DNA of 53,188 bases, from the IMG/VR virus record IMGVR_UViG_3300032236_000387, positions 1 through 53,188 of that record; one strand, 5' to 3'. The DNA comes from a virus (lineage: Duplodnaviria > Caudoviricetes). The notes beneath the pieces are model-generated. The model saw only the letters and a list, made by a program, of their open reading frames with translations, was not told where the DNA came from and made no database searches. Positions 1 through 53,188 of the stretch are shown here, in pieces. The position numbers were made by a program, and so were the translations under genes. How positions within the stretch are numbered: the first letter of the stretch is position 1; each line of letters opens with the position of its first letter.

Positions 1-123
1 GACCTTTTCCTCGAAGGCGGAGGCCAAAGCAGAGGCCAAACGCCGCGGCCTGAAGGCTTGGAATTACTGAAACCAGCAGGGGGCCACGGCCCCCGTTCAG
101 AACCTTAATCAAGGAAAAAATCA
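1..123 (+). repeat. 123-bp terminal direct repeat, left copy (probably circular assembly overlap)
   Basis: gaccttttcc...aaggaaaaaatca is identical to 53066-53188. Confidence 0.97.
79..94 (+). other. GC-rich hairpin GGGGGC-CACG-GCCCCC between early genes (pause, processing site or weak terminator)
   Basis: 6-bp perfect stem without U-tract; near-identical hairpin at 1321-1336. Confidence 0.5.
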
Positions 124-509
124 TGCGACTTGGAACCCAAACCGGAAGCCTCATCAACCATGTGCTTACGCATGGTGTTAACCCGACAGTGCCGGAAGTC
201 GGAGCACCGGCCACGATCTGCTCGTGGTCCGACCGTCAACCAGCCACAGTGTTTCGTGTGTTCATGGTTGGAAAGTCTGTGATCGTCGAGACACGCGATG
301 ACGACTATGTCCGGGTGGACACGAATGGGATCAGCGAATCCCAACAGTACGAGTACAAAACCATGGTCAATGGCTGCAAGCGTTACTGGAAGATCACTGA
401 CAAGGGCATACAGGCAGTCGAGCGCAACGAGAACGGTCGGTACGTTAAAGGCCCAAGTGGTGCTGTGGTGTTCGGACGCCGTGAGAAGTTCCACGATTAT
501 TCATTCTGA
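123..509 (+). CDS. Hypothetical early protein (128 aa)
   Basis: ORF with AAGGA RBS upstream. Confidence 0.8.
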   Translation: MRLGTQTGSLINHVLTHGVNPTVPEVGAPATICSWSDRQPATVFRVFMVGKSVIVETRDDDYVRVDTNGISESQQYEYKTMVNGCKRYWKITDKGIQAVERNENGRYVKGPSGAVVFGRREKFHDYSF

Positions 510-516
510 GGTAACC

Positions 517-624
517 ATGAAAAAGCTTAACGATATGACCCCGATGGACTGGCTGTTTGTGGCGGTGTACCTGATGGGGGTGGTGGTCTGTCTCTGTGAC
601 CTGATGGTGTGGCGACCATACTAG
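517..624 (+). CDS. Small membrane protein (35 aa, MKKLNDMTPMDWLFVAVYLMGVVVCLCDLMVWRPY)
   Basis: GAGG RBS, ATG at 517, one hydrophobic segment. Confidence 0.65.
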   Translation: MKKLNDMTPMDWLFVAVYLMGVVVCLCDLMVWRPY

Positions 625-645
625 GGTTTGTCCCTAGAAAAAAAT

Positions 646-727
646 CTGCATCAGTGCTTGACAGACTCTAACTGTTTGTTAGATACTTCTCTCACTGCAC
701 TGATGCAGGTTAATCAAGGAGAACGAA
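646..727 (+). promoter_or_regulatory. Early promoter cassette 1: TTGACA(658)-18bp-GATACT, operator TCTAAC-N5-GTTAGA, flanking inverted repeat, RBS
   Basis: One of four near-identical copies; consensus -35 and lambda PL-type -10. Confidence 0.85.
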
Positions 728-1315
728 ATGGCAATCCGCGGAACAGCACCAATCGAGCACCCAGCACAATACGCAGCGGTTACCCGCCAGCGCATTATCG
801 CCAACGCCAAGATTACGTTTTGCCGCACCTACCCTGATGCGAATCAGATCATTGAGTGGGTGGAAAGCTTCAAAGAGTATGACTACAGCGGCATCATTTC
901 GTACCCTGCCAATTTCGGCGGTTCCCTGTCCCGCGCATTCGATACCTACGGCAAGCTGACCGAGGGCCAAGTTAACGCTGTTCGCAAGATCATGGCCACG
1001 CAGGCTGCACGCAAGGCCGAGTGGGCATCGAAAGAGGCCGCGCTGAACGCTAACCGTGAGCACATCGGCGTGGTTGGTCAGAAGGTCACCATCACCCTGA
1101 CGGTCAAGCACATCGTCGAGCTTGAGTCGATCTACGGTGCCAACTATATCCACATCTGCGAGGATGCATTCCACAACGTCATCATCTACAAGGGCAAGTC
1201 CGAATCCTTCCCCCGTAAGGGCGAGACTGCCACTGTGGTGGCCACCGTCAAAGAGCACGGTGTGCGCGATGGCGTGAAGCAGACCATCATCCAGCGCCCC
1301 AAGCTGGCCAAGTAA
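728..1315 (+). CDS. Hypothetical early protein, possible C-terminal OB-fold (195 aa)
   Basis: AAGGAG RBS; beta-rich C-terminus (HIGVVGQKVTITLTV...ATVKEH...QTIIQRPK). Confidence 0.75.
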   Translation: MAIRGTAPIEHPAQYAAVTRQRIIANAKITFCRTYPDANQIIEWVESFKEYDYSGIISYPANFGGSLSRAFDTYGKLTEGQVNAVRKIMATQAARKAEWASKEAALNANREHIGVVGQKVTITLTVKHIVELESIYGANYIHICEDAFHNVIIYKGKSESFPRKGETATVVATVKEHGVRDGVKQTIIQRPKLAK

Positions 1316-1320
1316 ACCGA

Positions 1321-1346
1321 GGGGGCTACGGCCCCCAAATTATTTT
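1321..1346 (+). terminator. Putative terminator hairpin GGGGGC-TACG-GCCCCC
   Basis: Stem directly after stop codon, AT-rich tail. Confidence 0.5.
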
Positions 1347-1356
1347 CACGATACGC

Positions 1357-1424
1357 TTGACAACTCTAATTTTTTGTTAGATACTGTCTTCACTGCACAG
1401 ACGCAGGTAACCAAGGAGATCGAG
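1357..1424 (+). promoter_or_regulatory. Early promoter cassette 2: TTGACA(1357)-17bp-GATACT, operator TCTAAT-N5-GTTAGA, RBS
   Basis: Repeat of cassette 1. Confidence 0.85.
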
Positions 1425-1622
1425 ATGGACCGATTCGAGAGCGCGATGGACGACAATGAAGCTAACCGGACCCGGTTGGTCGAGCAGTTCGTAACGTATG
1501 CGAACCTGCAGGCCGCGGTGGTCGCAGGGTTCGACGACGAGTGGATTGCCAACCTGATCGGCGAGCCTGTTCACTCGTGGGCAATTGACTTCGTCGGCCA
1601 CGAACTGGGAGATCTGGCATGA
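1425..1622 (+). CDS. Hypothetical protein (65 aa, MDRFESAMDD...)
   Basis: ATG follows the cassette RBS; the longer ORF-track start lies inside the promoter. Confidence 0.75.
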   Translation: MDRFESAMDDNEANRTRLVEQFVTYANLQAAVVAGFDDEWIANLIGEPVHSWAIDFVGHELGDLA

Positions 1623-1846
1623 ATCACATCCACAAGCTTCAAAACGAGGTGGTTGGGGCAAACCACCGGATCGTGGGGCTGCTTGAGCGCATCCACGAAC
1701 TCCGCGTCCACCTGCAGAGCAGCAAGTTCGGGCCGCAGTCGGATGGCACTCGCGGGGACTGGATGAGCACTACGGACATCAACCGTTGGCTGCGCTACAT
1801 CGAGGATCCTTCGAACGACGAACAACAATTTGGAATTGGAGAGTGA
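1619..1846 (+). CDS. Hypothetical protein (75 aa)
   Basis: ATGA-coupled to the upstream gene. Confidence 0.7.
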   Translation: MNHIHKLQNEVVGANHRIVGLLERIHELRVHLQSSKFGPQSDGTRGDWMSTTDINRWLRYIEDPSNDEQQFGIGE

Positions 1847-1848
1847 GC

Positions 1849-2034
1849 ATGAAAATCGATACTACAATCACCACAGATAGTGGCATTCGCGTTTCAGTGT
1901 CTGAGTGGGACGAAGGCTGCATATGGATGCACCTGCAATACCGTAACGGCAGCAGCCACTTTGTGATGACCGCACAAGAGGCCGAGCAGTTGGCGGCTAA
2001 CCTGTTGGAAACCTTGAAGGAAAATCAGTCATGA
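1849..2034 (+). CDS. Hypothetical protein (61 aa, MKIDTTITTDSG...)
   Basis: GGAG RBS, ATG at 1849. Confidence 0.7.
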   Translation: MKIDTTITTDSGIRVSVSEWDEGCIWMHLQYRNGSSHFVMTAQEAEQLAANLLETLKENQS

Positions 2035-2207
2035 ACATGGGAAGCATCTTCGATCAACTCGAAAAGGATCTGCTGGAGGAATTCAAGGCGATCACTCCGG
2101 AGCAGCGGGCCGCGGATGACGCACGGCGAAAAGCACTGCGGGAGTGGGAAGCAGCGCACACTGCGTTCGACAACGACATTGACCCTGAAGATAAGGAGTT
2201 TGAATGA
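2031..2207 (+). CDS. Hypothetical protein (58 aa, MNMGSIFDQLEKDLL...), below ORF-track cutoff
   Basis: ATGA overlap at both ends, AAGGA RBS. Confidence 0.65.
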   Translation: MNMGSIFDQLEKDLLEEFKAITPEQRAADDARRKALREWEAAHTAFDNDIDPEDKEFE

Positions 2208-2461
2208 TACGGTTCAACACACGCCAAAGGAGAGAGTCGTTGGACTTCATGAAGAAAAAATCATTTGATGAATCGAGTGAGATATTCGATCTGTTTGCCG
2301 GGTTAGCGATGCACGCAATCCTGCAGAGATCGAACCTCTCGATCACTAGGGACAGTGCCGCCGCGGAAAGGCTGGCGAAGTGGGCATATGGCCAAGCAGC
2401 CGCCATGATGGCTGTGAGGGAAGGAATCGACTTCAGCGATATCGACGAGGATGAATTATGA
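2204..2461 (+). CDS. Hypothetical protein, D-x-FA-xx-AM...AY-xx-A-x-AMM family, paralog 1
   Basis: Motif shared with the next ORF. Confidence 0.7.
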   Translation: MIRFNTRQRRESLDFMKKKSFDESSEIFDLFAGLAMHAILQRSNLSITRDSAAAERLAKWAYGQAAAMMAVREGIDFSDIDEDEL

Positions 2462-2673
2462 AATTCAACGAAGACAACTGGCCGAAAGGCGACGAGTTGA
2501 TAGACCAGTTCGCACTGGCTGCAATGCACCTACTCGGCGTGCAGAACGGCTACTACAGCGAGACAGAGCGAGCAGTTGAGGCGTACAACATCGCCGCGGC
2601 AATGATGCGTGAGCGCCGACTCCGGATCAAAGAACTGCAGGAGAACGTCAGAGTAGGAGAGCAACCATGGTAA
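2458..2673 (+). CDS. Hypothetical protein, same family, paralog 2
   Basis: DQFALAAM...AYNIAAAMMRER. Confidence 0.7.
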   Translation: MKFNEDNWPKGDELIDQFALAAMHLLGVQNGYYSETERAVEAYNIAAAMMRERRLRIKELQENVRVGEQPW

Positions 2674-2873
2674 CGCGCAAGAAAGCCTCGGTTGAGCCTC
2701 CAGTCCCCCAGTACTCAATGCCCATGGAGGTTCATGATTGGATAGAAAGAGCAAACGCAACCATCCAGCATATGCGCGGAGAGATACAGAGGATGAAGCA
2801 GGAAGTGTTCGAGTTGAAGCAATACAAAGCATGGGCAGAGCGCAGGATACTTCGCAGCGAACAAGAAGATTGA
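2667..2873 (+). CDS. Hypothetical coiled-coil protein (68 aa)
   Basis: AGGAG RBS, heptad pattern. Confidence 0.7.
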   Translation: MVTRKKASVEPPVPQYSMPMEVHDWIERANATIQHMRGEIQRMKQEVFELKQYKAWAERRILRSEQED

Positions 2874-2906
2874 GTTACACTCCCCCCAACCAAACAGGGG
2901 GGAATA

Positions 2907-3389
2907 GTGAAGCTTGGAAGGCCAGAAAGTTACTCAGACCAACTAGCAGATGAGATCTGTCACAGACTCTCAGGCGGAGAGTCGCTGAGATCAATCTGTG
3001 CAGATCCACGCATTCCCAGTCAGCAGACTGTTTATTCATGGCTGATCAAAAAGCCTGCTTTTCTGGAGAAATACACACGCGCTCGTGAAGCACAGGCGGA
3101 GACGATGGCCGATGAAATCGTGGCCATTGCAGACGAAACGCCCATCACCACGCCGGTGTACAACAAGGATGGCGAGCAGATCGACATCAAGCTGGACTCA
3201 GCGTATGTCCAGTGGCAGCGCCAGCGCATAGACGCCCGGAAATGGACTGCATCTAAACTTCGACCCAAGAAGTATGGCGACCGCACACTGGTGGCCGGTG
3301 ACGCCGAGAATCCCCTGCAAGTGGGAATCAATGAAACGGTGTTCGGGGAGATCCTGAAAAACCTGAAGATGTCTCGGCAGGTCGAATGA
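2907..3389 (+). CDS. terS: Terminase small subunit (Sf6 gp1-like HTH)
   Basis: GRPESYS...ICHRLSGGESLRSIC...RIDARKWTASKLRPKKYGD; directly upstream of TerL. Confidence 0.85.
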   Translation: MKLGRPESYSDQLADEICHRLSGGESLRSICADPRIPSQQTVYSWLIKKPAFLEKYTRAREAQAETMADEIVAIADETPITTPVYNKDGEQIDIKLDSAYVQWQRQRIDARKWTASKLRPKKYGDRTLVAGDAENPLQVGINETVFGEILKNLKMSRQVE

Positions 3390-3390
3390 A

Positions 3391-3407
3391 GTGTAATCGG
3401 ATTACAC
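3391..3407. promoter_or_regulatory. 17-bp palindrome GTGTAATC-G-GATTACAC, site 1
   Basis: Perfect inverted repeat (21 bp with AA/TT flanks); five copies in the genome. Confidence 0.85.
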
Positions 3408-3422
3408 TTTGTACCCGGTAGG

Positions 3423-3439
3423 GTGTAATCGGATTACAC
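3423..3439. promoter_or_regulatory. 17-bp palindrome, site 2, abutting the TerL start codon
   Basis: Identical to site 1, 32 bp downstream. Confidence 0.85.
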
Positions 3440-3440
3440 C

Positions 3441-4871
3441 ATGGGTGCAGTAGAGGCCATCCTTTCTGATCCGAATCTGCCGCAGGAATTCGGCAGATTG
3501 AACCAATACGACCAGATCTATTTCAACTGGCGCTCGCAGTGGTATCAGAAGGCGCACAAGCACCAGATCGAACCTGACGGTGACTGGTGGAATGTCTTTC
3601 TTTTATTGGCCGGGAGGGGAGCGGGCAAGACCAGAGCAGCAGCGGAAGCATTGGGTGAATGGGCCTGGGAGCAGCCGGGGTCGCGCTGGCTCGTTTCAGC
3701 GCCAACCAGTGGTGACGTCAGGGGAACCTGCTTCGAGGGCGATAGCGGCCTGCTGAACGTCATTCCAAAGGAATTGGTGGCGGACTACAACAAGTCGCTC
3801 CATGAGATCAAACTGGTCAATGGATCGTTCATCAAGGGAATTCCAGCCAGCGAGCCTGAACGGTTCCGCGGTGGCCAATGGCATGGTGCTTGGTGCGACG
3901 AGTTGGCCGCGTGGGAGTATTTGCAAGAAGCGTGGGACCAGATTCAATTCGCGGTGCGGTTGGGTAAGCGAACGCGCATCATTGCATCGACGACGCCAAA
4001 GCCTAAGCCATTGATCATGGAGCTAGTGGGCAGGAACGGCGACGATGTTGCCGTGACGATGGCGAGTACCTACACGAACATTGCCAATCTGGCTCCGACG
4101 TTCCAAAAGCAGATTCTGCAGTACGAGGGCACCAAGCTAGGACGGCAGGAGATCCACGCCGAGCTGATCGACGTCGAGGAAGGTGGCATCGTCAAGCGCG
4201 ACTGGTTCCGGTTGTGGCCAGACGGCAAACCGTTCCCGAAGCTGGAATACATCATCCAGAGCTACGACTGCGCCACGTCGGACAAGACATACAACGACCC
4301 GACCGGCTGCATTACGCTGGGCGTGTTCAAGCCTATGGATGGCGGTATGAGCGTAATCATTCTGGACTGCTGGCAAGACCACCTGCAGTACCCGGATCTG
4401 CGCCCTAAAGTAATCGCCGAGTACGAAATGGTGTTCGGGCAAGGAAAAGACAAAAAGCTGGTTGATCTGGTGCTGGTCGAAGACAAGAGCGCAGGCATCA
4501 GCTTGATTCAGGACTTGCAACGGGCGCACCTTCCGGTCCATGCCTACAATCCGGGCCAAGCAGACAAGGTGCAGCGGTTAAGCATTGTGGCCAACATCAT
4601 TAAGGCTGGCCGGGTTTGGGTGCCGGAGTCGGGCGTGAGGCGCGGTTATGTAAGGGACTGGGCTGAAGGGATGGTCACCCAGATCTGCAGCTTTCCAGAG
4701 GGGGCAACACACGATGAATTCGTGGACTGCATCAGTCAGGGGCTGCGGTATCTAAGGGATGCCGGGTGGATCAGCATTGATGCGCCACCGAGGGAGGAGA
4801 TCGAGCAGGAGGACATCACGGATGCCGAGATCTACAACCTGAAGAACAAGGCCAATCCATATGCACAATGA
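3441..4871 (+). CDS. terL: Terminase large subunit
   Basis: Walker A AGRGAGKT, Walker B AWCDE, coupling motif STTPK, nuclease domain (SYDCA...HDEFVD). Confidence 0.95.
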   Translation: MGAVEAILSDPNLPQEFGRLNQYDQIYFNWRSQWYQKAHKHQIEPDGDWWNVFLLLAGRGAGKTRAAAEALGEWAWEQPGSRWLVSAPTSGDVRGTCFEGDSGLLNVIPKELVADYNKSLHEIKLVNGSFIKGIPASEPERFRGGQWHGAWCDELAAWEYLQEAWDQIQFAVRLGKRTRIIASTTPKPKPLIMELVGRNGDDVAVTMASTYTNIANLAPTFQKQILQYEGTKLGRQEIHAELIDVEEGGIVKRDWFRLWPDGKPFPKLEYIIQSYDCATSDKTYNDPTGCITLGVFKPMDGGMSVIILDCWQDHLQYPDLRPKVIAEYEMVFGQGKDKKLVDLVLVEDKSAGISLIQDLQRAHLPVHAYNPGQADKVQRLSIVANIIKAGRVWVPESGVRRGYVRDWAEGMVTQICSFPEGATHDEFVDCISQGLRYLRDAGWISIDAPPREEIEQEDITDAEIYNLKNKANPYAQ

Positions 4872-5070
4872 CGGTATGTTCGTGGATATGTCGGACAAGT
4901 CCTACGTTAAGGTGGTGCATCTGGATGGGGTGCGGATTACGGCGTTTGACAATGTATTCGAGATTACGGCCAAGCCGGGTTCGGACATCTGGGAGCAGTA
5001 CGCGGTGCAGATGCTGAAGGATTGGATCAGGTGGCGCAAGAAGCAGTTGCTCGAGTCGGAAGGCCAATAG
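4861..5070 (+). CDS. Hypothetical protein (69 aa)
   Basis: Fills the gap between TerL and the next gene. Confidence 0.55.
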   Translation: MHNDGMFVDMSDKSYVKVVHLDGVRITAFDNVFEITAKPGSDIWEQYAVQMLKDWIRWRKKQLLESEGQ

Positions 5071-5082
5071 GATAATCGCGGT

Positions 5083-8000
5083 ATGAGCGACAAGCACTTG
5101 ATGGGGATCAACGTGACGACCGACCGCAAGGCTGGCCGTCGTTACGCTGATCTGATCGTGGATGGCCACAAGGCGTATGAGTCGCGCAATGGAGATACGC
5201 TTAGACCGTATGTAGGCAAGCGTGTGGCCATTGTCCGGACCGGAGAGGGACCAGCAAAGGCCATTGGTGAAGTGACGGTCGGCGAGCCGATGGTGGTGAA
5301 CCAAAAGCAGTTTAGGGGCATGGAGCATCACCATCTGGTGCCAGAGGGATCGTCGTTTGACATTAAGACGCCGACCAAGCATTTGTACCCGATGCATAAC
5401 CCGGTGCGCTATGAGCAGGAATACGATGTTGGGCACGGGATCATTGCCCGGAAGGTGCATAAAGCAGAAGGCGGATCAGTGAGCGAACCAAAGAAGACCG
5501 TCAAGGCGTACAAACTGTTCCGGGTCCATCCCAAGCATCCCGGCAAACTGTTCCCGCTGTTTGTGGACTCGAACACTCCGGTGGCCATGAACGAGTGGGT
5601 GGCCGCGAAGGAAGGCGAGATGGCCAATGGCAAGGTCAAGTCGAAGCTGGGGCCGCTGGCGTACAGGCCGGGATGGCACGCTGGGGATTTGCCAATTGCC
5701 ACGCACATCGGGGAGAAGTCGCACAAGGATCTGAAGGCACCCGACCGCAGGCCAGCAAACCATGCATGGGCCGAGATCGAGATGCCCGATGATGTGGATT
5801 GGCAGTCGGAAGCGAACAAGCGCGGCGTGAACGCTAAAGGCAAGTTCATTCCGAGTCGGGCGCACATCACCGATCAACTACCTCATGAGGGGCACTATCG
5901 GTACAAGACCAACCCGAACATGACGGGGAACTGGCTCATTGGCGGGGCCATGAAGGTCAACAAGGTGCTGACCGATGACGAGGTCAAGAAGATCAACGAG
6001 CAAGCCGGTGCAAAGGATTTGCCAAGGGCGGCACCGTTTGATGCCAAGCATTTTGGGTTTAGGGATGGCGGCGTAGTGGGGCCAGAAGAGTGGGTGGCCG
6101 AGGAGCACGTCAATCATCATCACATCGTACATAAGGCGGAAGGCGGACTAATGGATACTTCACTGGCGCAGATGCGTATGGCGTTATCGCGCCAGAGCAA
6201 TCCCAAGATGATGGACAGTGTTGGGTTGAATGAAGCTCTGGACATGAAACCTAAGATGTTCATCAATCCCAACTCGAAGACGCAGGGCAATCCTGACGTG
6301 GGTGGGGTTCCAAGTAACGCCAGCCTGCCGATTGGCGGAATTGATGCCAATCCGATGGCTCAAGGCCAACAGATGGTTCCTAAAGCACCGCAGGCGCAAG
6401 CGCAGCCACAAAGTCCGCCGGGTAATCCTGCGCCGATGACGGGATCGCCACCGGATGGTCAACAGGGCGGACCCAAAGGAAATCTATTGGCTCTGACCTC
6501 ACAAGGGCAAGCATTGAATGCGTTGAAGCCAGCGCCAATGGCTGATGGTGGATTAGCCAAGTTCAAAGCCGCGATGATGTTCAAGCGCGATCAGGCAAAA
6601 CACCGGATGTACGCAAAAGGCGGGAAGGTTTACGAAGAGACTGAAAAGCCCAAGCGCATCAAGTTCAACGCAAAAGGTCATGGCGGTGTCAGCGGGATTG
6701 TGGTGCCGCGTCATATGTGGGAAGGAAGCCAGCACGCTGAAGGGATGGAGAAGGTCAACGCGGCAAGGGCTGCGGTTTATGGAGGTGAGAAGCGTTCACC
6801 GTTGGGGATCAATCAAGTGGGTCGTATTCACCGGGATACGCTCAATGATCATTTCAAGAAACCAATTGAGCAGCAGCAGGCCGATGAGCAGGCCGCGTTA
6901 GAACGCTTACGGAAAGCCAAGCATATTGGCCGCGGGGCGAACACGCTGGATGAAAGCGAGAAGCTAGACACGGTCAGGCATGAGCGCGATGCACAGGGCC
7001 GTACCCATGTGGGGTATGCGTCTAAGGGTGTGGCGGGGCATTCGTTATACACGTCAGGACACGGTGACGAGCAAGAGCACCACGTCATCAATACCTGCCC
7101 CGGCCAGACGGTCGGATGCGGCGGTGGTATTGATAAGAGCGGAGTTGTGGATACCAGTAAGGGAACGTGTTTTGCGCCCAATGCGGAGTCGCAGTATGTA
7201 AACGCGGCGGTACGTCGGGCAAGCCATGAGCAGGCCAAGCATGACCCGGCAATGACGCGGGATTGGATTTTGGCGCACACTGGGTCATTGAGGGGTGTGT
7301 CGAACACCGCGGACAAAAAGAATGTCCGGACGTTGTTCAGGCCAAACGTGGTGGACGAAACTGACGTGTCATCGCGTCATGCAATTCGGCATTTGAATGA
7401 GCAACGTAAAGCTGCAGGCAAACCACCGATTATTGCCAACTCGTATGGCAAGACCACGGAACTGCATGACCCGGAGAACGGGTATTACGTTACGCACTCG
7501 AACGTCGGGCCTAAGACCAAACACGGCAAATCAATTGAAGAGAACATTGGGCGAGACAAGCAGCGTGTTCGATCAACGATTCTGGCCGCGGACGCCAGCG
7601 GAAAAAACTTTACAAACGAACAGGGTAACAAGACGCCACCCAAGGGTTCGTACATGGTGACCGATGTGAAGCGTGGATCGCCGTTGTCAAAAGCGATGCA
7701 GGAACACATTACGCACGCCAAGTATTGGTCAACGCCAAAACCCGTAGAAAGCCTCAGTGACGAGGAAAAAGCTGAAGGTGAAGAGAACCATTACAACGGT
7801 CATGGGAAGCCTACAACGCCGGACAAGTCGCACTATGGGCATACGACGCTGAATGGGCAGCGGTACGACTACCAAAAGCAACACGTTTTGCACCCAAGGC
7901 TGGTGCAGGTTGGAAAGAATCCAGATGGTAGTGATCACATGATCCCTACCGATTCACGGTTTAAGGATGAGGATTTCCTTCCGAAAAATCGGTACATGAC

Positions 8001-8391
8001 CAAGAATGGCAAGAAAGCTGGTCATATCTTGATGACTACGCCAACAGAATCAACCAGTAATTTGGCCCATCACACGTCGTTTACGCACCATGTAAACGAT
8101 AATCATATAGAGTATGCCAAAAACCATAACGGGGAGTATGAGATTGATCCCCCAGCACAACAGGAAGCCAGCATGGGCAAAGAGTACGTTGCTCCACAAG
8201 AAGTGAAGATTGCAAAGAGAGTTGTGAAGAAAGCCATGGGTGGATCAATTGAATCCGATGAGGGATTAAATGACGACAATTTCCATGCATTCCCAGAGCG
8301 CAATTTTGCAGCGCAACACCACTTGGCGCATCGTGCGGGGATTCAGGACATCACTGATATGCCCCATGAGCACCTGCACAATAAAGGCTGA
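5083..8391 (+). CDS. Large multidomain (polyvalent-type) protein: ASCH-like domain, uncharacterised domain and GP88/radical-SAM-like domain, separated by xAxGG motifs
   Basis: ASCH motif YADLIVDGHKAYESR; Cys triad TCPGQTVGC...GTCFA with FRPNVVD and NSYGKT; six GG motifs; true start may be ATG 5083. Confidence 0.7.
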   Translation: MSDKHLMGINVTTDRKAGRRYADLIVDGHKAYESRNGDTLRPYVGKRVAIVRTGEGPAKAIGEVTVGEPMVVNQKQFRGMEHHHLVPEGSSFDIKTPTKHLYPMHNPVRYEQEYDVGHGIIARKVHKAEGGSVSEPKKTVKAYKLFRVHPKHPGKLFPLFVDSNTPVAMNEWVAAKEGEMANGKVKSKLGPLAYRPGWHAGDLPIATHIGEKSHKDLKAPDRRPANHAWAEIEMPDDVDWQSEANKRGVNAKGKFIPSRAHITDQLPHEGHYRYKTNPNMTGNWLIGGAMKVNKVLTDDEVKKINEQAGAKDLPRAAPFDAKHFGFRDGGVVGPEEWVAEEHVNHHHIVHKAEGGLMDTSLAQMRMALSRQSNPKMMDSVGLNEALDMKPKMFINPNSKTQGNPDVGGVPSNASLPIGGIDANPMAQGQQMVPKAPQAQAQPQSPPGNPAPMTGSPPDGQQGGPKGNLLALTSQGQALNALKPAPMADGGLAKFKAAMMFKRDQAKHRMYAKGGKVYEETEKPKRIKFNAKGHGGVSGIVVPRHMWEGSQHAEGMEKVNAARAAVYGGEKRSPLGINQVGRIHRDTLNDHFKKPIEQQQADEQAALERLRKAKHIGRGANTLDESEKLDTVRHERDAQGRTHVGYASKGVAGHSLYTSGHGDEQEHHVINTCPGQTVGCGGGIDKSGVVDTSKGTCFAPNAESQYVNAAVRRASHEQAKHDPAMTRDWILAHTGSLRGVSNTADKKNVRTLFRPNVVDETDVSSRHAIRHLNEQRKAAGKPPIIANSYGKTTELHDPENGYYVTHSNVGPKTKHGKSIEENIGRDKQRVRSTILAADASGKNFTNEQGNKTPPKGSYMVTDVKRGSPLSKAMQEHITHAKYWSTPKPVESLSDEEKAEGEENHYNGHGKPTTPDKSHYGHTTLNGQRYDYQKQHVLHPRLVQVGKNPDGSDHMIPTDSRFKDEDFLPKNRYMTKNGKKAGHILMTTPTESTSNLAHHTSFTHHVNDNHIEYAKNHNGEYEIDPPAQQEASMGKEYVAPQEVKIAKRVVKKAMGGSIESDEGLNDDNFHAFPERNFAAQHHLAHRAGIQDITDMPHEHLHNKG

Positions 8392-10823
8392 TGATGGACG
8401 ACATCAATATTGATGAGCAGGAAGACGGGTCGGCAATTGTCGACCTGCCTGAGATGGATGCGGAAGAGCAGCCAGACGGGTCGGCAATTATTGAACTTGA
8501 AGATGGACCGGAATTTAATCCGGACTTTTACGACAACCTAGCGGATTCGATTGATGCAGGCGTTTTATCTACTCTCTGCTTCCGTTACCTCGACCTACTG
8601 GAGAGCGACAAGCAAGCCAGAGAGTTGCGAGACAAGCAGTACGAAGAAGGAATCAAGCGCACCGGGTTGGGCAATGACGCGCCGGGAGGCGCTACGTTCA
8701 TGGGTGCGTCAAAGGTTGTCCACCCTGCCATGGCGGAAGGGTGCGTAGACTTTGCTGCACGGGCAATTAAGGAACTGTTTCCGCCTGATGGTCCGGTCAA
8801 AGCCAAGATTATTGGTAAACAGGATGATTTAAAGACAGCAATTGCTGAACGGAAAGTAGATTTTCTGAATTGGCAAATTACGGAACAAATTGAAGAGTTC
8901 AGGGACGAGCAGGAGCAATTGCTGACACAGCTACCGTTGGGTGGCTCGCAGTACATGAAAGTCTGGTACGACGAAGAAAAAAAGAAACCGTGTGTTGAAT
9001 TTCTTCCAATTGACCGGGTAATTTTGCCGTTTGCGGCTACCAACTTTTACACCGCACAACGCGCTGCGGAAGTTCACGAAATTACGCAGTGGGAGCTGGA
9101 GCGCCGTATTTCGTCGGGGATGTACCGAGACATTAGCTATGTCAAGGCTACAGAAACGATTGAAGAAGGAAAAGTTCAGCAGGCTACCAATAAAATTGAA
9201 GGCAAGAAGTTTGAAGATAACAAGGATGGACTGCGAAAGGTCTATCACATATATACTTGGTTGGAGTTAGACGACGATAAAAAAACTAGAGGTAAGAACG
9301 CGCCATACATTTTGATGATTGACGAACTGGACAACGAAGTTGTTGGTTTGTACCGGAATTGGGAAGAAAGCGATAAGACCATGACCAAGCTTGACTGGGT
9401 TGTGGAATTTAAATTTATTCCGTGGCGGGGTGCATATGCGATTGGACTACCTCATCTTATTGGTGGTCTATCTGCCGCGCTTACTGGCTCTTTGCGTGCT
9501 TTGCTGGACTCAGCTCACATAAACAATGCGGCGACCATGCTCAAGCTCAAAGGAGCGAAGATCAGTGGTTCCTCGCAGCAGATTGATGTCACGCAGATTG
9601 TTGAGATTGAGGGCGCACCGGGTGTGCAAGACATCAGGCAAATTGCTATGCCGATGCCGTTCAACCCTCCCAGCCCGGTTCTGTTTGAGCTTCTAGGGTG
9701 GCTAGACAAGGCTACAAGCAGCGTTGTCACCACGGCTGAAGAGAAGATAGCGGACATTTCTGCAAACGCGCCTGTGGGCACTACGCAGGCTCTGATTGAG
9801 CAGGGATCACAAGTTTACTCGTCGATCCACGCACGATTGCACGCATCGCAGGCAAGGGTGCTAAAGATTCTGTGCCGGTTGAATCGGTGGTACTTTGACG
9901 ATATGCAAAAGTCGGACATTGTGTCTGACTTGGATATTACGCGGGAAGACTTTGCAAAGAACACGGACGTTGAGCCTGTCAGCGATCCGCATATCTTCTC
10001 TGAGACTCAACGGATGGCGCAGAACCAAGCGGTTCTGGCGTTGGCGGATAAGCACCCACAACAGTTCAAGATGAACAATGTGATTGCTCGGGTGCTCAAG
10101 CAGATGAAGATCCCGAACATCAATGAGTTGATGAACGAGGTTCCGGCACCTGAACAGCGCACTAGCGCGGATGAGAACGCGGCGATGCTGATCGGGCAGA
10201 CAGCGTATGCATATATTCAACAGGATCACATCGCACACATTCAAGATCACTTGCAGTTTGCAATGAGTCCGTTCTTGGGCCAGTCACCGTTTGCAGATCC
10301 GGGGTACTTGAACAACCTGATTGAGCATATCAAACAGCACATGACGTTGTGGTATCTCAATCGATCCAATGGATACGTTGAAAAGAACGTGGGCAGGCCG
10401 GTTACAAATTACGAAGATCCAAATTACACGTCAGAGATTGACAAGTTGTACACAATTGTTGGCGGCCATGTGATGTTGGATACGCAACAAGTGTTCAGCC
10501 AGTTTATGCCTAGCTTCCAGAAAATTATTGAAATGAGCCAGAAAAAGAATCAGGCTCCTGATAAGCTGCCGCCAGATGCTCAAGTGGTTAAAGACACCAG
10601 CATGGCTGAGACGCAACGCAAAACGCAGAAAGATCAAGCTGATATTCAGATTGCTCAATCTAAGATTCAAAGCGATATGCAAAAGCACGTTATCGATAAC
10701 CAGACAAAAGTCCAGATCGAAAACGCCAAATTGACGCATGAGACAATACAAACGGTTGCTCAAGCTCAACAACCGGCACCAATGCCACAACCGCCACAAG
10801 GAGAACCAAATGGCAACGTCTGA
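8391..10823 (+). CDS. Portal protein
   Basis: 810 aa; GASKVVHPAMAEGCVDFAARAIKELFPPDGPVK and APVGTTQALIEQG motifs typical of this podovirus portal family; position after TerL. Confidence 0.85.
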   Translation: MMDDINIDEQEDGSAIVDLPEMDAEEQPDGSAIIELEDGPEFNPDFYDNLADSIDAGVLSTLCFRYLDLLESDKQARELRDKQYEEGIKRTGLGNDAPGGATFMGASKVVHPAMAEGCVDFAARAIKELFPPDGPVKAKIIGKQDDLKTAIAERKVDFLNWQITEQIEEFRDEQEQLLTQLPLGGSQYMKVWYDEEKKKPCVEFLPIDRVILPFAATNFYTAQRAAEVHEITQWELERRISSGMYRDISYVKATETIEEGKVQQATNKIEGKKFEDNKDGLRKVYHIYTWLELDDDKKTRGKNAPYILMIDELDNEVVGLYRNWEESDKTMTKLDWVVEFKFIPWRGAYAIGLPHLIGGLSAALTGSLRALLDSAHINNAATMLKLKGAKISGSSQQIDVTQIVEIEGAPGVQDIRQIAMPMPFNPPSPVLFELLGWLDKATSSVVTTAEEKIADISANAPVGTTQALIEQGSQVYSSIHARLHASQARVLKILCRLNRWYFDDMQKSDIVSDLDITREDFAKNTDVEPVSDPHIFSETQRMAQNQAVLALADKHPQQFKMNNVIARVLKQMKIPNINELMNEVPAPEQRTSADENAAMLIGQTAYAYIQQDHIAHIQDHLQFAMSPFLGQSPFADPGYLNNLIEHIKQHMTLWYLNRSNGYVEKNVGRPVTNYEDPNYTSEIDKLYTIVGGHVMLDTQQVFSQFMPSFQKIIEMSQKKNQAPDKLPPDAQVVKDTSMAETQRKTQKDQADIQIAQSKIQSDMQKHVIDNQTKVQIENAKLTHETIQTVAQAQQPAPMPQPPQGEPNGNV

Positions 10824-10956
10824 TCAAGAACAGAAGTCGGTGCTGGTAAAACAGCACAAGCGTCTGGCACAAGGGGAAAAGCTTGATGGAACCAACATGG
10901 GTCCAAAGGGTGAGAAAGCTAAATCAGGAGGTCTATCACACGCCAAGAAAAAATGA
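10810..10956 (+). CDS. Small basic protein (48 aa) carrying a KAKSGGL motif
   Basis: AAGGAG RBS, ATG at 10810. Confidence 0.65.
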   Translation: MATSDQEQKSVLVKQHKRLAQGEKLDGTNMGPKGEKAKSGGLSHAKKK

Positions 10957-11132
10957 TTGAAGCACTGATCCATCGGATCAAAATACGCCAAAACGAGTTG
11001 CAGCTATCGTTAGCTCAAGGCGTTCCCATGAACTGGGAGGCGTATCAACGTATCGTTGGTAACTATCAAGGTCTGCAAGCAGTGCTTGATATTATTGACA
11101 ATATGCTGGAAGAAGAGAAAGAGTTTGATTAA
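10953..11132 (+). CDS. Small helical protein (59 aa, MIEALIHRIK...YQRIVGNYQGL...), below ORF-track cutoff
   Basis: ATGA-coupled, open frame, occupies the usual slot before the GroES-like gene. Confidence 0.7.
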   Translation: MIEALIHRIKIRQNELQLSLAQGVPMNWEAYQRIVGNYQGLQAVLDIIDNMLEEEKEFD

Positions 11133-11185
11133 CCATGCGCTGAAAAGCGCGTTTATGCACCTGAAATATGGTGTGAGGAAAGAAA

Positions 11186-11638
11186 ATGACTGAAAAAGAA
11201 AAGATCCCTACGATTGAGGGCGTACAGCGTACGCCTGATTCCGTTGAATTGTCTTGGGCATTTCCTGAAGTGGGGCCGGGACAGCGTCCGTTCGGAGGGC
11301 GCGTCATCGTTCAGTTACGTCGGATCAAGAAAAAAGTTGGTCGGATTGTGATCGTGGACGAAACCAAAGAGAACGAGAAGTGGAACAACATGATCGGCAA
11401 GATTGTGGCGTTGGGTCCGCTTGCGTTCAAGAACCGGGACACCATGAAACCATGGACTGAAGGGTCATGGGCTGAGATTGGTGACTTTGTTCGGGTTCCA
11501 AGATGGGGTGGTGACCGTTGGGAGCGTGCTGTTCCCGGTGAAGACGGTGAAGATCCTGTTTTGTTTATGACAATCAACGACCATGAACTGATTTCGGCCA
11601 TCACAGATGACCCGTTGTCGTTCAAGGCTTACGTTTAG
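11186..11638 (+). CDS. GroES-like co-chaperonin
   Basis: RPFGGRVIVQ...GKIVALGPLAF...IGDFVRV...INDHELISAI matches the Cpn10 pattern. Confidence 0.85.
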   Translation: MTEKEKIPTIEGVQRTPDSVELSWAFPEVGPGQRPFGGRVIVQLRRIKKKVGRIVIVDETKENEKWNNMIGKIVALGPLAFKNRDTMKPWTEGSWAEIGDFVRVPRWGGDRWERAVPGEDGEDPVLFMTINDHELISAITDDPLSFKAYV

Positions 11639-11647
11639 GGGTAAAAA

Positions 11648-12613
11648 ATGGCTGAAAATACCGAAAAAACTGAAGAATTAGACGTTGTAGAGGCCAAGGA
11701 TGGCTCTGCAGTGGTTGATGTTCCCGAAAGTTTGCTTGGCGATGACGATTCCGATGTCAAATCTAACGGTGATGCTGGTGTTGATGCGGATGCGGATGAT
11801 CCGGGTGATGATGAAGAGTTGCGAGCAGCAAAACGCAACCGTCGTCGAGCCAAAAAAGACTTGGTTCGCAAGACAAACCAAGAGAAAGACGTTCGGTTGG
11901 TTCAATTGCAACGTGAGAATGAAGAATTCAAGCGTCGTCTGAGTCAATTAGAACGCAACACCAAAGCGGAACACGTTGTTAGGATTGAAAAGAACATTGA
12001 GGACGCTCAAGTGCGTCTTGAATACGCCAAGATGAAGCTTTCAGAGGCCACATCAAACAATGATGGTCAGGCCATGGTTGAGGCGCAGACGCTTTTTTCG
12101 ACTGCTCAAGACGAAATCAAGCAACTCAACGGAATGAAGGTTCAAGCCGACCGGGAAGTTAACGCTCCGCAACGTCAAGACAACGATGTTGACCCAAACG
12201 TGCGACGGCACGCTCAACAGTGGATGAAGCGTAATCCTTGGTACACGGCTGGAGGCACTGATCCAGATAGCCGAGTGGCCAAGAAGATGGATGAGCTAAT
12301 GGCTGCTCAAGGTTGGGATCCAACGGATCGTGATTACTGGGATGAGCTTGATAGCCGTTTGCAAAAGGAATTACCTCACCGTTACAATGCAAACGGTGAA
12401 GATGATAACCGTGGTGTTAGACGACCAAGGAATGTTGTGGGAAGTGCGGGACGCGAAGCATCGGCTGCTTACGGTGGATCTAACCGATCCCAGTTTGTTT
12501 TGTCGCCTGAAAGGGTGAAAGCAATGAAAGATGCAGGTGCTTGGGAAAATCCTGAGAGGAAGGCCAGAATGATCAAACAGTTCATGGCCTACGACCGAAC
12601 CAACCGCAATTGA
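11648..12613 (+). CDS. Putative capsid scaffolding protein
   Basis: Acidic N-terminus, long coiled coil, upstream of capsid genes. Confidence 0.7.
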   Translation: MAENTEKTEELDVVEAKDGSAVVDVPESLLGDDDSDVKSNGDAGVDADADDPGDDEELRAAKRNRRRAKKDLVRKTNQEKDVRLVQLQRENEEFKRRLSQLERNTKAEHVVRIEKNIEDAQVRLEYAKMKLSEATSNNDGQAMVEAQTLFSTAQDEIKQLNGMKVQADREVNAPQRQDNDVDPNVRRHAQQWMKRNPWYTAGGTDPDSRVAKKMDELMAAQGWDPTDRDYWDELDSRLQKELPHRYNANGEDDNRGVRRPRNVVGSAGREASAAYGGSNRSQFVLSPERVKAMKDAGAWENPERKARMIKQFMAYDRTNRN

Positions 12614-12630
12614 ACTAAGGAACAAATACC

Positions 12631-13176
12631 ATGGAATCTCGTCTCAAAAAATCTTTGAACGCTGGTGGCAGACAGGACCGTGAAAACGGGGAGGCAAGTC
12701 ATTCAGCGCCTGAAGAAAAGTTCGCTTCTACACAGGAACGTAAAAAAATGTGGAGTGAGGAGTGGACGCAATCAGCATTGCCAAAACTGCCCAACATGGA
12801 TGGGTGGCACCTTTGCTGGCTTTCAACAACCAACAGCTACGACTCCATTGATAAGAGGATTCGTCTTGGGTACGTTCCCGTTAAATCGGAAGAGTTACCC
12901 GGATATGAGGACTATCGAGTGAAGTCGGGTGAGCACGTTGGATATATCTCATGCAACGAGATGTTGCTGTTCAAAATTCCGATGGAAATTTTCCAAGAGG
13001 TGATGGTTCATATGCATCACGATAAACCTCGTGAAGAAGCAGAGAAGATCGTCGTCCAAATGGAAAATTTGCAAGGGGCAAGGGATAGTAACGGTCGGCG
13101 GTTGGTGAATGTTGAAGGTGAAGGTATTGGCTCTATTGACAAGCAACCAAACAAAATTCCCGTATTTGCGGGATAA
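12631..13176 (+). CDS. Conserved head-module hypothetical protein (181 aa)
   Basis: AAGGA RBS; lies between scaffold and capsid genes. Confidence 0.7.
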   Translation: MESRLKKSLNAGGRQDRENGEASHSAPEEKFASTQERKKMWSEEWTQSALPKLPNMDGWHLCWLSTTNSYDSIDKRIRLGYVPVKSEELPGYEDYRVKSGEHVGYISCNEMLLFKIPMEIFQEVMVHMHHDKPREEAEKIVVQMENLQGARDSNGRRLVNVEGEGIGSIDKQPNKIPVFAG

Positions 13177-13191
13177 CCTTCTGGAGTTAAC

Positions 13192-13782
13192 ATGAGTTCA
13201 ACCTCTGCTCCGTTTGGTCTGCGCCCTGCGTTCCACCCTTCCGGATTGGATCGCGCACAAGCGCTGGCTGGCGGTATTCTTAGTGGCTATACAAGCAACA
13301 TTCTGAAAGGTCAGCCTGTTCTGTATAGCGCATCAAACGGTTATATCACTGCTTACACCACGAACTCGACCGCTGCTGCATGGTCTGGCTCGTTCCAAGG
13401 TGTTGAGTGGACCGATACGACTGGTCGTCGCCGTGTTTCTAACTATTGGCCTGCAAACACCGCCTACACTACGGGTTCTTGCGTAGCTTATTTCTACAAC
13501 GACAACAACATCGTTTACGAAATCCAAGCTGATGGTTCGATGGCTCAGACCACGATTGGTAACGAGTACAACTTTACGAACGTAACTAACGGTTCGACCA
13601 CTACCGGCCTGTCGGCAGCAACTTTGGGTGCTTCGACTGCTGTTGGTAACGGTGTCCAAGGTTGTATGCGTGTCGTTGACTTGGGACAAGGCGTTGACAA
13701 CGCTTGGGGTGATTCATACACGGTTGTCCGTGTTGTGAATTCGTATTCACAATTCTTTGGCCAGTTTACTGCCATTGCTTAA
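13192..13782 (+). CDS. Putative capsid cement/decoration protein
   Basis: APFGLRP N-terminus, beta-rich, immediately upstream of the major capsid gene. Confidence 0.65.
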   Translation: MSSTSAPFGLRPAFHPSGLDRAQALAGGILSGYTSNILKGQPVLYSASNGYITAYTTNSTAAAWSGSFQGVEWTDTTGRRRVSNYWPANTAYTTGSCVAYFYNDNNIVYEIQADGSMAQTTIGNEYNFTNVTNGSTTTGLSAATLGASTAVGNGVQGCMRVVDLGQGVDNAWGDSYTVVRVVNSYSQFFGQFTAIA

Positions 13783-13796
13783 TTAGGAGGTAAATC

Positions 13797-14711
13797 ATGG
13801 CCGCCCCAATGCGAAGTACAGACTTCCGGTCAATTGTTGAGCCAATTCTCAACGAATGTTTTGATGGAGTCTATGATCAGCGCGCTGATGAATGGAGTCG
13901 AGTTTTCCGTGAGGAAGATGGTATTCCCCGCAACTATCACGAAGAGCCGGTCCTTTACGGATTTGGCGCTGCACCACAACTCCCTGACGGTACGCCTGTT
14001 ACCTATCAGCAGGGTGGTGTGTTGTTCCTTCAGCGTTACCTCTACAAAGTGTACGGGCTTGCCTTTGCACTGACGAAGGTTCTTGTTGAAGACGGCGACC
14101 ACATCCGTATCGGTCAGGTTTATGCTCGTCACTTGGCTCAGTCGCTGGTGGAAACCAAAGAACTGCTGAGTGCGAACATTCTCAATACGGCCTTCAACTC
14201 GTCGTACCCCGGCGGTGACGGTGTGTCGCTGATTAACACGGCGCACCCAATTGTTTCTGGTACGTTCAGCAACCAGTTGGCGACTGCTGCGGTTCTTTCG
14301 CAGACTTCGCTTGAGCAAATGCTCATCCAGATTCGTCAGGCTGTGGACAACAACGGTAAGCGTATTCGTCTGGTTCCACGTCAACTGATCGTGGCACCCG
14401 GCAATATCTTCCAAGCTGAAGTCCTATTGAAGAGCGTGCTGCGTGCCGGTAACGCAAACAACGACATCAACCCGATCAAGTCTATTGGCTTGCTCGACGA
14501 AGGTGCCGCTGTTCTGTCCCGTCTTACGTCGGCGACTGCATGGTGGGTTCAGACTGACGCTCCAGAGGGCTTTAAGCTCCTGATGCGTCGTCGTCTGGAG
14601 AAAACCATGGAAGGCGACTTTGAAACGGACACGATGCGCTACAAGGCTACTGAGCGTTATGCTGTGGGCTTCACTGACCCACGTTGCGCTTACGGTACGC
14701 CCGGAGTGTAA
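13797..14711 (+). CDS. Major capsid protein (HK97 fold, Mu gpT-like family)
   Basis: 304 aa; PRQLIVAP...GDFETDTMRYKATERYAVGFTDPR; strong AGGAGG RBS; followed by a terminator. Confidence 0.88.
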   Translation: MAAPMRSTDFRSIVEPILNECFDGVYDQRADEWSRVFREEDGIPRNYHEEPVLYGFGAAPQLPDGTPVTYQQGGVLFLQRYLYKVYGLAFALTKVLVEDGDHIRIGQVYARHLAQSLVETKELLSANILNTAFNSSYPGGDGVSLINTAHPIVSGTFSNQLATAAVLSQTSLEQMLIQIRQAVDNNGKRIRLVPRQLIVAPGNIFQAEVLLKSVLRAGNANNDINPIKSIGLLDEGAAVLSRLTSATAWWVQTDAPEGFKLLMRRRLEKTMEGDFETDTMRYKATERYAVGFTDPRCAYGTPGV

Positions 14712-14718
14712 AGAACGG

Positions 14719-14761
14719 GACCAAGGGGGTGTAATCGGATTACACCCTCTTGGTTCTTTTT
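14719..14761 (+). terminator. Rho-independent terminator after the capsid gene; the top of the stem is palindrome site 3 (14729-14745)
   Basis: gaccaagggggtgtaatc-g-gattacaccctcttggttc followed by a T-tract. Confidence 0.8.
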
Positions 14762-14796
14762 GAAACCTGAGTGGTTCAAGCCACAAGGAATCTAAA

Positions 14797-16044
14797 ATGC
14801 CTTTATTTTCAGATGATCTTTTCTTGGGTTCTGGTGCTACCTATATGGGCACTGGCAACCAAGCCGCAACCTCGGTTTTTACCGGGACCATTTCTACCAC
14901 CACGTTGACGGTTCAAACCGTTCAGTCTGGCGATCCTTTGGTCGTTGGTCAGTTCATCGTTGGTTCTGGTGTGACTGCAAACAGTTACATCACTGCATCA
15001 CTTGGCCAAAACGCAAACGGTTTGAGCCAATACACTTTGTCGCAGTCATCGACTGTTTCGTCGGCAGTGGTGATGTATGCATCGGGTAACGCATCGTTAG
15101 GTAACCCTGCCCCAATGTCGCTAGGCGTTGGTCCGATGGGTCGTATCTATATGTGGGACTCGATCCCAGAGGCGAAACAAGCAAATAACATTGCTACGTC
15201 GCAGACTCCCGCGGCTGCAGGCAGCCTCACGCTGACGGCTGGAACGTCGGTTACCACGCTGGTTCGCAGTGATGGTACGACTGCATACGTTCTAGATGTG
15301 CCGCGTGGTTTGCGGATTACAACTGCCACTGCTGCTGCTTCGACTTTGGCAGGTGTTGCAATCACAGGCACTGGTGGTCAAATTTCGTTTACGTCGCAGA
15401 CTGGTTTGGTTTCAGGCCAATACCTGACCATTTCTGGTACTTACGGCGGAACGGGTTCGATTACGGGTTATTCAAACCCAACGACGTACATTTTGACTGC
15501 AGTTACATCAACGACTGCCACGCTGACTACTACAGCCGGTGCGGCAGTTGTGACTACGGCAGGTACGCCAACGGGTCTGACCTATACCTTGGGTGTTGCT
15601 CCGCAAACGGCAACGATCAGTGGTTACGATTACTACGGTCAGGCGATGACCCAAACAATCACGACCAGTTCGTCTGTTTCGACTGCAGTGAACACCACCA
15701 AAGCGTTCTATCAAGTCACATCGATTTCGATTGGTGGCGCGACTGGAACGGCGCTAACGGTTGGTACAACTGACGTGTTGGGAATCCCAGTTCGAGTAAT
15801 CGATGGTGCTTACATCGTAAACTCTGGGTACAACAACACTGTTGCATTCGATTCCCCAACCGCGTTTGTAAAAGCGGATATGACGAACCCAGCTACATCA
15901 TCTACGGGTGACGTTCGCGGTACGTTGAATCCATCAAGTGCTCCTGATGGAACCAAACGCTTGGTTGTAGCCATTGCGGTTCCGGCAATTGCATCTGGCC
16001 CCAACTCGACTCGTCAGGGCACGCTTGGCGTGACTCAGGCTTAA
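14797..16044 (+). CDS. Virion structural/decoration protein (Thr/Gly/Ser-rich, 415 aa)
   Basis: Composition and position after the capsid gene. Confidence 0.7.
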   Translation: MPLFSDDLFLGSGATYMGTGNQAATSVFTGTISTTTLTVQTVQSGDPLVVGQFIVGSGVTANSYITASLGQNANGLSQYTLSQSSTVSSAVVMYASGNASLGNPAPMSLGVGPMGRIYMWDSIPEAKQANNIATSQTPAAAGSLTLTAGTSVTTLVRSDGTTAYVLDVPRGLRITTATAAASTLAGVAITGTGGQISFTSQTGLVSGQYLTISGTYGGTGSITGYSNPTTYILTAVTSTTATLTTTAGAAVVTTAGTPTGLTYTLGVAPQTATISGYDYYGQAMTQTITTSSSVSTAVNTTKAFYQVTSISIGGATGTALTVGTTDVLGIPVRVIDGAYIVNSGYNNTVAFDSPTAFVKADMTNPATSSTGDVRGTLNPSSAPDGTKRLVVAIAVPAIASGPNSTRQGTLGVTQA

Positions 16045-16056
16045 TAGGAGGCTGAA

Positions 16057-17772
16057 ATGGCTAATTTTCAACCAATGGTGAAGATGTACACCGATGAGCC
16101 ATCAGTTAGTCTGGTGAAGCTCAAGAAAGGTGGTAAGGTCAAAGCCAAGAAGCATGACGAGCATCACGGTCACCATTCGATGCATCCGGGGCACATGAAA
16201 GGCGCTCACCATGCATTCGAGGCGGAGAAGGGCGCATCGCCCAAAAAACCGTCGCTGCATGAGCGCCATAAAGCAATGAACCCGCAGCTTTACAAAAAAG
16301 GCGGAAAAGTTGCTCACAAGGTTGACGGCGGCATTATGCCAATGGCACCTAGTGGCATGGGCGGCGGGATGACTGGTGTGGGCAATGCTTCGCCGACCAT
16401 GAACCGTGCAATGAGTCCATCGGCAATTGCCAACATGGAACCTGCTGCACGGGCTACTCGGGCAGCGCAAGTTAAGCGTGCTCTGCTGGGCATGAAGAAG
16501 GGTGGTTCTGCAGACCACAAAATGATTGAGAAGTTGGAAAAAGAACTTCACCATCACGAAAGTATGTCTGCGGAAAAGGCCCATCATAAAGCTCATGGCG
16601 GCAAGGTTCACCATATCAGCGGTCATCCAGACGGCACCCATGAGCATCACAAGGCCATGGCCAAGCATTACGCTGAAAAGTGTAAGCATGGCGGTTCGGC
16701 GCATATGCACAAGATGCACGAGCACCACAAGCATCAAGCCAAGATGTGCAAGGGTGGCAGCTATGCTTCGGGTGGCTCGACCAATGAGAAAGGTGCTGGC
16801 GCATCTGGTGAAAAGGTTGATCAGTTCCAGACTCGGACCACGCTTAAAAACAGCGTGAAGCCGTTTGTTTCGCGTGCTGACACCTCGAAGCCTGATCACT
16901 CTCCTGCTCACACTGGCGAGATCCACAAGGGCAATGGCGGCGGTTATAAGCATGGTGGTCGGATGCACCACAAGGCTGATGGCGGTCACATGATTGGCGA
17001 CAAAGTCCCAAGCGTGAAGAACAAGCACTATGCAAAGGGTGGCCGTGCGACCGGCAGCATGATCCCAAGCGGAACGAACGAAAGTGAAACCCGCGGCAAG
17101 ATCAAGTTTGGCGGCACGATTGAGGACAACGAGCATTACTACGAAAACACCGATATGCACACGGCGCAGCCAGACCACTCAAAAGGTGGTACGGGTGGTG
17201 TCAAGATGGGCAACGCCGGTGGATTCAAACGTGGTGGTCGGATGCATCACAAAGCCGATGGCGGAACGATTGACAAGTTTGTCACCCGTAACACCATTGA
17301 AGGTGGTGACTGGGAGAATCGCCCAGCCAACACCACCAAACCCGGCAAGAGCGACACCAAAACCGGCCAAGTGAAGCTTGCTAACGCAGGCGGATATAAG
17401 CACGGTGGCAAAACCTCGAAGCACTATGCTTCGGGCGGTGGCGTGAATGAGATGGGCAACGCTATGAAGATGCCTGCTCGCGTGAAACACGGTCCAGTGG
17501 CCAACACGCTTCAGTCGGGCACTTATGCACGGGGTGGCAAGGTAGATGAAGAGAAACCCAACCTTCGTCTAGTCAAGACCCATACCGGGCCGCATGGTCA
17601 CGTTGCCAAGATCTACAAAGACCGTGATTATGGTGAGCATCGTGTGAGGTTCTACGATCCTGAAGGTAAACACCACCACAAGGCGGATTACCACACGGAT
17701 GATGTGCAGGACGCGCATGATACGGCGATGTATGAGTTGAATCGCGCTACGGACTGGAAGAAAAGCAAGTAA
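16057..17772 (+). CDS. His/Lys/Gly-rich protein with about 16 xxxGG motifs and a C-terminal globular domain
   Basis: GGAGG RBS; LKKGG, YKKGG, MKKGG, YASGG, YKHGG, KADGG, YAKGG, FKRGG, YARGG repeats. Confidence 0.8.
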   Translation: MANFQPMVKMYTDEPSVSLVKLKKGGKVKAKKHDEHHGHHSMHPGHMKGAHHAFEAEKGASPKKPSLHERHKAMNPQLYKKGGKVAHKVDGGIMPMAPSGMGGGMTGVGNASPTMNRAMSPSAIANMEPAARATRAAQVKRALLGMKKGGSADHKMIEKLEKELHHHESMSAEKAHHKAHGGKVHHISGHPDGTHEHHKAMAKHYAEKCKHGGSAHMHKMHEHHKHQAKMCKGGSYASGGSTNEKGAGASGEKVDQFQTRTTLKNSVKPFVSRADTSKPDHSPAHTGEIHKGNGGGYKHGGRMHHKADGGHMIGDKVPSVKNKHYAKGGRATGSMIPSGTNESETRGKIKFGGTIEDNEHYYENTDMHTAQPDHSKGGTGGVKMGNAGGFKRGGRMHHKADGGTIDKFVTRNTIEGGDWENRPANTTKPGKSDTKTGQVKLANAGGYKHGGKTSKHYASGGGVNEMGNAMKMPARVKHGPVANTLQSGTYARGGKVDEEKPNLRLVKTHTGPHGHVAKIYKDRDYGEHRVRFYDPEGKHHHKADYHTDDVQDAHDTAMYELNRATDWKKSK

Positions 17773-17790
17773 TTGCACTTCAAGTAAGTA

Positions 17791-17815
17791 GGGGGGCTTC
17801 GGCCCCCCACTTGTT
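17791..17815 (+). terminator. Hairpin GGGGGGC-TTCG-GCCCCCC (UUCG tetraloop), probable terminator
   Basis: 7-bp GC stem after a stop codon; short T tail. Confidence 0.6.
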
Positions 17816-17827
17816 AAAGGAAAAAAA

Positions 17828-20461
17828 ATGTCTCAATTGTCGGTTTATACTGGCCCAACGTCCAACACAGACAACCAGCTACGTCTTCAGCAGGCGCAGC
17901 GATCTGGCGCGTATGACCCTGTTGACAAGGTTCGTGTATCGACGCCTCAATCGTTGATTGACACCGACTTTGAGTATGGGCAACAGCCGACAAAATGGGA
18001 ACAAATTTCCCTCCAGAACAATCGTCAGTCGCTTTATTACCTGCCAAACGCCGCGCTGCCAGTTTCAGCGATTACAGGTAACCAAGCCAACTTGTATCAA
18101 TTGGTCATTACGTTTGCTTCAAACGTAACCATTGCTACCGGCACTCCGTTTTTCATTGAAGACACAATTGATCCAAATGCTCAAGGATGGGCATATGTGG
18201 TCGCAGGTGTCTCCGCTGGTACATCGATTACTGTTCAAGTACAGAACCAAGTAACGACGGTCAATAATTACTCTGCAGCATCAACGTATTGCTATCAGGG
18301 TTACACATATTCAAACTGCGGTATTGCCCTGACCGGGACGACGGCATTTACGTTTGTTGGATCAACGGTAAGCGTCACCACATCATTCCCTCATGGGTTG
18401 TCGGCAAATTCGGCAATCTTTATTACGGGAACAACTGGCCCAAGCACGGCAACTCAGATTAACGGGGCGCAAGTTGTTGCGACAACGCCAACTGCCAATA
18501 CGTTTACGTTTACCAACGTCAACGGAACCCCTTCGACCACGATTGCCAACACTGCAGGTCAAACCAACTTGTATGCCCGTCCAGTAGGTTGGGTTGACTG
18601 CCATGCTTATGATGGATCGGTCAACTTTACTGCTGGTGCAAACACACCTAATCAGCAGTTGTTCCGCCAGACTCGTCGGTACTTCCGTTATCAATCTGGA
18701 AAGGGCATTCAGTTTTCTACTGGAACGATCCTTAAGCCACAAATTGCATTTACGACGCTAACTTCGTCTGGAACTACTGTCACTGTAACGAGTAAAACTC
18801 CCCACAATTTGACAGTTGGAACTTACGTTCAAGTTTCTGGTTTTGACCAATCTGCTTACAACGGTATTTTTAAAATTGTTACTGTTGCAACCGCATTGGT
18901 ATTTACTTACACAGCGTTGTTTGTACCATCGGCATCACCGGCAACAAGTACTGCTCCTTTGATTCCGCACGTCAGCCCATATTCATGGTACGGGGCGAGC
19001 AACAAAATTGGATTTTTTGACAGTCAAAACGGAATGTTTTTCCAATTTGATGGTCAGGTTTTGTATTGCGTGCTTCGCAACAGCGTAAATCAAATTACTG
19101 GGACTGTAACTGCAACTCAAAATAGCTCATTGGTAACGGGTAGCAGCACTCAATTTACAACCCAGTTGCTTGTTGGTGATTACATTGTTATTCGAGGGCA
19201 AACGCATCGAGTAACAACGATTACCAGCGATACTCAGTTGTATGTTACGCCTGAATACCGCGGGGCAACAATTGCTAACGCGCTAGTATCCAGAATTGTT
19301 GAAACAAAAGTGCCTCAATCGCAATGGTGGGACGTTTGCGACGGGACTAATTCAATCTCCAACCCGTCGGGGTACAACCTTGATCTAACCAAAGTACAGA
19401 TGTTTTACATCGACTACTCTTGGTACGGCGCAGGAGTAGCCCGGTTTGGGTTCCGTGCGACCAATGGCCAGATCATTTATGTGTACGGGTTCCAGAACAA
19501 CAACGTGCAGTATCAAGCTTATATGCGGTCGGGGAACCTGCCGTCGCACTATGAGCAAAACACTGTATTGCCATTGACTACCATCACCTCAAGCATTGGT
19601 ACAAGCGACACGACAATCAACGTGTTGAGCACTTCTGGATTCAATCCGGCGGGAGGCACGGCCCGAATTATTGGAAATGGTCTTTCAGGAACAATTGAAT
19701 ATGTGACATATACCGGGTTGACATCAACTAGTTTGACTGGATTGACCAGAGGAACAACCGGAGGATCTGCTGCATCAGCGTTTACATATTCAGCAAGCGC
19801 ACCAATTTCAGTTGAATATGCATCGCCAGATTCTGCGGCTATGTTGTCCCATTGGGGTTCGTCGGTGGTGATGGATGGTGGATACACGTCAGACGTATCG
19901 TTGATTTACAACTACGGTATGACATCTTCCATTTCGACATCAAGTGCGACCGCTGTGCCAATCATGGCCATCCGTGTTGCTCCATCGGTGGACAACGGCA
20001 CTGTAGGTACATTCGGTGTCAAAGAGATTATCAACCGTCTGCAGTTGCAGATGCGTGAGATCGCTATGTTGACCACGACTAGCTACTTGGTTCAATTTAT
20101 TTTGAACGGTGTGATTGGGGGCACAAGCGGGTTTACTTCGTTTGCCTCACCAACTCAGAACAACACCAACACAACGTCGATTGTTCAAGTGGCCACGAAC
20201 ACCAATACGGCAACCACCATTACCGGCGGCGAGTCGATTGCGGCGTTCTTCACCAATACGGCTGGTCAAACGACGTTGGACTTGACTGCGGTTGCACCGT
20301 TCGGAAACAGCATTTTGGGTGGTGGTTTGACAAACACTGTACCGACAGGTCAAGCAGGAACATACCCTGATGGTCCGGACATTTTGTATGTAACAGTGAG
20401 CCAAATTGGTACAAACGGAACCGCATTTGCCCGTTTGTCTTGGCAAGAGTCGCAGGCTTAA
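17828..20461 (+). CDS. Large virion structural protein (fibre/spike-like, 877 aa)
   Basis: Thr-rich beta repeats (TVTTSFPHGL, TSKTPHNL); RQTRRYFRYQSGKG and YSWYGAG motifs seen in phage structural proteins. Confidence 0.7.
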   Translation: MSQLSVYTGPTSNTDNQLRLQQAQRSGAYDPVDKVRVSTPQSLIDTDFEYGQQPTKWEQISLQNNRQSLYYLPNAALPVSAITGNQANLYQLVITFASNVTIATGTPFFIEDTIDPNAQGWAYVVAGVSAGTSITVQVQNQVTTVNNYSAASTYCYQGYTYSNCGIALTGTTAFTFVGSTVSVTTSFPHGLSANSAIFITGTTGPSTATQINGAQVVATTPTANTFTFTNVNGTPSTTIANTAGQTNLYARPVGWVDCHAYDGSVNFTAGANTPNQQLFRQTRRYFRYQSGKGIQFSTGTILKPQIAFTTLTSSGTTVTVTSKTPHNLTVGTYVQVSGFDQSAYNGIFKIVTVATALVFTYTALFVPSASPATSTAPLIPHVSPYSWYGASNKIGFFDSQNGMFFQFDGQVLYCVLRNSVNQITGTVTATQNSSLVTGSSTQFTTQLLVGDYIVIRGQTHRVTTITSDTQLYVTPEYRGATIANALVSRIVETKVPQSQWWDVCDGTNSISNPSGYNLDLTKVQMFYIDYSWYGAGVARFGFRATNGQIIYVYGFQNNNVQYQAYMRSGNLPSHYEQNTVLPLTTITSSIGTSDTTINVLSTSGFNPAGGTARIIGNGLSGTIEYVTYTGLTSTSLTGLTRGTTGGSAASAFTYSASAPISVEYASPDSAAMLSHWGSSVVMDGGYTSDVSLIYNYGMTSSISTSSATAVPIMAIRVAPSVDNGTVGTFGVKEIINRLQLQMREIAMLTTTSYLVQFILNGVIGGTSGFTSFASPTQNNTNTTSIVQVATNTNTATTITGGESIAAFFTNTAGQTTLDLTAVAPFGNSILGGGLTNTVPTGQAGTYPDGPDILYVTVSQIGTNGTAFARLSWQESQA

Positions 20462-20462
20462 T

Positions 20463-20978
20463 ATGCCAAGCAAATCTCCAGCCCAGCATCGTTTGATGGA
20501 AGCAGCCGCCCACACAAAGGGCGGTGTTGGTGGTGTTCCTCAATCTGTCGGCAAAGAGTTTGTCCGCGCCGACAAAAACATGAAGGAAGGTGGTCTGTAT
20601 GCCAATATCCATGCAAAGCGTAAAAGAATCGCTGAAGGCTCTGGTGAGCATATGCGTAAAGTGGGGGCAAAAGGAGCGCCAACTGCTGGAGCCTTCAAAG
20701 CAGCAGCAAGAACAGCTAAAGGAAAAGCTGACGGAGGCCCAAGTCTGGCTGTCGAGAGGGGCGAAAAACTCTCAACAGAACGTGGCGCAGGACTTACCGA
20801 AAAAGGACGAGCCAAGTACAACCGGGAAACCGGATCTCACTTGAAAGCTCCGCAGCCACAAGGTGGGTCGCGCAAAGATTCATTTTGCGCGAGAATGTCA
20901 GGGGTGGTGAAGCACTCGAAGGGTGATGCGCCAAGAGCCAAAGCTTCGTTAAAACGCTGGGATTGCCCCGGCTGGTAA
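20463..20978 (+). CDS. Basic tripartite protein ending in a DUF6321-like domain
   Basis: ATG at 20463; GLTEKGRAKYNRETGSHLKAPQPQGGSRKDSFCARMSG...SLKRWDC; segments separated by MKEGG and KADGG. Confidence 0.7.
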   Translation: MPSKSPAQHRLMEAAAHTKGGVGGVPQSVGKEFVRADKNMKEGGLYANIHAKRKRIAEGSGEHMRKVGAKGAPTAGAFKAAARTAKGKADGGPSLAVERGEKLSTERGAGLTEKGRAKYNRETGSHLKAPQPQGGSRKDSFCARMSGVVKHSKGDAPRAKASLKRWDCPGW

Positions 20979-20988
20979 GGAGAGGATT

Positions 20989-21423
20989 GTGAGTGATTTT
21001 TTCAAGGCTTATGATCCAAACCGAATGGCTGAAATTATCAAGTCTCCAAAGGAGAAAAATGTGGATGCTGCTCGTAAGTTGTACGCAAAAGAGTACATGA
21101 AAAAAGGCAAGACGGCGAAAGAGTCAAAAGGAGCCATGGAGCACGCCTACGGTGAAGTAGAAAAAAAACATGGAAAAGAAATGCTTGAAAGGCTCAAGTC
21201 TTACCATGATAAAAATCAATCAGGGGATGATGAATCCAGCTCTTCAAAAGAAAAGCAGGAAATGATCTATCGTCCTGTAAGAAAGAAAAACAAAGAAGAA
21301 GAAGATAAAGAGAAGGCAAAGCCTACTCCTCATGGGATCAAGCCTAACATTGACTGGTACAAGAAAGGCGGGAAGATCAGCACGGCGGAACACGGGAATT
21401 CCAAGCACAAGCACTGCTGGTAA
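20989..21423 (+). CDS. Lys/Glu-rich protein with a C-terminal YKKGGKI motif
   Basis: AAGGAGAGG RBS, GTG start. Confidence 0.7.
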   Translation: MSDFFKAYDPNRMAEIIKSPKEKNVDAARKLYAKEYMKKGKTAKESKGAMEHAYGEVEKKHGKEMLERLKSYHDKNQSGDDESSSSKEKQEMIYRPVRKKNKEEEDKEKAKPTPHGIKPNIDWYKKGGKISTAEHGNSKHKHCW

Positions 21424-21431
21424 GGTGAGCC

Positions 21432-22505
21432 ATGGCGTATAGCGGCACCGTCGGTCAAACGACAATCACTGTCCAGCAATTTATTGATCAGGGTGCCCGT
21501 CTCGCCGGTAAGCTTGCGGAAGAACTGACGGTTGAGCAGGTTCAGGGTTCTAAACAGGCTCTGTTCTTTGTTCTAAGCAACCTGATCAATCAGGGCATTA
21601 ACTACTGGGCCATCAATCAGCAGGTCTATGGACTGTTGCCCAATCAGTTTGAATACCTGCTGCCGGTAGGTGGAGTAGACGTTTTGAACGTCTTGTATCG
21701 CACGATGACGCGGCCAAGCGCATCGTATGCGGCAAGTGATGGTAGCAACACGTCGAACATTTACGACGGCAACATCACGACGTACAACCAGATGACCGTG
21801 GCCAACGGTAGCTACACGGCCTACTACGGAACGACGAATACTCAGTACATCGGTTCAATTGGTTTCATGCCGTATGTGGCCAATAATGGCACGGCAACAT
21901 GGAACTACTATCTGCAGTGTTCTGCCGATGGCACGACTTGGACAACGCTGTACACGGGAACTTCGGTTACTGTGACTGGTGGCCAGTGGATATTCCAGAA
22001 CATTGATCCCGGCGCGAACGTCGCGTATTACCGGATTCAAGCGTTTGGCGGGACTACTCTGGCGTTGTATGAGTTTTATTTGGGAACGAATTCAACCGAG
22101 ATCATGATGGCTCGGCTGAACAGGGACGATTACACGAACCTTCCAAATAAAAATTTTACAGCCAATCAGCCGTATCAATTTTGGTTTAATCGCACGATCC
22201 CGCAGGCGACAATTACGTTGTGGCCAACGCCATCAAATGCTTTTGTTCAGATGGTGGTTTGGTATTCGCGCCAGATCATGGACGTTGGCGATCTGAATGG
22301 TTCTCTTGAAATTCCGCAGCGATGGAATCAAGCTATTCAGTATTTGCTGGGTCATCAGATGAGCCTGATACTTCCAAGTGTTGAGCCTGCGAGGATTCAA
22401 TACCTTGAAGGTCAGGCTGAGAAGTACTTTATGATGGCCGAGAACGAAGAACGCGATAAGTCTCCGATCTACTGGGCACCCAACATTTCGGTGTATACAA
22501 GGTAA
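21432..22505 (+). CDS. Putative head-tail adaptor with an inserted discoidin (F5/8 type C)-like domain
   Basis: Adaptor-like flanks (RLNRDDYTNLPNK...ITLWPTP...EIPQRW); insert with LQCSADGTTWTTL...YYRI. Confidence 0.6.
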   Translation: MAYSGTVGQTTITVQQFIDQGARLAGKLAEELTVEQVQGSKQALFFVLSNLINQGINYWAINQQVYGLLPNQFEYLLPVGGVDVLNVLYRTMTRPSASYAASDGSNTSNIYDGNITTYNQMTVANGSYTAYYGTTNTQYIGSIGFMPYVANNGTATWNYYLQCSADGTTWTTLYTGTSVTVTGGQWIFQNIDPGANVAYYRIQAFGGTTLALYEFYLGTNSTEIMMARLNRDDYTNLPNKNFTANQPYQFWFNRTIPQATITLWPTPSNAFVQMVVWYSRQIMDVGDLNGSLEIPQRWNQAIQYLLGHQMSLILPSVEPARIQYLEGQAEKYFMMAENEERDKSPIYWAPNISVYTR

Positions 22506-22882
22506 TGCCACGCTTTCTAAACACGGTTGGCAATGCAGTAATTGCGATCTTTATCTGCGACAGATGCAAGATGAAGAGGCCGATCATTGAAGCAATGCCA
22601 GACCCCAATTTTCCGGGTCTGAAAGTGTGTACGCACGGGTGTGCAGACCAGAAAGATCCGTACCGTTTACCGGCTAGACAAACAGAGCGGATTGCTCTTC
22701 AATACCCTCGGCCAGATGTCAGTGTTGCAGCAAATGATGATGGTTTGGTTGTAACGCCTACTGGAAACAGTGGAGTGAAGGGAGATCAGACTCAGGTGTA
22801 CATCAGTACCCAGAACAGCACCGCCACACCAAAACAGAATGGCAACGTAGACATCATCACGCCGAACCCAACGAGCCAATAA
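22505..22882 (+). CDS. Zn-ribbon-like structural-module protein
   Basis: CDRC...LKVCTHGCAD...YPRPD. Confidence 0.65.
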   Translation: MPRFLNTVGNAVIAIFICDRCKMKRPIIEAMPDPNFPGLKVCTHGCADQKDPYRLPARQTERIALQYPRPDVSVAANDDGLVVTPTGNSGVKGDQTQVYISTQNSTATPKQNGNVDIITPNPTSQ

Positions 22883-22883
22883 A

Positions 22884-25037
22884 ATGAGTGGACAAGTAAC
22901 GATTCTCCAGCTTCCGACCGCCAGTGCTCTGACGGGTGCTGAAGCGGTTCCGATTGTCCAAAATGGGGTTACGGTACAGACAACGGCCAGCGCAATTTCA
23001 GGGGCTGGTGCGCTTAACTATCCATTCCTGACGGTTGGCTCGACATCTGGCTTGACGCAGGCACGCTATATGGCCGCGGGGACCGGGTTGTCCCTTACGG
23101 ATAATGGCGCAGGCTCCACCCTGCAGATAAACATGACTGGAGCGGCGTCTGCGCTCAATTCAGCATCCACTGGATTGATCGTCAAGACCGGCGGTAGCAC
23201 GATCTCCAGCGTGTCTCTGACGGTCGGTAGTGGCCTTACCATTACCAATGCAGATGGGACCGCAGGGAACCCTCTGATTGGTCTTAGCACGAACTTGCAG
23301 AACCTTTCCAGCCTGTCTGGAACGGGATTGATGACTATCAGCGGTAGCACGTTTGGCCAAACGTCGATTACTGGCACCAGTGGTCAGATATCAGTGGCTA
23401 ACGGTAGCTCTGCGCCTGTAATTAGTCTGGCTACGACTGGGGTATCGGCGGCGACTTACACGTTGCCTACGGTTGTTGTAGACGCTTATGGACGCATCAC
23501 ATCGGCGTCAAATGCCACGACGACTGGTGCCGGGAACGTGGTTTTGTCTGTTGGGCCAACGCTGACTGGGACGCCGACCGCCCCAACTCCTACATTAGGC
23601 ACCAATAATACTCAAATTGCCACGACTGCTTTTGTTGTTCAATCTGTCAGCGCGGCTGGTGGCGGAACTGTTTCAACGGTATCTGTAGTTACTGCAAATG
23701 GGTTTTCTGGATCGGTAGCAAACCAGACTACAACTCCCGCAATCACCCTTGCAACGACCATTACCGGGTTGTTGAAAGGAAGCACGAGCGCAATTGTTGC
23801 AGCTACCGCAGGAACAGATTATTTGGCTCCGCCTAGCGGAACGGCGTTATTAAAAGCCAACAGTGGTGGCGCATTAGCAAACGCTGTAGCAGGCACTGAT
23901 TATCTGGCACCACCCAGTGGGACTGCGCTACTGAAAGCCAATAGTGGCGGAGCACTGGCCAATGCGATATCAGGAACGGATTATGCTCCTGCCACGTCTG
24001 GAACCTCGATACTTTATGGAAACGGGTCTGGTGGATTTAGCAACGTAACCATTGGATCTGGACTTAGTTTTTCTACTGGAACTCTGACTTCAACGGGGAG
24101 TGGCGGAACGGTGACATCCGTAAGTTTTACGGGTGGAATCATCAGTGTTGGGAATGCAACCACGACGCCTGCCCTGACTGTTGCAGGCACATCCGGCGGC
24201 ATTCCTTATTTTAGTTCTGGCACAACGTGGGCATCCAGTGCTGTATTAGCATCCAATGCTTTGATGATTGGCGGTGGCGCAGGAGCAACCCCGGCAACAA
24301 CGACAACGGGTACGGGTGTATTGACTGCATTGGGAAACACAACCAATGCTGCAAGTGGCATTGTTGTCAAAGATGCAAATGCCAATATCACTACAAATCA
24401 AATTTTTGAAGGTTACTCGAACGTAGCCGCTGCAGGTACAACTACTACACTTACAGCAGCTTCAGTTCCAAATTATGTCGTTACCGGGTCTGGCGGACAA
24501 ACGTATCAGTTGCCTGATGCAACTACCCTGCCAAATGGAGCGGATTTTACATTTAACAACAACCAATCTAGCGGAACAATTGTTGTTAACAATAATTCTG
24601 GCACCACCATTGTTACTGTTCAATCTGGTTCATTTGTAACTGTCAGCTTATTAAGCAATTCAACAGCAGCAGGTTCTTGGGACAATCATGCAGGCATTCC
24701 AGCCGGAACCTCATGGTCTACCAACACATTGAGTACGGGAGCGGCGATCACATCAACGCAAGCCGTCACTGGTAGTAGATTGATTTCGACGGTAGCTACG
24801 GGCACAGCACCGCTGACGGTTACCAGCACCACTCAAGTGGCAAACTTGAATGCAGCGACTGCTGGAACGGCTACAAATTCTACAAACGTAGCTCTTTCAG
24901 CAGGCACCGGGGCAACCAATTATCTGACGTTTTCGGCGACTGCTACGGGTAACCAACCGTTAACAACCAACACGTTATTGACATACAATTACACCAATAA
25001 TGCTCTGACTGCAGGCGTTACTGGCGGCACTTTCTAA
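22884..25037 (+). CDS. Tail fibre protein (717 aa)
   Basis: VVVDAYGRITSAS, PTLTGTPTAPT...TQIATTAFV and GTAPLTVTSTTQVANLNA fibre motifs. Confidence 0.85.
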   Translation: MSGQVTILQLPTASALTGAEAVPIVQNGVTVQTTASAISGAGALNYPFLTVGSTSGLTQARYMAAGTGLSLTDNGAGSTLQINMTGAASALNSASTGLIVKTGGSTISSVSLTVGSGLTITNADGTAGNPLIGLSTNLQNLSSLSGTGLMTISGSTFGQTSITGTSGQISVANGSSAPVISLATTGVSAATYTLPTVVVDAYGRITSASNATTTGAGNVVLSVGPTLTGTPTAPTPTLGTNNTQIATTAFVVQSVSAAGGGTVSTVSVVTANGFSGSVANQTTTPAITLATTITGLLKGSTSAIVAATAGTDYLAPPSGTALLKANSGGALANAVAGTDYLAPPSGTALLKANSGGALANAISGTDYAPATSGTSILYGNGSGGFSNVTIGSGLSFSTGTLTSTGSGGTVTSVSFTGGIISVGNATTTPALTVAGTSGGIPYFSSGTTWASSAVLASNALMIGGGAGATPATTTTGTGVLTALGNTTNAASGIVVKDANANITTNQIFEGYSNVAAAGTTTTLTAASVPNYVVTGSGGQTYQLPDATTLPNGADFTFNNNQSSGTIVVNNNSGTTIVTVQSGSFVTVSLLSNSTAAGSWDNHAGIPAGTSWSTNTLSTGAAITSTQAVTGSRLISTVATGTAPLTVTSTTQVANLNAATAGTATNSTNVALSAGTGATNYLTFSATATGNQPLTTNTLLTYNYTNNALTAGVTGGTF
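23808..23990 (+). repeat. Tandem 27-aa repeat AGTDYLAPPSGTALLKANSGGALANA(V/I) in the fibre (2 copies plus a partial)
   Basis: Protein-identical, codon-diverged copies. Confidence 0.85.
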
Positions 25038-25046
25038 GGAAGGCAG

Positions 25047-25727
25047 ATGGCACAATCTGGATTTACCCCAATATCGCTGTACTACAGCACAACGGCTTCT
25101 GCTGTTCCGGTCAACACTAACTTGGCCAATGGCGAGTTGGCAATTAACATTACCGACGGGAAACTGTATTACAAAAATAACTCTGGGGTAGTTACCCTTC
25201 TAGCTTCTAGTGGTACAGCTTCGTTTCCGGGCGCAGGCATTGCCAATTCAACCGGATCGGCATGGGGTACATCTTATTCAACTAGCGGAAGTGGTACAGT
25301 CGTTGCGCTTACAACAAGTCCTTCGTTTACCACTCCAGTATTAGGTACGCCAACATCGGGAAACCTTGCCAACTGTACAGCAGACGGTACAAACTCGGTC
25401 GGTTACTTAAACATCCCGCAGAATGCCCAAACTGGCAGCTATACGACTGTACTTTCCGATGCGGGTAAGCATATTTACCATGCTTCAGGGGCTGGTGCTG
25501 CAACGTACACAATTGCGGCAAACTCTTCTGTTGCGTATGTAATTGGAACAGTGATCTCGTTTGTAAACCTGTCAACAACATCAATCAGCATTGCAATCAA
25601 TACTGATACCATGTACTTGGGCAACAGCGGAACTACGGGCACCCGGACATTGGCTCAATACGGAGTTGCTAACGCGCTTAAAATCACCAGCACCGCTTGG
25701 ATCATCACCGGGACTGCTTTGACATGA
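25047..25727 (+). CDS. Short tail fibre/adhesin subunit
   Basis: LANGELAINITDGKLYYK N-terminus; PVLGTPTSGNL; C-terminal SYTTVLSDAGK...AWIITG domain. Confidence 0.8.
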   Translation: MAQSGFTPISLYYSTTASAVPVNTNLANGELAINITDGKLYYKNNSGVVTLLASSGTASFPGAGIANSTGSAWGTSYSTSGSGTVVALTTSPSFTTPVLGTPTSGNLANCTADGTNSVGYLNIPQNAQTGSYTTVLSDAGKHIYHASGAGAATYTIAANSSVAYVIGTVISFVNLSTTSISIAINTDTMYLGNSGTTGTRTLAQYGVANALKITSTAWIITGTALT

Positions 25728-26959
25728 GTGGCATTCTTAGCGCTTTTGTAGGTGGGGGATATGGATCAAAACCCGGTGCCCCTACGATTGGGACTGCAAC
25801 TGCGACTGGCTCATCAACTGCAACGGTGGCTTATACAGCCCCTGCAAACAATGGCGGTCTTGTAATTACTAGCTACACGGCAACATCAAGTCCGGGTAGC
25901 ATCACAGGAACATTGAACCAAGCCGGATCAGGAACAATTACGGTTTCTGGGTTGAGTCCGAGTACGTCTTACACTTTTACCGTAACTGCAACCAATGCCG
26001 CTGGAACAGGACCGGCAAGTGCGGCAAGTAATAGCATTACTACCAGTGCGGTTACAGGAGCAACATTTACAAATACCGCCGGAACTTTTTCATTTATTGT
26101 TCCTGCTGGAGTCACCTCAATCTCAGCGATTGTTCAATCTGGTGGAGGTTCAGGCGCTTGGGGAGCTTCGGGTGGCGGTGGTGGCGGCGGCGGTGGTGGT
26201 GGTTTGGCTTTTTATAACAATTTGACAGTTTCTTCGGGGCAATCCTATAGTTACACCGTTGGAGGAGGTGGTGCTAGGCCAACTGCTTGCAACAATGGAA
26301 ATGACGGTGGAGACAGTAGATTTAATCTTAATACTTGCGGTTCGCTTTATATATTAGCCGTTCGAGGCGGTGGAGGCGCTACTGCTGCAAACGGCGGTTG
26401 CGGAGGTTCGGGTCGAGGCGGTAACTACAGCCCAATTTCTGGTGTTTGTGCTAGTAAATATGGTTCTGGAACCGGAGGAGTTGGAGGAAATAGAACTGGG
26501 GGTCTAAGCGGCGGCGGAGGTGGTGCTTCCGGGGGAGGACTTCAAGCCTGCGGAAATTATACTAACAGCGGCGGTATTGGAGGAACTTACACGACTCTAA
26601 CCGGAAACGGTCGCGCTGCTGCTTGTAGCTCTGGTGGCGCAGGAGGTGGATCAACTGCTAGTGGAGGCGGCGGTGGTGGTGGAACCGCGTTTGGACAATT
26701 TGGCAGGGGAGCAACTGGAGGTGCAAATTCAGGCGGCCCTGACGGAACCGGAGGCAGACCGGGTAGTAGCGGATTTGCTGGTTACACGGGCAGTTGCAGC
26801 ACTTGCCCAACTTTTTCAGGAGCGCGTGGGGGGGATTATGGCGGTGGCGGCGGCGGAGGTAGCAATTCCGTTGGTCCCGGAGGCGCTGGAGCAGGCGGTT
26901 ATGTAAGGATTATTTACCCCGGAACCACGAGACAGTGGCCTACGACTAATATTCCTTAA
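25724..26959 (+). CDS. Fibronectin type III plus glycine-rich receptor-binding/fibre protein
   Basis: PGAPTIGTATA...YTFTVTATNAAGTGPASAASNSIT (FN3), then a Gly-rich domain with scattered Cys; ATG at 25724. Confidence 0.8.
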   Translation: MSGILSAFVGGGYGSKPGAPTIGTATATGSSTATVAYTAPANNGGLVITSYTATSSPGSITGTLNQAGSGTITVSGLSPSTSYTFTVTATNAAGTGPASAASNSITTSAVTGATFTNTAGTFSFIVPAGVTSISAIVQSGGGSGAWGASGGGGGGGGGGGLAFYNNLTVSSGQSYSYTVGGGGARPTACNNGNDGGDSRFNLNTCGSLYILAVRGGGGATAANGGCGGSGRGGNYSPISGVCASKYGSGTGGVGGNRTGGLSGGGGGASGGGLQACGNYTNSGGIGGTYTTLTGNGRAAACSSGGAGGGSTASGGGGGGGTAFGQFGRGATGGANSGGPDGTGGRPGSSGFAGYTGSCSTCPTFSGARGGDYGGGGGGGSNSVGPGGAGAGGYVRIIYPGTTRQWPTTNIP

Positions 26960-26985
26960 TTTATTTTTTAAGCAACGGAAAAAAA

Positions 26986-27459
26986 ATGAAATTGTTTATC
27001 AAAGTTGTTAACGGGCAAACCGTTGACCATCCTGTTTTTGAGGAAAATTTGCTGCAGGCATTCCCAGACGGAATTCCTAGTGAATACGAACCTTTTGAAA
27101 GAATCCAACCAACACAAATTCCAAAGACATATGAAAAATCAATTTGTGAATATGTAAAAAACAACAACGGGGTCTGGAGTGATTCTTGGTCTATTCGAGA
27201 AATGACGGACGAAGAAAAGCAAATCAAAACCAACGAGCTAATTGAAAACGCAGAAAGTTATAAAAGATTTCGGTTGACAGTTGCAAACCGAAACGCTGTT
27301 GTGGCAATGGCCAACTCTGATTTGGCTGCCCTATCCGCTTGGAATTTGTGTATTGAAAAATTAAAAGCATATTCCGTTATATCGGTAGACCCCCTTATTC
27401 CTCCTTTGCCAAAATTACCAATCATGGACGAGTCTGGAAAATGGGTTGAGCCAGAATGA
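26986..27459 (+). CDS. Putative tail fibre assembly chaperone
   Basis: Follows the fibre genes; WSIREMTDEEK motif. Confidence 0.5.
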   Translation: MKLFIKVVNGQTVDHPVFEENLLQAFPDGIPSEYEPFERIQPTQIPKTYEKSICEYVKNNNGVWSDSWSIREMTDEEKQIKTNELIENAESYKRFRLTVANRNAVVAMANSDLAALSAWNLCIEKLKAYSVISVDPLIPPLPKLPIMDESGKWVEPE

Positions 27460-28106
27460 GCGATTCAATTTTTAATATTGAACATTTTGTTTATTTTCCA
27501 TCAAGCATTTCAACCGTTGATGGGTTTGGTTTTTTAGATTTAGTGAGCGCTGTTGCGAATGAAGAGCTTGAAAAAACAAAAATTCAACATCCAAAGTTAG
27601 ACGAAATCTACCCAGTACGCATAACAGGAAACTTGGTTGAAAACGCTCGCTTGCAAGAATTTAATGATTTTGTTGCTACATCCGCTTGGCAAGTCTTGAC
27701 TCATCAAGGCTATGCAACCGAAAACATGGGAATGTTTTTAAGCGAAATATGGGTTCAAGAGCACCACAAGCATTCTTTAATGGAACAACACGTCCATGGC
27801 TCAGGATTGCAAATGATTGGATTTTACTTTTTGAATGCGCCAGAGAATTGTTCTAAAGCTATTTTTCACGACCCGCGTCCCGGTAAGGTTCAAACAAACC
27901 TTCCAGAAAAAGATGTCTCTCAAGCCACTTTTGGTAGCAACATGGTAAATTTTTCTCCAAAACCGGGAATGTTACTGTTGACCAATTCTTGGCTTCCGCA
28001 TTCGTTTACTCGTCATGCATCAGAAGAGCCTTTGTTGTTTGTGCATTTGAACCTTGGGGTTCAATTTGGCATTAGACCATCTACGCAGTCGGCAGAAGTT
28101 ATTTAG
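27456..28106 (+). CDS. TIGR02466/2OG-FeII_Oxy_5-like double-stranded beta-helix oxygenase, paralog A
   Basis: WVQ...HVH...GFYFL...FHDPRP...PKPGMLLLTNSWLPHS. Confidence 0.8.
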   Translation: MSDSIFNIEHFVYFPSSISTVDGFGFLDLVSAVANEELEKTKIQHPKLDEIYPVRITGNLVENARLQEFNDFVATSAWQVLTHQGYATENMGMFLSEIWVQEHHKHSLMEQHVHGSGLQMIGFYFLNAPENCSKAIFHDPRPGKVQTNLPEKDVSQATFGSNMVNFSPKPGMLLLTNSWLPHSFTRHASEEPLLFVHLNLGVQFGIRPSTQSAEVI

Positions 28107-28122
28107 ACATTTTGGAGATGTT

Positions 28123-28275
28123 ATGAATTACACCCTTCCCATTGAACTTATCAATCAAGTTCTTGGCTATCTTGGTGGCCGACCGTATCAAGAAGTTTTC
28201 CAATTAATCAATCTTATTCAAAGCTCGGCCAAGGTTCAAGAAGAACCAAAACCGTCAGAACCTGATCATGTCTAA
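28123..28275 (+). CDS. Small protein (50 aa, ...LGGRPYQEVFQLI...)
   Basis: GGAG RBS, ATG at 28123. Confidence 0.65.
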   Translation: MNYTLPIELINQVLGYLGGRPYQEVFQLINLIQSSAKVQEEPKPSEPDHV

Positions 28276-28465
28276 GCCTGCGACTGCTGCTGAAATTGAT
28301 GCCAAAATCATGGCGCACATTGATGTGTGCGCGGTTAGGTACGAAGGCATTGAAAAGGAAACCAAGGGTATCCACGCTCGCATCAAGCGTCTGGAACAAA
28401 TCGTCATCAGCGGATCAGGGGCCATCATTCTGCTGTTGTTGACCATCATCCTAAAGGTTCATTAA
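28268..28465 (+). CDS. Coiled-coil plus C-terminal TM protein (lysis accessory)
   Basis: HIDVCAVRYEGI...RIKRLE followed by a hydrophobic tail. Confidence 0.6.
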   Translation: MSKPATAAEIDAKIMAHIDVCAVRYEGIEKETKGIHARIKRLEQIVISGSGAIILLLLTIILKVH

Positions 28466-28800
28466 TGGCCGAGCCAGTGAGCAGCACGGCAGCAGCGAAG
28501 GCGGCGGCAGGGATTGGTGGCCTGTTCGGAGGGCTTGCAATACTAACGTTCCTCAAGCCTCACAATTTGCGGGATGCTGCCATTCGAGGTGGAGTAAGCA
28601 CCGGGTCGGCAATTATTGGGGCCGCTCCGCTTACCAAGTATCTTGGAATGGACCCCCACGATTGGGAATTTGCTTTAACGATGGGCGCTGCTATTGGGTT
28701 TTCTTCTTGGTTTGTGTTGTCTGCGGTGGGCAACTATTTCAAGAAACACGAGGGTGAAGACATCATGGAAGTGGTGAAGTCCGTAAAGGACTCCAAGTAA
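28465..28800 (+). CDS. Membrane protein, holin-like
   Basis: Three hydrophobic segments, charged C-terminus, lysis cluster. Confidence 0.55.
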   Translation: MAEPVSSTAAAKAAAGIGGLFGGLAILTFLKPHNLRDAAIRGGVSTGSAIIGAAPLTKYLGMDPHDWEFALTMGAAIGFSSWFVLSAVGNYFKKHEGEDIMEVVKSVKDSK

Positions 28801-29132
28801 TGTACGGTGAAACCTACGGGCTAACGTTTTGGTTGGTTTGGGCGTGGGCATCTCACAATGCCGTGTGGGTCAATGCTGCAGCACACCTGTGTATGTTTAG
28901 TGGGATCCTGTGGATGGTGTTCCACAACCCGGACCAGCCTTGGTACTACAAGAACCCTATGTGGTTTGCTGGGTTGGCAAGCCTGTTGTGTTTCATCTCA
29001 ATTGGGTTTCAGTTTGCGTTTGGCGAAGATTTCCCATTCAGTTACAAAAACATTGGGTTGATAGGCGAAACGGTATTCAACTGTTGCTGGGCGTTTTTCT
29101 TTGTATCCTATTTGATACAACAGAGGAAGTAA
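28800..29132 (+). CDS. Multi-pass membrane protein
   Basis: 3-4 hydrophobic segments; TAATG coupling. Confidence 0.6.
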   Translation: MYGETYGLTFWLVWAWASHNAVWVNAAAHLCMFSGILWMVFHNPDQPWYYKNPMWFAGLASLLCFISIGFQFAFGEDFPFSYKNIGLIGETVFNCCWAFFFVSYLIQQRK

Positions 29133-29293
29133 TGGATGTTATTGACCACCTGCTTCGTTTTTGGCCGGTCTTTGCCGGGATGATCACTGTTGTGATTGTT
29201 CTGGCTCAACATCATCAACGAACTGCTGTACTGGAAGAAAAAGTAAAAATGTTATTCGACCTGTACAACAAAATGAAAGACAAAAATGGCTGA
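29132..29293 (+). CDS. Small single-TM protein (53 aa, MDVIDHLLRFWP...)
   Basis: GAGG RBS, TAATG coupling. Confidence 0.6.
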   Translation: MDVIDHLLRFWPVFAGMITVVIVLAQHHQRTAVLEEKVKMLFDLYNKMKDKNG

Positions 29294-29795
29294 CTTCAAT
29301 CCAGCTTTTGAAAAAATGCTGCACGATGAAGGCGGCATGAAACTTACCAATATTCCGGGCGACCGAGGGGGAATGACTTATGCTGGAATCGCAAGAAACG
29401 CCAATCCTCAATGGGCAGGATGGGCGTTCGTGGATAAGGAAGACTGGGGATTGGCTACTCCATTGGTTCGTGAGTTTTATAAAACTAGTTTCTGGGACCG
29501 CATCCGAGGTGACGATATTGCAGTCCAGCCTATTGCAGAAACGATATTCAATTTCAGCGTTAACGCGGGAATTGGAGTTGCAATCAAGCTCGCTCAAGTC
29601 ATTGTCAACGTCACCCCAGACGGTGCCATCGGACAAAAAACCCTTGAACGACTGAACATTTGCACTGAAACCAATTTTGTTGCGTCTTATGCGCTGGCTA
29701 AGATTGGAAGGTACGCAGCCATCTGCAACAAGGATAAAACCCAATCAAAATTCCTGTTGGGTTGGGTCAACCGAACCCTTGAAGGACTTAAATAA
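29286..29795 (+). CDS. Endolysin, glycoside hydrolase family 108 with peptidoglycan-binding C-terminus
   Basis: EGG...DRGGMTYAGI motif; DGAIGQKT; FLLGWVNR. Confidence 0.9.
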   Translation: MADFNPAFEKMLHDEGGMKLTNIPGDRGGMTYAGIARNANPQWAGWAFVDKEDWGLATPLVREFYKTSFWDRIRGDDIAVQPIAETIFNFSVNAGIGVAIKLAQVIVNVTPDGAIGQKTLERLNICTETNFVASYALAKIGRYAAICNKDKTQSKFLLGWVNRTLEGLK

Positions 29796-30232
29796 TGGAC
29801 TTGCTGGGGATCGGCAACATCATTGAGGGTGTTGGGAAGATTGCCGGTGATTTGATCACCACTGATAAAGAGAAAATGACCCTTGAGTTGGAGGGGCGCA
29901 AACTTGATATCGAACAAGCGAAGGTCGAGCAGACAACTGATCTGGCCCAGATTGAGGTCAACAAAATCGAGGCCGCGTCGAGCAGTTTCTTTGTCTCTGG
30001 ATGGCGTCCTGCTGTGGGTTGGCTTGGTGTACTTGGTCTTGCTTATCAGTACTTGGGTTATCCCCTGATGCAGTGGATTTGGGCGTTTGCACAAGGGATG
30101 GACTGGATACCAAAAGGATTACAACCACCTCCGGATCTTGAAACAGAACAGCTTATGGTTTTGCTTTCTGGTCTGCTCGGGTTTGGTGGGATGAGAAGTT
30201 TTGAGAAGTCCAAAGGAGTCGCGTCGAAGTAG
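29795..30232 (+). CDS. Holin of the 3TM (GTA-type) family
   Basis: EAASSSFFVSGWRPAVGW...GLLGFGGMRSFEKSKGV. Confidence 0.88.
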   Translation: MDLLGIGNIIEGVGKIAGDLITTDKEKMTLELEGRKLDIEQAKVEQTTDLAQIEVNKIEAASSSFFVSGWRPAVGWLGVLGLAYQYLGYPLMQWIWAFAQGMDWIPKGLQPPPDLETEQLMVLLSGLLGFGGMRSFEKSKGVASK

Positions 30233-30235
30233 CAA

Positions 30236-30252
30236 GTGTAATCGGATTACAC
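30236..30252. promoter_or_regulatory. 17-bp palindrome, site 4, between lysis and tail-adaptor genes
   Basis: GTGTAATCGGATTACAC. Confidence 0.85.
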
Positions 30253-30304
30253 CCTTGTGATTCATTGATGTCAGTGGGAAAATGCCTATAAAGATGGGGA
30301 AACT

Positions 30305-30949
30305 ATGACGACATTCGCACCCTCTTGGGTAATGACCTATGATTCGCTGACATCAACGGTCCTACAGTATCTTGAACGTACTGACACGGCGGTCGTTAAC
30401 GCTATTCCTACGTTCATCACGCTTGCTGAATTTGAGATCGCTCAAGAGATCAAGACGCTCGGGCAGCTACAGGTTGTAGGCTCTACCCTTACTGCAGGCA
30501 GTCCAACGCTCCAAAAGCCTGCTAGGTGGCGTAAAACGGTATCTATGAACCTGACAACCAGTTCAGGATCTAGGTCGCCGATTCTGCTTCGCAAATACGA
30601 GTATCTGGTCAACTATTGGCCAAAAAATTCTAGTACTGGGCAGCCTCTGTACTACGCGGACACTGATTGGGACCATTGGTATCTGGCTCCAACGCCTGAC
30701 CAAGCGTACACGTTCGAGGTGCTCTACTACGAACGGATCGCTCCGTTAAGCTCGACCAATCAAACCAACTGGTTGACCCAAAACGCTCCGACCGCGATGT
30801 TGTTCGGCACGCTCTTGCAGGCGATGCCTTTCTTAAAAAACGATCAGCGAACAATTTTTCAGCAGAAATACACTGAAGCCATTCAATCGCTTAAGACTGA
30901 GGACGTGGCTCGCGTCGGTGACCGTCAGTCAATAGCCGTGGACTCATAA
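30305..30949 (+). CDS. Tail adaptor (tubular protein A-like)
   Basis: MTYDSL...IPTFITLAE...LAPTPDQAY...NWLTQNAP pattern. Confidence 0.75.
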   Translation: MTTFAPSWVMTYDSLTSTVLQYLERTDTAVVNAIPTFITLAEFEIAQEIKTLGQLQVVGSTLTAGSPTLQKPARWRKTVSMNLTTSSGSRSPILLRKYEYLVNYWPKNSSTGQPLYYADTDWDHWYLAPTPDQAYTFEVLYYERIAPLSSTNQTNWLTQNAPTAMLFGTLLQAMPFLKNDQRTIFQQKYTEAIQSLKTEDVARVGDRQSIAVDS

Positions 30950-30950
30950 T

Positions 30951-32213
30951 ATGACTACCTCTTACGTCAATCCGTACACGGGACAGACGGTCAGCCCATC
31001 GCAGGTTGGCTACGAAAGTCTCACGATCAGCACTGACACAATCCTTCAGTGGCCAATAAATGGCACCACTGGATATGTCGTTGCCAACATTATCGATGTT
31101 GTAGCTACGGCCAGCGGGTTGAATCTTTACCTACCCGTGGCCAGCGCAGTATCGGTTGGTCAAGCGTTCATCATTCGGAACATCGGGACGGTATCTCAGT
31201 ATTCGTTCACGGTTGTCAATAATGCTGGCACCACGATCATCAATATTCCGGTTGCTCCGACAACCTCGACTGTCAACACTTATTACATTTACCTCACTGA
31301 CAATTCGACCACTTATGGAACGTGGTCAACAATTGCCATGGGGATTGGTACTTCGGCTGCAAACTCGGCAACTCTTGCCGGGTTGGGTCTGAAGGCAATT
31401 ACCAATACGTTGAATTCAAACCTTCCAGTAACGACCAATCCATCAACTGGATACACATTTACTGCGTTGGATAGGGCAGCGCTATATGTATGGTCGAGTG
31501 GCGCAGGAACCCTAAATTTACCAACCGTGGCCAGTGTTGGTGCCGGGTGGTTTGTAGCCATCAAAAATGATGGAACAGGAATTCTTACGGTTGCTCCGCA
31601 AGGTGCAAGTAAAATTGATGGAACGGCAAGTTCGGTTCAGATTCAAATTGCCAACTCAAGCGTGTTTGCAACGGATGGGACCGATTGGTACACCTATGCA
31701 TTGGCGCAGACAAACGTATTCAACTACACCCAGTTGTTGCTAAGTGTTACTGGCGCTGCATCGACAATTACATTGACTGCGGCACAGGCAAAAAACGTCA
31801 TCCAAAATTATGCTGGGACGCTTTCTTACAATACAACCATTTATTTGCCGCAAACCGTTCAGTTGTATTCGATTAAAAATTCAACAAGCGGTTCTTATAC
31901 GTTGAGTTTTGCTGTTTACGGAGTTAGCGGCGGAACAACAATTTCGGTTTCTCAGGGAACCAACGCAATTTTGATTTGTGATGGCACGAACGTATACAGC
32001 GGAACGTCGTCCACGCAAAGCTTTGCAACATCCTTGACAGTTGGAAATGGATCTGCAGCGGCACCATCTGTAAACTTCTCTGGTGATTCAACCACCGGGA
32101 TATTCTTGGCCGCATCTGGTCAACTTGGGTTTGCAGTGGGCGGTGTATCTGCAGGAGCGGTTACAGCAAGTGGACTGTTGCTTACGGTTGGCATCAATAG
32201 CGGTACGTTCTGA
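30951..32213 (+). CDS. Tail structural/fibre-base protein
   Basis: Beta-rich; GSAAAPSVNFSGDSTTG motif. Confidence 0.7.
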   Translation: MTTSYVNPYTGQTVSPSQVGYESLTISTDTILQWPINGTTGYVVANIIDVVATASGLNLYLPVASAVSVGQAFIIRNIGTVSQYSFTVVNNAGTTIINIPVAPTTSTVNTYYIYLTDNSTTYGTWSTIAMGIGTSAANSATLAGLGLKAITNTLNSNLPVTTNPSTGYTFTALDRAALYVWSSGAGTLNLPTVASVGAGWFVAIKNDGTGILTVAPQGASKIDGTASSVQIQIANSSVFATDGTDWYTYALAQTNVFNYTQLLLSVTGAASTITLTAAQAKNVIQNYAGTLSYNTTIYLPQTVQLYSIKNSTSGSYTLSFAVYGVSGGTTISVSQGTNAILICDGTNVYSGTSSTQSFATSLTVGNGSAAAPSVNFSGDSTTGIFLAASGQLGFAVGGVSAGAVTASGLLLTVGINSGTF

Positions 32214-34774
32214 TGACGATTAAAGTCGCAGTACTTCAGGTTGGCGCTGGAATCCAGCGAGATGGTACAGTATTTGCCGCTCCAACTTATGTAGATGGCC
32301 AGTGGGTTCGATTCCAGTACGGTCGCCCCAGAAAAATGGGTGGTTATTCTGGTGCATTTTTGAATGCACAGGGAATCAGCCGAGGAATGATTCTTAGTTC
32401 TCAAAACGGTCAAACGTGGGTTGTGTCCGGGTTTAACAACGGACTACAGCAATGGACAATCAATAACGATGCTGCAATTGGTACGGGTCCAACACAGATT
32501 TATGTGATTGGCTCGATTACAACGTCGTCAATTACGTCTGCTGGTGCCGGGTATGTTGCAGGTACTTATACTGGAGTGGCTCCTGTTACGACCAGTGGTA
32601 ACGGTACTGGAGCCACCTACACCGTGGTGGTTTCTGGCGGAAAAGTAACGTCAGCCACTTTAACGGCTAGTGGAAACGGATACGGATATGGCGATACGTT
32701 CAGCTTTGCAAACTCAGATATTGGTGGGAATTCGCTATCTTCAGTAGCGGTAATCGGAACGGCTGGGCAATTTTCCTGCACTGCTACAACCACCCTTGTG
32801 GCTGGTCAAACGGTTATTGTTACGGGTACTTTGACTGGCACGGCAACCGGCGTGTCGTCTGGAACGTACTACGTCATTACTGGCGGAACCACGTCGTTTA
32901 CGTTGTCGAATACGCTAGGTGGCACAGCAATTACCACGACGGCTGGAACCACCACGGGGCTGACATTTAACCCGGTGAATGCGTTTCAAGGGACTATAAA
33001 TTCGGTCACATATTACGGTGTGAACGTAGCCCCATCGAGCAATTATTTTCAATCAAGCTCCAGCACTCTTTGGCAGTTTGACTATGGATATGATCCGTCA
33101 GGGACTGGAAATAACAATCTGATCGCGCATCCGGGGCAGAATCTTCAATACATCGACAGCACGACCAATACCCGACCGCTGATTGGTCCGTTTACCGGAA
33201 CTGCTTTGACTCCGGTTGGTGTTTTTACGGCCACCGGGACGACGACCAATGGGTCACCTAACGTCACGTTCTCAAGCATCAATGTGGCCATGGGCGCGGG
33301 GGTTAGTGTCAGTGGGACGGGGATACCGTCAAGCACGAAAATTGTTTCGTCGAACTACGTCAGCAATAGCTTCAATCTGGCCGGGGTTGCTGTTACCGGG
33401 ACCGCAGGCCAATTCTCTTGTAGTGCCACTACGCTTACGTCCGGTCAGGCAATCACGGTCACCGGCACGCTGACAGGCAGCGCCACGGGCATCGCCGCGG
33501 GAACCTATTACATCATTGCCACAAACGGAACAACGACCTTCACGTTGTCGAATACATCTGGCGGGTTTGCAATTGTCACGACTGCTGGAACGACCGCTGG
33601 GTTGACGTTTACCGCGTTCGTAGCCAGCACATGGACCGTGGTTCTCAGCGCCAATGCGACTGCGTCTGGAACCGTCACATTGACCTTTGACAACAACATC
33701 AGCGTGTCTGGTGGTGTTGTGATGTTGTACCCATACTTGTTTGTCTATGGCAACAACGGGTTGATCCAGAACTGTTCTGCGGGAAACTTTAACAACTGGA
33801 CTTCGGCGGATTCAAACGCCAACAACGTGGCCTCTACGAAGATCGTGAAGGGGCTTCCACTGCGAGGTGGTACTACGTCACCGGCTGGGCTTTTTTGGAG
33901 CCTAGACGGCGTTATACGGGTCACCTATGCCCCGCAGGCTGTAGGCACGTCCACAATCTACTGGCGATATGATCTGGTCACACAGCAGTCATCTATCATG
34001 TCCAGTTCGTGTGTGATCGAGTACGACGGAATTTATTACTGGGCTGGGGTAGATCGATTCTTGATGTACAACGGCGTTGTTCAAGAAGTGCCCAATACCC
34101 AGAATCTAAACTGGTTTTTTGATGGACTCAATACGTCACAACGCCAGAAGGTGTGGGTCAGCAAAATTCCGAGGTGGGGCGAGATCTGGTGGTTCTATCC
34201 TCGGGGTAGCGCGACTGAATGCAACGACGCCATCATCTATAACATCAGAGAAAAATGTTGGTATGACGCCGGGTTGGCCGATGGTGCCAATCGATCTGCA
34301 GGCACGTTTTCAGAAGTGTTCAAAAAGCCGGTGTGGGCTGGCGACGTGGCCAACTCCACTGGCAACTACACTTTGTGGATTCACGAGCAGGGAACCGATC
34401 AGATTTATCTGAACAACGTAAATGCCATCAACTCGTACTTTGAAACGAACGTCATTGGTACGGGCACTGGGCTGGTGGGTACTGCAAGTGGCCTTGGGGA
34501 TAATTTGTGGACTCGTCTGGAGCGTGTTGAACCTGATTTTGTTCAGTCTGGCCAGATGAGTTTGACGGTCACGGGTAAAGGTTACGCGGATGATGTAGAT
34601 CGAGCCTCAACGCCCTATGTTTTTGATGCATCCACCCTTAAAATAGACATGAAGGAACAGCGCCGGGAGATGCGGTTGCGGTTCACCAGCAACACCCAAA
34701 ACGGGAATTACTTCATGGGCCGGGTGGTGATGAGTGTCGATACTGGCGATGTCCGCGGAACGGCAAACCCATGA
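32213..34774 (+). CDS. Tail nozzle/stabilisation protein (tubular protein B-like) with inserted beta domains
   Basis: GQWVRFQYGRPRKMGG N-terminus; FLMYNGVVQEVP...WGEIWWFYP...YNIREKCWY. Confidence 0.75.
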   Translation: MTIKVAVLQVGAGIQRDGTVFAAPTYVDGQWVRFQYGRPRKMGGYSGAFLNAQGISRGMILSSQNGQTWVVSGFNNGLQQWTINNDAAIGTGPTQIYVIGSITTSSITSAGAGYVAGTYTGVAPVTTSGNGTGATYTVVVSGGKVTSATLTASGNGYGYGDTFSFANSDIGGNSLSSVAVIGTAGQFSCTATTTLVAGQTVIVTGTLTGTATGVSSGTYYVITGGTTSFTLSNTLGGTAITTTAGTTTGLTFNPVNAFQGTINSVTYYGVNVAPSSNYFQSSSSTLWQFDYGYDPSGTGNNNLIAHPGQNLQYIDSTTNTRPLIGPFTGTALTPVGVFTATGTTTNGSPNVTFSSINVAMGAGVSVSGTGIPSSTKIVSSNYVSNSFNLAGVAVTGTAGQFSCSATTLTSGQAITVTGTLTGSATGIAAGTYYIIATNGTTTFTLSNTSGGFAIVTTAGTTAGLTFTAFVASTWTVVLSANATASGTVTLTFDNNISVSGGVVMLYPYLFVYGNNGLIQNCSAGNFNNWTSADSNANNVASTKIVKGLPLRGGTTSPAGLFWSLDGVIRVTYAPQAVGTSTIYWRYDLVTQQSSIMSSSCVIEYDGIYYWAGVDRFLMYNGVVQEVPNTQNLNWFFDGLNTSQRQKVWVSKIPRWGEIWWFYPRGSATECNDAIIYNIREKCWYDAGLADGANRSAGTFSEVFKKPVWAGDVANSTGNYTLWIHEQGTDQIYLNNVNAINSYFETNVIGTGTGLVGTASGLGDNLWTRLERVEPDFVQSGQMSLTVTGKGYADDVDRASTPYVFDASTLKIDMKEQRREMRLRFTSNTQNGNYFMGRVVMSVDTGDVRGTANP

Positions 34775-35016
34775 TAACGTATGACCCCAGAGGGATGACG
34801 TGGGATCAGTACTGCAAACTGATGGCCGAGTTGTTTGCCGGTAACCAACTGGGGTTTGTCGGCGAGGAAAATTGGCGGCAGTGGGTAGACGGGATGAACG
34901 GGATTGGATACTTCGTTCAGTCTGGAAATCCTGACCATCGTCCGTATGAGAACTGGCAAGACTGGGCGATGGCTCTTGCTGGAATAATGTCAATCCAGCC
35001 AACACTCAATCCATAA
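34771..35016 (+). CDS. Hypothetical tail-module protein (81 aa)
   Basis: ATGA-coupled; Trp-rich. Confidence 0.7.
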   Translation: MITYDPRGMTWDQYCKLMAELFAGNQLGFVGEENWRQWVDGMNGIGYFVQSGNPDHRPYENWQDWAMALAGIMSIQPTLNP

Positions 35017-35017
35017 A

Positions 35018-35389
35018 ATGCAACCATCAGAAATCATCAACGCAGACTCGCAACAGAGAGGCTTGGACCCTAAAGCGGTTCTGATTTCTGTACGGCAGAT
35101 TTTAAAAAACGGTGGGCACTTGCTGCACGCCGGTAACACTGCGTTGTTGCTTCAAAGGATTGGTCCGCAGGTCTTTGCCACTCATCTATTTACGAGTGAT
35201 CAGCCTATAGCTTTATCACGGGCGATGATTCAATTCTTTCACCAAATTTCAGGTCAAGGAATTCATCGTCTTTATGGGAAGGCGGACAATGTTCAAATTA
35301 TTCAACTTTTGCAGAATTTGACCAAAGGGGTGAGTGCAACCATGCATCCATCTGACCGTCCCGAATACAACTGGATGATTCAATTATGA
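35018..35389 (+). CDS. Hypothetical protein, possibly degenerate GNAT-like fold
   Basis: Occupies the slot before ejection genes that often holds an acetyltransferase-like protein. Confidence 0.5.
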   Translation: MQPSEIINADSQQRGLDPKAVLISVRQILKNGGHLLHAGNTALLLQRIGPQVFATHLFTSDQPIALSRAMIQFFHQISGQGIHRLYGKADNVQIIQLLQNLTKGVSATMHPSDRPEYNWMIQL

Positions 35390-37392
35390 CTAGTTATTCG
35401 GGAAGCGCTGGTAGGCAAAACAAAGGCGCAAAGGTTGTCAGTTCGTACAGCGGTGCTGGTCAGATCGTTAATGGTCAGGGCATTCGTGATTATCACGGCG
35501 GCGGAGCAATTGTTCACATTGGTCTGGCTCTGTTGGATGTCGCCACTGGTGGAGCCACGGCGTTTCTTTGTGCTCTTGATGAAGCATCAGATGCTGCGTG
35601 TCTGATTGATGCGGCGGCAAACTCGTTTGAAGCCATTGATAATGTAACTGGTCTTCCTTCTGAAGTAGCAAGCACATTTACTCCCGGCGACTTTATTGCC
35701 AATCCATGTTGTGCTTTTAGTTTTGGATGCGATGCAAGGGCTGGGCTGTCTTGTGCTAGTCAGGTAGGTTCTTCAACGAACGCAGCTGATGGCGCGAGCA
35801 CAATTGGATGTGATGCCAGAGCAGGGATGACTTGCACTGTTAATGGCGGTTTATCTACTTGCACCGTTACTGGCGGTTCTGCAGCTTGCACTGTAAACGG
35901 TGGATTGCCGTCGTCTTGTACAGTGGGTGGTGGGGCTGCGGCTTGCACCTTGTCGGGGGGATCGGTTAATTGCACCCTGTCTGGCGGTGCCGGGAATGAC
36001 ACTTTCAACTGTGACACAGTTGATTCTGGATCTAAATGTGACACGCTAAAAGGCGGATCCGAATCTTGCACGTTGCAGGGCGGCTCTGGAAACGACACTC
36101 TTTGCGCGTGCTGCACTAACTGTTGCTGTGATTGTTGCAACTGTGATTGCTGTAAATGCGATTGCTGTAACTGCGATTGTTGTAACTGTGACTGCTGTAA
36201 ATGCTGCTGTGATTGTTGCAATTGCGACTGCTGCAACTGCGACTGCTGTAACTGTGACTGCTGTAATTGCTGCTGTGATTGTTGTAATTGCGACTGTTGC
36301 AATTGCTGTTGCGATTGCTGTAACTGCGATTGCTGCAATTGTTGTTGTGACTGCTGTAATTGCTGTGACTGTTGCAACTGTGATTGCTGTTGTTGTGATT
36401 GCTGTTGCGACTGCTGCTGTTGCGACTGTTGCTGCTGTGATTGCTGCTGCTCTGATTGCAAATGCAAATCGCACAAGTGCAAGTCCAAAAAATGCAAGAC
36501 CAACTGCAAACCTGCAAAAGCCGGTTCAACGACGACTAATATCAATCAACCCGCACAAACTTTTTTATGCGGAAAGGCAGATGTTTTGACCAATCGCGGC
36601 GGAAATTACAGTGCTGATCAACTTCAAGGATTGAAGCAGATCGGAACTGAGGCTCTTCCAACTGCTCCCAATATGGGAGGTCTTGGTTTTGCGGAAGCAG
36701 GAACGGTAAAAGCAGATGTGACGCAACAACCATCGAAGGTTGAAAGTCTGAACGATTTGACAAAGCTTTCTGATCCGTTTAACGACAAAGCATTTTGCAC
36801 TGCTCAGTTCAATGCTAAATATGTAGAGGCTCCACCAGAGATGTTGCACAACACTGGCGTTGGAAATAAAGCGCCCGGATTGTCGTCATTGAAGCAAATC
36901 CACCAGTCAATTGTTGGTCACGCTGAAGGTGGTCTGCCGCATAAGTATGCAGCGGCAGCACCCAAGGGGCATAAACCAGAGTTTGTGACCGGGTTGACCG
37001 GGTACTACGCTTGTGGTGGCGGCACGGGACAGTCGGATGATATTCCGGCAATGCTGCATGACGGAGATTACGTCATGGATGCTGAGACAGTGTCTGCGCT
37101 TGGTGACGGTTCCAGCAAAGCAGGTATGCACGTTTTGGAAGGTTTCCGTAAACAGATACCTCATAAAGCTGGCGGAGGGTCAAACCCGGTTCCGGCCAAA
37201 ATCGCTGATGGAGAGTATGTGTTCCCGGCTGCGTTTGTCACTTCCCTCGGCGGAGGTAACAATAAGAAGGGTGCAGAAATTCTTGACGGTTTACGAGAAA
37301 AGTTGCGAGCACATAAGCGAGGCGCTCCATTGGATTCAATCCCACCAAAAGCAAAATCCCCGATTGACTACATCAAAAAGGGTGGTAAGTAA
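35386..37392 (+). CDS. Putative internal virion protein with RTX-like repeats, a Cys-rich run and a duplicated DIPAML-x-DG(D/E)YV domain
   Basis: Single 668-aa frame; C-terminal GTGQSDDIPAMLHDGDYV and VPAKIADGEYV. Confidence 0.8.
   Translation: MTSYSGSAGRQNKGAKVVSSYSGAGQIVNGQGIRDYHGGGAIVHIGLALLDVATGGATAFLCALDEASDAACLIDAAANSFEAIDNVTGLPSEVASTFTPGDFIANPCCAFSFGCDARAGLSCASQVGSSTNAADGASTIGCDARAGMTCTVNGGLSTCTVTGGSAACTVNGGLPSSCTVGGGAAACTLSGGSVNCTLSGGAGNDTFNCDTVDSGSKCDTLKGGSESCTLQGGSGNDTLCACCTNCCCDCCNCDCCKCDCCNCDCCNCDCCKCCCDCCNCDCCNCDCCNCDCCNCCCDCCNCDCCNCCCDCCNCDCCNCCCDCCNCCDCCNCDCCCCDCCCDCCCCDCCCCDCCCSDCKCKSHKCKSKKCKTNCKPAKAGSTTTNINQPAQTFLCGKADVLTNRGGNYSADQLQGLKQIGTEALPTAPNMGGLGFAEAGTVKADVTQQPSKVESLNDLTKLSDPFNDKAFCTAQFNAKYVEAPPEMLHNTGVGNKAPGLSSLKQIHQSIVGHAEGGLPHKYAAAAPKGHKPEFVTGLTGYYACGGGTGQSDDIPAMLHDGDYVMDAETVSALGDGSSKAGMHVLEGFRKQIPHKAGGGSNPVPAKIADGEYVFPAAFVTSLGGGNNKKGAEILDGLREKLRAHKRGAPLDSIPPKAKSPIDYIKKGGK
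36103..36507 (+). repeat. Cys-rich low-complexity repeat, mostly (CCNCD)n
   Basis: About 135 codons, roughly two-thirds Cys in the core, mixed TGT/TGC, GAT/GAC, AAT/AAC codons. Confidence 0.95.
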
Positions 37393-37394
37393 AA

Positions 37395-38525
37395 ATGCCT
37401 AATAGTCTTACTCAGTCGTCGCAAACTAAATCGACGTGCGCCCCGCAGTACTACAACGATTACCTGCAAGGGATCGTTCAAAAGGGTCAACAGGCAGAAT
37501 GTAAAGCTCAGTATGTTGGAGCCACGCCTCTCCAACAGAAAGCTTTTACGGACATCTGTAAGACCGCTGGAGCGCAAGCGCCAAATTATGCGACTGCTCA
37601 AGGATATGTTGGGTGCGCTGCAGGAAAAGACATTTCTGGTGCCGCCACTCCATTCCTGACTGCCGCAACCTCGGCAAGTCCATTGTGCGCGGCCAAGCCA
37701 CTAATTTGCCAATCTTCCAATCTAAATTTAGGTGAAGTCGCTGGGCAGTACATGAACCCATTTATCAGATCTGCCGTACAGCAGATGTCGGATATTGGGC
37801 AGCGGAACATTATGCAGAACATTGACCCGGCAGCAATGGCCGGGTTGGTTGGTTCTGGGCAGTTTGGCTCGCAACGCGGTGCCCAAGTTATGGGGCAAGT
37901 TAACGCAAACGCAGAGCAGGATCTGAATAGTCAGATTGCCAATATGCTTTCGTCCGGGTACGGGCAAGCATTACAGGCCGCTGGAACCAAACAAGGTGCT
38001 TTGACCAACCTTGCAAACACCACGGCAACGGCGCAGCAGGCACAAAATGCTGCGGAAAATACTGCGGCTACCACGGCTGCAAATGCTGCTGCAGCGTGCG
38101 CTACGGCGAAGGAACGAGCGGGTCTAGCAGCAGGCACGTTGGCCGGTCAAGCGGCGGCAACCAACATCAATTGCATTAATGCGCTGGCTACGCTTGGCGC
38201 TCAGTGTCAGACCATTAAACAAAACGCCCAGTGTTACGACTTCAACAAGCTTTCAAAAGAAGCTGCGTTGATGCAAGGCGTCAGTGTTCCGACATCAACC
38301 AAGACGACGATGTGTATGTCTCCGTTGTCTACGGCGGCATCTCTGGCATCGATTGCAAAAGGTGTGGCCTGTAGCAAGGGGTTGTCTTGTGCGTTATGTA
38401 AAGCGTGGTGCAAAGTTTCTAGCATTTTTGGATGTCATGCCAGAGGCGGTCTGATTACGGCAGGCGGTGCCGTGGGTTGCCGATCTACTCGTAATCTTGG
38501 CGGTCTACCGCGTGGGGGAAGATAA
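37395..38525 (+). CDS. Putative DNA ejection/internal virion protein (Ala/Gln-rich)
   Basis: YMNPF...GQFGSQRG...SGYGQAL pattern; unusually many Cys. Confidence 0.7.
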   Translation: MPNSLTQSSQTKSTCAPQYYNDYLQGIVQKGQQAECKAQYVGATPLQQKAFTDICKTAGAQAPNYATAQGYVGCAAGKDISGAATPFLTAATSASPLCAAKPLICQSSNLNLGEVAGQYMNPFIRSAVQQMSDIGQRNIMQNIDPAAMAGLVGSGQFGSQRGAQVMGQVNANAEQDLNSQIANMLSSGYGQALQAAGTKQGALTNLANTTATAQQAQNAAENTAATTAANAAAACATAKERAGLAAGTLAGQAAATNINCINALATLGAQCQTIKQNAQCYDFNKLSKEAALMQGVSVPTSTKTTMCMSPLSTAASLASIAKGVACSKGLSCALCKAWCKVSSIFGCHARGGLITAGGAVGCRSTRNLGGLPRGGR

Positions 38526-40369
38526 TGGCCGAGAAACAGGATTATTCAGCCGCGCTAGGTGGACTTGATAACTCTAAGCTTCCACTCTATGGGCGCGGTG
38601 ATAAGGATCTCGAAGAGCTTCAGAAAGCTCGGGAAGACGCCCTATCCGCGCTCCAGAAGCGATATGAGCAACCCAACTGGTTCAAGGTAGCGGCAGGGTT
38701 TGCCAAGCCGCAGCTAGGCGGTTTTGCGGCGTCTCTGGGTAGTGCTGCCGAGGCGCTCGGGGAGAATGTCGAGCAACAGCGTGCCCAAGAACTTCCGATT
38801 GCTCAGATGAAGCTGGCGATCAAGCAGGGCAATATGCTGCTGAAGTCTCAAGCAGATGTGGCTGATGACATCAAGAAGTGGCGAGAGTCGCACCCCGGTC
38901 AAACGCCATCGGCTCAACTGGTTGGTGAGTGGGCTGCACGCGCACCTGAGTCGAACACGGTTAAGTCTCTGCAGGAAGAACTGAATTTTCAGCAAAAACA
39001 AGCACAGCAGACATTGGAGCGCATCAACCACAAGAGGGCTGCGAATATTCCGTTGGATGAGCAGGATCGAGCATTCCTTGCTCAGAAACCTGAAGGCCAG
39101 CCACGGGCAGAAAGGCCACAAGAGGCTCCTGCAATTCCGTCCGGACCTGCCGCGACTTCTGCGATAACCCCGCCCAAGCTTGCGATGGAACCAGTCAATG
39201 TCACTGAACCATCAAAACCTGAAGTAAAACAGGAAGAAAAAGCATCAGCCGTGCTTCCTAGTGGGGCACGGGTTAACAAGGATGTTCTTGGTTTGCATCA
39301 GCAGGGTATTCCGATCATCAGTAACATCCGGACCCAAAAAGAACAAGATGCGCTCAAGCACCATCAAGATGAAAATGGCAACTGGTACACCAAAGAAGGC
39401 CGACCAGTATCGGATGTTACAAAGCATTTGACTGGTGATGCGATTGATCTTGATCCAAAGAAAAATCTCAACGCGGAGCAACGAAAGCTACTCGAAGAAA
39501 ATGGATGGAAGCAGCCCAACCCCAAGGGAGATGCGAACCACTGGGAGCGTGTGAAGCCAGCCAAACTTGCAGAGGCCAAGCCTGCACAAGTAAAACTCGA
39601 TGAAAATAAACCGCCCCAGTTTTATCCGCCGAGTTTGAAGAAGCCAGACATTACCGGACTTGGTCCGGACGATGTGGCCATGAGAACTGCTGGGTACAAG
39701 AAAAGCGCAGAAGTGATGGAGACTCCTTACGCGGAAAAAATGGCCAGCTTGGCTCCTCTTGTTTCTGGGAATGACTATACCCGTGTCAAAAATTCATACG
39801 ACACTGCGATTGGAATGATTGAGAACAACCAAGATATGGCAAAAAAAGTTTTTGCCATGTTGCGTCAAGATCCAATCAAGGCTGCTCTTAACGAAGGTAT
39901 CGGTGTTCATGCCGGGTCGATCACGGCCAACATTAACTTACCTGTCAAGGCGTTTTTAGATGCCGGTCTAAGCGAAAGAGAAAAGCACTACGCAGATAAA
40001 TTGTTTAGTTCTTTGGTGAACATTGCAACGGCCAACTTACGAGCGCAAGGCGTATCAATGGGCAAGGTGCCGCAGCAGGAATACATGAAGGCAATGTCTG
40101 GGTTTGTGAACCCGGATCTGACTGCTCCTGCTGCTTTGAATATGCTTCATCACAGCCGTGCTGATTTTGATCAGAGCAAAGAGTATTACGACATTGTCAT
40201 GAAGGAAATGAGGGACAAAGTCGATATGTCACACACTTCGACTCCATACTCAGACATTCATCATAATTCGTCCGACTTGGCCAAGATTCACAAGAAGTAC
40301 TCTGCGATTCACAAACGATATGATGATGACTATCAGAATGCGTTAAGACCGCAAGGAAACAAACCATGA
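38525..40369 (+). CDS. Internal virion protein with a peptidase M15-like (Zn peptidoglycan hydrolase) domain
   Basis: ISNIRTQKEQDAL...TKHLTGDAIDL...DANHWE (H-x6-D...H). Confidence 0.7.
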   Translation: MAEKQDYSAALGGLDNSKLPLYGRGDKDLEELQKAREDALSALQKRYEQPNWFKVAAGFAKPQLGGFAASLGSAAEALGENVEQQRAQELPIAQMKLAIKQGNMLLKSQADVADDIKKWRESHPGQTPSAQLVGEWAARAPESNTVKSLQEELNFQQKQAQQTLERINHKRAANIPLDEQDRAFLAQKPEGQPRAERPQEAPAIPSGPAATSAITPPKLAMEPVNVTEPSKPEVKQEEKASAVLPSGARVNKDVLGLHQQGIPIISNIRTQKEQDALKHHQDENGNWYTKEGRPVSDVTKHLTGDAIDLDPKKNLNAEQRKLLEENGWKQPNPKGDANHWERVKPAKLAEAKPAQVKLDENKPPQFYPPSLKKPDITGLGPDDVAMRTAGYKKSAEVMETPYAEKMASLAPLVSGNDYTRVKNSYDTAIGMIENNQDMAKKVFAMLRQDPIKAALNEGIGVHAGSITANINLPVKAFLDAGLSEREKHYADKLFSSLVNIATANLRAQGVSMGKVPQQEYMKAMSGFVNPDLTAPAALNMLHHSRADFDQSKEYYDIVMKEMRDKVDMSHTSTPYSDIHHNSSDLAKIHKKYSAIHKRYDDDYQNALRPQGNKP

Positions 40370-41325
40370 CCGATCAAGAAAAGGAAGATCAAGAGGCCGC
40401 TGAAGCTGCTAACGAGTATTTTCGGGAACAACATCCTCATCACGCTGAAAACAACAAGAATGTTTATTCCGGAATGTCTTTTGAAGACAAAAAGGAAGAG
40501 CCAAAAAAAGAACCTGCTCCTGACTGGATGGTGCCTGCGGGTGCCGCAACTGGCGCTGCTGCAGTTCACACCGATGCACTTCGTCGTTTTCTAAGTGGAG
40601 TTGCAAAGCCAGCCGAATCAGTCTACGCGCCGGTAAATGTTCAACCGCGGTACAGTGCTCCTCGCGCAGAACCAGCAATGGGTGGGCTTAGTTCTGTCGA
40701 GTTCGAGAGCAATGTTGACAAGATCATGCATAGCTTGAGGGGCGAAGGGCAACCCAGCGGTGAACAGAAGCGTAAAGGTGCCAACTGGAAGACCAACCGG
40801 GAAGCTCTGGCAACTGAGCACAATCTGAAACAACCCGGCGCTGGGCAGGCAATCGTGAATGCCGGTGAAATGGCTCCAACACGAGGTGGCCTTGCAGTTC
40901 CAGAACACGTCGCATATGAGATCGAGGAAGAGGAATTGCGGCGTCGGGCAGTAGAGCAGGCAAGGCGCGAGGAAGCTGCAGCGTTAGCTAAAGCACAAGC
41001 AGAGGCCAGATCTGCCGAGACGGCACAAATGAGAGCGGCTGCCGAGGCGAAAGCTGCTCAACAAGGGAAAGCACTTGGTGTTCTCAAAGGTGCGGCCAAG
41101 GTTGGTTTAGGCGCTCTTGGCGGAGCGTTTGCAGGCAAAGACTTTTACGATGCCTACCAAGAGTACAAGGCCAAAGGGTACAGCGACGAAATGATTTCCA
41201 AGCTTCTATCTGGAGCAGGTGGAACCTTAATGATGGTTCCAACTCCATTCACTGAAGTTGGAGGGGCTGCTTTAATGGGGGCTGGGATGGCGTATCCCCA
41301 CGTTGCGAAACGCCTACGGCAGTAA
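40366..41325 (+). CDS. Putative internal virion protein with a C-terminal Gly/Ala hydrophobic region
   Basis: Last gene of the structural operon. Confidence 0.65.
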   Translation: MTDQEKEDQEAAEAANEYFREQHPHHAENNKNVYSGMSFEDKKEEPKKEPAPDWMVPAGAATGAAAVHTDALRRFLSGVAKPAESVYAPVNVQPRYSAPRAEPAMGGLSSVEFESNVDKIMHSLRGEGQPSGEQKRKGANWKTNREALATEHNLKQPGAGQAIVNAGEMAPTRGGLAVPEHVAYEIEEEELRRRAVEQARREEAAALAKAQAEARSAETAQMRAAAEAKAAQQGKALGVLKGAAKVGLGALGGAFAGKDFYDAYQEYKAKGYSDEMISKLLSGAGGTLMMVPTPFTEVGGAALMGAGMAYPHVAKRLRQ

Positions 41326-41392
41326 ACCAGACGTACAGCATCGCCACAAGTACAAACAGAAACCAGTATTTCACGATCTCTCCTCGGTATTT

Positions 41393-41419
41393 CCCCCGGC
41401 TGGTGCCGGGGGTTTTTTT
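41393..41419 (+). terminator. Rho-independent terminator at the convergence point
   Basis: CCCCCGGC-TGGT-GCCGGGGG-TTTTTTT. Confidence 0.9.
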
Positions 41420-41640
41420 CACTTGAGCTTGGGTCTGATTTCTTTGATTTTTGTGGCCACCAAGTGGTTGTACTCTTGGGCAATGGACACGCAGGTTTCA
41501 AGCTCTTTCGCTTCTATTCTTGGTTTGGCCTTCTCGATGAAAAGGTTGGCCAACTTGAATAGATCCTCTTCGAGAAAGTTGTAGTTCTCGATGAGGTGAG
41601 CCTCGCGGAATACCTCGTTAACTTCATCCTTTGTCAGCAT
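41419..41640 (-). CDS. Hypothetical protein (73 aa, MLTKDEVNEV...)
   Basis: GGAG RBS upstream of the ATG at 41640. Confidence 0.65.
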   Translation of the reverse strand: MLTKDEVNEVFREAHLIENYNFLEEDLFKLANLFIEKAKPRIEAKELETCVSIAQEYNHLVATKIKEIRPKLK

Positions 41641-42430
41641 ACTGATCTCCAAAATCGTGTTTCAATTTCCACAGTTTCAATAGGCACTGGAACATTTCCC
41701 AGCCTTTTCGTAGCTTCTCTTCCGGCCACTCAAAGACAACAACCAGACCCGGATGAGTCACCGATGCGAAGACGTTAGCGCACCGGGCATGAGACAAGTT
41801 AAGACCATGCCGGTAGGCAGCTAACTGCATCAGGTTCTCGTCATAGGCGTTGATTTCATCGTCGGGGCCAAATTCCTTGGTCTTGGCATCAACGACAATC
41901 CCGACCGGCGCTGTTTCACTTTGGACGCAGTGCAGGTCAACTTTGCCGCCGTACCCCATGGGGCTGGCAAACGACTTCTCAACTTTCCATTCCTCGAACG
42001 GATGGGTTCCAAAATGATCAAACACGCTTTCTTCAAAAGCTTTCGCAATTTCGACGTGTTCGACCTTACGGTTACCGGAGTACCATTTTTCAATCGACTC
42101 ATGAACTCTGGTTCCCCGCTCTGCTGCGCTTTTTCCTGTTTCTTTTGAGTCCGCCTTAATACGAGCGATCAGGGACTTCTCAGTCTCGTTAGGGGTCCGC
42201 GGCAGGGTCAGAGCAGCGAGAAGCATTTGTTCGAGCTTCCACTCCTCCAGACCCGGTTTGTGCAGCAGTCTGTTGATCGTGGTGACCGATGGCACCAGAT
42301 TCATCTTGCGTGCATCACGCAGCGTTGTAGGGCGGTTTGAACCGTCTTTAGCCAGCACGGTGTACTGAGGGGAGCCATCCCCCCCGTACCAATGAGCCGA
42401 GTCGAACGATCTTGCGATGATGGTGGTCAT
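41624..42430 (-). CDS. PD-(D/E)XK (RecB/Cas4-like) exonuclease
   Basis: PSVTTI...RGTRVH...E...YGGKVDL...VDAKT...QLAAYR. Confidence 0.85.
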   Translation of the reverse strand: MTTIIARSFDSAHWYGGDGSPQYTVLAKDGSNRPTTLRDARKMNLVPSVTTINRLLHKPGLEEWKLEQMLLAALTLPRTPNETEKSLIARIKADSKETGKSAAERGTRVHESIEKWYSGNRKVEHVEIAKAFEESVFDHFGTHPFEEWKVEKSFASPMGYGGKVDLHCVQSETAPVGIVVDAKTKEFGPDDEINAYDENLMQLAAYRHGLNLSHARCANVFASVTHPGLVVVFEWPEEKLRKGWEMFQCLLKLWKLKHDFGDQYADKG

Positions 42431-42795
42431 GCAGCCTTTCTCCCCGGACGTTTCTTCGGAGTCCCATCCAGTTTGTAACCGTAGGGAGCCTCAAGGCTGA
42501 AAGCTGCACAATCCAAAATTTCAACCAGCATTTCTTCATCCACAGAAGCTTCATACAGGCGCTGGGCCATCAAATAACCTTCTAGCACCCAGATCTGGCG
42601 TATGGCGTCTTCGCGTGAAAACTGTCGGCCAAGTTGCAGATCGAAGGATGAAGGATCAACGCAAGCACTCATGCCCTTGATGGTGTAACCGTTTTCCAAA
42701 GTCAGGATACACAGCGTGCTGCGCCCATCTGGCAGAACCAGATAGGACTCGTCTGCAATTTTGGATTCAATAAGTTCGATAGTGACCTTGTTCAT
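42427..42795 (-). CDS. Gp49-family protein, Tad1-like anti-defence nucleotide sponge
   Basis: TLCILTLENGYTIKGMSACVDPSSFDLQLG...IWVLEGYL matches the Gp49/Tad1 pattern as I recall it. Confidence 0.65.
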   Translation of the reverse strand: MNKVTIELIESKIADESYLVLPDGRSTLCILTLENGYTIKGMSACVDPSSFDLQLGRQFSREDAIRQIWVLEGYLMAQRLYEASVDEEMLVEILDCAAFSLEAPYGYKLDGTPKKRPGRKAA

Positions 42796-42804
42796 TTTTT
42801 TTCC

Positions 42805-43437
42805 TCAAAAAGGGATATCAGAATCTTCGTCTTCGTCCACCCTAATTAGGGTGTTTTTTTGTGGCTTGCCAATCTTCTCCCATTCAGGCGACGAAGAGAT
42901 CTTGGCCTTCAGATTGTCACTGAACGTCTCGAACAGCGTCAGATCAGGTTCCTGAAGGTTGAAGATCTCGTTCGCATTGATGGCCTGCGGTAGGCCGTTC
43001 TGTTTGATAATGGCAGGGACTGGTGTCACGCCTTTGGCGTTCGAGTAGATGTTCCCGTTGTTTCCCTCACTTTCGATGATGTTCAACATACACCACGCGC
43101 CTAGAACATTTTTGAGATCGAACCGGCGCATTTCCTCCTGCGTGAATGGCTTCCCACGCCACGACTGAAGGTCGAGTCGAAGGTTGGCTTTCTCAGACCA
43201 CGAGAGGGTGTAGTTCTTGAAGATGGCAAACGAGCGACCGTCCATCATCTGCAATGGCTGTCCACTGTCGTCTGTACCATGAATCTCCCAGCCAATCATG
43301 ATTTTGTGCTGGTACTTCACCTGACCCATGTACTCGCTTTTCTGCGTGCCCAGATCGATAATCCGATAGCATCGAGCGAGGTGCAAACCGGGTGGGCAAC
43401 GCTCAAACTGACCACCACTTTCAACGATAAAACTCAT
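42805..43437 (-). CDS. Putative single-stranded DNA-binding protein
   Basis: ARCYRIIDLGTQ...YTLSWSEKANLR; acidic DEDEDSDIPF tail like the SSB C-terminus. Confidence 0.7.
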   Translation of the reverse strand: MSFIVESGGQFERCPPGLHLARCYRIIDLGTQKSEYMGQVKYQHKIMIGWEIHGTDDSGQPLQMMDGRSFAIFKNYTLSWSEKANLRLDLQSWRGKPFTQEEMRRFDLKNVLGAWCMLNIIESEGNNGNIYSNAKGVTPVPAIIKQNGLPQAINANEIFNLQEPDLTLFETFSDNLKAKISSSPEWEKIGKPQKNTLIRVDEDEDSDIPF

Positions 43438-43491
43438 GGTTTTTCCTTAAAAAACGTCTACTTAGACTGAATCCGGTCAGATGACCGTGAA

Positions 43492-43526
43492 CGAAGTATA
43501 GCACAAATCAAATTCTGTGTTAGACT
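43492..43526. promoter_or_regulatory. Back-to-back divergent extended -10 promoters (minus TGcTATACT, plus TGtTAGACT) with a degenerate operator TCAAAT-N5-GTTAGA
   Basis: Located at the strand switch between the SSB-like and Cro-like genes. Confidence 0.6.
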
Positions 43527-43548
43527 GTGATCACAGAACGAGGTGACC

Positions 43549-43749
43549 ATGACGCTACACGACTACTTCACAGAAGAGCCTTACGGGGCAAAAAAGGAGA
43601 TGGCTGACTATCTAGACATCACACCAACGTGGCTTGGGCTGTTGATCCGCAAGGCGCGGCGTCCATCTGCAGAGCTTGCGAAACGGATTGAAAAAGCTAC
43701 GCAGGGGTTGGTTCCTGCGTCAGAATTGCGGCCCGACTTGTTTAACTAA
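43549..43749 (+). CDS. Cro/YdaS-like HTH transcriptional regulator
   Basis: KKEMADYLDITPTWL...RPSAELAKRIEKATQGLVPASELRPDLF. Confidence 0.85.
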   Translation: MTLHDYFTEEPYGAKKEMADYLDITPTWLGLLIRKARRPSAELAKRIEKATQGLVPASELRPDLFN

Positions 43750-43758
43750 AGGAAGACG

Positions 43759-44535
43759 ATGAAAGTTCAGATTGATTCGATACGGATTGATGGTGGCACG
43801 CAGTGCCGGGTAGTGATCGACCAGCCTACGGTCTATCAGTACGTTGAGGCCATGAAGGAGGGAGACGAATTTCCCCTAATTGAGACAGTGTTTGATGGGT
43901 CTACTCACTGGTTGACTGACGGGTTCCATCGTTATCACGCGATGAAGCTGATCGGCATCAAGCAGGTTGATGTTAAGCACACACAAGGTACGCAGCGTGA
44001 CGCTCAGATCGCTGCTTTGTTTGCCAATGCTAAACATGGTAAGCCACTGACCAACGAGGACAAACGCAACAAGGTCAAGATGGCGTTGGAAATTGACGGG
44101 TTTGACGACAAGTCCGACCGGGAGATCGCCACGCTATGTGGTGTGTCTGCGCCCTTTGTTGCTTCGATTCGCAACCCGAAAGTTAAAGAGAAGCAGGATC
44201 AGAACCGCGAAAAGAGCATCAAGGCGAAGGTTGAAAAGGATCAAGGGTGTAATCCGATTACACTCAAAGAGACGATTCGGGAGCCAGAGGAAGGTTGCAA
44301 CCCTGATGATGAGGAAATTTTGGCGTCTGAATTGGCGATGCAGGCCGATCAAGATGCGATGTACAAGCTTCTGGAATCGGACGATGCCCTGAAGACCGCC
44401 TACGACGAGATCAAGCGATTGAACCTAGTTAAGGCCGGTCTAGAGGCAAGGATCGCTGGTTTAATGAACGAGAAGAACGAAGCGATCAAGATGGTCAAGA
44501 GTCTTCAATCTCAGTTGGATAAACGTAAAAAATGA
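43759..44535 (+). CDS. ParB-like protein (ParB/Srx N-terminal domain, HTH, coiled coil)
   Basis: LTDGFHRYHA (GxxRxxA), ANAKHG, SDREIATLCGVSAPFV HTH. Confidence 0.8.
   Translation: MKVQIDSIRIDGGTQCRVVIDQPTVYQYVEAMKEGDEFPLIETVFDGSTHWLTDGFHRYHAMKLIGIKQVDVKHTQGTQRDAQIAALFANAKHGKPLTNEDKRNKVKMALEIDGFDDKSDREIATLCGVSAPFVASIRNPKVKEKQDQNREKSIKAKVEKDQGCNPITLKETIREPEEGCNPDDEEILASELAMQADQDAMYKLLESDDALKTAYDEIKRLNLVKAGLEARIAGLMNEKNEAIKMVKSLQSQLDKRKK
44247..44263. promoter_or_regulatory. 17-bp palindrome, site 5 (central C), inside the parB-like gene
   Basis: GTGTAATCCGATTACAC, translated within GCNPITL. Confidence 0.8.
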
Positions 44536-46055
44536 CACAAACCCTAGCGCACAGTGAGCGTGATGATGGATTCCCGGCCCCAAGAAAATTTCAGATCGAT
44601 GCACATGAAGCTCTCAGGCAGGGGGTCAGAGATGGTCACAAGAATCAGATCATCATGGCCCCCACCGGGGCAGGTAAGACGTATCTTGGTCTGAGGATTT
44701 GCAACGAGGCAATAAACAAGGGTAAGCGTGCGGTTTTCCTGTGCGACCGCACCACCCTCATCAATCAGACATCTGATGTGGCTGATCGCTACGGGATGAC
44801 CGATCACGGCATCATTCAAGCGAAACACTGGCGTCGTCGGCCAGAAGCGCCCCTACAGATCGCCAGCGTCCAAACTATCGCCAAGCGCGAGTTCTGGCCA
44901 CAGATGGATGTATTGGTTGTGGACGAGGCTCACACGACGTACAAGGCGTGGACCGAATTTGCGTTGGCCACGAACGCTGTGGTGATTGGTCTGTCGGCCA
45001 CGCCGTTCACAACCGGACTTGGAAAGATTTTCACCAACATCGTGAACGCGACAACCATGCATGAGTTGGTCGGACTTGGGGTGTTGGTCCCGATGCGGGT
45101 TTTTTCCTGCCACAAGCCAGACATGGAAGGCGCTGAAATCAAGAACGGTGAGTGGACCGACCGGGCCGCGGAAGAGCGTGGTTTGGCCATCGTCGGGGAT
45201 GTGGTCGCGGACTGGCACAAGTTCGGTGATAACCGAAAGACAATTGTGTTCGGAGCCACGATCAAGCACTGCGAGGAGCTATGTCGTCAGTTCATCGAGT
45301 CTGGCGTAATGGCTGCGCTGTTTACCTCAGAAACGGATGCCAAAGAGCGCCAGATCCTTTTGGAGGAGTACCGCAAGCCTGACGGCCACCTGAAGGTTCT
45401 GATCAGCGTAGAGGCGCTTGCAAAGGGTTTTGACGTGCCTGATGTGGGTTGTATCTGCGATGCGCGGCCATTGCGGAAGTCGTTATCGACGGCAATCCAG
45501 ATGTGGGGCCGAGGGTTGCGCTCGTCGCCAGACACAGACAAAAAGGATTGTCACCTGCTGGATTTTTCGGGGAACATTGTTCGTTTCTTTGAGGACTTCA
45601 ACGACGTTTACTTCAACGGGTTGGCTTCGTTGGATGACGGTGACAAGCTGGACAAAAAGGTTCGGGAAAAGGAAGAGTTCCCTGAGAAAAATTGTCCCAA
45701 GTGCGGGTATAAACCTTTTCATAAGCGTTGTATGTCTTGCGGCCATGAGAGCGTGAGCAGACAGATGACCGAGGCGTTACCCGGCAATATGCAGGAGATC
45801 TTCATTGGGGAGGGTGGTGAAAAGAAAAAGCTGGCAGACGATTCACGCCACCTGTGGCGGCAACTTTGTGCCTACGCGGCGATTCACAGCAAGCCAGAGA
45901 CGATGAAGGGACGAGCTTGGCATTTGTTTAAAACCATCACCGGGCAGACAACGAATTGGCAGTTCGACCATACTCCGACCGAGATCACGACGAACACATG
46001 GAACAAGATCAAGCAGTTAAACATAGCCTACAAAAAAGGGAGGGCGCAGGCATGA
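44532..46055 (+). CDS. Superfamily 2 DExH helicase with Zn finger (RadD/YejH-like)
   Basis: APTGAGKT, DEAH, SATP, GFDVP, QMWGRGLR, CPKC...CMSC. Confidence 0.92.
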   Translation: MTQTLAHSERDDGFPAPRKFQIDAHEALRQGVRDGHKNQIIMAPTGAGKTYLGLRICNEAINKGKRAVFLCDRTTLINQTSDVADRYGMTDHGIIQAKHWRRRPEAPLQIASVQTIAKREFWPQMDVLVVDEAHTTYKAWTEFALATNAVVIGLSATPFTTGLGKIFTNIVNATTMHELVGLGVLVPMRVFSCHKPDMEGAEIKNGEWTDRAAEERGLAIVGDVVADWHKFGDNRKTIVFGATIKHCEELCRQFIESGVMAALFTSETDAKERQILLEEYRKPDGHLKVLISVEALAKGFDVPDVGCICDARPLRKSLSTAIQMWGRGLRSSPDTDKKDCHLLDFSGNIVRFFEDFNDVYFNGLASLDDGDKLDKKVREKEEFPEKNCPKCGYKPFHKRCMSCGHESVSRQMTEALPGNMQEIFIGEGGEKKKLADDSRHLWRQLCAYAAIHSKPETMKGRAWHLFKTITGQTTNWQFDHTPTEITTNTWNKIKQLNIAYKKGRAQA

Positions 46056-46279
46056 AGAACGAAGCGTGGCGTAAATGGTGGGCGATCCTGCATGGGAATC
46101 AAACACCGGCAGGTAAGTACAACCCACTGGAAGAGCATATGTGGGAAGCATGGTCAGCGGCATGGGATGCTTGCTGTAATCAGAATTGCAACGAGGGAAG
46201 AGAATGTCCACAGAGAAAGTCAAGCCAGTTTGTCAACAGTGCCGAATTAATCCGGGATCAGTCAAAGTCCCAACCTTGA
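46052..46279 (+). CDS. Hypothetical protein (75 aa, MKNEAWRKWW...)
   Basis: GGAGG RBS, ATGA overlap. Confidence 0.6.
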   Translation: MKNEAWRKWWAILHGNQTPAGKYNPLEEHMWEAWSAAWDACCNQNCNEGRECPQRKSSQFVNSAELIRDQSKSQP

Positions 46280-46333
46280 AAGGAAACAACTTTAGGTGGA
46301 AGTGCATTACTTGTCACGAAAGGAAGGGACAAA

Positions 46334-46564
46334 GTGGATTTAAAGACAAAGCAATCGGATGAAGCCGACGCATTGGCTGTTGCTTATTCCAGCGGGTTTG
46401 TTGAAGGAAAGAAGCGACGGCCTTGGGTGGGGCTGACCGACGTAGATGTGATCAAGATCATGAAGGAAAACAAGGAGGCGTTTGAAGACGCATCAAGGGT
46501 GTACTACACGAGGATGATCGTCAGGACCGCTGAAAAACACTTGAGGGAGAAAAACAATGGATAG
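46334..46564 (+). CDS. Hypothetical protein (RPWVGLTD...LREKN family)
   Basis: Motifs shared with 47050-47457. Confidence 0.65.
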   Translation: MDLKTKQSDEADALAVAYSSGFVEGKKRRPWVGLTDVDVIKIMKENKEAFEDASRVYYTRMIVRTAEKHLREKNNG

Positions 46565-46784
46565 AGAAGAGATCATCCGCATGGCGCGGGAGGCTGGGAT
46601 TCCGGGGGCGTGGGACTTGAATTGGTTTGACCCATATCTTGATAGCTTCGCCGCCCTTGTTGCCGCGCATGAGCGGGAGGAATGCGCCAAGGTTTGTGAT
46701 GATGCAAGAGATAATTCAAGCAACCCCGCTCATACCGTATGCATTAACTTGGCACATCGCATTCGCGCAAGGGGAACGAAATGA
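46557..46784 (+). CDS. Hypothetical protein (MDREEIIRMAREAG...EREECAKVC...IRARG family)
   Basis: Small-protein pattern common in proteobacterial phages. Confidence 0.7.
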   Translation: MDREEIIRMAREAGIPGAWDLNWFDPYLDSFAALVAAHEREECAKVCDDARDNSSNPAHTVCINLAHRIRARGTK

Positions 46785-47053
46785 AATGGAAAACCGAAAG
46801 GCCAAATCGCAATCAATTGTGGGGCATGAGTCCAAGTCAGTTTAAGACAATGCTCAAACGGAAAGGTTACAAAGTTGACCGTGATTTTTTCAAGCAGGCT
46901 GCTGTTGCACACAAAAACAACAGGGCGTATCGGTTTAGGTATTGGTCTTTTCCAGAGTTTTTTGTTGACGTTTCCTGCCCGTTAAATGAATTTGACCGAT
47001 GGGCAAATAGCACTGACCGCGTTTTAACCTTTAACGATTGGATTGAATTATGA
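46781..47053 (+). CDS. Hypothetical protein (90 aa)
   Basis: ATGA-coupled. Confidence 0.65.
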   Translation: MKWKTERPNRNQLWGMSPSQFKTMLKRKGYKVDRDFFKQAAVAHKNNRAYRFRYWSFPEFFVDVSCPLNEFDRWANSTDRVLTFNDWIEL

Positions 47054-47457
47054 CCGACCGCGAACTAATGCAACAGGCGCTGGAAAATATTTGCGGTGCG
47101 AAACTGTGCGAAATCAACAGCATGAGTAGCCGTAACGAAATGATTCGCCTGTTGGATAAATCCATCACCGCCCTGCGCGATAGGCTGGCGCAGCCAGAGC
47201 AGGATCCGTTTGAATATTGGAACGCCGTCGAGGGCTGGGTAAAGATTGACGAAGTGCGTGAACACTTTAAGTCTGTCAATTGCGGAACTATTTACAAAAA
47301 ACCCGGAGAAGGCCGGGTTCCCCTTTACGCCGCCCCACCACAGCGCCCGTGGGTCGGGCTGACGGATGAGGACAGACAAGCATTGGCGGCAGAGCAACAC
47401 AGTTGGGAATGCTTATGTTCTGCGGTTGAGGCAAAACTTAAGGAGAAGAACACATGA
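47050..47457 (+). CDS. Hypothetical protein (135 aa) ending KLKEKNT
   Basis: ATGA-coupled. Confidence 0.7.
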   Translation: MTDRELMQQALENICGAKLCEINSMSSRNEMIRLLDKSITALRDRLAQPEQDPFEYWNAVEGWVKIDEVREHFKSVNCGTIYKKPGEGRVPLYAAPPQRPWVGLTDEDRQALAAEQHSWECLCSAVEAKLKEKNT

Positions 47458-47702
47458 ACTGGTTTCCTGAACACAAATGCGGGTTGTATTTGAACCACAA
47501 TGAACATCGAGACGTATATGAAACGGTTGAAGAATATTATGAAGCCGAAGACTTTATCTCCCCCGAGGAAAGGAACAAAGCCATAGCAGAGGACAACGTA
47601 TGGGTTTTGCAGTGGTATCCCAACACACCTATCGGGTTTAACCGCATGGCCGCTTCTACATTGGAGGCCATCAAAGCCAAACTCAAGGAGAAGAACGCGT
47701 GA
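47454..47702 (+). CDS. Hypothetical protein (82 aa) ending KLKEKNA
   Basis: AAGGAG RBS within the junction repeat. Confidence 0.7.
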   Translation: MNWFPEHKCGLYLNHNEHRDVYETVEEYYEAEDFISPEERNKAIAEDNVWVLQWYPNTPIGFNRMAASTLEAIKAKLKEKNA

Positions 47703-47827
47703 AAACGATAGTCTGTATTTTTGTTTGGCTGCTAGTGCCAGTCGCTTTCGTTTCGGTTTGTTATGACGTAGCAAAAGAGTTTGTTGAACAAAAACTCAGT
47801 ACCATGCTCAAGGAGAAGAACACATGA
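47699..47827 (+). CDS. Small membrane protein (42 aa) ending LKEKNT
   Basis: GTGA overlap, AAGGAG RBS; below ORF-track cutoff. Confidence 0.6.
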   Translation: MKTIVCIFVWLLVPVAFVSVCYDVAKEFVEQKLSTMLKEKNT

Positions 47828-47994
47828 GAACTAAACAAGAAATTAAACACGAACTTCTAGAATTGTACGGTGCAAACGAAGCTTTAGGCTTGGTGGCAAA
47901 TATGATTCATGAGGAATGCATGGAAAAGATGAAACGGATGTTTATGTTGAATCAAATGCTTAAAGAGATGGATGATGAGGAGAAGAGCACATGA
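47824..47994 (+). CDS. Hypothetical protein (56 aa, MRTKQEIKHELL...)
   Basis: ATGA overlap, AAGGAG RBS. Confidence 0.6.
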   Translation: MRTKQEIKHELLELYGANEALGLVANMIHEECMEKMKRMFMLNQMLKEMDDEEKST

Positions 47995-48161
47995 TAGTTA
48001 ACGGAAAAATTGTCCCAGATTGGGATAAGTCAAAAATATCAACAGGTTACCAACGTCCTGCTCAATTTAAAATGGTGACTTGGGATATGGGCCGGTTGCA
48101 AGGCTGGTTGTTAGGTCAGAACAAGTTAAAGCGTTCGTTTTTTGAAAGGATTATTCGATGA
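47991..48161 (+). CDS. Hypothetical protein (56 aa, MIVNGKIVPDWDK...)
   Basis: ATGA overlap, GAGGAG RBS. Confidence 0.6.
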   Translation: MIVNGKIVPDWDKSKISTGYQRPAQFKMVTWDMGRLQGWLLGQNKLKRSFFERIIR

Positions 48162-48340
48162 AACTCGTAATTGCTGAAGGTGCTTTTGATTCGTTTGAGG
48201 GCACGCAGGAGGAATTGGATGCATTGATCGCCAAGATTCAAGAGATGATCAATCAACCTGATTTTGAATCTAAAAGCACGCCGCTAACTGAAGAGGAAAG
48301 TCAGGTTATATTGCGTCGTCACCACAATTTAAGATCATGA
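48158..48340 (+). CDS. Hypothetical protein (60 aa, FDSFEGTQEELDALI)
   Basis: ATGA-coupled. Confidence 0.65.
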   Translation: MKLVIAEGAFDSFEGTQEELDALIAKIQEMINQPDFESKSTPLTEEESQVILRRHHNLRS

Positions 48341-48591
48341 GTGATGACAAACCTTTCATTATTTCTTTTAAAGAGCCATATCTCAGTGACTGGGATATGA
48401 GGAAAGCGAAACATAGTGAAGTGACAAAAATTATCAACGTCGCCGGAGTAGACGAAGAACGAAAAATGAAACTAGTGAAAGTCCGGATTCACAACAACAT
48501 TTTCAAGGCGTATGTTGATTGTGTGACGGGTAGCTTGTATATCCCCAAAACCGGGGTTTGTTTGTCGAGCACACAACTATTCATGAGGTGA
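48337..48591 (+). CDS. Hypothetical protein (84 aa)
   Basis: ATGA-coupled. Confidence 0.6.
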   Translation: MSDDKPFIISFKEPYLSDWDMRKAKHSEVTKIINVAGVDEERKMKLVKVRIHNNIFKAYVDCVTGSLYIPKTGVCLSSTQLFMR

Positions 48592-48592
48592 T

Positions 48593-49459
48593 ATGGACTT
48601 CATCGATTTTGCGAGGAGCCATGGGTTACAGATCACGGCCCTGTACCCATCGGAAAAAATCAAACGCTGCGGGACCACACTGAAGCCGCGGTCGGACAAT
48701 GGCGCGTATTTTTGGGATGGGACTCGGGGATGGATCATGGACTGGTCGGGAGAGGCCAAGGTGGTCTGGTACTCAGATTCCAAACCATGGACAGAGGCAG
48801 ACAAGCAGGCATGGCGCGACCGCAGACGCGCTCAATCCACTGAGCAGAGCAAACGGTACGAGGAGGCCGGTAAACGGGCGCAGGAGACGCTACAGCGTGC
48901 CCAGATGGCCGATCACAACTACTTCGAGTACAAGGGTCTGAAAGGGACTCAGGGGCTGGTGATTGGTGATGCATTGTTGATCCCGATGAGGAATGTTCAC
49001 ACGAACGCTTTGCAGGGCTACCAGCGAATCGTGTGGGTTCCGCATGAGTTGAAGTACGAAAAGAAGATGCTGCCGGGTATGAGGGCGCGTCATGCGGTTC
49101 ACTACCTCGGTGGCCGATCCAGCGAGTACTGGTTGGTGGAAGGATACGTTACCGGGTTAAGTCTTCACGCTGCCCTAAGAAGCTGCGGGTCGAAGGCATC
49201 GGTGATTGTGTGCTTCTCGGCGAACAACTTGATTCAGGTGGCCGGTCAGTTGAATGGTCAGGTCTTTGTGTTTGCGGACAACGACAAGTCGCAGACCGGG
49301 CAACAGGCTGCAGAGCAGACCGGACGACCTTGGACCATGGCGGACGAGGAAGGATTCGACGCCAATGATTTACACGTTAAAAGCGGGTTGTTTGCGGTGG
49401 TGAAAAAAATCATGGAACTGAAGAAAAAGCACTTGACGGAGGTATCAAGGGCCGCTTAA
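48593..49459 (+). CDS. TOPRIM-domain primase
   Basis: LLIPMRN...LQGYQRI...LVEGYVTGLS...FADND...DAND. Confidence 0.85.
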   Translation: MDFIDFARSHGLQITALYPSEKIKRCGTTLKPRSDNGAYFWDGTRGWIMDWSGEAKVVWYSDSKPWTEADKQAWRDRRRAQSTEQSKRYEEAGKRAQETLQRAQMADHNYFEYKGLKGTQGLVIGDALLIPMRNVHTNALQGYQRIVWVPHELKYEKKMLPGMRARHAVHYLGGRSSEYWLVEGYVTGLSLHAALRSCGSKASVIVCFSANNLIQVAGQLNGQVFVFADNDKSQTGQQAAEQTGRPWTMADEEGFDANDLHVKSGLFAVVKKIMELKKKHLTEVSRAA

Positions 49460-49465
49460 AGTCCG

Positions 49466-49592
49466 CACATCGATGGCTGGAACCCATTGAGAAAGAGCAG
49501 TTAAGCCTGATCCCGACCCCGGAAGGGGTGCCTCAGAAGCCACAAGTTTCTGGGTGGTTCCACCGGGGTCAGACTTAACTGCTCTTTTTTTT
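49466..49592 (+). ncRNA. Structured RNA or attenuator: long closing stem with internal hairpins and a U-tract
   Basis: AAAGAGCAGTTAAG (49492-49505) pairs with CTTAACTGCTCTTT (49574-49587); candidate promoter TTGACG(49433)...TAAAGT upstream. Confidence 0.6.
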
Positions 49593-49889
49593 ATCCCGCT
49601 GAGTTGGACGCGCACTGGCAGTAGCGACTCAGGGACACCCCTACTACGGGAAAGATGCTGAGACAGGGGAAAGGGTGGCGAAGATAGCGCCCTTGCATCG
49701 AACGGCTGTCGGGTCATGTGGCTCCGAGGAGAACATGAGAAGGCAGATCTAGGAGGGCTAGGTCTGTCCACCAAAGAGAACAGTGAAGAGAAGTGATTGA
49801 AAGTAATTGACAGTAATTGGGCCGAGCGCCCATTTTTTTTTACTGAAACCCAAACTTTGTGTTAGACTGTGGTGATCAAAGGAGAGATC

Positions 49890-50540
49890 ATGTCGGACAC
49901 ACTTGAGGAATTTCACTACTTCACGTCGCCGGTTTACGCGGTCAAGAAACCTGAGTTTCTGGACGTTCTGAGGGCTGTGTCGGCCAAGTACTTGGCGAAA
50001 TCCAAGGCCAGAAAGAAAACGACCAAGCCGATCACGGTGATGACGGGGAATTTTGCGACTGATCCCGCGGTGGCTGCGTTTGCCCAGTATGTCTCGCAGA
50101 GCAGTTGGAACATTCTGAACGCGCAGGGATATGCGGCGGACGACGTGGTGACGTACTTCAAAGAGATGTGGTGTCAGGAACATAATTTTATGAGCCATCT
50201 TGATCCGCACTTCCATGGGGAGGGTGCCCAGATGGCTGCGTTTTATTTTCTGGATGTGCCGATCAAGAGTGCGAAGCTTTTGATCCATGATCCGCGGGAT
50301 GCCAAGATCATGGCGTCGTTGCCTGAGAAGAATCCCAAAGTTGTGTCGCCTGCCGCGCACAAGGTTGTCCTGACGCCGCAGGAGGGTACTCTGGTGATAT
50401 TCAATTCGTGGATGACGCACTCGATTTCCCGGCATCTGAACCGAGAGAAATCGATGCGGTTCATCCACATGAACCTTGGCGTTGCTCCCGCGGTGAAGCA
50501 GCGCAAAACCGTCAAAGAGCCATCAGTGGAGATCATATGA
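49890..50540 (+). CDS. TIGR02466-like oxygenase, paralog B
   Basis: WCQEH...HFH...FYFL...IHDPR...PQEGTLVIFNSWMTHS; AAGGAG RBS before the ATG at 49890. Confidence 0.8.
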   Translation: MSDTLEEFHYFTSPVYAVKKPEFLDVLRAVSAKYLAKSKARKKTTKPITVMTGNFATDPAVAAFAQYVSQSSWNILNAQGYAADDVVTYFKEMWCQEHNFMSHLDPHFHGEGAQMAAFYFLDVPIKSAKLLIHDPRDAKIMASLPEKNPKVVSPAAHKVVLTPQEGTLVIFNSWMTHSISRHLNREKSMRFIHMNLGVAPAVKQRKTVKEPSVEII

Positions 50541-50785
50541 AGTTTCGGATTCGATTCAATAAGTCTCGCGGTCAAGAGGGTCGAGGAACGGTTGATCACG
50601 TCTGGAGAGTGTTCGCCGATGAAAAAGAGTACTTGGCCAAACACGTTGTGTTGGAGGTCAAGTCGAGAAGTGAGAAGCAGGAAGGATCGGAGGATTGGAA
50701 CATCACCTGCGAGGGCGAAATGAGCATTGACCGTGCGACTTCGACGATTACGATTGGGGAGGTGTATGACGCGGTACTTAAATGA
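50537..50785 (+). CDS. Hypothetical protein (82 aa, MKFRIRFNKSRGQEGRGT...)
   Basis: GGAG RBS, ATGA overlap. Confidence 0.7.
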   Translation: MKFRIRFNKSRGQEGRGTVDHVWRVFADEKEYLAKHVVLEVKSRSEKQEGSEDWNITCEGEMSIDRATSTITIGEVYDAVLK

Positions 50786-51074
50786 AGAGGAGTTCAACAA
50801 AGCGTGGGAAACCCATCTCCGGCGCAGGAATGCGTTTATTCGAGAGGGTCTAGATGAAGTAGATGCGTGGAATCTGTCGGAGCAGATGTTCGACCGAGAC
50901 ATGGAGATCGAGGGGAACGATCTGCAGGGTGGCCAGTTGAGAGTGTGTTTTGAGTGCAAGAACTACAAGAAAGGTCTATGTCAGGCGATCAGGAATTCGA
51001 AGGGTGATCCTACGGTGCCCAACAAGTTTGTCTTACAAAAATGTGATTTTTTTATGCTGAGGGGAAGCAAATGA
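50766..51074 (+). CDS. Hypothetical protein with Cys cluster (CFECKN...C...C)
   Basis: GGAGG RBS, ATG at 50766. Confidence 0.65.
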   Translation: MTRYLNEEEFNKAWETHLRRRNAFIREGLDEVDAWNLSEQMFDRDMEIEGNDLQGGQLRVCFECKNYKKGLCQAIRNSKGDPTVPNKFVLQKCDFFMLRGSK

Positions 51075-51523
51075 TTTTAGGGATTGATCCCGGCGCATCC
51101 GGGGCGCTGGTGCTACTGAATGTTGATGGCACGCCCATTGAATGGATGCGGATGCCGACCATGATCGTGGGGCGCTCCACGCGGGTGAACGCGGCAGCGT
51201 TAGCGAGGTTTCTCGATGACTACCACATCAAGACCGCGTATCTGGAGAACGTCCACTCGATGCCGAAGCAGGGTGTTGCTTCGTCATTCAATTTTGGGCA
51301 CGCCTGCGGGGTCATAGAAGGCGTTCTAGGCGCGTTAGTCATCCCGGTGAGGCTAGTGACCCCACAGAAGTGGAAACGCGCTGCAGGGCTGATTGGGGCC
51401 GATAAGGACGCATCCAGAGTAAAGGCCATTCAAGTGTGGCCATTCTGGTCTGAGTTGGACAAGATCGGTGAGGGGCAGGCGTATGCCGATGCCGCGTTGA
51501 TTGCGAGGTTCGGCGATGCATGA
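51071..51523 (+). CDS. RuvC-like Holliday junction resolvase
   Basis: ILGIDPGASGA...YLENV...FNFG...VTPQKWK...ADAALIA. Confidence 0.88.
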   Translation: MILGIDPGASGALVLLNVDGTPIEWMRMPTMIVGRSTRVNAAALARFLDDYHIKTAYLENVHSMPKQGVASSFNFGHACGVIEGVLGALVIPVRLVTPQKWKRAAGLIGADKDASRVKAIQVWPFWSELDKIGEGQAYADAALIARFGDA

Positions 51524-51851
51524 CATCAACGCAGCCGTCGATTATCTGTATACCCACGGGCGCAAGTACGCCGAGGCGAAGGCCCATCGGGTGTATCTCG
51601 AAGAATATCGAAAGTCGCAAAAAGCGATGCTGATGAAGCAGGCCATGACATCGGGCGTTGCGAAGACTGCGGTGGCCGCGGAGATCGAAGCGTATTCCGA
51701 TCCGGTGTACATCGAGGTGCTAAAGGGTCTAGAAGCGTCTGTAGAGGCCGAGGAAGCCCTGCGATGGGGTTTGGTATCGGCACAGGCAAGAATCGACGTA
51801 TGGCGCTCTACAGAGGCGTCCAACCGGGTTATGGATAAGGCGGTGGCATGA
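51516..51851 (+). CDS. Helical hypothetical protein (possibly UvsY-like)
   Basis: All-helical; located among recombination genes. Confidence 0.5.
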   Translation: MHDINAAVDYLYTHGRKYAEAKAHRVYLEEYRKSQKAMLMKQAMTSGVAKTAVAAEIEAYSDPVYIEVLKGLEASVEAEEALRWGLVSAQARIDVWRSTEASNRVMDKAVA

Positions 51852-52111
51852 ACGGGAAATACTCGCAGGCGGAGCGTGACTGGGTGCAGAAAGTGAAAGA
51901 GCTGCCGTGCTCTGTCTGTGCCCAGCCGGGTCCAAGCGATGCACACCACATCAAGCAGGGGCTGCACTACACGGTAGTGGCCCTGTGCAAGTCCTGCCAC
52001 CAAGGCTCGAAGATGGGCTGGCACGGCGAGAAAGTGGCGTGGCGTCTGGCTAAGATGGAAGAGATCGATGCCCTGAACGAGACGATCAAGAACATCCATC
52101 GAACGATGTAG
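51848..52111 (+). CDS. HNH-like Zn-binding nuclease (Ref/DUF968-like)
   Basis: CSVC...DAHHI...LCKSCH. Confidence 0.7.
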   Translation: MNGKYSQAERDWVQKVKELPCSVCAQPGPSDAHHIKQGLHYTVVALCKSCHQGSKMGWHGEKVAWRLAKMEEIDALNETIKNIHRTM

Positions 52112-52144
52112 GGTTTGTCCCTATAAGATTTTTTCACAACACGC

Positions 52145-52213
52145 TTGACAGACTCTAACTAGATGTTAGATACTCTCCTCACTGCACTAACGCAGGTTAA
52201 CAAGGAGAGCGAA
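52145..52213 (+). promoter_or_regulatory. Early promoter cassette 3: TTGACA(52145)-18bp-GATACT, operator TCTAAC-N5-GTTAGA, RBS
   Basis: Repeat of cassettes 1, 2 and 4. Confidence 0.85.
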
Positions 52214-52531
52214 ATGACTGAAGTTCAAGCCACCATCCAGACCCTCGCAACCATCGAGTCGCTGGGTTCCGACATCGACGCACTGTATGTGCTCGACCAG
52301 CAGGCCAAAGCACTTGCAGAGCAAGTCAAGGCCATGAAAGACGCCATTGCCAACAAGTACGGCGAGGGCGAGCACAAGGGCGAGCTGCACAGCGTGTCTG
52401 TCAAGCTGGTCGCTGTAGCAGGCACCGTTGACTACGCCAAGCTGTGCGTGGCCTACGGCATCCAAAAGGATGTGCTCGATACCTTCCGCAAGGATGGCCG
52501 CGCTGACATCCGCGTCACCCCAGCCAAGTAA
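52214..52531 (+). CDS. Hypothetical early protein (105 aa, MTEVQATIQT...)
   Basis: ATG after the cassette RBS. Confidence 0.75.
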   Translation: MTEVQATIQTLATIESLGSDIDALYVLDQQAKALAEQVKAMKDAIANKYGEGEHKGELHSVSVKLVAVAGTVDYAKLCVAYGIQKDVLDTFRKDGRADIRVTPAK

Positions 52532-52544
52532 TCAGGGGGCCACG

Positions 52545-52739
52545 ATGAAATTCAAACTCAACGTGGCCCGTGATGTCGACATAGATGACGGGAGTGATCC
52601 GATTTATCTGCTGAACCTCCCGGCAGGCTGGAAATTCGACAACAGGGAAGGGCGCACAAAATCGTTCCTGACGATGAAAGCACTGCGTGAAGCAGTCAAA
52701 AACGACGTAATCCCCGATGGAGAGCAAAATGGAAAATGA
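52545..52739 (+). CDS. Hypothetical protein (64 aa, MKFKLNVARD...)
   Basis: ATG at 52545 in the ORF-track frame. Confidence 0.6.
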   Translation: MKFKLNVARDVDIDDGSDPIYLLNLPAGWKFDNREGRTKSFLTMKALREAVKNDVIPDGEQNGK

Positions 52740-52887
52740 ATGGACACGAGGATTCGACGCAGGCGTTGCTTGCCTGCTGGACGAGATCGAACGGTACACC
52801 GAGCAACGTGAGTACGAGCCACGCATCGCCATGCCATTGCAGCGCCTGCTGGATCACCTGAAACAAGAGGCTAGGGAAACTACCTAG
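52729..52887 (+). CDS. Hypothetical protein (52 aa, MENEWTRGFDAG...)
   Basis: GGAG RBS; below ORF-track cutoff. Confidence 0.55.
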   Translation: MENEWTRGFDAGVACLLDEIERYTEQREYEPRIAMPLQRLLDHLKQEARETT

Positions 52888-52893
52888 AAAAAA

Positions 52894-52976
52894 ACCTGCG
52901 TTAGTGCTTGACAGACTCTAACTCAATGTTAGATACTACGTTCACTGCACTAACGCAGGTAACCAAAGGAACTGAA
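52894..52976 (+). promoter_or_regulatory. Early promoter cassette 4: TTGACA(52908)-18bp-GATACT, operator, 14-bp flanking inverted repeat, RBS
   Basis: Repeat of cassette 1. Confidence 0.85.
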
Positions 52977-53135
52977 ATGCTCGCTTCAATCTTCAACGCA
53001 CCAGCCAAACGCTTCATCCTGATCATGCACACTGAGGCATCGATCACAACCGAAGTTCTCCGACTGACCTTTTCCTCGAAGGCGGAGGCCAAAGCAGAGG
53101 CCAAACGCCGCGGCCTGAAGGCTTGGAATTACTGA
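52977..53135 (+). CDS. Hypothetical early protein (52 aa, MLASIFNAPAKR...), whose 3' end is duplicated at 1-70
   Basis: ATG after the cassette RBS. Confidence 0.7.
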   Translation: MLASIFNAPAKRFILIMHTEASITTEVLRLTFSSKAEAKAEAKRRGLKAWNY

Positions 53136-53188
53136 AACCAGCAGGGGGCCACGGCCCCCGTTCAGAACCTTAATCAAGGAAAAAATCA
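53066..53188 (+). repeat. 123-bp terminal direct repeat, right copy
   Basis: Identical to 1-123. Confidence 0.97.

Follow-up and report, generated by a model that had tools for sequence, protein, structure and literature searches.

The window analysed here spans 53,188 nucleotides; as a virus record it is complete, and its ends are direct repeats. It contains a gene for a 258-residue ParB-fold protein (43759..44535, + strand), which was identified by PHROG 1033 (9e-17), a family profile and a structure model. A Cro/YdaS-like HTH gene (43543..43749, +) lies directly upstream, and a divergent gene stands in the CI position (42805..43437, - strand; PHROG 862, no assigned function). The stop of the ParB-like gene is overlapped by the gene of a RadD-like SF2 helicase (44532..46055, +), which shows ResIII and Helicase_C matches and a C-terminal four-Cys motif, and a Toprim-type DNA primase is encoded at 48593..49459 (+). 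The Sf6-type small terminase (terS) and the large terminase (terL) are located at 2907..3389 (+) and 3441..4871 (+), respectively. Six-frame HMM searches of the window and three near-complete relatives found ParA (PF13614) in 0 of 4 genomes and a tyrosine integrase (PF00589) in 0 of 4, in line with the sequence-only reading, which had seen neither.

A whole-window search recovered exactly five exact 17-bp occurrences of the palindrome GTGTAATC-S-GATTACAC, and no sixth site appeared when up to three mismatches were tolerated. None of 100 dinucleotide-preserving shuffles contained an exact match, and the shuffle mean with three mismatches was 0.18. Copy 1 (3391..3407) begins 2 nt past the terS stop, and copy 2 (3423..3439) ends 1 nt upstream of the terL ATG at 3441. 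Copy 3 (14729..14745) lies between the capsid gene stop at 14711 and the next gene at 14797, where it forms the tip of a terminator-like element (14717..14764, +) made of a 19-bp RNA hairpin followed by UCUUUUU (-29.9 kcal/mol, z -5.8). Copy 4 (30236..30252) is found between the stop of a 3-TM holin gene at 30232 and an SU10-type adaptor gene at 30305. These four copies have a central G on the + strand. Copy 5, GTGTAATC-C-GATTACAC (44247..44263), has a central C and lies inside the ParB-like ORF, where it codes for residues 163-169 (GCNPITL). The sequence-only reading had placed four palindromes between genes and the fifth within this ORF, and its five positions were reproduced exactly. No sigma-70-like promoter match was found beside four of the five sites. 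The gaps between the site clusters are 11.3, 15.5, 14.0 and 12.3 kb, which is over-dispersed on a circle (P 0.003); site-cluster spacing gave P <=0.35 in 8 of the 8 genomes tested, these being related genomes whose P values are not independent.

The protein is built of an N-domain of the NTP-binding type (residues 1-~110), an HTH (~119-138), a long helix, a linker (~164-183) and a helical hairpin (184-257). The structure model (pLDDT 92.9) presents the linker as disordered and the C-terminal part as a coiled coil, and the residues coded by the palindrome fall within its only low-confidence stretch. Foldseek returned a probability of 1.00 for ParB, Noc, KorB and Srx, and the alignments (137-149 columns) cover the N-domain and HTH of ParB-parS, Noc-NBS and KorB-OB structures. 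The family profile matched the solved ParB chains 7o0n (E 4e-9) and 7bnk (E 6e-9), and in the alignment with M. xanthus ParB (E 4e-9) the family QxR stands opposite QPR and DGFHRyhA opposite GERRWRA. The Pfam ParB_N model (PF02195) had no match in the window protein and gave 14 bits, below the cut-off, on one relative, and the NCBIfam matches were likewise below their cut-offs. Across 87 diverse sequences, G55, R58 and R17 never vary and Q15 hardly does; these residues align to the GERR and QPR motifs. The ORF is thus, judged by profile and structure model, a true ParB fold with the GxxRxxA motif (G55-x-x-R58-x-x-A61) and the HTH that had been noticed from the letters. The P-motif region reads D-G-F-H-R-Y-H-A rather than the canonical GERRxRA, with F56 and H57 nearly invariant. 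Since this family has a conserved Phe in place of the GERR Glu and a His in place of the first Arg, ParB-style CTP hydrolysis is doubtful. Putative roles of Q52 and E93 are taken only from mutant names in PDB titles. Nucleotide specificity in such proteins is described as not predictable from sequence or AlphaFold3 (PMC12704722).

The copy inside the gene is a feature of the family as a whole. A perfect palindrome with arms of at least 8 nt, centred at nt 380-580 of the ParB-like gene, is present in 89 of 151 unique loci and missing by the same measure from the other 62. Palindrome density in this interval is 3.31 per kb vs 0.119 elsewhere in the loci, a 28-fold enrichment, and the genes with a site hold one or two. 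The word appears to be kept irrespective of its coding value: two carriers translate the window word to GCNPIT and another two to GVIGLH, and the centre base of the word varies freely. These in silico observations show selection acting on the DNA word rather than on the peptide. The family clade comprises at least 8,969 clusters at 50% identity (E up to 1e-10), with a variable N-part and a conserved C-part. When arms of at least 7 nt are allowed, 17 of 97 unique loci with an in-gene palindrome have an extra copy of the word within 10 kb, and such copies are rare outside the phage group.

Within the phage group, the dispersed copies follow the protein. Allowing up to 2 mismatches, all 16 relatives, whole or partial, carry their own word in 3-11 copies (reversed-word control, 0-1), and 11 different words are used among them; the complete relative G011 gave no in-gene palindrome within 2 mismatches. 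The positions recur: one or two copies stand just 3' of terL in 10 of the 14 records holding terL, and a copy is found at the 3' end of the gp51848 orthologue in 9/16 relatives and in the tail-fibre gene in 7/16. The sites turn over in concert even though the proteins of the phages compared share 80-90% identity across residues 1-110. The exact window word also occurs in nine viral stretches with no detectable family gene, all of them fragments (5-53% complete). It is found in 0 of 401 bacterial genomes of the order of the closest bacterial carriers, the likely host order, so these genomes give no signal for the possibility raised earlier of a host repeat. TerS does not fit as the binder, because the TerS candidates are unrelated between genomes sharing a word.

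Co-variation between protein and site, the check proposed with the sequence-only reading, came out clearly when 47 disjoint pairs of nearest neighbours were compared. If both members agree at residues 131 and 132, the first two of the recognition helix (A-P in the window protein), they share the 8-nt half-site in 9 of 13 cases, whereas pairs with different residues do so in 1 of 34 (Fisher P = 4.8e-6). The exceptions to the rule are accordingly four same-residue pairs that differ in site and one different-residue pair that agrees. None of the 145 residues carries more mutual information with the half-site than residue 131. Residues 141-145, which are coded closer to the site, have no half-site effect, so simple linkage does not explain the co-variation. 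The pairings at the first residue are Q/TAC, A/GTG, V/GTG, K/GAG and H/GTGG, and those at the second are P/..AAT, S/..AGT, H/..GAT and K/..GAT. If the rule is true, changing A-P to Q-P or Q-S at 131/132 would move the preference toward TACTAATC or TACTAGTC. On this evidence the 17-bp palindromes are very probably the cognate binding or loading sites of the ParB-like protein, a phage 'parS'.

The ParB-like gene is the first in a conserved module of ParB-like protein, RadD-like SF2 helicase and Toprim primase. An SF2 helicase gene lies on the same strand within 1.5 kb in 105 of the 134 loci with enough room, and a Toprim primase is found nearby in 77 of 151 unique loci. The other 29 have no helicase neighbour; where the helicase is missing, the downstream gene encodes a Prim-Pol/DUF3987 protein, an HTH_36 protein or the beta clamp of Pol III. 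This module and the in-gene site as a hallmark, both absent from the sequence-only reading, shift the interpretation toward replication. In lambdoid phages, the initiator gene stands just after cro. The ParB-like gene heads its operon in this same position after the cro-like gene, from which an origin-like loader may be inferred. We therefore prefer to see the protein, with its dispersed sites, as a loader or origin marker of the ParB type that serves the replication module of the phage, with a probability of roughly 0.45; KorB/Noc-like organisation and partition of a plasmid prophage are serious competitors. The synteny could also reflect one old inherited module rather than direct coupling.

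Binding, NTP switching, helicase recruitment and origin function would be combined in the favoured mechanism as follows. The copy inside the ParB-like gene would be the ancestral, family-wide site, and the remaining copies would be additions specific to the phage group that track the specificity of the protein. A ParB-like dimer would bind the palindrome through its two HTHs, after which the N-domains may close or oligomerise. The bound protein would mark the phage DNA for the phage helicase and primase and so act as an origin-like loader, and the well-spaced dispersed copies would allow loading all round the ~53-kb chromosome. Lambda O offers a parallel, since it likewise binds DNA sequence-specifically, is encoded at the initiator position behind cro and has a cis site in the middle of its gene (PMC8508860), and the variable N-part and conserved C-part of the ParB-like family add to the likeness. 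As with lambda O, the cis site lies in the binder's own gene ahead of a helicase gene. Lambda O differs in having an unrelated fold, four repeats with an AT-rich region and no dispersed copies. The in-gene site is atypical as an origin, with one or two sites, no iteron array and no adjoining AT-rich unwinding region (30-nt bins, mean AT 0.42-0.62, 32 loci). In a broader and more tentative version, the large clade would recognise and load the origin of a helicase-primase replicon that phages share with other mobile elements, an NTP-gated clamp serving as initiator that would have been retargeted repeatedly in the phage group. In this broader version, the clamp would load at the palindrome within its own linker-coding DNA; the first two recognition-helix residues would largely determine its specificity, and the 3-11 sites would turn over together.

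The strongest competitor, which we consider rather unlikely, is a KorB- or Noc-like organiser, an NTP-gated clamp that spreads or slides from the palindromes with no direct role in replication initiation. Its task would be to silence, insulate or compact the chromosome, for example by keeping late genes off at the start of infection or during a carrier state. The fold matches to KorB (8qa9) and Noc (7nfu, 7ol9), the orphan state of the gene, the over-dispersion of the site clusters and the better fit of single palindromes to clamp loading than to origin melting all favour it, as do the 9/16 relatives in which one site lies ~60-130 nt upstream of a conserved promoter-like element. Noc is a chromosomal, membrane-targeting regulator of cell division. 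It is likewise an orphan ParB paralogue on many dispersed palindromes in Bacillus and Geobacillus; the window protein, unlike Noc, is a phage early gene product with a coiled-coil tail. KorB of the IncP plasmid RK2 shares the ParB fold and HTH, and its OB operators are likewise odd-length palindromes dispersed over a mobile genome, acting beyond a single par locus and silencing over long range (PMC11790492). KorB has IncC, a ParA, and KorA, whereas no ParA was found in the window and no KorA-like partner is known; the window protein also differs in its missing catalytic Glu, its helicase-primase operon and its in-gene site. Against the organiser, most sites belong to a polycistronic late operon, where they follow a stop codon and precede the ribosome-binding site of the next gene and show no promoter-like match, and the spacing P values come from related genomes. 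The deep conservation of the helicase-primase neighbourhood and the distant members that keep only the in-gene site are left unexplained by it. The ParA-independent, KorB-like clamp of the sequence-only reading stands in its ParB-like fold, orphan state and pairing with the sites; its CTP dependence and its timing of late expression or guiding of packaging are conjectural, and are weakened by the Phe at the GERR Glu and the four promoter-less sites.

An improbable reading is a plasmid-prophage centromere, in which the protein and dispersed sites would stabilise or position a phage plasmid through host factors. The lack of an integrase in the four near-complete genomes and the repressor-type switch formed by the cro-like gene and its divergent CI-position neighbour agree with it, the lysogeny of this uncultured phage being only putative. 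On a linear Rhodovastum plasmid of 55 kb, a family member follows the HTH/Arc switch, and the quick specificity switching among close relatives resembles incompatibility avoidance. The N15 Sop system has an effect on late genes. The N15 phage genome likewise carries several scattered palindromic sites of a ParB-family protein, and such centromere-like sites are described for RK2 and pSM19035 as well (PMC3235114); Serratia phage Eta has been proposed to use a ParB homologue with host factors (PMC7556043). N15 has SopA, a ParA, which the window lacks. Members in the large chromosomal contigs L073, L075 and L076 are probably integrated prophages that would need no partition, yet L073 and L076 retain the in-gene site. 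A parS also lies within spo0J itself in B. subtilis. The window system is like chromosomal ParB/Spo0J-parS in its fold, in its GxxR P-motif and QxR motif and in having a palindromic site, but it differs in its C-terminal domain and lacks GERRxRA and both marks of ParABS, an adjacent ParA and a ParA-activating peptide. This N-terminal peptide, (L/F/I)G(K/R)G(L/F/I) (PMC12704722), does not occur in the ParB-like protein sequence, whose fold begins at residue 2.

A guide for packaging or DNA modification, with the terminase-side sites marking the packaging start or directing a modifying enzyme, is more improbable still. Sites are most numerous beside the terminase genes (2 copies for the window and 5 for relative G005, together with the recurrent copies after terL), and ParB-like proteins near terminase genes ('ParB-Tls' loci) have been proposed to direct modification while DNA is packaged (PMC6536676). 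The ParB-like gene, however, lies 12 kb from the terminase genes within the replication module, and the family-wide site is in that gene and not beside the terminase. For modification, the window has two 2OG-Fe(II) oxygenase genes, and some phage thymine dioxygenases need a ParB activator; this, too, is a phage-encoded ParB homologue that lacks a ParA and consists of an NBD and a dimerisation part at the C-terminus (PMC13229309). These activators have no obvious DNA-binding domain, whereas the window protein has an HTH and predicted cognate sites. Furthermore, the window oxygenases match PF13759, a different Pfam family, with no Tet_JBP among the matches listed. The sites also do not track the TerS candidate.

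It is very remote that the words are no sites of the ParB-like protein and act in RNA as hairpins or terminators, or in DNA as sites for a host factor or TerS: copy 3 tips a strong terminator-like hairpin, four copies stand just 3' of stop codons and the word presumably resembles LacI/GalR-type operators, but the word on its own forms a weak fold (-9.1 and -9.8 kcal/mol, equalled or beaten by 13 and 6 of 200 shuffles), changes with the recognition-helix residues across relatives, is missing from the 401 likely-host-order genomes and does not track TerS.

Returning to the favoured loader or origin marker, orphan ParB-fold proteins are described as common on mobile elements, with targets and roles mostly unknown, and the window protein resembles them in its orphan state, its retained GxxR and its unpredictable nucleotide specificity (PMC12704722). 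The main text of that source contains neither 'palindrom' nor 'primase' (0 occurrences each) and does not describe the in-gene site, the residue-site rule or the helicase-primase module, and its supplementary data sets may list the clade. In the literature searched, supplementary files aside, we found no printed description of the family, the in-gene site or the module. Here, each gene carries its own readable predicted cognate site, a two-residue rule tracks this site, and the association with helicase and primase stays fixed. The concerted turnover of 3-11 dispersed sites makes a clean natural case of protein-site co-evolution, and the pairs, if true, would provide orthogonal protein-site combinations for DNA labelling or control. 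If the protein is truly a replicon initiator or loader, this would be a new use of the ParB switch. Collectively, these observations suggest a DNA-marking system that is widespread, can be re-programmed and is linked to the replication genes of phages.

The ParB-like gene of the window (43759-44535, plus strand) encodes a protein of 258 residues that reaches no family at cut-off in Pfam or NCBIfam. Pfam shows no ParB match, and the only matches fall below cut-off (AAA_23 with 18.8 bits and SbnI with 12 bits, the latter being the one match from NCBIfam). PHROG 1033 ('ParB-like partition protein') matches residues 1-136 (9e-17), and an exhaustive phmmer search recovered 14,539 clusters of relatives, clustered at 50% identity, at E up to 1e-3 and 8,969 at E up to 1e-10. 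A profile built from 87 family clusters matches solved ParB chains (E 4e-9), with TQxR aligned to the QPR of ParB and DGFHRYHA aligned to GERRWRA. The AlphaFold2 model (pLDDT 92.9) runs from a ParB/Srx N-domain through an HTH (helices 120-127 and 131-138) and a long helix to a C-terminal helical hairpin; its sole low-confidence stretch is residues 161-180. Foldseek matches the model to ParB-CDP, Noc, ParB-parS and KorB across 137-149 columns. Collectively, the profile, the model and the structural matches indicate a ParB fold and the ParB domain order. Two positions of GERR differ in the family: a conserved Phe replaces the Glu linked to hydrolysis, and His stands in for the first Arg. ParA (PF13614) and tyrosine integrase (PF00589) were each absent from all four genomes searched, the window and three near-complete relatives, which agrees with the sequence-only reading of a ParB-like protein with an HTH and neither partner. 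Conservation of the C-terminal coiled coil extends even to Acidovorax phage AP1, which has a different type of N-domain.

The palindromic word GTGTAATC-S-GATTACAC was located by pattern search at 3391, 3423, 14729, 30236 and 44247 of the window, a virus record that is complete and bears direct terminal repeats. No extra site appeared in the window with up to three mismatches allowed, and exact copies occurred in none of 100 shuffles. The five palindromes are confirmed, and their gene contexts agree with those given in the sequence-only reading. The first two copies (3391 and 3423) occupy the 51-nt gap between the Sf6-type terS and terL, one beginning 2 nt past the terS stop and the other finishing 1 nt before the terL ATG. 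The third (14729) lies 3' of the capsid gene and the fifth (44247) within the ParB-like gene; the fourth (30236) separates a 3-TM holin gene from an SU10-type adaptor gene. The third copy caps a 19-bp hairpin (-29.9 kcal/mol, z -5.8) with a U-run after it and thus doubles as a terminator-like element. The bare word folds weakly as judged by RNA folding energy, and a purely RNA-level role for the words is rejected on the folding energies together with the co-variation described below. Copies 1 and 2 can pair in RNA to form a long hairpin (3385-3445; -25.1 kcal/mol, z -4.0), which stops 4 nt short of the terL ATG; on inspection, no Shine-Dalgarno sequence was evident between copy 2 and this ATG.

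A separate promoter-like element, TTGACA-N17/18-GATACT, is present on the plus strand at 658-687, 1357-1385, 52145-52174 and 52908-52937. Between its hexamers lies a palindrome of its own, TCTAAC-N5-GTTAGA, which probably serves as operator for a different regulator acting on promoters of a middle or late class. TCTAA-N7-TTAGA occurs in one to five copies each in 14 of 17 phage-group genomes, and in the window and nine relatives a conserved hairpin (CACTGCA..GCAGG) and then a ribosome-binding site come after the element.

The window's word is absent from the 57-kb relative MW202545.1, which carries eight copies of another 17-bp palindrome, TACTAGTC-N-GACTAGTA, two of them at the same offset in its ParB-like gene as in that of the window. 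The in-gene site was surveyed in 164 loci encoding relatives on viral and bacterial contigs (151 unique proteins), counting perfect palindromes with arms of at least 8, an inner gap of up to 3 and a centre at nt 380-580 of the gene. Such a palindrome was present in 89 of the 151 unique loci, and palindrome density reached 3.31 per kb at nt 380-580 versus 0.119 per kb elsewhere in the same loci. Judged from these sequences, the in-gene site is a hallmark of the ParB-like family. The words vary by lineage; those of the phage group measure 16-17 bp, and the range reaches 23-33 bp in Planctomycetota, cyanobacteria and others. The window's word codes for residues 163-169 in the disordered linker. 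The identical DNA word reads GCNPIT in the window and one relative (L207) but GVIGLH in two others (L156 and L200), and its central base is free to vary, making the middle codon Q, P, R or L. Given two peptide readings of one word and a free central base, selection acts on the DNA and not on the peptide. In AP1 (OM049504), which has only the replication module in common with the window, no perfect palindrome with arms of 7 or more is repeated. An invariant palindrome, ATGATGTC-N-GACATCAT, was observed in five collected loci (L032, L033, L034, L037 and L049) and three phage-group records (G001 13104, G002 11740 and G003 26210), about 1.3 kb ahead of the ParB-like gene, in the interval that separates the exonuclease gene from the CI-position gene (a placement confirmed for G002). 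It is constant across these loci while their ParB-site words differ, and no copy was found in the window with up to one mismatch.

Tabulating the HTH segments against the words revealed that residue 131, which follows V-S and opens the recognition helix, tracks the outer bases of the word: Q is found with TAC, A or V with GTG, K with GAG, H with GTGG, and R with GCG or TAG. Residue 132 corresponds to the inner bases (P with ..AAT, S with ..AGT, H or K with ..GAT). Ranked by summed mutual information with the half-site over 145 residues, 131 came top, 121 second and 132 eighth, and control columns likewise scored high. Mutual information is confounded by shared ancestry, so we relied instead on a table of disjoint nearest pairs, one of two controls for descent. 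In the other, pairs were binned by their identity across residues 1-110. In the bin of 0.5-0.7 identity, pairs with the same residues 131 and 132 had 7.24 of 8 half-site bases in common, versus 3.91 in other pairs; seven control residue pairs, including 141-145, which are coded nearer the site, gave 4.2-6.05 versus about 4. In the 0.3-0.5 bin, the control pair 62+68 (6.02 versus 2.48) was as high as 131+132. The 47 disjoint nearest-neighbour pairs comprise 13 with the same 131 and 132, of which 9 had identical half-sites, and 34 with different ones, of which 1 did (Fisher 4.8e-6); the co-variation of site and recognition helix that the sequence-only reading had put forward as a check is therefore found. 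Proteins 80-92% identical over residues 1-110 but differing at 131/132 have different words (QS/QP, RS/QS, HP/HS). L156, L200 and L207 are only 43-57% identical to the window's protein, yet they carry its exact word and an A/V-P dipeptide. The predicted pairing of the ParB-like protein with the palindrome is strongly supported by these comparisons.

Fifteen further records of the phage group were fetched in full and their orthologues mapped with the window's proteins. A word could be named in 16 of 17 records, the window included; none was found in G011. The 16 records hold 3-11 copies each of their own word with up to two mismatches (0-1 for the reversed-word control), and 11 different words are represented. 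The sites recur inside the ParB-like gene (14/16), directly 3' of the terL stop (10 of the 14 records holding terL), at or just past the 3' end of the orthologue of the window gene gp51848 (9/16), and within the tail-fibre gene, close to where the conserved N-terminal part of that gene ends (7/16). In the window and G005 the terminase copies lie between terS and terL instead of after terL. Other places are after the portal gene (two records), inside the adaptor gene (two) and after the capsid gene (the window and G012). Since sites many kb from the gene cannot track its specificity through linkage, selection must keep them in step. The gaps between site clusters in the window (11.3, 15.5, 14.0 and 12.3 kb) are more even than random points (P 0.003); P ranges from 0.003 to 0.35 over eight genomes, which is only suggestive because the genomes compared are related. 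In G005, the terS-terL gap (oriented 25661-25773) contains a tandem array, with a period of 19 bp, in which a 16-bp site version without the central base (TACTAATT|AATTAGTA) is present in five copies, and the in-gene copy is degenerate. In G013, whose own word is CCGTAGTT-C-AACTACG, a 7-N-7 copy of the window's word (TGTAATC-C-GATTACA) adjoins the site at oriented position 121, about 9 nt past it, and might either be left over from a former specificity or represent a second one.

The exact word of the window occurs in 21 stretches of IMG/VR, a collection of a size for which about 20 chance matches are estimated. Twelve of these are in relatives or family modules: four after terL, one after the capsid gene, one after gp51848, five in or at the ParB-like gene, and one (L022 4875-4891) 3 nt past the primase stop of a 92%-complete element. 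This element has a ParB-like gene of AP1 type, whose product is 33% identical to the AP1 protein (E 9e-38) and matches that of the window only weakly. The remaining nine stretches are in fragmentary records without a detectable family gene. The word occurs twice, 1,626 bp apart, in L006, L008 and L017, and L025 also has two copies; these four viral fragments, from records 17-30% complete, have no match to any window protein and no detectable family gene.

In the window, a cro-like gene is followed by the ParB-like gene, which overlaps the start of a RadD-like SF2 helicase gene (44532-46055), and a Toprim primase gene lies 4 kb further on. A helicase homologue on the same strand within 1.5 kb was found in 105 of the 134 unique loci with at least 1.8 kb downstream, with identity as low as 26-28% in Planctomycetota loci, and a Toprim primase in 77 of 151 unique loci. 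Helicase-less loci have downstream a Pol III beta clamp, a Prim-Pol/DUF3987 or an HTH_36 protein, and others a Dam methylase or AbiEii gene. The C-terminal part of the helicase holds an invariant four-Cys motif, CPxC ... CxxC (residues ~388-404). One family member (L240, NZ_OW485608.1 19123-20283) lies directly behind an HTH/Arc switch on a 55-kb linear Rhodovastum plasmid, which may be a phage-plasmid; a DnaB-like helicase gene is downstream, and no ParA is annotated in the 12 kb covered.

The layout resembles that of lambda O and its origin: the DNA-binding N-part varies, the C-part is conserved, the linker-coding DNA holds a cis site, and a helicase gene adjoins (available text of PMC8508860). 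Unlike lambda O, the fold here is that of ParB. The small number of sites, one or two, and the sequence beside them, where no AT-rich unwinding element was found, speak against a classical origin. This combination leads us to suggest, with a probability of roughly 0.45, that the ParB-type protein may act as a loader or origin marker for the phage's own helicase-primase, and that extra loading sites would be distributed round the phage chromosome.

Alternatively, the protein could be an organiser or silencer of the KorB or Noc kind, which we consider rather unlikely. Noc is a ParB-family protein that binds dispersed palindromes. The same is described for KorB (PMC11790492, in part), and N15, RK2 and pSM19035 have dispersed palindromes bound by a ParB-family protein (PMC3235114, in part). 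It is doubtful that the sites are a centromere for a plasmid prophage. A guide for packaging or DNA modification is very improbable. Phage ParB homologues without a DNA-binding domain are described as activating thymine dioxygenases (available text of PMC13229309), and the 2OG oxygenases of the window match PF13759 only, so they were rejected as TET/JBP-type enzymes. Their two paralogous 2OG-Fe(II) oxygenase genes (PF13759) lie on the plus strand at 27456-28106 in the late region and 49869-50540 in the early region. That the sites do not belong to the ParB-like protein at all can practically be dismissed: TerS as binder is rejected on three genome pairs with a common word, whose TerS candidates (chosen by position only) are non-homologous or aligned over just 31-34 residues; a host repeat is rejected on samples that may not include the host, with the word in 0 of 5 bacterial genomes carrying relatives and 0 of 401 of that order; and the cro-like protein is 73-82% identical in six relatives with five different words. 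In bacteria, the nearest carriers of the gene are MAGs of Burkholderiales/Comamonadaceae.

Earlier papers remark on ParB-like genes in phage replication regions but do not analyse them (available text of PMC4936722 and PMC8508860). A survey of orphan ParB-fold proteins from mobile elements and phages reported CTP, ATP or GTP bound, with the nucleotide not predictable from sequence, and its main text mentions neither palindromes nor primases (PMC12704722). Our literature search, with supplementary files outside its scope, found no description of an in-gene site or a residue-site rule, of concerted turnover of dispersed sites, or of a module that joins a helicase and a primase to a ParB-like protein. 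The general type, an orphan protein of the ParB family whose palindromes are dispersed, is known; here it has unusual, testable features. A link of the ParB-like protein and its sites to replication initiation is plausible, and if the residue rule is true, A131Q, P132S or both would move the preference of the protein to TACTAATC or TACTAGTC.

Follow-up and report, generated by a model that had tools for sequence, protein, structure and literature searches.

A recurrent double-glycine motif in predicted linkers and tails of head-associated accessory proteins of an uncultured phage clade

Motif-bearing proteins of the locus

The window (the whole stretch of 53,188 nucleotides that was analysed) is a complete podovirus-type phage genome from an uncultured and apparently freshwater clade. 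It encodes a large terminase (3441–4871), a portal (8391–10823), a small HK97-type capsid protein of 304 aa and, as a separate gene, a scaffold-like protein. A sequence-only reading of this DNA had described a motif, [FYHMK][AK]xGGx[VILM], recurring genome-wide in seven late proteins. All the strings that it quoted are present: six of six in 5083–8391, one in 10810–10956, two in 20463–20978, one in 20989–21423, three in 35386–37392 and one in 37395–38525. The consensus that we observe is a short linear motif, [K/Y/F/H/M/L]-[A/K]-x-G-G-x-[V/I/M]. The features are as follows, with proteins named below by function or first coordinate.

5083–8391, + strand: 1102-aa multi-domain "polyvalent" protein, with the large terminase and the portal on either side
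5458–5481, + strand: HKAEGGSV, residues 126–133 of the polyvalent protein, in the linker after its ASCH domain and within a segment (110–135) of pLDDT <50
6058–6078, + strand: FRDGGVV, motif-like, residues 326–332, directly after the phrog_30118 domain
6130–6153, + strand: HKAEGGLM, residues 350–357; K351, A352, G354 and G355 nearly invariant (50 homologs)
6538–6558, + strand: MADGGLA, residues 486–492; G489 and G490 invariant, A487 nearly invariant
6610–6630, + strand: YAKGGKV, residues 510–516 of the polyvalent protein
8230–8250, + strand: KAMGGSI, residues 1050–1056, in the disordered C-terminal tail; A1051, G1053 and G1054 invariant
10810–10956, + strand: 48-aa open reading frame with KAKSGGL, a misfit to the motif
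11648–12613, + strand: scaffold-like protein, acidic at its N-terminus and containing a coiled coil; this copy has only a degenerate VKSNGDAGV
16057–17772, + strand: repeat protein of 571 aa, basic and for the most part disordered; of its 18 motif-like GG sites, 8 are strict
20463–20978, + strand: DUF6321 protein in which MKEGGLY and KADGGPS are motif-like
21358–21378, + strand: YKKGGKI, in a 144-aa protein (20989–21423), 14 residues short of its C-terminal end
35386–37392, + strand: protein of 668 aa that has a Cys-rich repeat and ends in a tape-measure-like module, [FY]YAxGxGTGQSDxIPAxL
38436–38456, + strand: HARGGLI, in a 376-aa protein (37395–38525), 22 residues short of its C-terminal end

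The polyvalent protein joins an ASCH domain (residues 18–93), a phrog_30118 domain (138–326), a P/Q-rich disordered module (~344–500) that ends at MADGGLA, and a conserved folded core of no known fold (515–1038). In its AlphaFold model 543 of the 1102 residues have a pLDDT below 50, and all six sites fall in such segments between folded parts, as the sequence-only reading had supposed. Among its 921 homologs the N-terminal cargo varies (ART-PolyVal, GDSL lipase, GNAT, ASCH, LPD23, PcfJ), and in all 12 loci that reach that far the portal is immediately preceded by a polyvalent-type gene. In five homologs the motif starts about 10 residues past ART-PolyVal or GNAT domains and stands just ahead of GDSL and ASCH domains; at the place of FRDGGVV, relatives have FGFAxGGxV. 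One relative is split, and its second gene begins directly after the motif at the HKAEGGLM place, just past GGxV. Short relatives have a conserved tail fused directly after GG(x)V, and it is exactly there that different cores and tails are joined. The motif coincides with homology breakpoints: 41.7% of BLAST breakpoints (n = 8326) lie within 10 aa of it, compared with 7.8% of random positions. The family carries three to seven copies, one per module at its C-terminal end.

The repeat protein (pI 9.8; 58 His, 93 Lys+Arg and 80 Gly) has a helical region at 121–231 and a folded C-terminal domain at 503–568 that corresponds to phrog_7884, while its motif regions have pLDDT <50. Eleven of its GG sites are invariant among 54 homologs with a mean column identity of 36%, and 113 of 120 homologs have a GG in their last 10 residues. 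Spacing between sites goes down to 5–10 residues. The Val/Ile at +2 is conserved as strongly as the residues preceding GG, and His is frequent at −4 and +4.

The smaller carriers have fewer copies. Among scaffold-like orthologs, 19 of 51 have one motif (for example KAEGGSV) near residue 43; DUF6321 relatives have K[KA]xGGG[LV] at corresponding places, often close to the C-terminus; and [WYP]YKKGGK[IV] occurs in five of the five orthologs of 20989–21423 listed for the motif, out of nine orthologs found. In the 37395 protein, which presumably belongs to an ejection-protein block, the strict motif is found in the last 45 aa of 37 of 38 distinct orthologs, compared with six occurrences in the other 14,481 aa. 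Many instances lie 1–20 residues from natural C-termini. Outside the two big families (105 matches), 30% end within 15 aa of the C-terminus, where 11% are expected; for the N-terminus the shares are 0% at a distance of up to 15 aa and 1% at up to 25 aa.

Some of the strings quoted earlier do not belong to the motif. KAKSGGL was left out of the count because its +2 residue is Ser. The GG strings of the 35386 protein are mostly part of another element or not conserved: YACGGGT belongs to the tape-measure-like module, where GG is not conserved, and for the C-terminal IKKGGK a GG occurs in the last 12 aa of 0 of 67 distinct orthologs. The recurrence is real, but "genome-wide" and "seven proteins" overstated it; there are five conserved carrier families, namely the repeat protein, the polyvalent protein, the 37395 protein, the small proteins of 20463–21423 and, in relatives, the scaffold-like protein.

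Enrichment and conservation of the motif

The literal pattern has 14 matches in the 50 predicted proteins, compared with about 0.7 expected. Whole-protein shuffles (n = 1000) average 0.68 and never exceed 4, and composition-preserving shuffles in 30-aa windows (n = 2000) give a mean of 0.71, with none getting to 14. By protein, the matches number eight in the repeat protein, four in the polyvalent protein and one each in the 20989 and 37395 proteins, so that most of the signal comes from two proteins. With the repeat protein removed, six matches remain against 0.58 expected, a count reached by 0 of 2000 local shuffles. A weight matrix trained on the sites of the repeat protein alone finds five matches of at least 12 bits elsewhere (four in the polyvalent protein, one in 20989), whereas shuffles of those other proteins (n = 300) give 0.42, with a maximum of 3. 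Under a looser definition six proteins have 33 sites between them, and 16057–17772 accounts for 18 of these, close to the "roughly 30" and "about 16" first estimated. The terminase, portal, capsid and replication proteins of the window, in which the sequence-only reading had not seen the motif, indeed have no matches to the literal pattern.

The excess is specific to the carrier families in 80 related viral contigs, where we compared observed with expected matches. The repeat family has 610 against 31, the polyvalent family 83 against 6.6, the scaffold-like family 19 against 0.6, DUF6321 29 against 5.6 and the 20989 family 5 against 0. Over the same contigs there is no excess in the capsid (0 against 4.4), portal (3 against 3.8), adaptor (0 against 2.9) or GroES-like protein (0 against 1.6). 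Caulobacter phage RW and Pelagibacter phage HTVC023P have the head module in common with the window, lack the repeat and polyvalent genes and are almost free of the motif; the carriers would therefore be accessory cargo and not parts of the shell. The sole GenBank relative with these carrier genes is an uncultured genome, and we found no published description of the motif in the literature.

Because synonymous codons differ between copies, the motif is not a DNA repeat. Selection acts on it at the protein level. Glycine content is higher in late than in early proteins and part of the instances listed earlier are not conserved, as a low-complexity artefact of Gly-rich late proteins would predict; however, such an origin is exceedingly improbable, and we regard it as refuted by the family enrichment in the 80 contigs, by the invariant GG in 54 homologs of the repeat protein and by the local shuffles, none of 2000 of which matches the observed count, while the 25697 and 22884 proteins, far richer in Gly, have at most one match and site positions are kept across thousands of homologs. 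The motif does recur in predicted disordered linkers and tails of several head-associated accessory proteins, here and in thousands of relatives.

Candidate roles for the motif

The sequence-only reading had offered two roles, cleavage during maturation or docking by means of a tag. Support exists for the anatomy behind both, in that the sites lie in disordered linkers and tails of late proteins of the head module, and the evidence leans to a tag and away from cleavage. Our tentative preference is for a docking or head-incorporation signal on proteins carried inside the head. As in cargo tags, a short portable peptide is found at the termini or in the disordered linkers of otherwise unrelated proteins. 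The motif would act as a portable docking signal on accessory proteins: a small Gly-Gly turn, with the flanking Ala/Lys and Val/Ile packing against each other, might bind a repeated site in the assembling procapsid or the multivalent repeat protein as a hub. Docking would take accessory or effector domains into the head, to be ejected later with the DNA. Since each module ends in the motif, it could also be a joint for module exchange between phages. We infer the presence of the carriers in the virion solely from gene position.

The location in disordered linkers, the coincidence with homology breakpoints and the fusion of different cores and tails right at GG(x)V would also suit a passive joint, a favoured flexible hinge that closes a module and has no dedicated partner or enzyme. 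Such a hinge might be kept if domains fold and unfold independently in passage through the tail and if shared linker similarity aids module swapping. We think this unlikely. The flanking Ala/Lys, Val/Ile and aromatic/Lys residues are unnecessary for a plain hinge, which also leaves unexplained the 11 invariant sites of the disordered repeat protein, its ~20 copies and the single C-terminal copies of small one-domain proteins; moreover, DNA-level homology between copies is weak because synonymous codons vary.

Cleavage at or just after Gly-Gly during maturation is likewise doubtful. In agreement with the earlier failure to recognise a prohead protease, a Pfam search (hmmscan, E ≤ 0.01) of all 50 predicted proteins was negative for peptidase families, those of clan-CE cysteine proteases, C39 peptidases and prohead proteases included, and for ABC exporters; PHROGs searches of 30 late proteins matched protease-fusion families only of capsid type. 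The enzyme might be a host protease or a phage protein of unrecognised fold, such as the polyvalent core, which has invariant Cys672, Cys679 and Cys696 and several invariant His but for which we found no protease-like fold. Cutting would free the polyvalent cargo domains and chop the repeat protein, basic as it is, into small DNA-condensing peptides, much as the adenovirus protease processes precursors of its core proteins. It would account for the motif delimiting every module and for the split relative, whose downstream gene begins exactly where a cut would fall, and the pattern, in which a small or Lys residue at P4 is favoured ahead of an invariant Gly-Gly at P2–P1, is formally like the sites of Gly-Gly-specific viral proteases. 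Yet cuts at sites 1–13 residues from natural C-termini would remove next to nothing, and in the repeat protein sites are only 5–10 residues apart. A conserved Val/Ile at +2 would be more in keeping with a turn or hairpin than with a protease substrate in extended form. Protease-free heads of the P22/T7 type are assembled from a small capsid protein and a separate scaffold, a layout that the capsid and scaffold-like genes of the window would fit.

A third alternative, which we consider improbable, is that the motif acts as a sticker that binds nucleic acid, metal or other copies of itself, with the other carriers partitioning into the repeat protein. Lys/Arg-Gly-Gly boxes with nearby Tyr, Phe or His would make that protein a condensate-forming or DNA- or metal-binding head filler, as its basic, His- and Gly-rich composition and the His at −4 and +4 could suggest; Cys ends many tags, and the adjoining 35386 family is extremely Cys-rich. 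However, charge is not a common feature of the motif, since copies such as KAEGGSV in the polyvalent and scaffold-like families are neutral or acidic.

Comparison with known systems

In stringing several unrelated effector-type domains in one polypeptide, the 5083 family resembles the polyvalent proteins known from phages and conjugative elements (Iyer, Burroughs, Anand, de Souza and Aravind, 2017; PMC5512222). Homologs here have PF18760 ART-PolyVal, PF18838 LPD23, GNAT, GDSL lipase, PcfJ and ASCH domains, the window copy has ASCH, phrog_30118 and the core, and the gene lies among virion genes, as a neighbour of the portal gene within the head module. The main text of that paper describes no shared delimiting peptide ("glycine" and "linker" occur 0 times in it). 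It proposes processing by built-in metallopeptidase domains, whereas we found no metallopeptidase domain here. Polyvalent-type proteins of other phage lineages also appear to lack the motif, to judge from the two compared: there is one match in Roseobacter phage CRP-212 gp38, where 0.37 are expected, and none in Caulobacter phage Jess A.

A string like F-A-x-G-G-x-V also opens the C-terminal module of siphophage tape-measure proteins ("FATGGYV" and "AGGGAV" in Nitrincola phage 1M3-16 and Arthrobacter phage Faja). This module, ...G.GT.TSD.IPA.LS.GE.V, is shared with the 35386 protein and CRP-212 gp38. Unlike the motif, it is a longer element, for which a Pfam model is absent, the 35386 family does not conserve its GG, and its carriers are tail or ejection proteins and not head cargo. 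Given such strings in tails, a strictly capsid-specific role fails to cover every occurrence.

The link drawn earlier to adenovirus, ASFV and C39 systems did not hold beyond a resemblance in form, as the defining enzymes were not found here. The adenovirus protease (adenain) and ASFV pS273R are Gly-Gly-specific maturation proteases with the site consensus (M/I/L)-x-G-G-x or G-G-x, and their sites lie in precursors of internal virion proteins, basic DNA-associated ones included. The motif shares with them a Gly-Gly core and a preferred residue a few positions upstream. GG is invariant in the motif, but the residue two before it (P4) is Ala/Lys where those sites have Met/Ile/Leu. Further differences are a conserved hydrophobic residue at +2 and the many sites at the very C-terminus, with no clan-CE or other peptidase family found. 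C39 leaders are N-terminal, comprise about 15–30 residues ending in GG and go with a C39 peptidase/ABC exporter; the scarcity of N-terminal matches noted above, together with the failure to find either enzyme family, rejects such a leader.

The T4 capsid targeting sequence and encapsulin cargo-loading peptides are closer in kind, as short portable peptides that bring unrelated proteins into an HK97-fold shell. The T4 internal-protein tag is N-terminal and removed by the prohead protease; a T4-type sequence is rejected, as no copy of the motif is N-terminal and the searches gave no prohead protease family. Encapsulin tags are C-terminal and Gly-containing, with a disordered linker before them, whereas the motif is multi-copy and also internal, and its consensus differs. 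Polymorphic toxins have module-demarcating motifs, VENN in CdiA and DPxGL in Rhs. Their sequences and systems are other than those of the window motif, which marks several borders per protein and occurs in non-modular proteins as well; they resemble it in being short conserved peptides at the border where variable domains swap.

A Gly-Gly motif in the late proteins

Several late proteins of this phage, named here by gene start, carry a Gly-Gly peptide with the consensus [K/Y/F/H/M/L]-[A/K]-x-G-G-x-[V/I/M]. This peptide is a conserved short linear motif of disordered linkers and tails, is specific to accessory proteins of the head module, and marks the ends of modules. The window is an entire phage contig whose late genes lie on the + strand:

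2907-3389, +, small terminase, Sf6-type
3441-4871, +, large terminase
5083-8391, +, multi-domain protein, 1102 aa
8391-10823, +, portal
11186-11638, +, GroES-like protein
11648-12613, +, scaffold-like protein with acidic N-terminus and coiled coil
12631 and 13192 (starts), +, two small proteins
13797-14711, +, capsid protein, 304 aa, HK97-type
between the capsid and 16057 genes, +, Gly/Thr-rich protein, 415 aa
16057-17772, +, repeat protein, 571 aa
30305-30949, +, SU10-type adaptor, downstream of 16057 with other virion proteins and lysis genes
35386-41325, +, presumed ejection-protein block

The closest GenBank record is MW202545.1, an uncultured genome from a spring (capsid identity 95%), followed by Caulobacter phages RW, GB2A, RLK and KcrB (79% identity) and, more distantly, by Pelagibacter phage HTVC023P and Roseobacter phages. 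The GroES-like gene lies directly 3' of the portal gene and is kept in RW and HTVC023P; it matches phrog_3188 (E 1.2e-4) and Pfam Cpn10 (E 0.0032, which misses the cut-off) only weakly. Two 2OG-Fe(II) oxygenase genes (PF13759) are present, one among the tail-fibre genes (27456-28106) and one among the early genes (49869-50540).

All of the strings quoted in the sequence-only reading were found in their genes, and its estimate of roughly 30 copies agrees with the 33 sites that a loose definition yields. The strict form, [FYHMK][AK]xGGx[VILM], gives 14 matches in the 50 predicted proteins (8 in 16057, 4 in 5083 and 1 each in 20989 and 37395), where 1000 whole-protein shuffles average 0.68 and never exceed 4; the enrichment persists when residues are shuffled within 30-residue windows (mean 0.71), where 0 of 2000 shuffles reach 14. 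Without 16057, 6 strict matches are found where 0.58 are expected, a count reached by 0 of 2000 shuffles, and a weight matrix built from the 16057 sites alone detects 5 strong sites in other proteins (0.42 expected). The proteome contains 159 GG dipeptides, 18 of which have Ala/Lys at -2 and Val/Ile/Leu/Met at +2 (~5 expected); 14 of these 18 belong to the two main carriers. A chance origin is excluded. Because codons vary at synonymous positions among the motif copies, selection acts on the peptide, and a DNA repeat or recombination signal is ruled out.

Protein families that carry the motif

ORFs on the + strand of 80 related IMG/VR loci were assigned to families by their similarity to window genes and scanned for x[AK]xGGx[VILM]; observed counts are set against shuffle-expected ones below.

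Motif counts by protein family (family; observed; expected; orthologs)
16057; 610; 31; 80
5083; 83; 6.6; 33
scaffold-like; 19; 0.6; 51
DUF6321 (20463); 29; 5.6; 86
20989; 5; 0; 9
portal; 3; 3.8; 46
capsid; 0; 4.4; 73
GroES-like; 0; 1.6; 48
12631; 0; 1.5; 54
adaptor 21432; 0; 2.9; 59

Of 51 scaffold-like orthologs, 19 have one motif, near residue 43 in the acidic tail; the window protein has a degenerate version there. Near the N-terminus, this tail has another short conserved element, E-x-x-DGSAVV (residues 15-25, window 11690-11725), with E15, D18, G19 and S20 invariant across 43 orthologs. Another set of 80 loci yielded 38 distinct orthologs of 37395, of which 37 carry the strict motif in their last 45 residues; the remaining 14,481 residues hold 6 strict matches. 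Three other instances proposed from the sequence fell away: the C-terminal IKKGGK of 35386 is conserved in 0 of 67 orthologs, its YACGGGT is part of a longer module, [FY]YAxGxGTGQSDxIPAxL, in which the GG is variable, and KAKSGGL of the 48-aa ORF 10810 lies outside the pattern.

The 35386 protein has features of its own. A module G.GT(G/S).SD.IPA.L(S/H).G(E/D).V (window 36880-37392), covered by no Pfam model, recurs in siphophage tape-measure proteins (Nitrincola 1M3-16, Arthrobacter Faja) and in the head-module giant gp38 of Roseobacter phage CRP-212. Imperfect tandem repeats of 15-66 nt encode 35386 residues ~240-355 (window 36100-36460), a repeat exceptionally rich in Cys, Asp and Asn (CCNCDCC...). 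The Cys count reaches 148 per protein among the orthologs, and 19 of the 64 distinct ones have a 60-residue stretch with 20 or more Cys; the segment may bind metal or be rich in disulfides within this presumed ejection protein.

Two phages with the terminase-portal-GroES-scaffold-capsid module of the window, Caulobacter phage RW and Pelagibacter phage HTVC023P, have neither the 16057 nor the polyvalent gene and show next to no motif, with not one motif-rich protein in HTVC023P. As expected of cargo, the carriers are accessory to the head. Polyvalent-type proteins from other lineages (CRP-212 gp38, Caulobacter phage Jess A) do without the motif, indicating that it is a feature of the clade of the window phage.

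Among 8000 candidates scored, at least 3027 metagenomic homologs of the 16057 protein were found, with ~21 GG sites each and the site logo [G/K/H]-[Y/K/F]-[K/A]-x-G-G-x-[V/A/I]. In a 54-homolog alignment, where column identity averages 36%, no sequence departs from GG at eleven sites, and conservation extends to the flanking Tyr/Phe, Lys/Ala and Val. The protein is predicted to be mostly disordered: its AlphaFold2 model, built with alignments, has pLDDT <50 in 356 of 571 residues, covering the motif-rich stretches, and the predicted ordered parts are a helical region (121-231) and a small folded C-terminal domain (503-568). Since the motif regions are predicted to be disordered, a structured repeat such as a beta-roll or solenoid is not supported. 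Fold searches matched the C-terminal domain best to 6d7k_H (Z 7.8; rmsd 3.4 Å, 65 residues aligned) and a helical hairpin to ribosomal protein L29; we draw no function from either.

Position of the motif at module ends and C-termini

The 921 homologs of 5083 have the C-terminal two thirds in common and differ in their N-terminal domains (ASCH, ART-PolyVal, GDSL lipase, GNAT, PcfJ, LPD23), an architecture that Iyer and colleagues call polyvalent proteins (PMC5512222). In 120 homologs the motif takes the form x-A-x-G-G-x-V, at ~5 copies per protein, and in a 50-sequence alignment K351/A352/G354/G355, A487/G489/G490 and A1051/G1053/G1054 are invariant or nearly so. The suggestion that the motif sits between folded domains is borne out in the 5083 model, where all six sites fall in segments with pLDDT <50 (110-135, 308-455, 457-514, 1039-1102).

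In five 5083 homologs, the motif begins ~10 residues past the end of an ART-PolyVal or GNAT domain and shortly ahead of a GDSL lipase or ASCH domain. Across the 120 homologs, 41.7% of 8326 internal BLAST alignment ends, which are not mutually independent, lie within 10 residues of a motif, compared with 7.8% at random. Four relatives have in common with the window 5083 protein only a P/Q-rich module bracketed by two motifs, the rest being different; in one relative with a split gene, the second ORF begins exactly past the GGxV position; and in shorter relatives on long contigs, a conserved tail follows directly on GG(x)V, at one or other of two motif positions. The 105 motif matches found outside the 16057 and 5083 families favour C-termini: 30% stop 15 or fewer residues short of a natural one, where 11% are expected, and 45% stop 25 or fewer short of it, where 17% are expected. 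No match lies within 15 residues of an N-terminus. A GG also occurs within the last ten residues in 113 of 120 homologs of 16057. Together, the domain-edge, breakpoint and C-terminal positions indicate that the place of the motif is at the C-terminal end of modules or whole proteins.

The disordered P/Q-rich module (window 6130-6560; 5083 residues ~350-500) contains the conserved pieces ...LAQMRMAL..., ...GGV...LPIGGID... and ...LTSQGQALNA..., and is the sole part common to otherwise different polyvalent-type proteins encoded upstream of the portal in four related loci (L018, L021, L028, L077). It is a candidate anchor of such proteins in the head. The tail THAHHL(E/D/N)IEER(P/K)L is the conserved C-terminal end of 13 shorter polyvalent-type relatives on long contigs (P0392, P0400, P0407, P0408, P0410, P0412, P0415, P0416, P0422, P0426, P0428, P0429, P0430), directly past GG(x)V in 12 of the 13, with P0422 having the tail without a preceding GG; it may represent another type of terminal signal. 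Many of the C-terminal tags finish with Cys or Cys-Trp (...GGKVKSC, ...GGCVW, ...RGGSMRKC; in loci L006, L011, L012, L033, L049, L053, L078 and others), and window protein 20989 ends in ...KHKHCW (window 21400-21423). The Cys-ending tags and the Cys-rich 35386 and 37395 proteins hint at disulfide or metal links among internal proteins.

Docking, cleavage and other readings

The sequence-only reading had offered two functions for the motif, a cleavage site and a head-loading tag. We tentatively favour a docking or head-incorporation signal, because the motif has a tag-like C-terminal position, is multivalent in one protein, is carried by a scaffold-like protein, is conserved symmetrically around GG in a manner that suits a small hairpin, and is accompanied by no protease that we could find. 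In its fullest form, this docking model would make x-A/K-x-G-G-x-V a portable address label by which effector domains of any kind are brought into the head and co-injected; the disordered 16057 protein, with ~20 copies, would serve as a multivalent hub or as an internal matrix, and the label would double as a joint for swapping cargo modules. We regard these three elements, taken all together, as possible if doubtful.

A serious rival, which we judge unlikely, is that the motif is a cleavage site: its pattern has the shape of a Gly-Gly protease site, and it falls at module borders. Pfam scans of the 50 predicted proteins found no peptidase family (E<=0.01), and in PHROGs scans of 30 late proteins the only protease annotations were capsid-protease fusion families matching the capsid protein, consistent with the earlier observation that no canonical prohead protease is recognisable. 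Three Cys and several His are among the many invariant residues of the 5083 family core (515-1038). The 5083 protein has no match to PDB sequences at E<=1, and its model has none in the PDB by Foldseek (best E 0.27); the best hit of a wide VIA search, to a STAS domain (Z 5.1; rmsd 3.8 Å, 107 residues aligned), is not meaningful, and an ESM Atlas search of the core gave no usable match. A protease with an unrecognised fold may still be present. As a precedent for cutting at GG, tape-measure cleavage is rejected: T5 pb2 is cleaved after R1127 and not at GG (PMC10038345). A complex prediction with capsid, scaffold-like protein and 16057 residues 60-100 returned no answer (score 0.00) and bears on neither docking nor cleavage.

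That the motif is simply a passive joint seems to us about as likely as cleavage, and a sticker for nucleic acid, metal or self-association is improbable. Mimicry of the GroES mobile loop came into question because the phage has a GroES-like gene and that loop also has GG followed by hydrophobic residues; it is judged unlikely, the motif having a single hydrophobic residue past GG.

To our knowledge, the choice of proteins carried in the head and injected with the DNA is understood in only a few model tailed phages. Here, a strongly conserved, simple peptide marks accessory and effector modules in a large environmental phage family; its real interest lies in its simplicity, in how very widely environmental phages carry it and in its being open to direct tests. 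A loading tag would provide a testable rule for how cargo is selected and a means of packaging proteins of choice, and the address label a ready-made handle for packaging foreign proteins in capsids; a cleavage site would suggest that a protease has gone unrecognised and that phage effectors are processed in the manner of polyproteins. On either reading, the borders of polyvalent-protein modules can be read directly from sequence.

Text searches limited to main articles found no description of the motif, and likewise no literature pairing a prohead protease with Gly-Gly; for the strings AxGGxV, FAxGG, YAxGG, KAxGG, KGGKV and YAKGG, no phage paper was among the matches listed. The principle has precedents in the capsid targeting sequence of T4, the cargo peptides of encapsulins, the Gly-Gly sites of viral proteases and the motifs that demarcate modules in polymorphic toxins. 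The address label would be a phage counterpart of encapsulin cargo-loading peptides.

Follow-up and report, generated by a model that had tools for sequence, protein, structure and literature searches.

A nonapeptide array in RTX register with cysteine at the aspartate position, in a cysteine-rich putative ejection-module protein of a podovirus-type phage

The RTX beta-roll is the textbook example of a fold that cannot exist without bridging calcium and aspartate. Dense CC, CxC and CxxC patterns are found in metallothioneins and in keratin-associated high-sulfur proteins, the latter of which have repeats like C-C-x-P-S-type pentapeptides and act through disulfide cross-linking, and the antifreeze protein of Tenebrio molitor is a disulfide-braced beta-helix with a 12-residue period and two cysteines per coil. 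Among podophages, gp14-gp16 of T7 are ejection proteins. A review of RTX proteins describes them as nearly free of cysteine, places Asp residues 18 apart at 4.8 A from each other, and states that any side chain at position 4 would collide with the carboxylate of Asp6 (PMC6891781). For the pre-ejectosome of cyanopodophage A4 (gp26-gp29), an intermolecular disulfide between two ejection proteins and basic residues that contact DNA have been described (PMC12002296).

The window analysed here, that is the whole stretch of 53,188 nucleotides, is a complete, podovirus-type genome of 53 kb, from an uncultured phage that only metagenomic sequence represents, in which no tRNA genes were found and genome scans detected no tail-tube or sheath genes. 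The genes relevant to the comparison are:

30305..30949, + strand: adaptor gene (Pfam PF24175 SU10_adaptor, E 3.5e-27)
32213..34774, + strand: nozzle gene (PDB 8zkk_O 'nozzle gp16', E 1.8e-6; phrog_3287, virion structural protein)
35386..37392, + strand: gene of protein P0001, an open reading frame of 668 aa with a stop-free translation over 35386-37389
37395..38525, + strand: downstream gene of 376 aa with 17 Cys (4.5%), whose Cys content follows that of the P0001 homologues

The adaptor and nozzle genes are followed by same-strand open reading frames of 81, 123, 668, 376, 614 and 319 aa, and in MW202545 the gene order is identical, the block closing with a gene named transglycosylase by the depositors. 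P0001 resembles podophage ejection proteins in the place of its gene, in the block that comes straight after the adaptor and nozzle genes, as well as in its hydrophobic N-terminal segment and in a basic stretch that follows a block of cysteines. Judged by gene place and family, P0001 is likely an internal virion or ejection-module protein, which would be packaged into the particle and ejected. A literature search retrieved no described ejection protein with a cysteine content like that of P0001, in which 102 of the 668 residues (15.3%) are Cys, compared with 0.86% in the 45 other open reading frames of the genome. Within P0001 the following parts were delimited, sub-feature coordinates and position-6 assignments being counted manually from the translation:

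35506..35577, + strand: hydrophobic Gly/Ala-rich segment (about residues 41-64), kept in the sub-family and aligned across 13 homologues
35725..35832, + strand: N-terminal flank of the array, with two copies of a 10-residue Gly/Cys/Asp/Ala/Arg motif that are 27 residues apart
35833..36102, + strand: RTX-register nonapeptide array (residues 150-239), 11 units with Cys at position 6 in seven and Asp in four
35983..36006, + strand: first canonical unit, G-G-x-G-N-D-T-F (residues 200-207)
36079..36102, + strand: second canonical unit, G-G-x-G-N-D-T-L (residues 232-239), within the best Pfam stretch, 219-239
36103..36501, + strand: poly-Cys block (residues 240-372), directly after the array and with a Lys/Cys-rich tail at its end
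36745..37389, + strand: conserved C-terminal domain (residues 454-668), from alignment A1 and AlphaFold

The top Kyte-Doolittle 19-mers of P0001 (1.4-1.7) fall in the segment at about residues 41-64, and a membrane-inserting helix is a possible reading of this segment. In the flank of the array, AlphaFold places a strand at the second copy of the Gly/Cys/Asp/Ala/Arg motif. The poly-Cys block contains 82 Cys (62%), 21 Asp, 14 Asn and 9 Lys in its 133 residues; its cysteines are encoded by 47 TGC and 35 TGT codons, and at the DNA level it has tandem periods of 15, 36, 45 and 66 bp.

The C-terminal domain comprises two tandem hairpin-plus-helix units with a D-G-[D/E]-Y-V-type motif in each (about nt 37000-37110 and 37183-37299), and alignment A1 of this domain has 60 invariant columns among 61 sequences. 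AlphaFold modelled it with a mean pLDDT of 70.4. The domain has no Pfam match even at E 10, and its fold gave no Foldseek match at E<=0.001 and a best VIA Z of 3.0; neither these structure searches nor the search of PDB sequences matched P0001 to a solved ejection protein. It does match phrog_6090 and, weakly at the profile level (E 0.0049), the tape-measure protein 8zdo_S. P0001 is like phage tape-measure proteins in the short motif G-x-G-T-G-x-S-D...G-[E/D]-[F/Y]-[I/V], which occurs twice in 8zdo_S; unlike them, it shares just this motif of about 35 residues and is encoded in a genome with a podovirus-type adaptor and nozzle. A protein search returned one metagenomic genome and weak motif matches in Caulobacter phages, one of the matched genes being annotated as tape measure. 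In the ESM Atlas, the nearest named cluster is a crAss cargo-protein domain (0.84), which we treat as a lead only, and a megablast of 30000-42000 for named phages returned nothing. The C-terminal domain is common to 80 viral loci and 1,558 protein clusters. P0001 thus belongs to a large, unnamed family with a conserved C-terminal domain and a hypervariable centre, which varies in length and composition, is Cys-rich, Pro/Thr-rich or Asp/Ala-rich, and ranges from Cys-free to about 22% Cys.

A preliminary description of this DNA had quoted a string of RTX-like repeats with Cys in place of the calcium-binding Asp. The string is exactly residues 150-239 of P0001 (nt 35833-36102), the part that was elided being one more irregular 9-mer, and the two canonical GGxGNDT(L/F) units that it contained are present in the translation. 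Units of 9 or 10 residues and of the type C-T-[V/L]-x-G-G-x-x-x follow one another with Cys-to-Cys spacings of 9, 9, 10, 9, 9, 13, 9 and 10, the array being interrupted and irregular after unit 6. Position 6 is Cys at residues 150, 159, 168, 178, 187, 196 and 228 and Asp at residues 205, 210, 219 and 237; two of the Asp units are canonical and the other two have Cys at position 5. Residues 100-245 contain the pattern C-[T/D]-[LVIF]-x-G-G 7 times, as compared with a mean of 0.015 and at most 2 when the residues of that stretch were shuffled 20,000 times.

The RTX register that had been proposed is borne out by a BLASTP comparison with the ordinary RTX protein P0005, in which 53% identity was obtained over 62 residues with Cys opposite Asp (pairwise E 8e-12, although repetition inflates the E-values of comparisons with repeat proteins), and RTX is the only likeness that emerged from Pfam and from large protein searches, word-indexed as well as exhaustive. 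Pfam HemolysinCabind scores 23.8 bits on whole P0001 at a cut-off of 23, single stretches each being below the cut-off. A search of 1.84 billion representatives with the array gave 2,425 matches at E<=1e-3, and PF00353 was present in 12 of the 12 array matches obtained from 5.8 billion proteins. Features shared with RTX/HemolysinCabind (PF00353) are the period of 9, G-G at positions 1-2, a hydrophobic residue at position 8, Thr at position 7, where it is also the commonest residue in RTX (42%), and the two fully canonical units. In contrast to RTX, Cys replaces Asp6 in 7 of the 11 units, Gly4 and Asn5 are missing from those units, Val equals Leu in frequency at position 8, and the carrier is a phage structural-module protein and not one of the type-1-secreted bacterial proteins.

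For reference, 5,600 RTX units were collected from 162 sequence relatives (the best 150 of the 2,425 matches and the 12 from the 5.8 billion proteins). All relatives in this set carry Cys-poor arrays of canonical Asp-type units, with a mean Cys content of 0.075% against the 15.3% of P0001. Position 6 is Asp in 95.8% of the reference units and Cys in none of them, so that Cys at the Asp position, as described initially, is real and essentially without precedent in RTX arrays; a literature search likewise yielded no publication describing Cys-substituted RTX repeats. What has happened is not a simple exchange of Asp for Cys, as Gly4 and Asn5 of the calcium loop have gone along with Asp6. Within the array, Gly4 and Asn5 are kept only in the two canonical Asp6 units; position 4 of the Cys units is taken by S, A, V or E, and the 10-residue unit has one extra loop residue. 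Gly4 is found in 84.8% of the reference units, and in ordinary RTX units its frequency falls from 87% to 0-14% where position 6 is T, L, V, S or I.

If the array were a calcium-binding RTX beta-roll still, its cysteines would be tolerated substitutions, and the two canonical and two further Asp-bearing units that remain, together with a Pfam sequence score just above the gathering cut-off, would be in line with this. However, the calcium loop is gone from 7 of 11 units, no Cys occurs at position 6 among 5,600 natural units, and the canonical units are 32 and not 18 residues apart and therefore, by the geometry described in PMC6891781, would share no site, which makes continued calcium binding very improbable. 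Equally improbable is an enzymatic oxidation of the cysteines (to sulfinate or sulfonate), or another modification of them, that would mimic Asp, as the preliminary description had also considered, and restore calcium binding. The presence in the genome of two 2OG-Fe(II) oxygenase-like genes, at 27456-28106 and 49869-50540 (phrog_81), is circumstantial evidence for such a modification, but nothing ties these genes to P0001, and phrog_81 itself has been classed with auxiliary metabolic and host-takeover genes. Moreover, Gly4, which according to PMC6891781 is required to be free of a side chain beside a calcium-binding carboxylate, is missing from the Cys units.

At the invariant C, T, G and G columns of the seven units, 54 of 84 comparisons show a change of synonymous codon; the x positions are free to vary, and as a DNA repeat the array shows only 2.3 detectable copies. 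Because the conserved residues use different synonymous codons, the array does not stem from recent slippage; it is under constraint at the amino-acid level. In contigs of the independent metagenome run X2, which span 35741-35938 (7 differing letters) and 35968-36125 (5 differing letters), the array is found at about 97% identity, and the two differences listed within it are both third-base synonymous; run X4 spans 35999-36129 with 13 differing letters. The poly-Cys block of the strain variants diverges to other repeats, with loose ends at 36137 and 36436. The array recurs in these independent contigs and is therefore no artefact of the assembly of a single sample. Long open reading frames do cross the repeat in other frames and on the minus strand, and yet it is only the + frame that joins the conserved N-terminus to the C-terminal domain, both here and in homologues with centres of other lengths; a wrong frame, a wrong strand or a misassembled repeat can thus practically be dismissed as the origin of the array.

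The array was found neither in 80 related IMG/VR viral loci nor in the best 120 family proteins of the 1,558 clusters. Metagenome contigs queried with the array segment gave 484 pattern matches and no relative, and two consecutive C-T-U-x-G-G units, searched as a DNA pattern, had 0 matches in IMG/VR. DNA-pattern scans of IMG/VR and metagenomes returned no comparable array. Across these loci, family proteins and scans the array is a singleton, and it is not essential to the function of the family.

AlphaFold2, used without an alignment, predicted short strands centred on C-T-[V/L], one per unit (segment residues 50-54, 59-63, 68-72, 78-82, 87-91 and 96-100). The confidence of this model is low (mean pLDDT 44.8, pTM 0.44, zero residues >=70), and a Foldseek search with it gave no match at E<=0.001; 4 of its 9 rows were RTX entries, each with E above 4. 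The strands every 9 residues lend weak support to the beta-roll-like solenoid that had been suggested.

The low AlphaFold confidence, the irregularity after unit 6, the hypervariable length and composition of the family centre, and the lack of the array in the other members covered (80 loci, best 120 family proteins) would all suit an RTX-like stretch that was acquired or arose once and is now a disordered Cys/Gly/Thr-rich linker, with no beta-roll and with cysteines that follow the composition of the spacer. We nevertheless regard such a vestige as rather unlikely, because C, T, [V/L], G and G are kept column by column despite saturated synonymous change, because an independent sample whose adjoining poly-Cys block has switched its repeat type keeps the array at about 97%, and because Gly4 is kept only alongside canonical Asp6, which resembles structural covariation.

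The explanation that we prefer, at a probability of roughly 0.45, is that the array is an RTX-type solenoid without calcium binding, situated within a putative thiol-based (disulfide or metal) cross-linking spacer. Residues 150-239 would form an RTX-type nonapeptide solenoid module, either RTX-derived or convergent, in most turns of which the calcium site would be gone, with Gly4, Asn5 and Asp6 exchanged en bloc and Cys in place of the Asp, and in which the determinants of turn and strand (G-G, Thr7, hydrophobic 8) would be retained. This module would lie in the central spacer of a podovirus-type ejection-module protein, directly ahead of the 62%-Cys block. In a beta-roll, position-6 residues 18 apart would stack about 4.8 A from each other, so that the cysteines would line up as two short ladders on the roll's edges. 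Their thiols would hold the module together or tie it to the poly-Cys block and to the Cys-rich neighbouring protein, the links being disulfides and/or metal-thiolate bridges that would replace the calcium-carboxylate bridges. The disulfide that joins two ejection proteins of cyanopodophage A4 is a precedent. A regular roll would have three Cys per edge, an odd number for a closed ladder, and this counts against a disulfide ladder. The break in the array after unit 6, the low AlphaFold confidence and the lack of a Foldseek match at E<=0.001 also speak against the preferred explanation.

The array stands alone as an insert in a hypervariable centre that is hyper-Cys-rich in some family members, and its cysteines are therefore most simply seen as part of a wider cysteine chemistry. 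Among 68 distinct homologues (two loci, L038 and L040, whose extracted open reading frames have 5 residues, are excluded from the family counts), 29 have at least 20 Cys, 39 have at most 10 and 14 have none, and because of these latter two groups cysteine chemistry is dispensable for the family. There are homologous columns with Cys in Cys-rich and Asp in Cys-free members (7 of 15 and 5 of 14 filled columns). The Cys fractions of a homologue and of its downstream gene are correlated (rho 0.89, n=53, excluding 9 incomplete downstream open reading frames and 4 loci with none found), but it has no phylogenetic support, as control for phylogeny left only 1 independent pair on supported branches (54 rows, 170-residue tree). 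A literature search found no paper on hyper-Cys-rich phage virion proteins.

P0001 is similar to metallothioneins and keratin-associated proteins in its dense CC, CxC and CxxC patterns, and some of its homologues have C-C-x-P-S-type pentapeptide repeats. Unlike in metallothioneins, the 62% Cys over 133 residues is far above the share known for those proteins, and the block is one domain of a protein of 668 aa; the Pfam scan of P0001 showed no metallothionein family. The likeness of the Cys block to metallothioneins and keratin-associated proteins would be convergent. With the antifreeze protein of Tenebrio molitor the array would have in common a short-period solenoid with Cys and Thr in its coils, but its period is 9/10, there is one Cys per unit and no sequence match, and the Tenebrio protein is absent from the Foldseek rows for the array.

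A more far-reaching version, which we consider unlikely, is that the fold-on-arrival of RTX has been rebuilt on sulfur instead of calcium. The Cys-laddered beta-roll and the poly-Cys block would pass the tail unfolded and, once in the host envelope, would zip up via disulfide or soft-metal bridges, which would ratchet the ejected protein or make it rigid, and Asp-based and Cys-based spacers would be interchangeable across the family. Such interchangeability fits the columns that have Cys in Cys-rich and Asp in Cys-free members.

A natural array with RTX geometry and Cys at the ligand position would test another chemistry for this scaffold and would be a template for redox- or metal-switchable repeat proteins; should it be a decaying insert in a disordered linker, it would be a curiosity only. 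The wider context is perhaps weightier, as the swings in Cys content within the family and the cysteines of the neighbouring gene point to unexplored thiol chemistry in phage-injected machinery, of which PMC12002296 provides the one solved example, a single disulfide in the pre-ejectosome of phage A4.

Seven matches were on MAG-binned contigs, 4 beta-proteobacterial/Burkholderiales, 1 Bacteroidetes, 1 Hyphomicrobium and 1 Saccharibacteria, the binning of phage contigs being a weak hint at the host. A looser three-unit DNA pattern detected 6 loci in IMG/VR, all of which are perfect simple DNA repeats with frames broken by stops, and the two-unit pattern detected 32 loci in metagenomes, almost all of them short frames or simple repeats. 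Three bacterial metagenome open reading frames (L092, L105 and L118) contain just two C-T-U-x-G-G-type units each, and the metagenome open frames L098 and L112 have a different perfect repeat, made of Cys, Leu, Tyr and Gly.

The viral genome of 53,188 bp, which is complete and bounded by direct terminal repeats, contains the gene for P0001, the carrier of the Cys-substituted RTX-like array, with the following features:

35386-37392, + strand: P0001 gene, an ORF of 668 aa
about residues 41-64 of P0001, + strand: conserved N-terminus with hydrophobic Gly/Ala-rich segment
between hydrophobic segment and array, + strand: acidic/Ala stretch
35833-36102 exactly, + strand: RTX-register array, residues 150-239 (translation)
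36103-36501, + strand: poly-Cys block, residues 240-372; 133 residues with 82 Cys (62%), 21 Asp and 14 Asn
36745-37389, + strand: conserved C-terminal domain (alignment, AlphaFold)
37395-38525, + strand: gene following the P0001 gene, 4.5% Cys

The array starts with six C-T-[V/L]-x-G-G-x-x-x units, one being a 10-mer, continues with a shortened 4-residue unit and two irregular units starting with C-D-T, and ends with one further Cys unit and a last D-T-L; its Cys-to-Cys spacings are 9, 9, 10, 9, 9, 13, 9 and 10. This translation reads identically to the repeat string quoted in the preliminary description, and two units indeed retain the canonical G-G-x-G-N-D form. Residues 100-245 of P0001 contain 7 instances of the motif C-[T/D]-[LVIF]-x-G-G, compared to a mean of 0.015 and a maximum of 2 in 20,000 shuffles of the same segment.

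The sole Pfam family detected in P0001 was HemolysinCabind, whose 23.8 bits exceed the cut-off (23) for the protein as a whole but for no individual stretch. When 5.8 billion proteins were searched by word index with residues 1-245, 12 matches were obtained, all with PF00353 (best E 1.6e-9). Exhaustive phmmer analysis of 1.84 billion representatives with residues 100-245 led to 2,425 matches at E<=1e-3 and 286 at <=1e-10, E-values that are inflated through summation over repeats, and the best 150 of the 2,425 were mostly very long proteins dense in canonical Asp-type RTX units. In BLASTP, the array aligned to an ordinary RTX protein with 53% identity over 62 residues and with Cys opposite Asp; in this register, 7 units have Cys at position 6 of G-G-x-G-x-D-x-U-x (U, hydrophobic) and 4 have Asp. 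Among 5,600 reference units from 162 RTX relatives, anchored only by G-G, the hydrophobic position 8 and the following unit, position 6 was Asp in 95.8% and never Cys, and the strict motif G-G-x-x-x-C-x-U occurs 5 times in P0001 versus once in all 162 relatives together. The alignment and these counts thus confirm, at the sequence level, the array and its RTX register with Cys at the place of Asp, and Cys-for-Asp at position 6 is a very rare substitution. A review names few or no Cys as characteristic of RTX proteins (PMC6891781). Neither Cys-substituted RTX repeats nor phage virion proteins that are hyper-Cys-rich were encountered in a literature search covering few subscription journals. The array is a new variant of RTX-type repeat, a singleton of putative function.

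The Cys units are not the product of a mere exchange of Asp for Cys at position 6, as Gly4 and Asn5 are also gone: both are kept solely by the two canonical units, and position 4 in the Cys units is S, A, V or E. In reference units, Gly4 accompanies Asp6 in 87% of cases, versus 0-14% when position 6 is T, L, V, S or I. According to the same review, RTX Asp residues 18 apart are stacked at a distance of about 4.8 A with calcium as the bridge, and a side chain as small as a methyl group at position 4 would already clash with the Asp6 carboxylate that binds calcium (PMC6891781). The Cys units have thus given up the whole calcium loop, retaining G-G of the turn as well as T and U of the strand. 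The earlier interpretation, a beta-roll retuned to soft metals or disulfides or with Cys modified to resemble Asp, is supported in part, for register and Cys position. The array is very unlikely to bind calcium still, and it is just as improbable that its Cys residues, standing where Asp would, are oxidised and mimic it. The array might instead be an RTX-type solenoid module with thiol chemistry in place of calcium bridges; these thiol bridges may be disulfides or metal-thiolates, which are inseparable here.

AlphaFold2 modelling of residues 100-245, performed without an alignment (none exists), yielded a mean pLDDT of 44.8 and a pTM of 0.44, with short strands at segment residues 50-54, 59-63, 68-72, 78-82, 87-91 and 96-100, one on every array unit and centred on x-C-T-U-x. 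Foldseek found no match for this model at E<=0.001, and 4 of its 9 weak rows were RTX entries. The strand per unit is in favor of the proposed beta-roll, but the pLDDT and the Foldseek result are not, and the model hints at a solenoid fold, no more. In the DNA of the array, a 27-bp period can be traced through only 2.3 copies. Pairwise comparison of 7 units at the invariant C, T, G and G columns showed differing synonymous codons in 54 of 84 cases, while the amino acid varies in the x columns. Because synonymous codons differ at invariant columns and DNA-level copies are few, the pattern argues for duplications that are old and maintained by protein-level selection, and not for recent slippage. 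The main rival explanation, a vestigial insert within a disordered linker, would suit the low pLDDT, less so such selection, and is somewhat less likely than a thiol-based solenoid module.

Contigs matching the array stretch were present in public sequencing runs. Run X1, possibly the source sample of the window, matched the entire stretch with zero differences; the independent run X2 covered 35741-35938 with 7 differences and 35968-36125 with 5, and run X4 covered 35999-36129 with 13. Those X2 differences listed within the array (36060, 36072) are both third-base synonymous. That the array is an artefact is, next to these contigs, extremely improbable. At 36137, within the poly-Cys block, X2 departs from the window into a different Cys/Thr/Asp repeat in the gene frame.

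No other feature of the P0001 gene is as extreme as this block: Cys-Cys-Asn-Cys-Asp-type repeats with a Lys/Cys-rich tail at the end, encoded by mixed TGC (47) and TGT (35) codons, and of a type that differs between strains about 97% identical. Cys amounts to 15.3% of P0001 and to 0.86% of the 45 ORFs other than P0001 and its downstream neighbour combined. The C-terminal domain is common to 80 IMG/VR loci and 1,558 protein clusters, labelled only 'hypothetical' in the sources, and the family centre is hypervariable. Among 68 distinct ORFs (two loci left out), 29 have at least 20 Cys, with a maximum of 148, whereas at most 10 are present in 39, 14 of these having none; Cys-rich centres contain CC-x-CC, C-C-x-P-S-type or C-C-C-D-T-type repeats and Cys-free centres are Pro/Thr-rich or Asp/Ala-rich. 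An RTX-type array was absent from the 80 loci and from the best 120 of the family proteins. An alignment of 14 N-terminal regions (loci including L002, L005, L007, L008, L009, L017 and L021) has 17 columns with Cys in at least 6 of 9 Cys-rich members, where Asp occupies 7 of 15 filled positions in the Cys-free L005 and 5 of 14 in L007. These columns are periodic and lie after the hydrophobic segment (window 35580-35730); the low-complexity alignment is only suggestive of a family-wide Asp/Cys interchange beyond the array. Two metagenome contigs (L098 and L112), retrieved via a two-unit DNA pattern, have predicted open frames (196 and 259 residues, with 48 and 66 Cys) composed of almost perfect nonapeptide repeats in which Cys, Leu, Tyr and Gly abound, a type unrelated to the phage array.

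The C-terminal domain, with 60 invariant columns in 61 sequences, was modelled with moderate confidence (mean pLDDT 70.4) as two tandem hairpin-plus-helix units and is an internal duplication, each unit with a D-G-[D/E]-Y-V-type motif. No PDB fold match was found for it; a motif of about 35 residues is common to the domain, to phrog_6090 and to the solved tape-measure protein 8zdo_S (E 0.0049), where it is present twice.

Cys fractions of the homologues and their own downstream genes were correlated (Spearman 0.89, n=53 related loci within L002-L081). At a 3% threshold, 23 pairs were both rich, 21 both poor, 10 rich in the neighbour only and 0 in the homologue only, and where Cys is absent from one it is absent from the other too. 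Since supported branches provide only one independent pair, relatedness may account for the correlation, and the link is inseparable from shared ancestry.

Upstream of the P0001 gene are located:

adaptor gene, SU10-type (PF24175, E 3.5e-27)
32213-34774: nozzle gene, 853-aa product (PDB 8zkk 'nozzle gp16', E 1.8e-6)

Terminase, portal, head, fibre-like, endolysin and holin genes occur elsewhere in the genome, whose recognised genes do not include any for a tail tube, sheath or tape measure. In T7-like phages, the genes after the nozzle encode internal virion/ejection proteins, and by analogy the position of the P0001 gene fits such a role; sequence and structure searches found no homology of P0001 to any solved ejection protein. 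The array and the poly-Cys block, perhaps with the Cys-rich neighbouring protein, could form a spacer that can be cross-linked within an ejected protein. An RTX-type solenoid with thiol-replaced calcium bridges in such a spacer is our tentative reading (probability roughly 0.45). In the virion of phage A4, two ejection proteins are joined by a disulfide (PMC12002296).

The match of the nozzle homologue to the solved nozzle is confined to residues 575-685, and in its N-terminal half, by eye, a Gly/Thr-rich segment of about 65 residues occurs twice, as an insertion when compared with the 521-aa solved nozzle. Between large terminase and portal, a 1,102-aa ORF (5083-8391) matches only unknown-function PHROGs with residues 138-326. 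Two 2OG-Fe(II) oxygenase-like genes (phrog_81) are located at 27456-28106 (E 8.5e-16) and 49869-50540 (E 4.9e-10).

What the first reader, a model, noticed from the sequence alone, without database searches (positions are those of the whole stretch)
36103..36507. Metallothionein-like (CCNCD)n run of about 135 residues inside a putative internal virion protein
Seen: roughly two-thirds Cys, in frame within a 668-aa ORF. Synonymous codons are well mixed, which points to protein-level selection rather than recent slippage or assembly error. Such Cys density is very unusual in phage structural modules. Inference: a metal or ROS sink, a cross-linked scaffold, or a substrate for post-translational modification (a radical-SAM-like domain and two His-triad oxygenases are encoded in the same genome).
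Basis: partly seen in the sequence, partly recalled or inferred. Interest (0 to 1): 0.78.

Follow-up and report, generated by a model that had tools for sequence, protein, structure and literature searches.

The report
Poly-cysteine string in phage ejection protein
An uncultured freshwater phage encodes a probable DNA-injection protein with a stretch of about 120 residues that is two-thirds cysteine; many related phages keep similar stretches under selection, but what the cysteines do is still unknown.

Summary
Residues 240-358 of the 668-aa ORF (window 36103-36459) contain 79 Cys in 119 residues. Over the stated 36103-36507 it is 83 in 135. Codons are mixed (TGC 44, TGT 35), and the longest exact DNA repeat is 23 nt. 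A second assembly of the probable source data reproduces the region, and a close relative from another study has a different Cys run at the same place.

The gene follows the adaptor and nozzle genes of a complete 53-kb podovirus-type genome, so it is probably the first of four ejection (internal virion) proteins.

The family has a highly conserved C-terminal 200 aa that carries a tape-measure-like motif. The middle is hypervariable and low in complexity. Cys-dense runs occur there in 38 of 186 unique members, and they usually end just before a Lys/Pro-rich patch.

Between close relatives the runs differ mostly at third codon positions and by in-frame indels, so the cysteines are translated and selected. 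Cys content also tracks that of the next gene's protein (rho 0.89) and of no other neighbour, but this is not shown to be independent of ancestry.

No radical-SAM gene is present, and no modifying enzyme is enriched nearby. The mechanism is inferred: thiol-based locking by disulfides or cations, or metal binding.

The parts
35386..37392 (+). Gene for the 668-aa family protein. It is probably the first ejection (internal virion) protein. Its start overlaps the stop of the upstream gene, and the next gene starts 3 nt after its stop.
   Evidence: synteny; 128 database relatives and 103 IMG/VR relatives.
35491..35577 (+). N-terminal module, residues 36-64: a Gly run followed by a hydrophobic/Asp stretch. 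It is shared with both Cys-run and non-Cys relatives such as L015, L026 and L024.
   Evidence: Alignment A2; coordinates counted by hand.
35806..36102 (+). Repeats of 9-10 residues with one Cys per unit (xCTVxGG type), residues 141-239. They include two canonical RTX-type nonapeptides at residues 200-207 (35983-36006) and 232-239 (36079-36102).
   Evidence: Pfam HemolysinCabind scores 23.8-24.8 bits against a cut-off of 23, E 2e-5. Coordinates counted by hand.
36103..36459 (+). Poly-Cys core, residues 240-358: 79 Cys, 21 Asp and 14 Asn in 119 residues. Cys blocks are 1-4 long, and 37 of the 42 stretches between them are single residues.
36460..36507 (+). Lys/Cys tail, residues 359-374, where the run passes into a basic patch.
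   Evidence: In 38 run-bearing relatives the 30 residues after the run are 23% Lys, 12% Pro and under 1% Asp+Glu.
36562..36588 (+). Conserved short motif (residues 393-401) that follows the basic patch in both Cys-run and non-Cys relatives.
   Evidence: Alignment A2.
36793..37389 (+). Conserved C-terminal domain, residues 470-668. It holds two copies of a motif of about 40 residues (residues 536-580 = 36991-37125; residues 600-636 = 37183-37293). The first copy resembles a motif in tape-measure proteins.
   Evidence: A1: 65 sequences, 59-77% identical to the window. PDB 8zdo_S tape measure protein E 0.0028. phrog_6090 E 2.1e-7. AF2 pLDDT 62.
35018..35389 (+). Upstream 123-aa gene of unknown family, translationally coupled. 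It goes with the N-terminal module type, not strictly with the Cys run.
   Evidence: 17 of 23 Cys-run loci against 6 of 49 others. It is present in the non-Cys loci L003, L015 and L019 and absent from the Cys-run loci L004, L010, L027, L050 and L064.
37395..38525 (+). Downstream 376-aa protein with 17 Cys (4.5%). Its Cys content tracks that of the 668-aa protein across relatives.
38525..41325 (+). Two further putative ejection proteins (614 and 319 aa), both without any Cys.
   Evidence: Synteny with MW202545.1 and Caulobacter phage GB2A, whose blocks end in genes annotated as SLT transglycosylase and lytic tail protein.
30305..34774 (+). Adaptor (30305-30949), a 420-aa fibre-like protein (30951-32213) and the nozzle (32213-34774). 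These fix the phage as podovirus-type and place the Cys gene just after the tail genes.
   Evidence: PF24175 SU10_adaptor E 3.5e-27. PDB 8zkk_O nozzle gp16 E 1.8e-6.

Best explanation
The run is a real, translated and selected 'cysteine string'. It is an intrinsically unstructured Cys/Asp/Asn low-complexity module in the hypervariable middle of the first ejection (internal virion) protein of a podovirus-type freshwater phage.

I think it most likely works through thiol chemistry that is switched by location. The string would stay unfolded in the reducing, low-calcium cytoplasm and while threading the tail channel. Outside the cytoplasm (in the released virion and/or the host periplasm) it would be locked by disulfide formation and cation binding, together with the Cys-bearing protein of the next gene. 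That would hold the ejected proteins together or stop them sliding back.

Shown: the anatomy, the translated frame, selection on Cys, recurrence in the family, and the raw co-variation with the neighbouring protein.

Inferred: that the protein is ejected, and every chemical step.
For: Real and selected:
- 79 Cys in 119 residues with mixed codons.
- The region is reproduced in a second assembly, and a close relative from another study has a different Cys run at the same place.
- DNA-only alignments of runs between close relatives put mismatches at codon position 3: 26/26/50, 16/11/39, 13/7/26 and 15/12/31. Four of 6 pairs reach p < 0.005.
- In 4 of the 6 pairs every indel is a multiple of 3. 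The other two pairs each hold two indels that are not.

Recurrent:
- 38 of 186 unique family proteins carry a run.
- Runs occur with at least two N-terminal module types.
- The tree needs 8 gains or losses, at least 4 of them forced by well-supported branches.

Fixed anatomy:
- In the 34 run-bearing proteins whose run lies inside the protein (the other 4 have it at the N-terminal end), the run ends 297-398 residues before the C-terminus.
- It is followed by a Lys/Pro-rich patch.

Ejection-protein context:
- Adaptor and nozzle genes lie just upstream.
- The gene order matches that of Caulobacter phage GB2A and MW202545.1, whose blocks end in lytic genes.
- The C-terminal motif is shared with tape-measure proteins, which also leave through the tail.

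Partner:
- Cys% of the family protein correlates with Cys% of the next protein (Spearman 0.89, n=52).
- It does not correlate positively with adaptor, fibre, nozzle, 81-aa or 614-aa homologues (rho -0.47 to 0.26).
- 17 of 17 run-bearing loci have a partner with at least 4% Cys, against 7 of 34 others.
- Conserved Cys positions of the partner are all replaced in the Cys-free clade.

Extracytoplasmic flavour:
- Two RTX-type calcium nonapeptides lie directly before the run.
- RTX domains fold on calcium outside the cell and drive secretion by a Brownian ratchet (abstracts of PMC6891781 and PMC8486122, seen in the listing).
Against: - No chemistry was observed.
- The co-variation with the partner is not shown to be independent of ancestry. 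Only 4 independent pairs exist; the partner goes the same way in about 2, the other way in 0, and the median p is 0.5.
- Run length varies widely between near-identical phages (141 to 254 residues in L009, L006, L020 and L024). That fits a bulk property, but it also fits weak constraint.
- Close relatives do without any Cys run (L015, L019, L003), so the run is dispensable.
- Acidic neighbours would slow thiol oxidation.
- Heavy inter-chain disulfides in the virion could block passage through the tail.
- AF2 gives pLDDT of about 30 over the run, which neither supports nor refutes a fold that depends on cofactors.
- The RTX motifs are two isolated copies, not an array.
- Presence of the protein in virions is not shown.
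Confidence: 0.35

Rival explanations
1. Metallothionein-like metal-thiolate module. The string binds many soft metal ions (Zn, Cu, Cd, Fe) in the virion. It would act as a compact, reversible fold, as a metal or oxidant sink that protects packed DNA, or as metal cargo.
For: - Cys density and the CC, CxC and CCxC spacing.
- No aromatic residue in the core, and one His in the tail.
- The accompanying residues across relatives are Thr, Ser, Asp, Ala, Asn and Glu.
- L084 has CCED/CCEE units, which recall Glu-Cys metal-binding peptides. Abstracts of PMC4292183 and PMC11191002 (seen in the listing) state that (Glu-Cys)n peptides and phytochelatins bind Cu, Zn and Cd.
- A variable run length fits a capacity-type function.
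Against: - No Pfam metallothionein family matches at E <= 10.
- The run is not a small stand-alone protein.
- Metal-thiolate clusters are anionic, and known metallothioneins pair Cys with Lys rather than Asp/Glu (recalled, not tested). Here the core has 21 Asp and 2 Lys.
- No metal transporter or redox gene was seen in the genome: no thioredoxin and no glutaredoxin.
- This reading does not by itself explain the co-varying isolated Cys positions of the partner protein.
Confidence: 0.25
2. Near-neutral spacer. Only length, disorder and lack of DNA binding matter. Cys richness would be a by-product of expansion of TGY-rich repeats in a hypervariable linker that in other lineages is Pro/Asp, Ala/Gly or Thr/Val rich.
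For: - Relatives have other low-complexity sequence at the same place.
- Gains and losses are repeated.
- Length changes are large between near-identical phages, with indels of 15, 45 and 48 nt.
- The run is dispensable in close relatives.
Against: - Cys is retained while the TGT/TGC choice is scrambled. In L020/L024, 29 of 89 aligned Cys-Cys columns differ in codon, against 12 Cys-to-other columns.
- The third-position bias also appears in DNA-only alignments.
- Different repeat units (CCNCD, CCTD, CCCDT, CCED, CAPCC) all keep Cys.
- In a close relative of the window phage the unit has changed but Cys has not.
- The partner protein's Cys content follows.
- Cys is otherwise rare in this genome, at 0.75%.
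Confidence: 0.15
3. Membrane-active or surface-active segment. The Cys string, which is fairly hydrophobic, together with the Lys/Pro patch would anchor the ejected protein at a host membrane. This would resemble Cys-string plus polybasic membrane anchors.
For: - A polybasic patch nearly always follows the run.
- Some relatives carry the Cys string at the very N-terminus, mixed with Trp, Phe and Ile (P0030, P0010, P0011).
- Non-Cys relatives have Gly/Ala-rich stretches of the kind seen in membrane-inserting proteins.
Against: - The window's run has 21 Asp and 14 Asn interspersed, which is not membrane-like.
- No bacterial S-acylation system for such strings is known to me (recalled).
Confidence: 0.08
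4. Substrate for enzymatic post-translational modification, such as radical-SAM thioether cross-links or oxygenase chemistry.
For: - Partner residues (Asp, Asn, Thr, Ser) are of the kind used as acceptors in thioether peptides (recalled).
- Earlier findings of this scan describe Ser/Cys tails next to radical-SAM arrays in other phages.
- The genome has two 2OG oxygenases.
Against: - No radical-SAM match at E <= 1.
- The oxygenase family is in 21 of 29 related records: 7 of 8 with a run and 14 of 21 without, or with the protein cut at the locus edge.
- No enzyme family is enriched within 10 kb of the 23 run-bearing loci against 49 others. The four most run-enriched clusters are the 123-aa gene, an antisense ORF without a Pfam family, a GH108 endolysin and DUF7936.
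Confidence: 0.05
5. Artefact: misassembly, or the wrong reading frame.
For: Repetitive DNA can be misassembled. All six frames are open over the run. No raw reads could be laid.
Against: - The conserved N- and C-terminal parts lie in the same frame as the run.
- A second assembly is identical.
- The longest exact repeat is 23 nt.
- Dozens of independent contigs carry comparable runs.
- Third-position bias and in-frame indels are seen between relatives.
Confidence: 0.02

Closest known systems
Ejection / internal virion proteins of podoviruses (T7 gp14-gp16, P22 gp7/gp20/gp16; review PMC8954989)
   Same: - The gene block lies directly after the adaptor and nozzle genes.
- There are several consecutive proteins, much of them predicted disordered.
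- Relatives end the block with a lytic domain.
   Different: - No sequence match to any solved or Pfam ejection protein.
- In the review, a term search found 0 occurrences of cysteine, disulfide or metal.
- A run of 66% Cys was not found described for such proteins in my searches.
Tape-measure proteins of long-tailed phages (PDB 8zdo_S gp16; phrog_6090 and eight further tape-measure PHROGs)
   Same: A shared motif of about 35 residues (G-x-G-T-G-x-S-D ... D-G-E/D-Y/F-V), present twice in the C-terminal domain. Both protein kinds are thought to leave through the tail.
   Different: - The similarity is only local and weak (E 0.0028 in PDB).
- The phage has podovirus-type tail genes, and no tail tube or tape-measure chaperone genes were seen.
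- The 'tape measure' label on the Caulobacter phage GB2A homologue is the depositor's annotation.
Metallothioneins and (Glu-Cys)n phytochelatin-type peptides
   Same: Very high Cys content, CC/CxC spacing, no aromatics, and acidic or polar partners. Metal binding is a plausible chemistry.
   Different: - The run has 66% Cys, against roughly 30% in metallothioneins (recalled).
- It is embedded in a 668-aa virion protein.
- No family match.
- Its length is hypervariable.
- No metal data exist.
Ultra-high-sulfur keratin-associated proteins and eukaryotic cysteine-string protein
   Same: Short repeats built on CC pairs. P0005 has CAPCC/CSPCC units. The proposed function would be bulk cross-linking or anchoring rather than a defined fold.
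   Different: These are eukaryotic and unrelated, so this is an analogy only (recalled). No palmitoylation or hair-type matrix context exists in bacteria.
RTX calcium-binding repeats of type I secreted proteins
   Same: Two canonical nonapeptides lie directly before the run. The idea that folding outside the cytoplasm gives direction to passage through a narrow duct comes from this family (abstract of PMC8486122 in the listing).
   Different: There are only two separated copies, no beta-roll array and no C-terminal secretion signal. The Cys run itself is not an RTX repeat.

Membership tests
Podovirus ejection / internal virion proteins | Encoded in the structural operon directly after the tail adaptor and nozzle genes | tested here: met
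   SU10_adaptor E 3.5e-27. Nozzle match to 8zkk_O, E 1.8e-6. The Cys gene starts 612 nt after the nozzle stop, with two small genes between. Caulobacter phage GB2A and MW202545.1 have the same order.
Podovirus ejection / internal virion proteins | Present inside the particle and released on infection | not testable with these tools
   No cultured phage with a Cys run is known, and I saw no proteome.
Podovirus ejection / internal virion proteins | Sequence or fold similarity to a characterised ejection protein | tested here: not met
   - Pfam and PHROGs give none.
- The PDB profile search finds only a tape-measure motif.
- Foldseek of the C-terminal model finds nothing at E <= 0.001.
- The Atlas lead to crAss cargo protein scores 0.84, below the level to be trusted.
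Podovirus ejection / internal virion proteins | A cell-wall-degrading domain somewhere in the block | tested here: inconclusive
   Relatives are annotated with an SLT transglycosylase or a lytic tail protein. In the window there is only a weak hit of the 614-aa protein to a D,D-dipeptidase (E 0.21) and no Pfam match.
Metallothionein | Match to a metallothionein family model | tested here: not met
   No Pfam family at E <= 10 for the run, nor for two Cys-rich relatives.
Metallothionein | Cys-rich with CC/CxC/CxxC motifs and no aromatic residues | tested here: met
   79 of 119 residues are Cys. No Phe, Tyr, Trp or His in the core.
Metallothionein | Small stand-alone protein that binds metal in thiolate clusters | tested here: not met
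   It is a segment of a 668-aa protein. Metal binding itself is not testable here.
RTX repeat proteins | Tandem array of GGxGxDxUx nonapeptides | tested here: not met
   Two copies at residues 200-207 and 232-239, 24 residues apart. The Pfam score is just over the cut-off.
Tape-measure proteins | Long protein of a long-tailed phage encoded between tail chaperones and distal tail genes | tested here: not met
   The genome has adaptor and nozzle genes, and no tail tube or chaperone families were found. Only the short motif is shared.
Radical-SAM modified Cys-rich peptides (sacti-/ranthipeptide type) | A radical-SAM maturase encoded with the substrate | tested here: not met
   PF04055 gives no match at E <= 1 in the complete genome. 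Nothing of this kind is enriched near run-bearing relatives.

The most novel reading that the evidence does not exclude
A widespread group of uncultured freshwater podoviruses has evolved 'cysteine-string' ejection proteins. These are disordered strings of up to about 250 residues, half to two-thirds Cys, paired with a Cys-bearing partner protein. The strings would use the jump from a reducing to an oxidising, cation-rich compartment to rivet or ratchet the DNA-delivery apparatus, possibly with the help of the host's own periplasmic disulfide-forming enzymes. Sister lineages run the same apparatus with no cysteine at all. That would be a new, redox-driven principle in phage genome delivery.
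Probability: 0.2. Interest if true: 0.85.

Novelty: new variant of a known kind. Interest (0 to 1): 0.64.

Why it matters
Stretches with two-thirds cysteine over more than 100 residues are, as far as I recall, denser than any characterised natural protein class. Here such a stretch sits in a protein that probably has to thread a channel a few nanometres wide and then work in the host envelope.

The family offers a natural experiment. Close relatives carry 0, about 20 or about 150 cysteines in the same protein, and a neighbouring protein changes in step.

If the thiols act as a redox or metal switch, this would add a new element to the poorly understood mechanics of podovirus DNA delivery. It could also matter for particle stability in oxic and anoxic waters. 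If they bind metals, phage particles would be an unnoticed metal-binding pool.

Even the modest reading is useful. It defines a large unannotated family with a conserved C-terminal domain that shares a motif with tape-measure proteins.

Tried and rejected
- **AF2, full-length protein** (alignment of 16): mean pLDDT 35.7, about 30 over the run, no secondary structure there. Uninformative.
- **AF2, C-terminal domain**: pLDDT 62.4. Foldseek against PDB finds nothing at E <= 0.001.
- **Pfam on the run alone**: nothing at E <= 10.
- **ESM Atlas on the C-terminal part**: only unnamed viral clusters. The nearest named cluster scores 0.84, below a trustworthy level.
- **Independent-pairs test of the Cys co-variation**: underpowered, with 4 pairs.
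- **Gene-cluster enrichment around run-bearing loci**: no enzyme found. It is limited to 10 kb on each side and to a crude ORF caller.
- **Host inference**: 6 loci lie in MAG bins, 5 labelled Betaproteobacteria or Burkholderiales and 1 Bacteroidetes. Both run-bearing (L084) and Cys-free (L086, L087) forms are in Betaproteobacteria/Burkholderiales-labelled bins. Binning of phage contigs is weak evidence, so I draw no host conclusion.
- **Sequencing runs X3 and X4** (small shares): after laying, only short pieces at 85-99% identity. X5 and X6 hold next to none. No habitat or abundance claim is made from them.
- **Raw reads**: none were served, so true read mapping was not done.
- **Literature**: no paper on poly-Cys phage virion or ejection proteins in four searches. 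Supplements were not consulted.
- **Frameshift origin**: I considered that the run arose by frameshift of an Ala/Val/Thr-rich stretch, because the +2 frame of the run reads Ala/Val/Ile/Thr. That reading follows arithmetically from TGY codons, so I did not pursue it.
Full report
**What is there**

The window is a complete 53,188-bp virus record with direct terminal repeats. The ORF 35386..37392 (+) encodes 668 aa.

- Residues 240-358 (36103-36459) contain 79 Cys, 21 Asp, 14 Asn, 2 Lys and three other residues.
- Elsewhere in the genome Cys is rare: 92 of 12,237 codons in the other long + strand ORFs.
- The run is not a clean (CCNCD)n. It mixes CCN, CD, CCCD and CCCCD blocks and has 9 exact CCNCD units.
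- Codons are TGC 44 and TGT 35, in an order that does not differ from random (z 1.6).
- The 9 CCNCD units use 7 DNA versions, and the longest exact repeat is 23 nt. Tandem Repeats Finder reports only imperfect arrays, 60-93% matches.
- The other ORFs over the run on both strands are what any TGY-rich sequence yields.

**Assembly**

No raw reads were served. In the run marked as the possible source, one 15.8-kb Logan contig spans 34800-38000 with no difference, so a second assembler gives the same sequence.

In a run from another study, contigs 95-99% alike cover both flanks. They enter the run from either side with loose ends that, in the gene's frame, read C-T-D-C-C-C-C-T-D and C-C-C-C-C-T-D-C-C-C (frame worked out by eye). 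A close relative therefore has a Cys run at the same place with a different repeat unit.

**Context**

- The genome has small and large terminase, portal and a major capsid protein. The capsid protein is 95% identical to MW202545.1 and 79% identical to Caulobacter phages RW, RLK, KcrB and GB2A.
- It also has an SU10-type adaptor (E 3.5e-27), a fibre-like protein and an 853-aa protein that matches a solved podophage nozzle (E 1.8e-6).
- These are followed by genes of 81, 123, 668, 376, 614 and 319 aa.
- GB2A and MW202545.1 share the order of tail and downstream genes and end the block with genes annotated as lytic.
- From passages of PMC11053796, the four Caulobacter phages form the proposed genus Riverwalkvirus. 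I found no virion proteome for them.
- By position the 668-aa protein is thus the first of four probable ejection proteins. This is inference, not observation.
- There are no tRNA genes, no radical-SAM match, and no thioredoxin or glutaredoxin.

**The family**

- A database search gave 128 relatives, of which 120 were listed.
- An IMG/VR scan gave 103 relatives, of which 80 loci were kept.
- They share only the C-terminal 200 residues or so. In alignment A1 (65 sequences) these are 59-77% identical to the window.
- This domain holds two copies of a motif of about 40 residues. The first copy resembles a motif in tape-measure proteins: PDB 8zdo_S E 0.0028, phrog_6090 E 2.1e-7, and eight further tape-measure PHROGs at E 0.0013 to 0.4.
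- Its AF2 model is of middling confidence (pLDDT 62.4) and has no Foldseek match.

**Recurrence of the run**

- With the criterion of at least 12 Cys in some 40-residue window, 16 of the 120 listed proteins and 26 of the 80 loci qualify.
- With the criterion of at least 40% Cys in a 20-residue window, 38 of 186 unique sequences qualify, pooled from 201.
- Extremes are L024 (148 Cys in 665 aa), L033 (141 in 860) and L020 (130 in 602).
- Units differ between lineages: CCTD, CCCDT/CCCDM, CCTxC, CAPCC, CCVxD, and CCED/CCEE in L084.
- Pooled run composition is Cys 48%, Thr 12%, Ser 7%, Asp 7% and Ala 5%. Basic and large hydrophobic residues are nearly absent.
- In the 34 cases where the run lies inside the protein (the other 4 have it at the N-terminal end), it ends 297-398 residues before the C-terminus.
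- The next 30 residues, pooled over all 38 run-bearing proteins, are 23% Lys, 12% Pro and under 1% acidic.
- Close relatives without a run have Pro/Asp, Ala/Gly/Thr or Thr/Val stretches at the same place. I saw no Cys in the GB2A homologue (read by eye).

**Evolution of the run**

On a tree of the C-terminal domain (65 rows: 21 with a run, 44 without) the trait is clustered but needs 8 changes. At least 4 of them are forced by well-supported branches. Nineteen of the 21 run-bearing rows lie in one supported clade of 33.

Within near-identical C-terminal domains (L009, L006, L020, L024) the run spans 141 to 254 residues.

In protein-guided codon alignments of close pairs, single-base differences inside runs fall mostly at position 3 (L020/L024: 8, 2, 44; L009/L020: 2, 2, 37). 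Many Cys-Cys columns differ in codon: 29 of 89 in L020/L024, against 12 Cys-to-other columns.

That design favours position 3 by construction, so I repeated it with DNA-only alignments.

| Pair | Mismatches at codon positions 1, 2, 3 | p |
|---|---|---|
| L020/L024 | 26, 26, 50 | < 0.005 |
| L009/L020 | 16, 11, 39 | < 0.005 |
| L031/L033 | 13, 7, 26 | < 0.005 |
| L011/L022 | 15, 12, 31 | < 0.005 |
| L006/L009 | 6, 6, 10 | not significant |
| L036/L009 | 50, 55, 71 | not significant |

In four of the six pairs every indel is a multiple of three. L009/L020 and L006/L009 each have two indels that are not, with 17 out-of-phase columns between them. The Cys frame is therefore translated, and Cys is kept by selection.

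**A co-varying neighbour**

- The next gene's 376-aa protein has 17 Cys (4.5%). The following two proteins have none.
- Across loci, the Cys fraction of the family protein and that of this neighbour correlate: Spearman 0.90 over 67 loci with a complete neighbour, and 0.89 over 52 unique loci.
- The controls give -0.47 (adaptor), -0.24 (fibre-like), 0.08 (nozzle), -0.46 (81-aa) and 0.26 (614-aa).
- Where the family protein has no Cys, the neighbour has none either. Where it has at least 8% Cys, the neighbour averages 6.5%.
- Conserved Cys positions of the neighbour are all replaced in the Cys-free clade. In L022 and its kin the neighbour carries its own Cys run near the C-terminus.
- Caveat: only 4 phylogenetically independent pairs exist. 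The neighbour goes the same way in about 2 and the other way in none, and no significance can be reached.

**Enzymes**

- The oxygenase family PF13759 is in 21 of 29 related records, and in 6 of the 7 that are at least 90% complete. By my classification that is 7 of 8 records with a run and 14 of the other 21. In four of those 21 the protein is cut at the locus edge.
- Clustering all ORFs of 72 unique loci (23 with a run, 49 without) found one strongly enriched family, the upstream 123-aa gene (17/23 against 6/49). It goes with the N-terminal module type and is also present in non-Cys relatives.
- The three next most run-enriched clusters are an antisense ORF without a Pfam family, a GH108 endolysin and DUF7936.
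- I see no support for a dedicated modifying enzyme.

**Mechanism**

The facts call for a property that:
- depends on Cys as such;
- tolerates any repeat unit and a wide range of lengths;
- is anchored just before a basic patch;
- is dispensable;
- is possibly shared with the neighbouring protein.

Directly before the run the window protein has repeats of 9-10 residues with one Cys each and two canonical RTX calcium nonapeptides.

I favour, at about 0.35, a location-switched thiol module. It would be unfolded while reduced and locked by disulfides and cations once outside the cytoplasm, tying the two Cys-bearing proteins together or preventing back-sliding. This is by analogy with the calcium ratchet of RTX proteins (abstract of PMC8486122).

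The rivals:

| Rival | Confidence | Comment |
|---|---|---|
| Metallothionein-like metal module | 0.25 | Favoured by the acidic Cys-Glu/Asp units and the variable length. Weakened by the lack of Lys and of any family match. |
| Neutral spacer | 0.15 | Contradicted by the selection data. |
| Membrane anchor | 0.08 | Not testable here. |
| Modification substrate | 0.05 | No enzyme support. |
| Artefact | 0.02 | Close to refuted. |

**Novelty**

Four literature searches found nothing on poly-Cys phage virion or ejection proteins. A review of ejection proteins has no occurrence of cysteine, disulfide or metal (term search).

The protein kind is known. The cysteine string, its recurrence and the paired Cys regime appear to be new.

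Noticed in passing
L022:9284-10546, also L011, L013 and L026 (downstream genes): In some relatives the protein of the next gene carries its own poly-Cys run near its C-terminus (CCxSDCC and CCSCC units). Cys strings therefore occur in two adjacent proteins of the block.
   Followed up: partly
L063, L066, L068, L074, L079, L081 and others: In one clade the family protein (610-1246 aa) has no cysteine, or at most 4 (L071 2, L072 1, L082 4), and the downstream protein (361-404 aa) has none. Tail proteins of the same loci keep ordinary Cys levels.
   Followed up: partly
P0084, P0085, P0093, P0118, L051 and five others: 10 of 185 unique family proteins have two to four TVTVTG / TVVVTG motifs, each followed by Lys/Arg and alternating with small Cys clusters. 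They recall the TonB boxes of outer-membrane receptors (recalled, untested). If real, they would suggest use of the host TonB system.
   Followed up: no
P0030, P0010, P0011 (protein N-termini): Short family members (384-410 aa) start directly with a Cys string of 20-24 residues mixed with Trp, Phe and Ile, instead of having the string in mid-protein.
   Followed up: no
window 36991-37125 and 37183-37293: The conserved C-terminal domain is an internal duplication of a motif of about 40 residues. The first copy also occurs twice in a solved tape-measure protein (8zdo_S) and in several tape-measure PHROGs. It has no Pfam family.
   Followed up: partly
window 38525-40369: The Cys-free 614-aa protein has a weak match (E 0.21) of residues 257-314 to a D,D-dipeptidase/carboxypeptidase (4mur_A). 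This may be the cell-wall-cutting part of the ejection block. There is no Pfam support.
   Followed up: partly
window 32213-34774: The nozzle protein contains two similar Thr/Gly-rich segments of about 70 residues (seen by eye in the translation). This looks like an internal duplication inserted in the nozzle fold.
   Followed up: no
window 5083-8391: A 1102-aa ORF between large terminase and portal has only weak ASCH and GP88 matches and a strong match to an unannotated PHROG (phrog_30118, E 2.8e-66). Its function is unknown.
   Followed up: no
window 35018-35389: The 123-aa gene overlapping the start of the Cys gene has no family. It travels with one N-terminal module type of the family protein (17 of 23 run-bearing loci against 6 of 49 others). 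It may be a dedicated chaperone or partner.
   Followed up: partly
L010, L027, L045, L049, L053 and others: In many relatives about 2 kb of extra genes lies between the 81-aa gene and the family gene. In MW202545.1 one of them is annotated as a 3-oxoacyl-ACP synthase (depositor's label).
   Followed up: no
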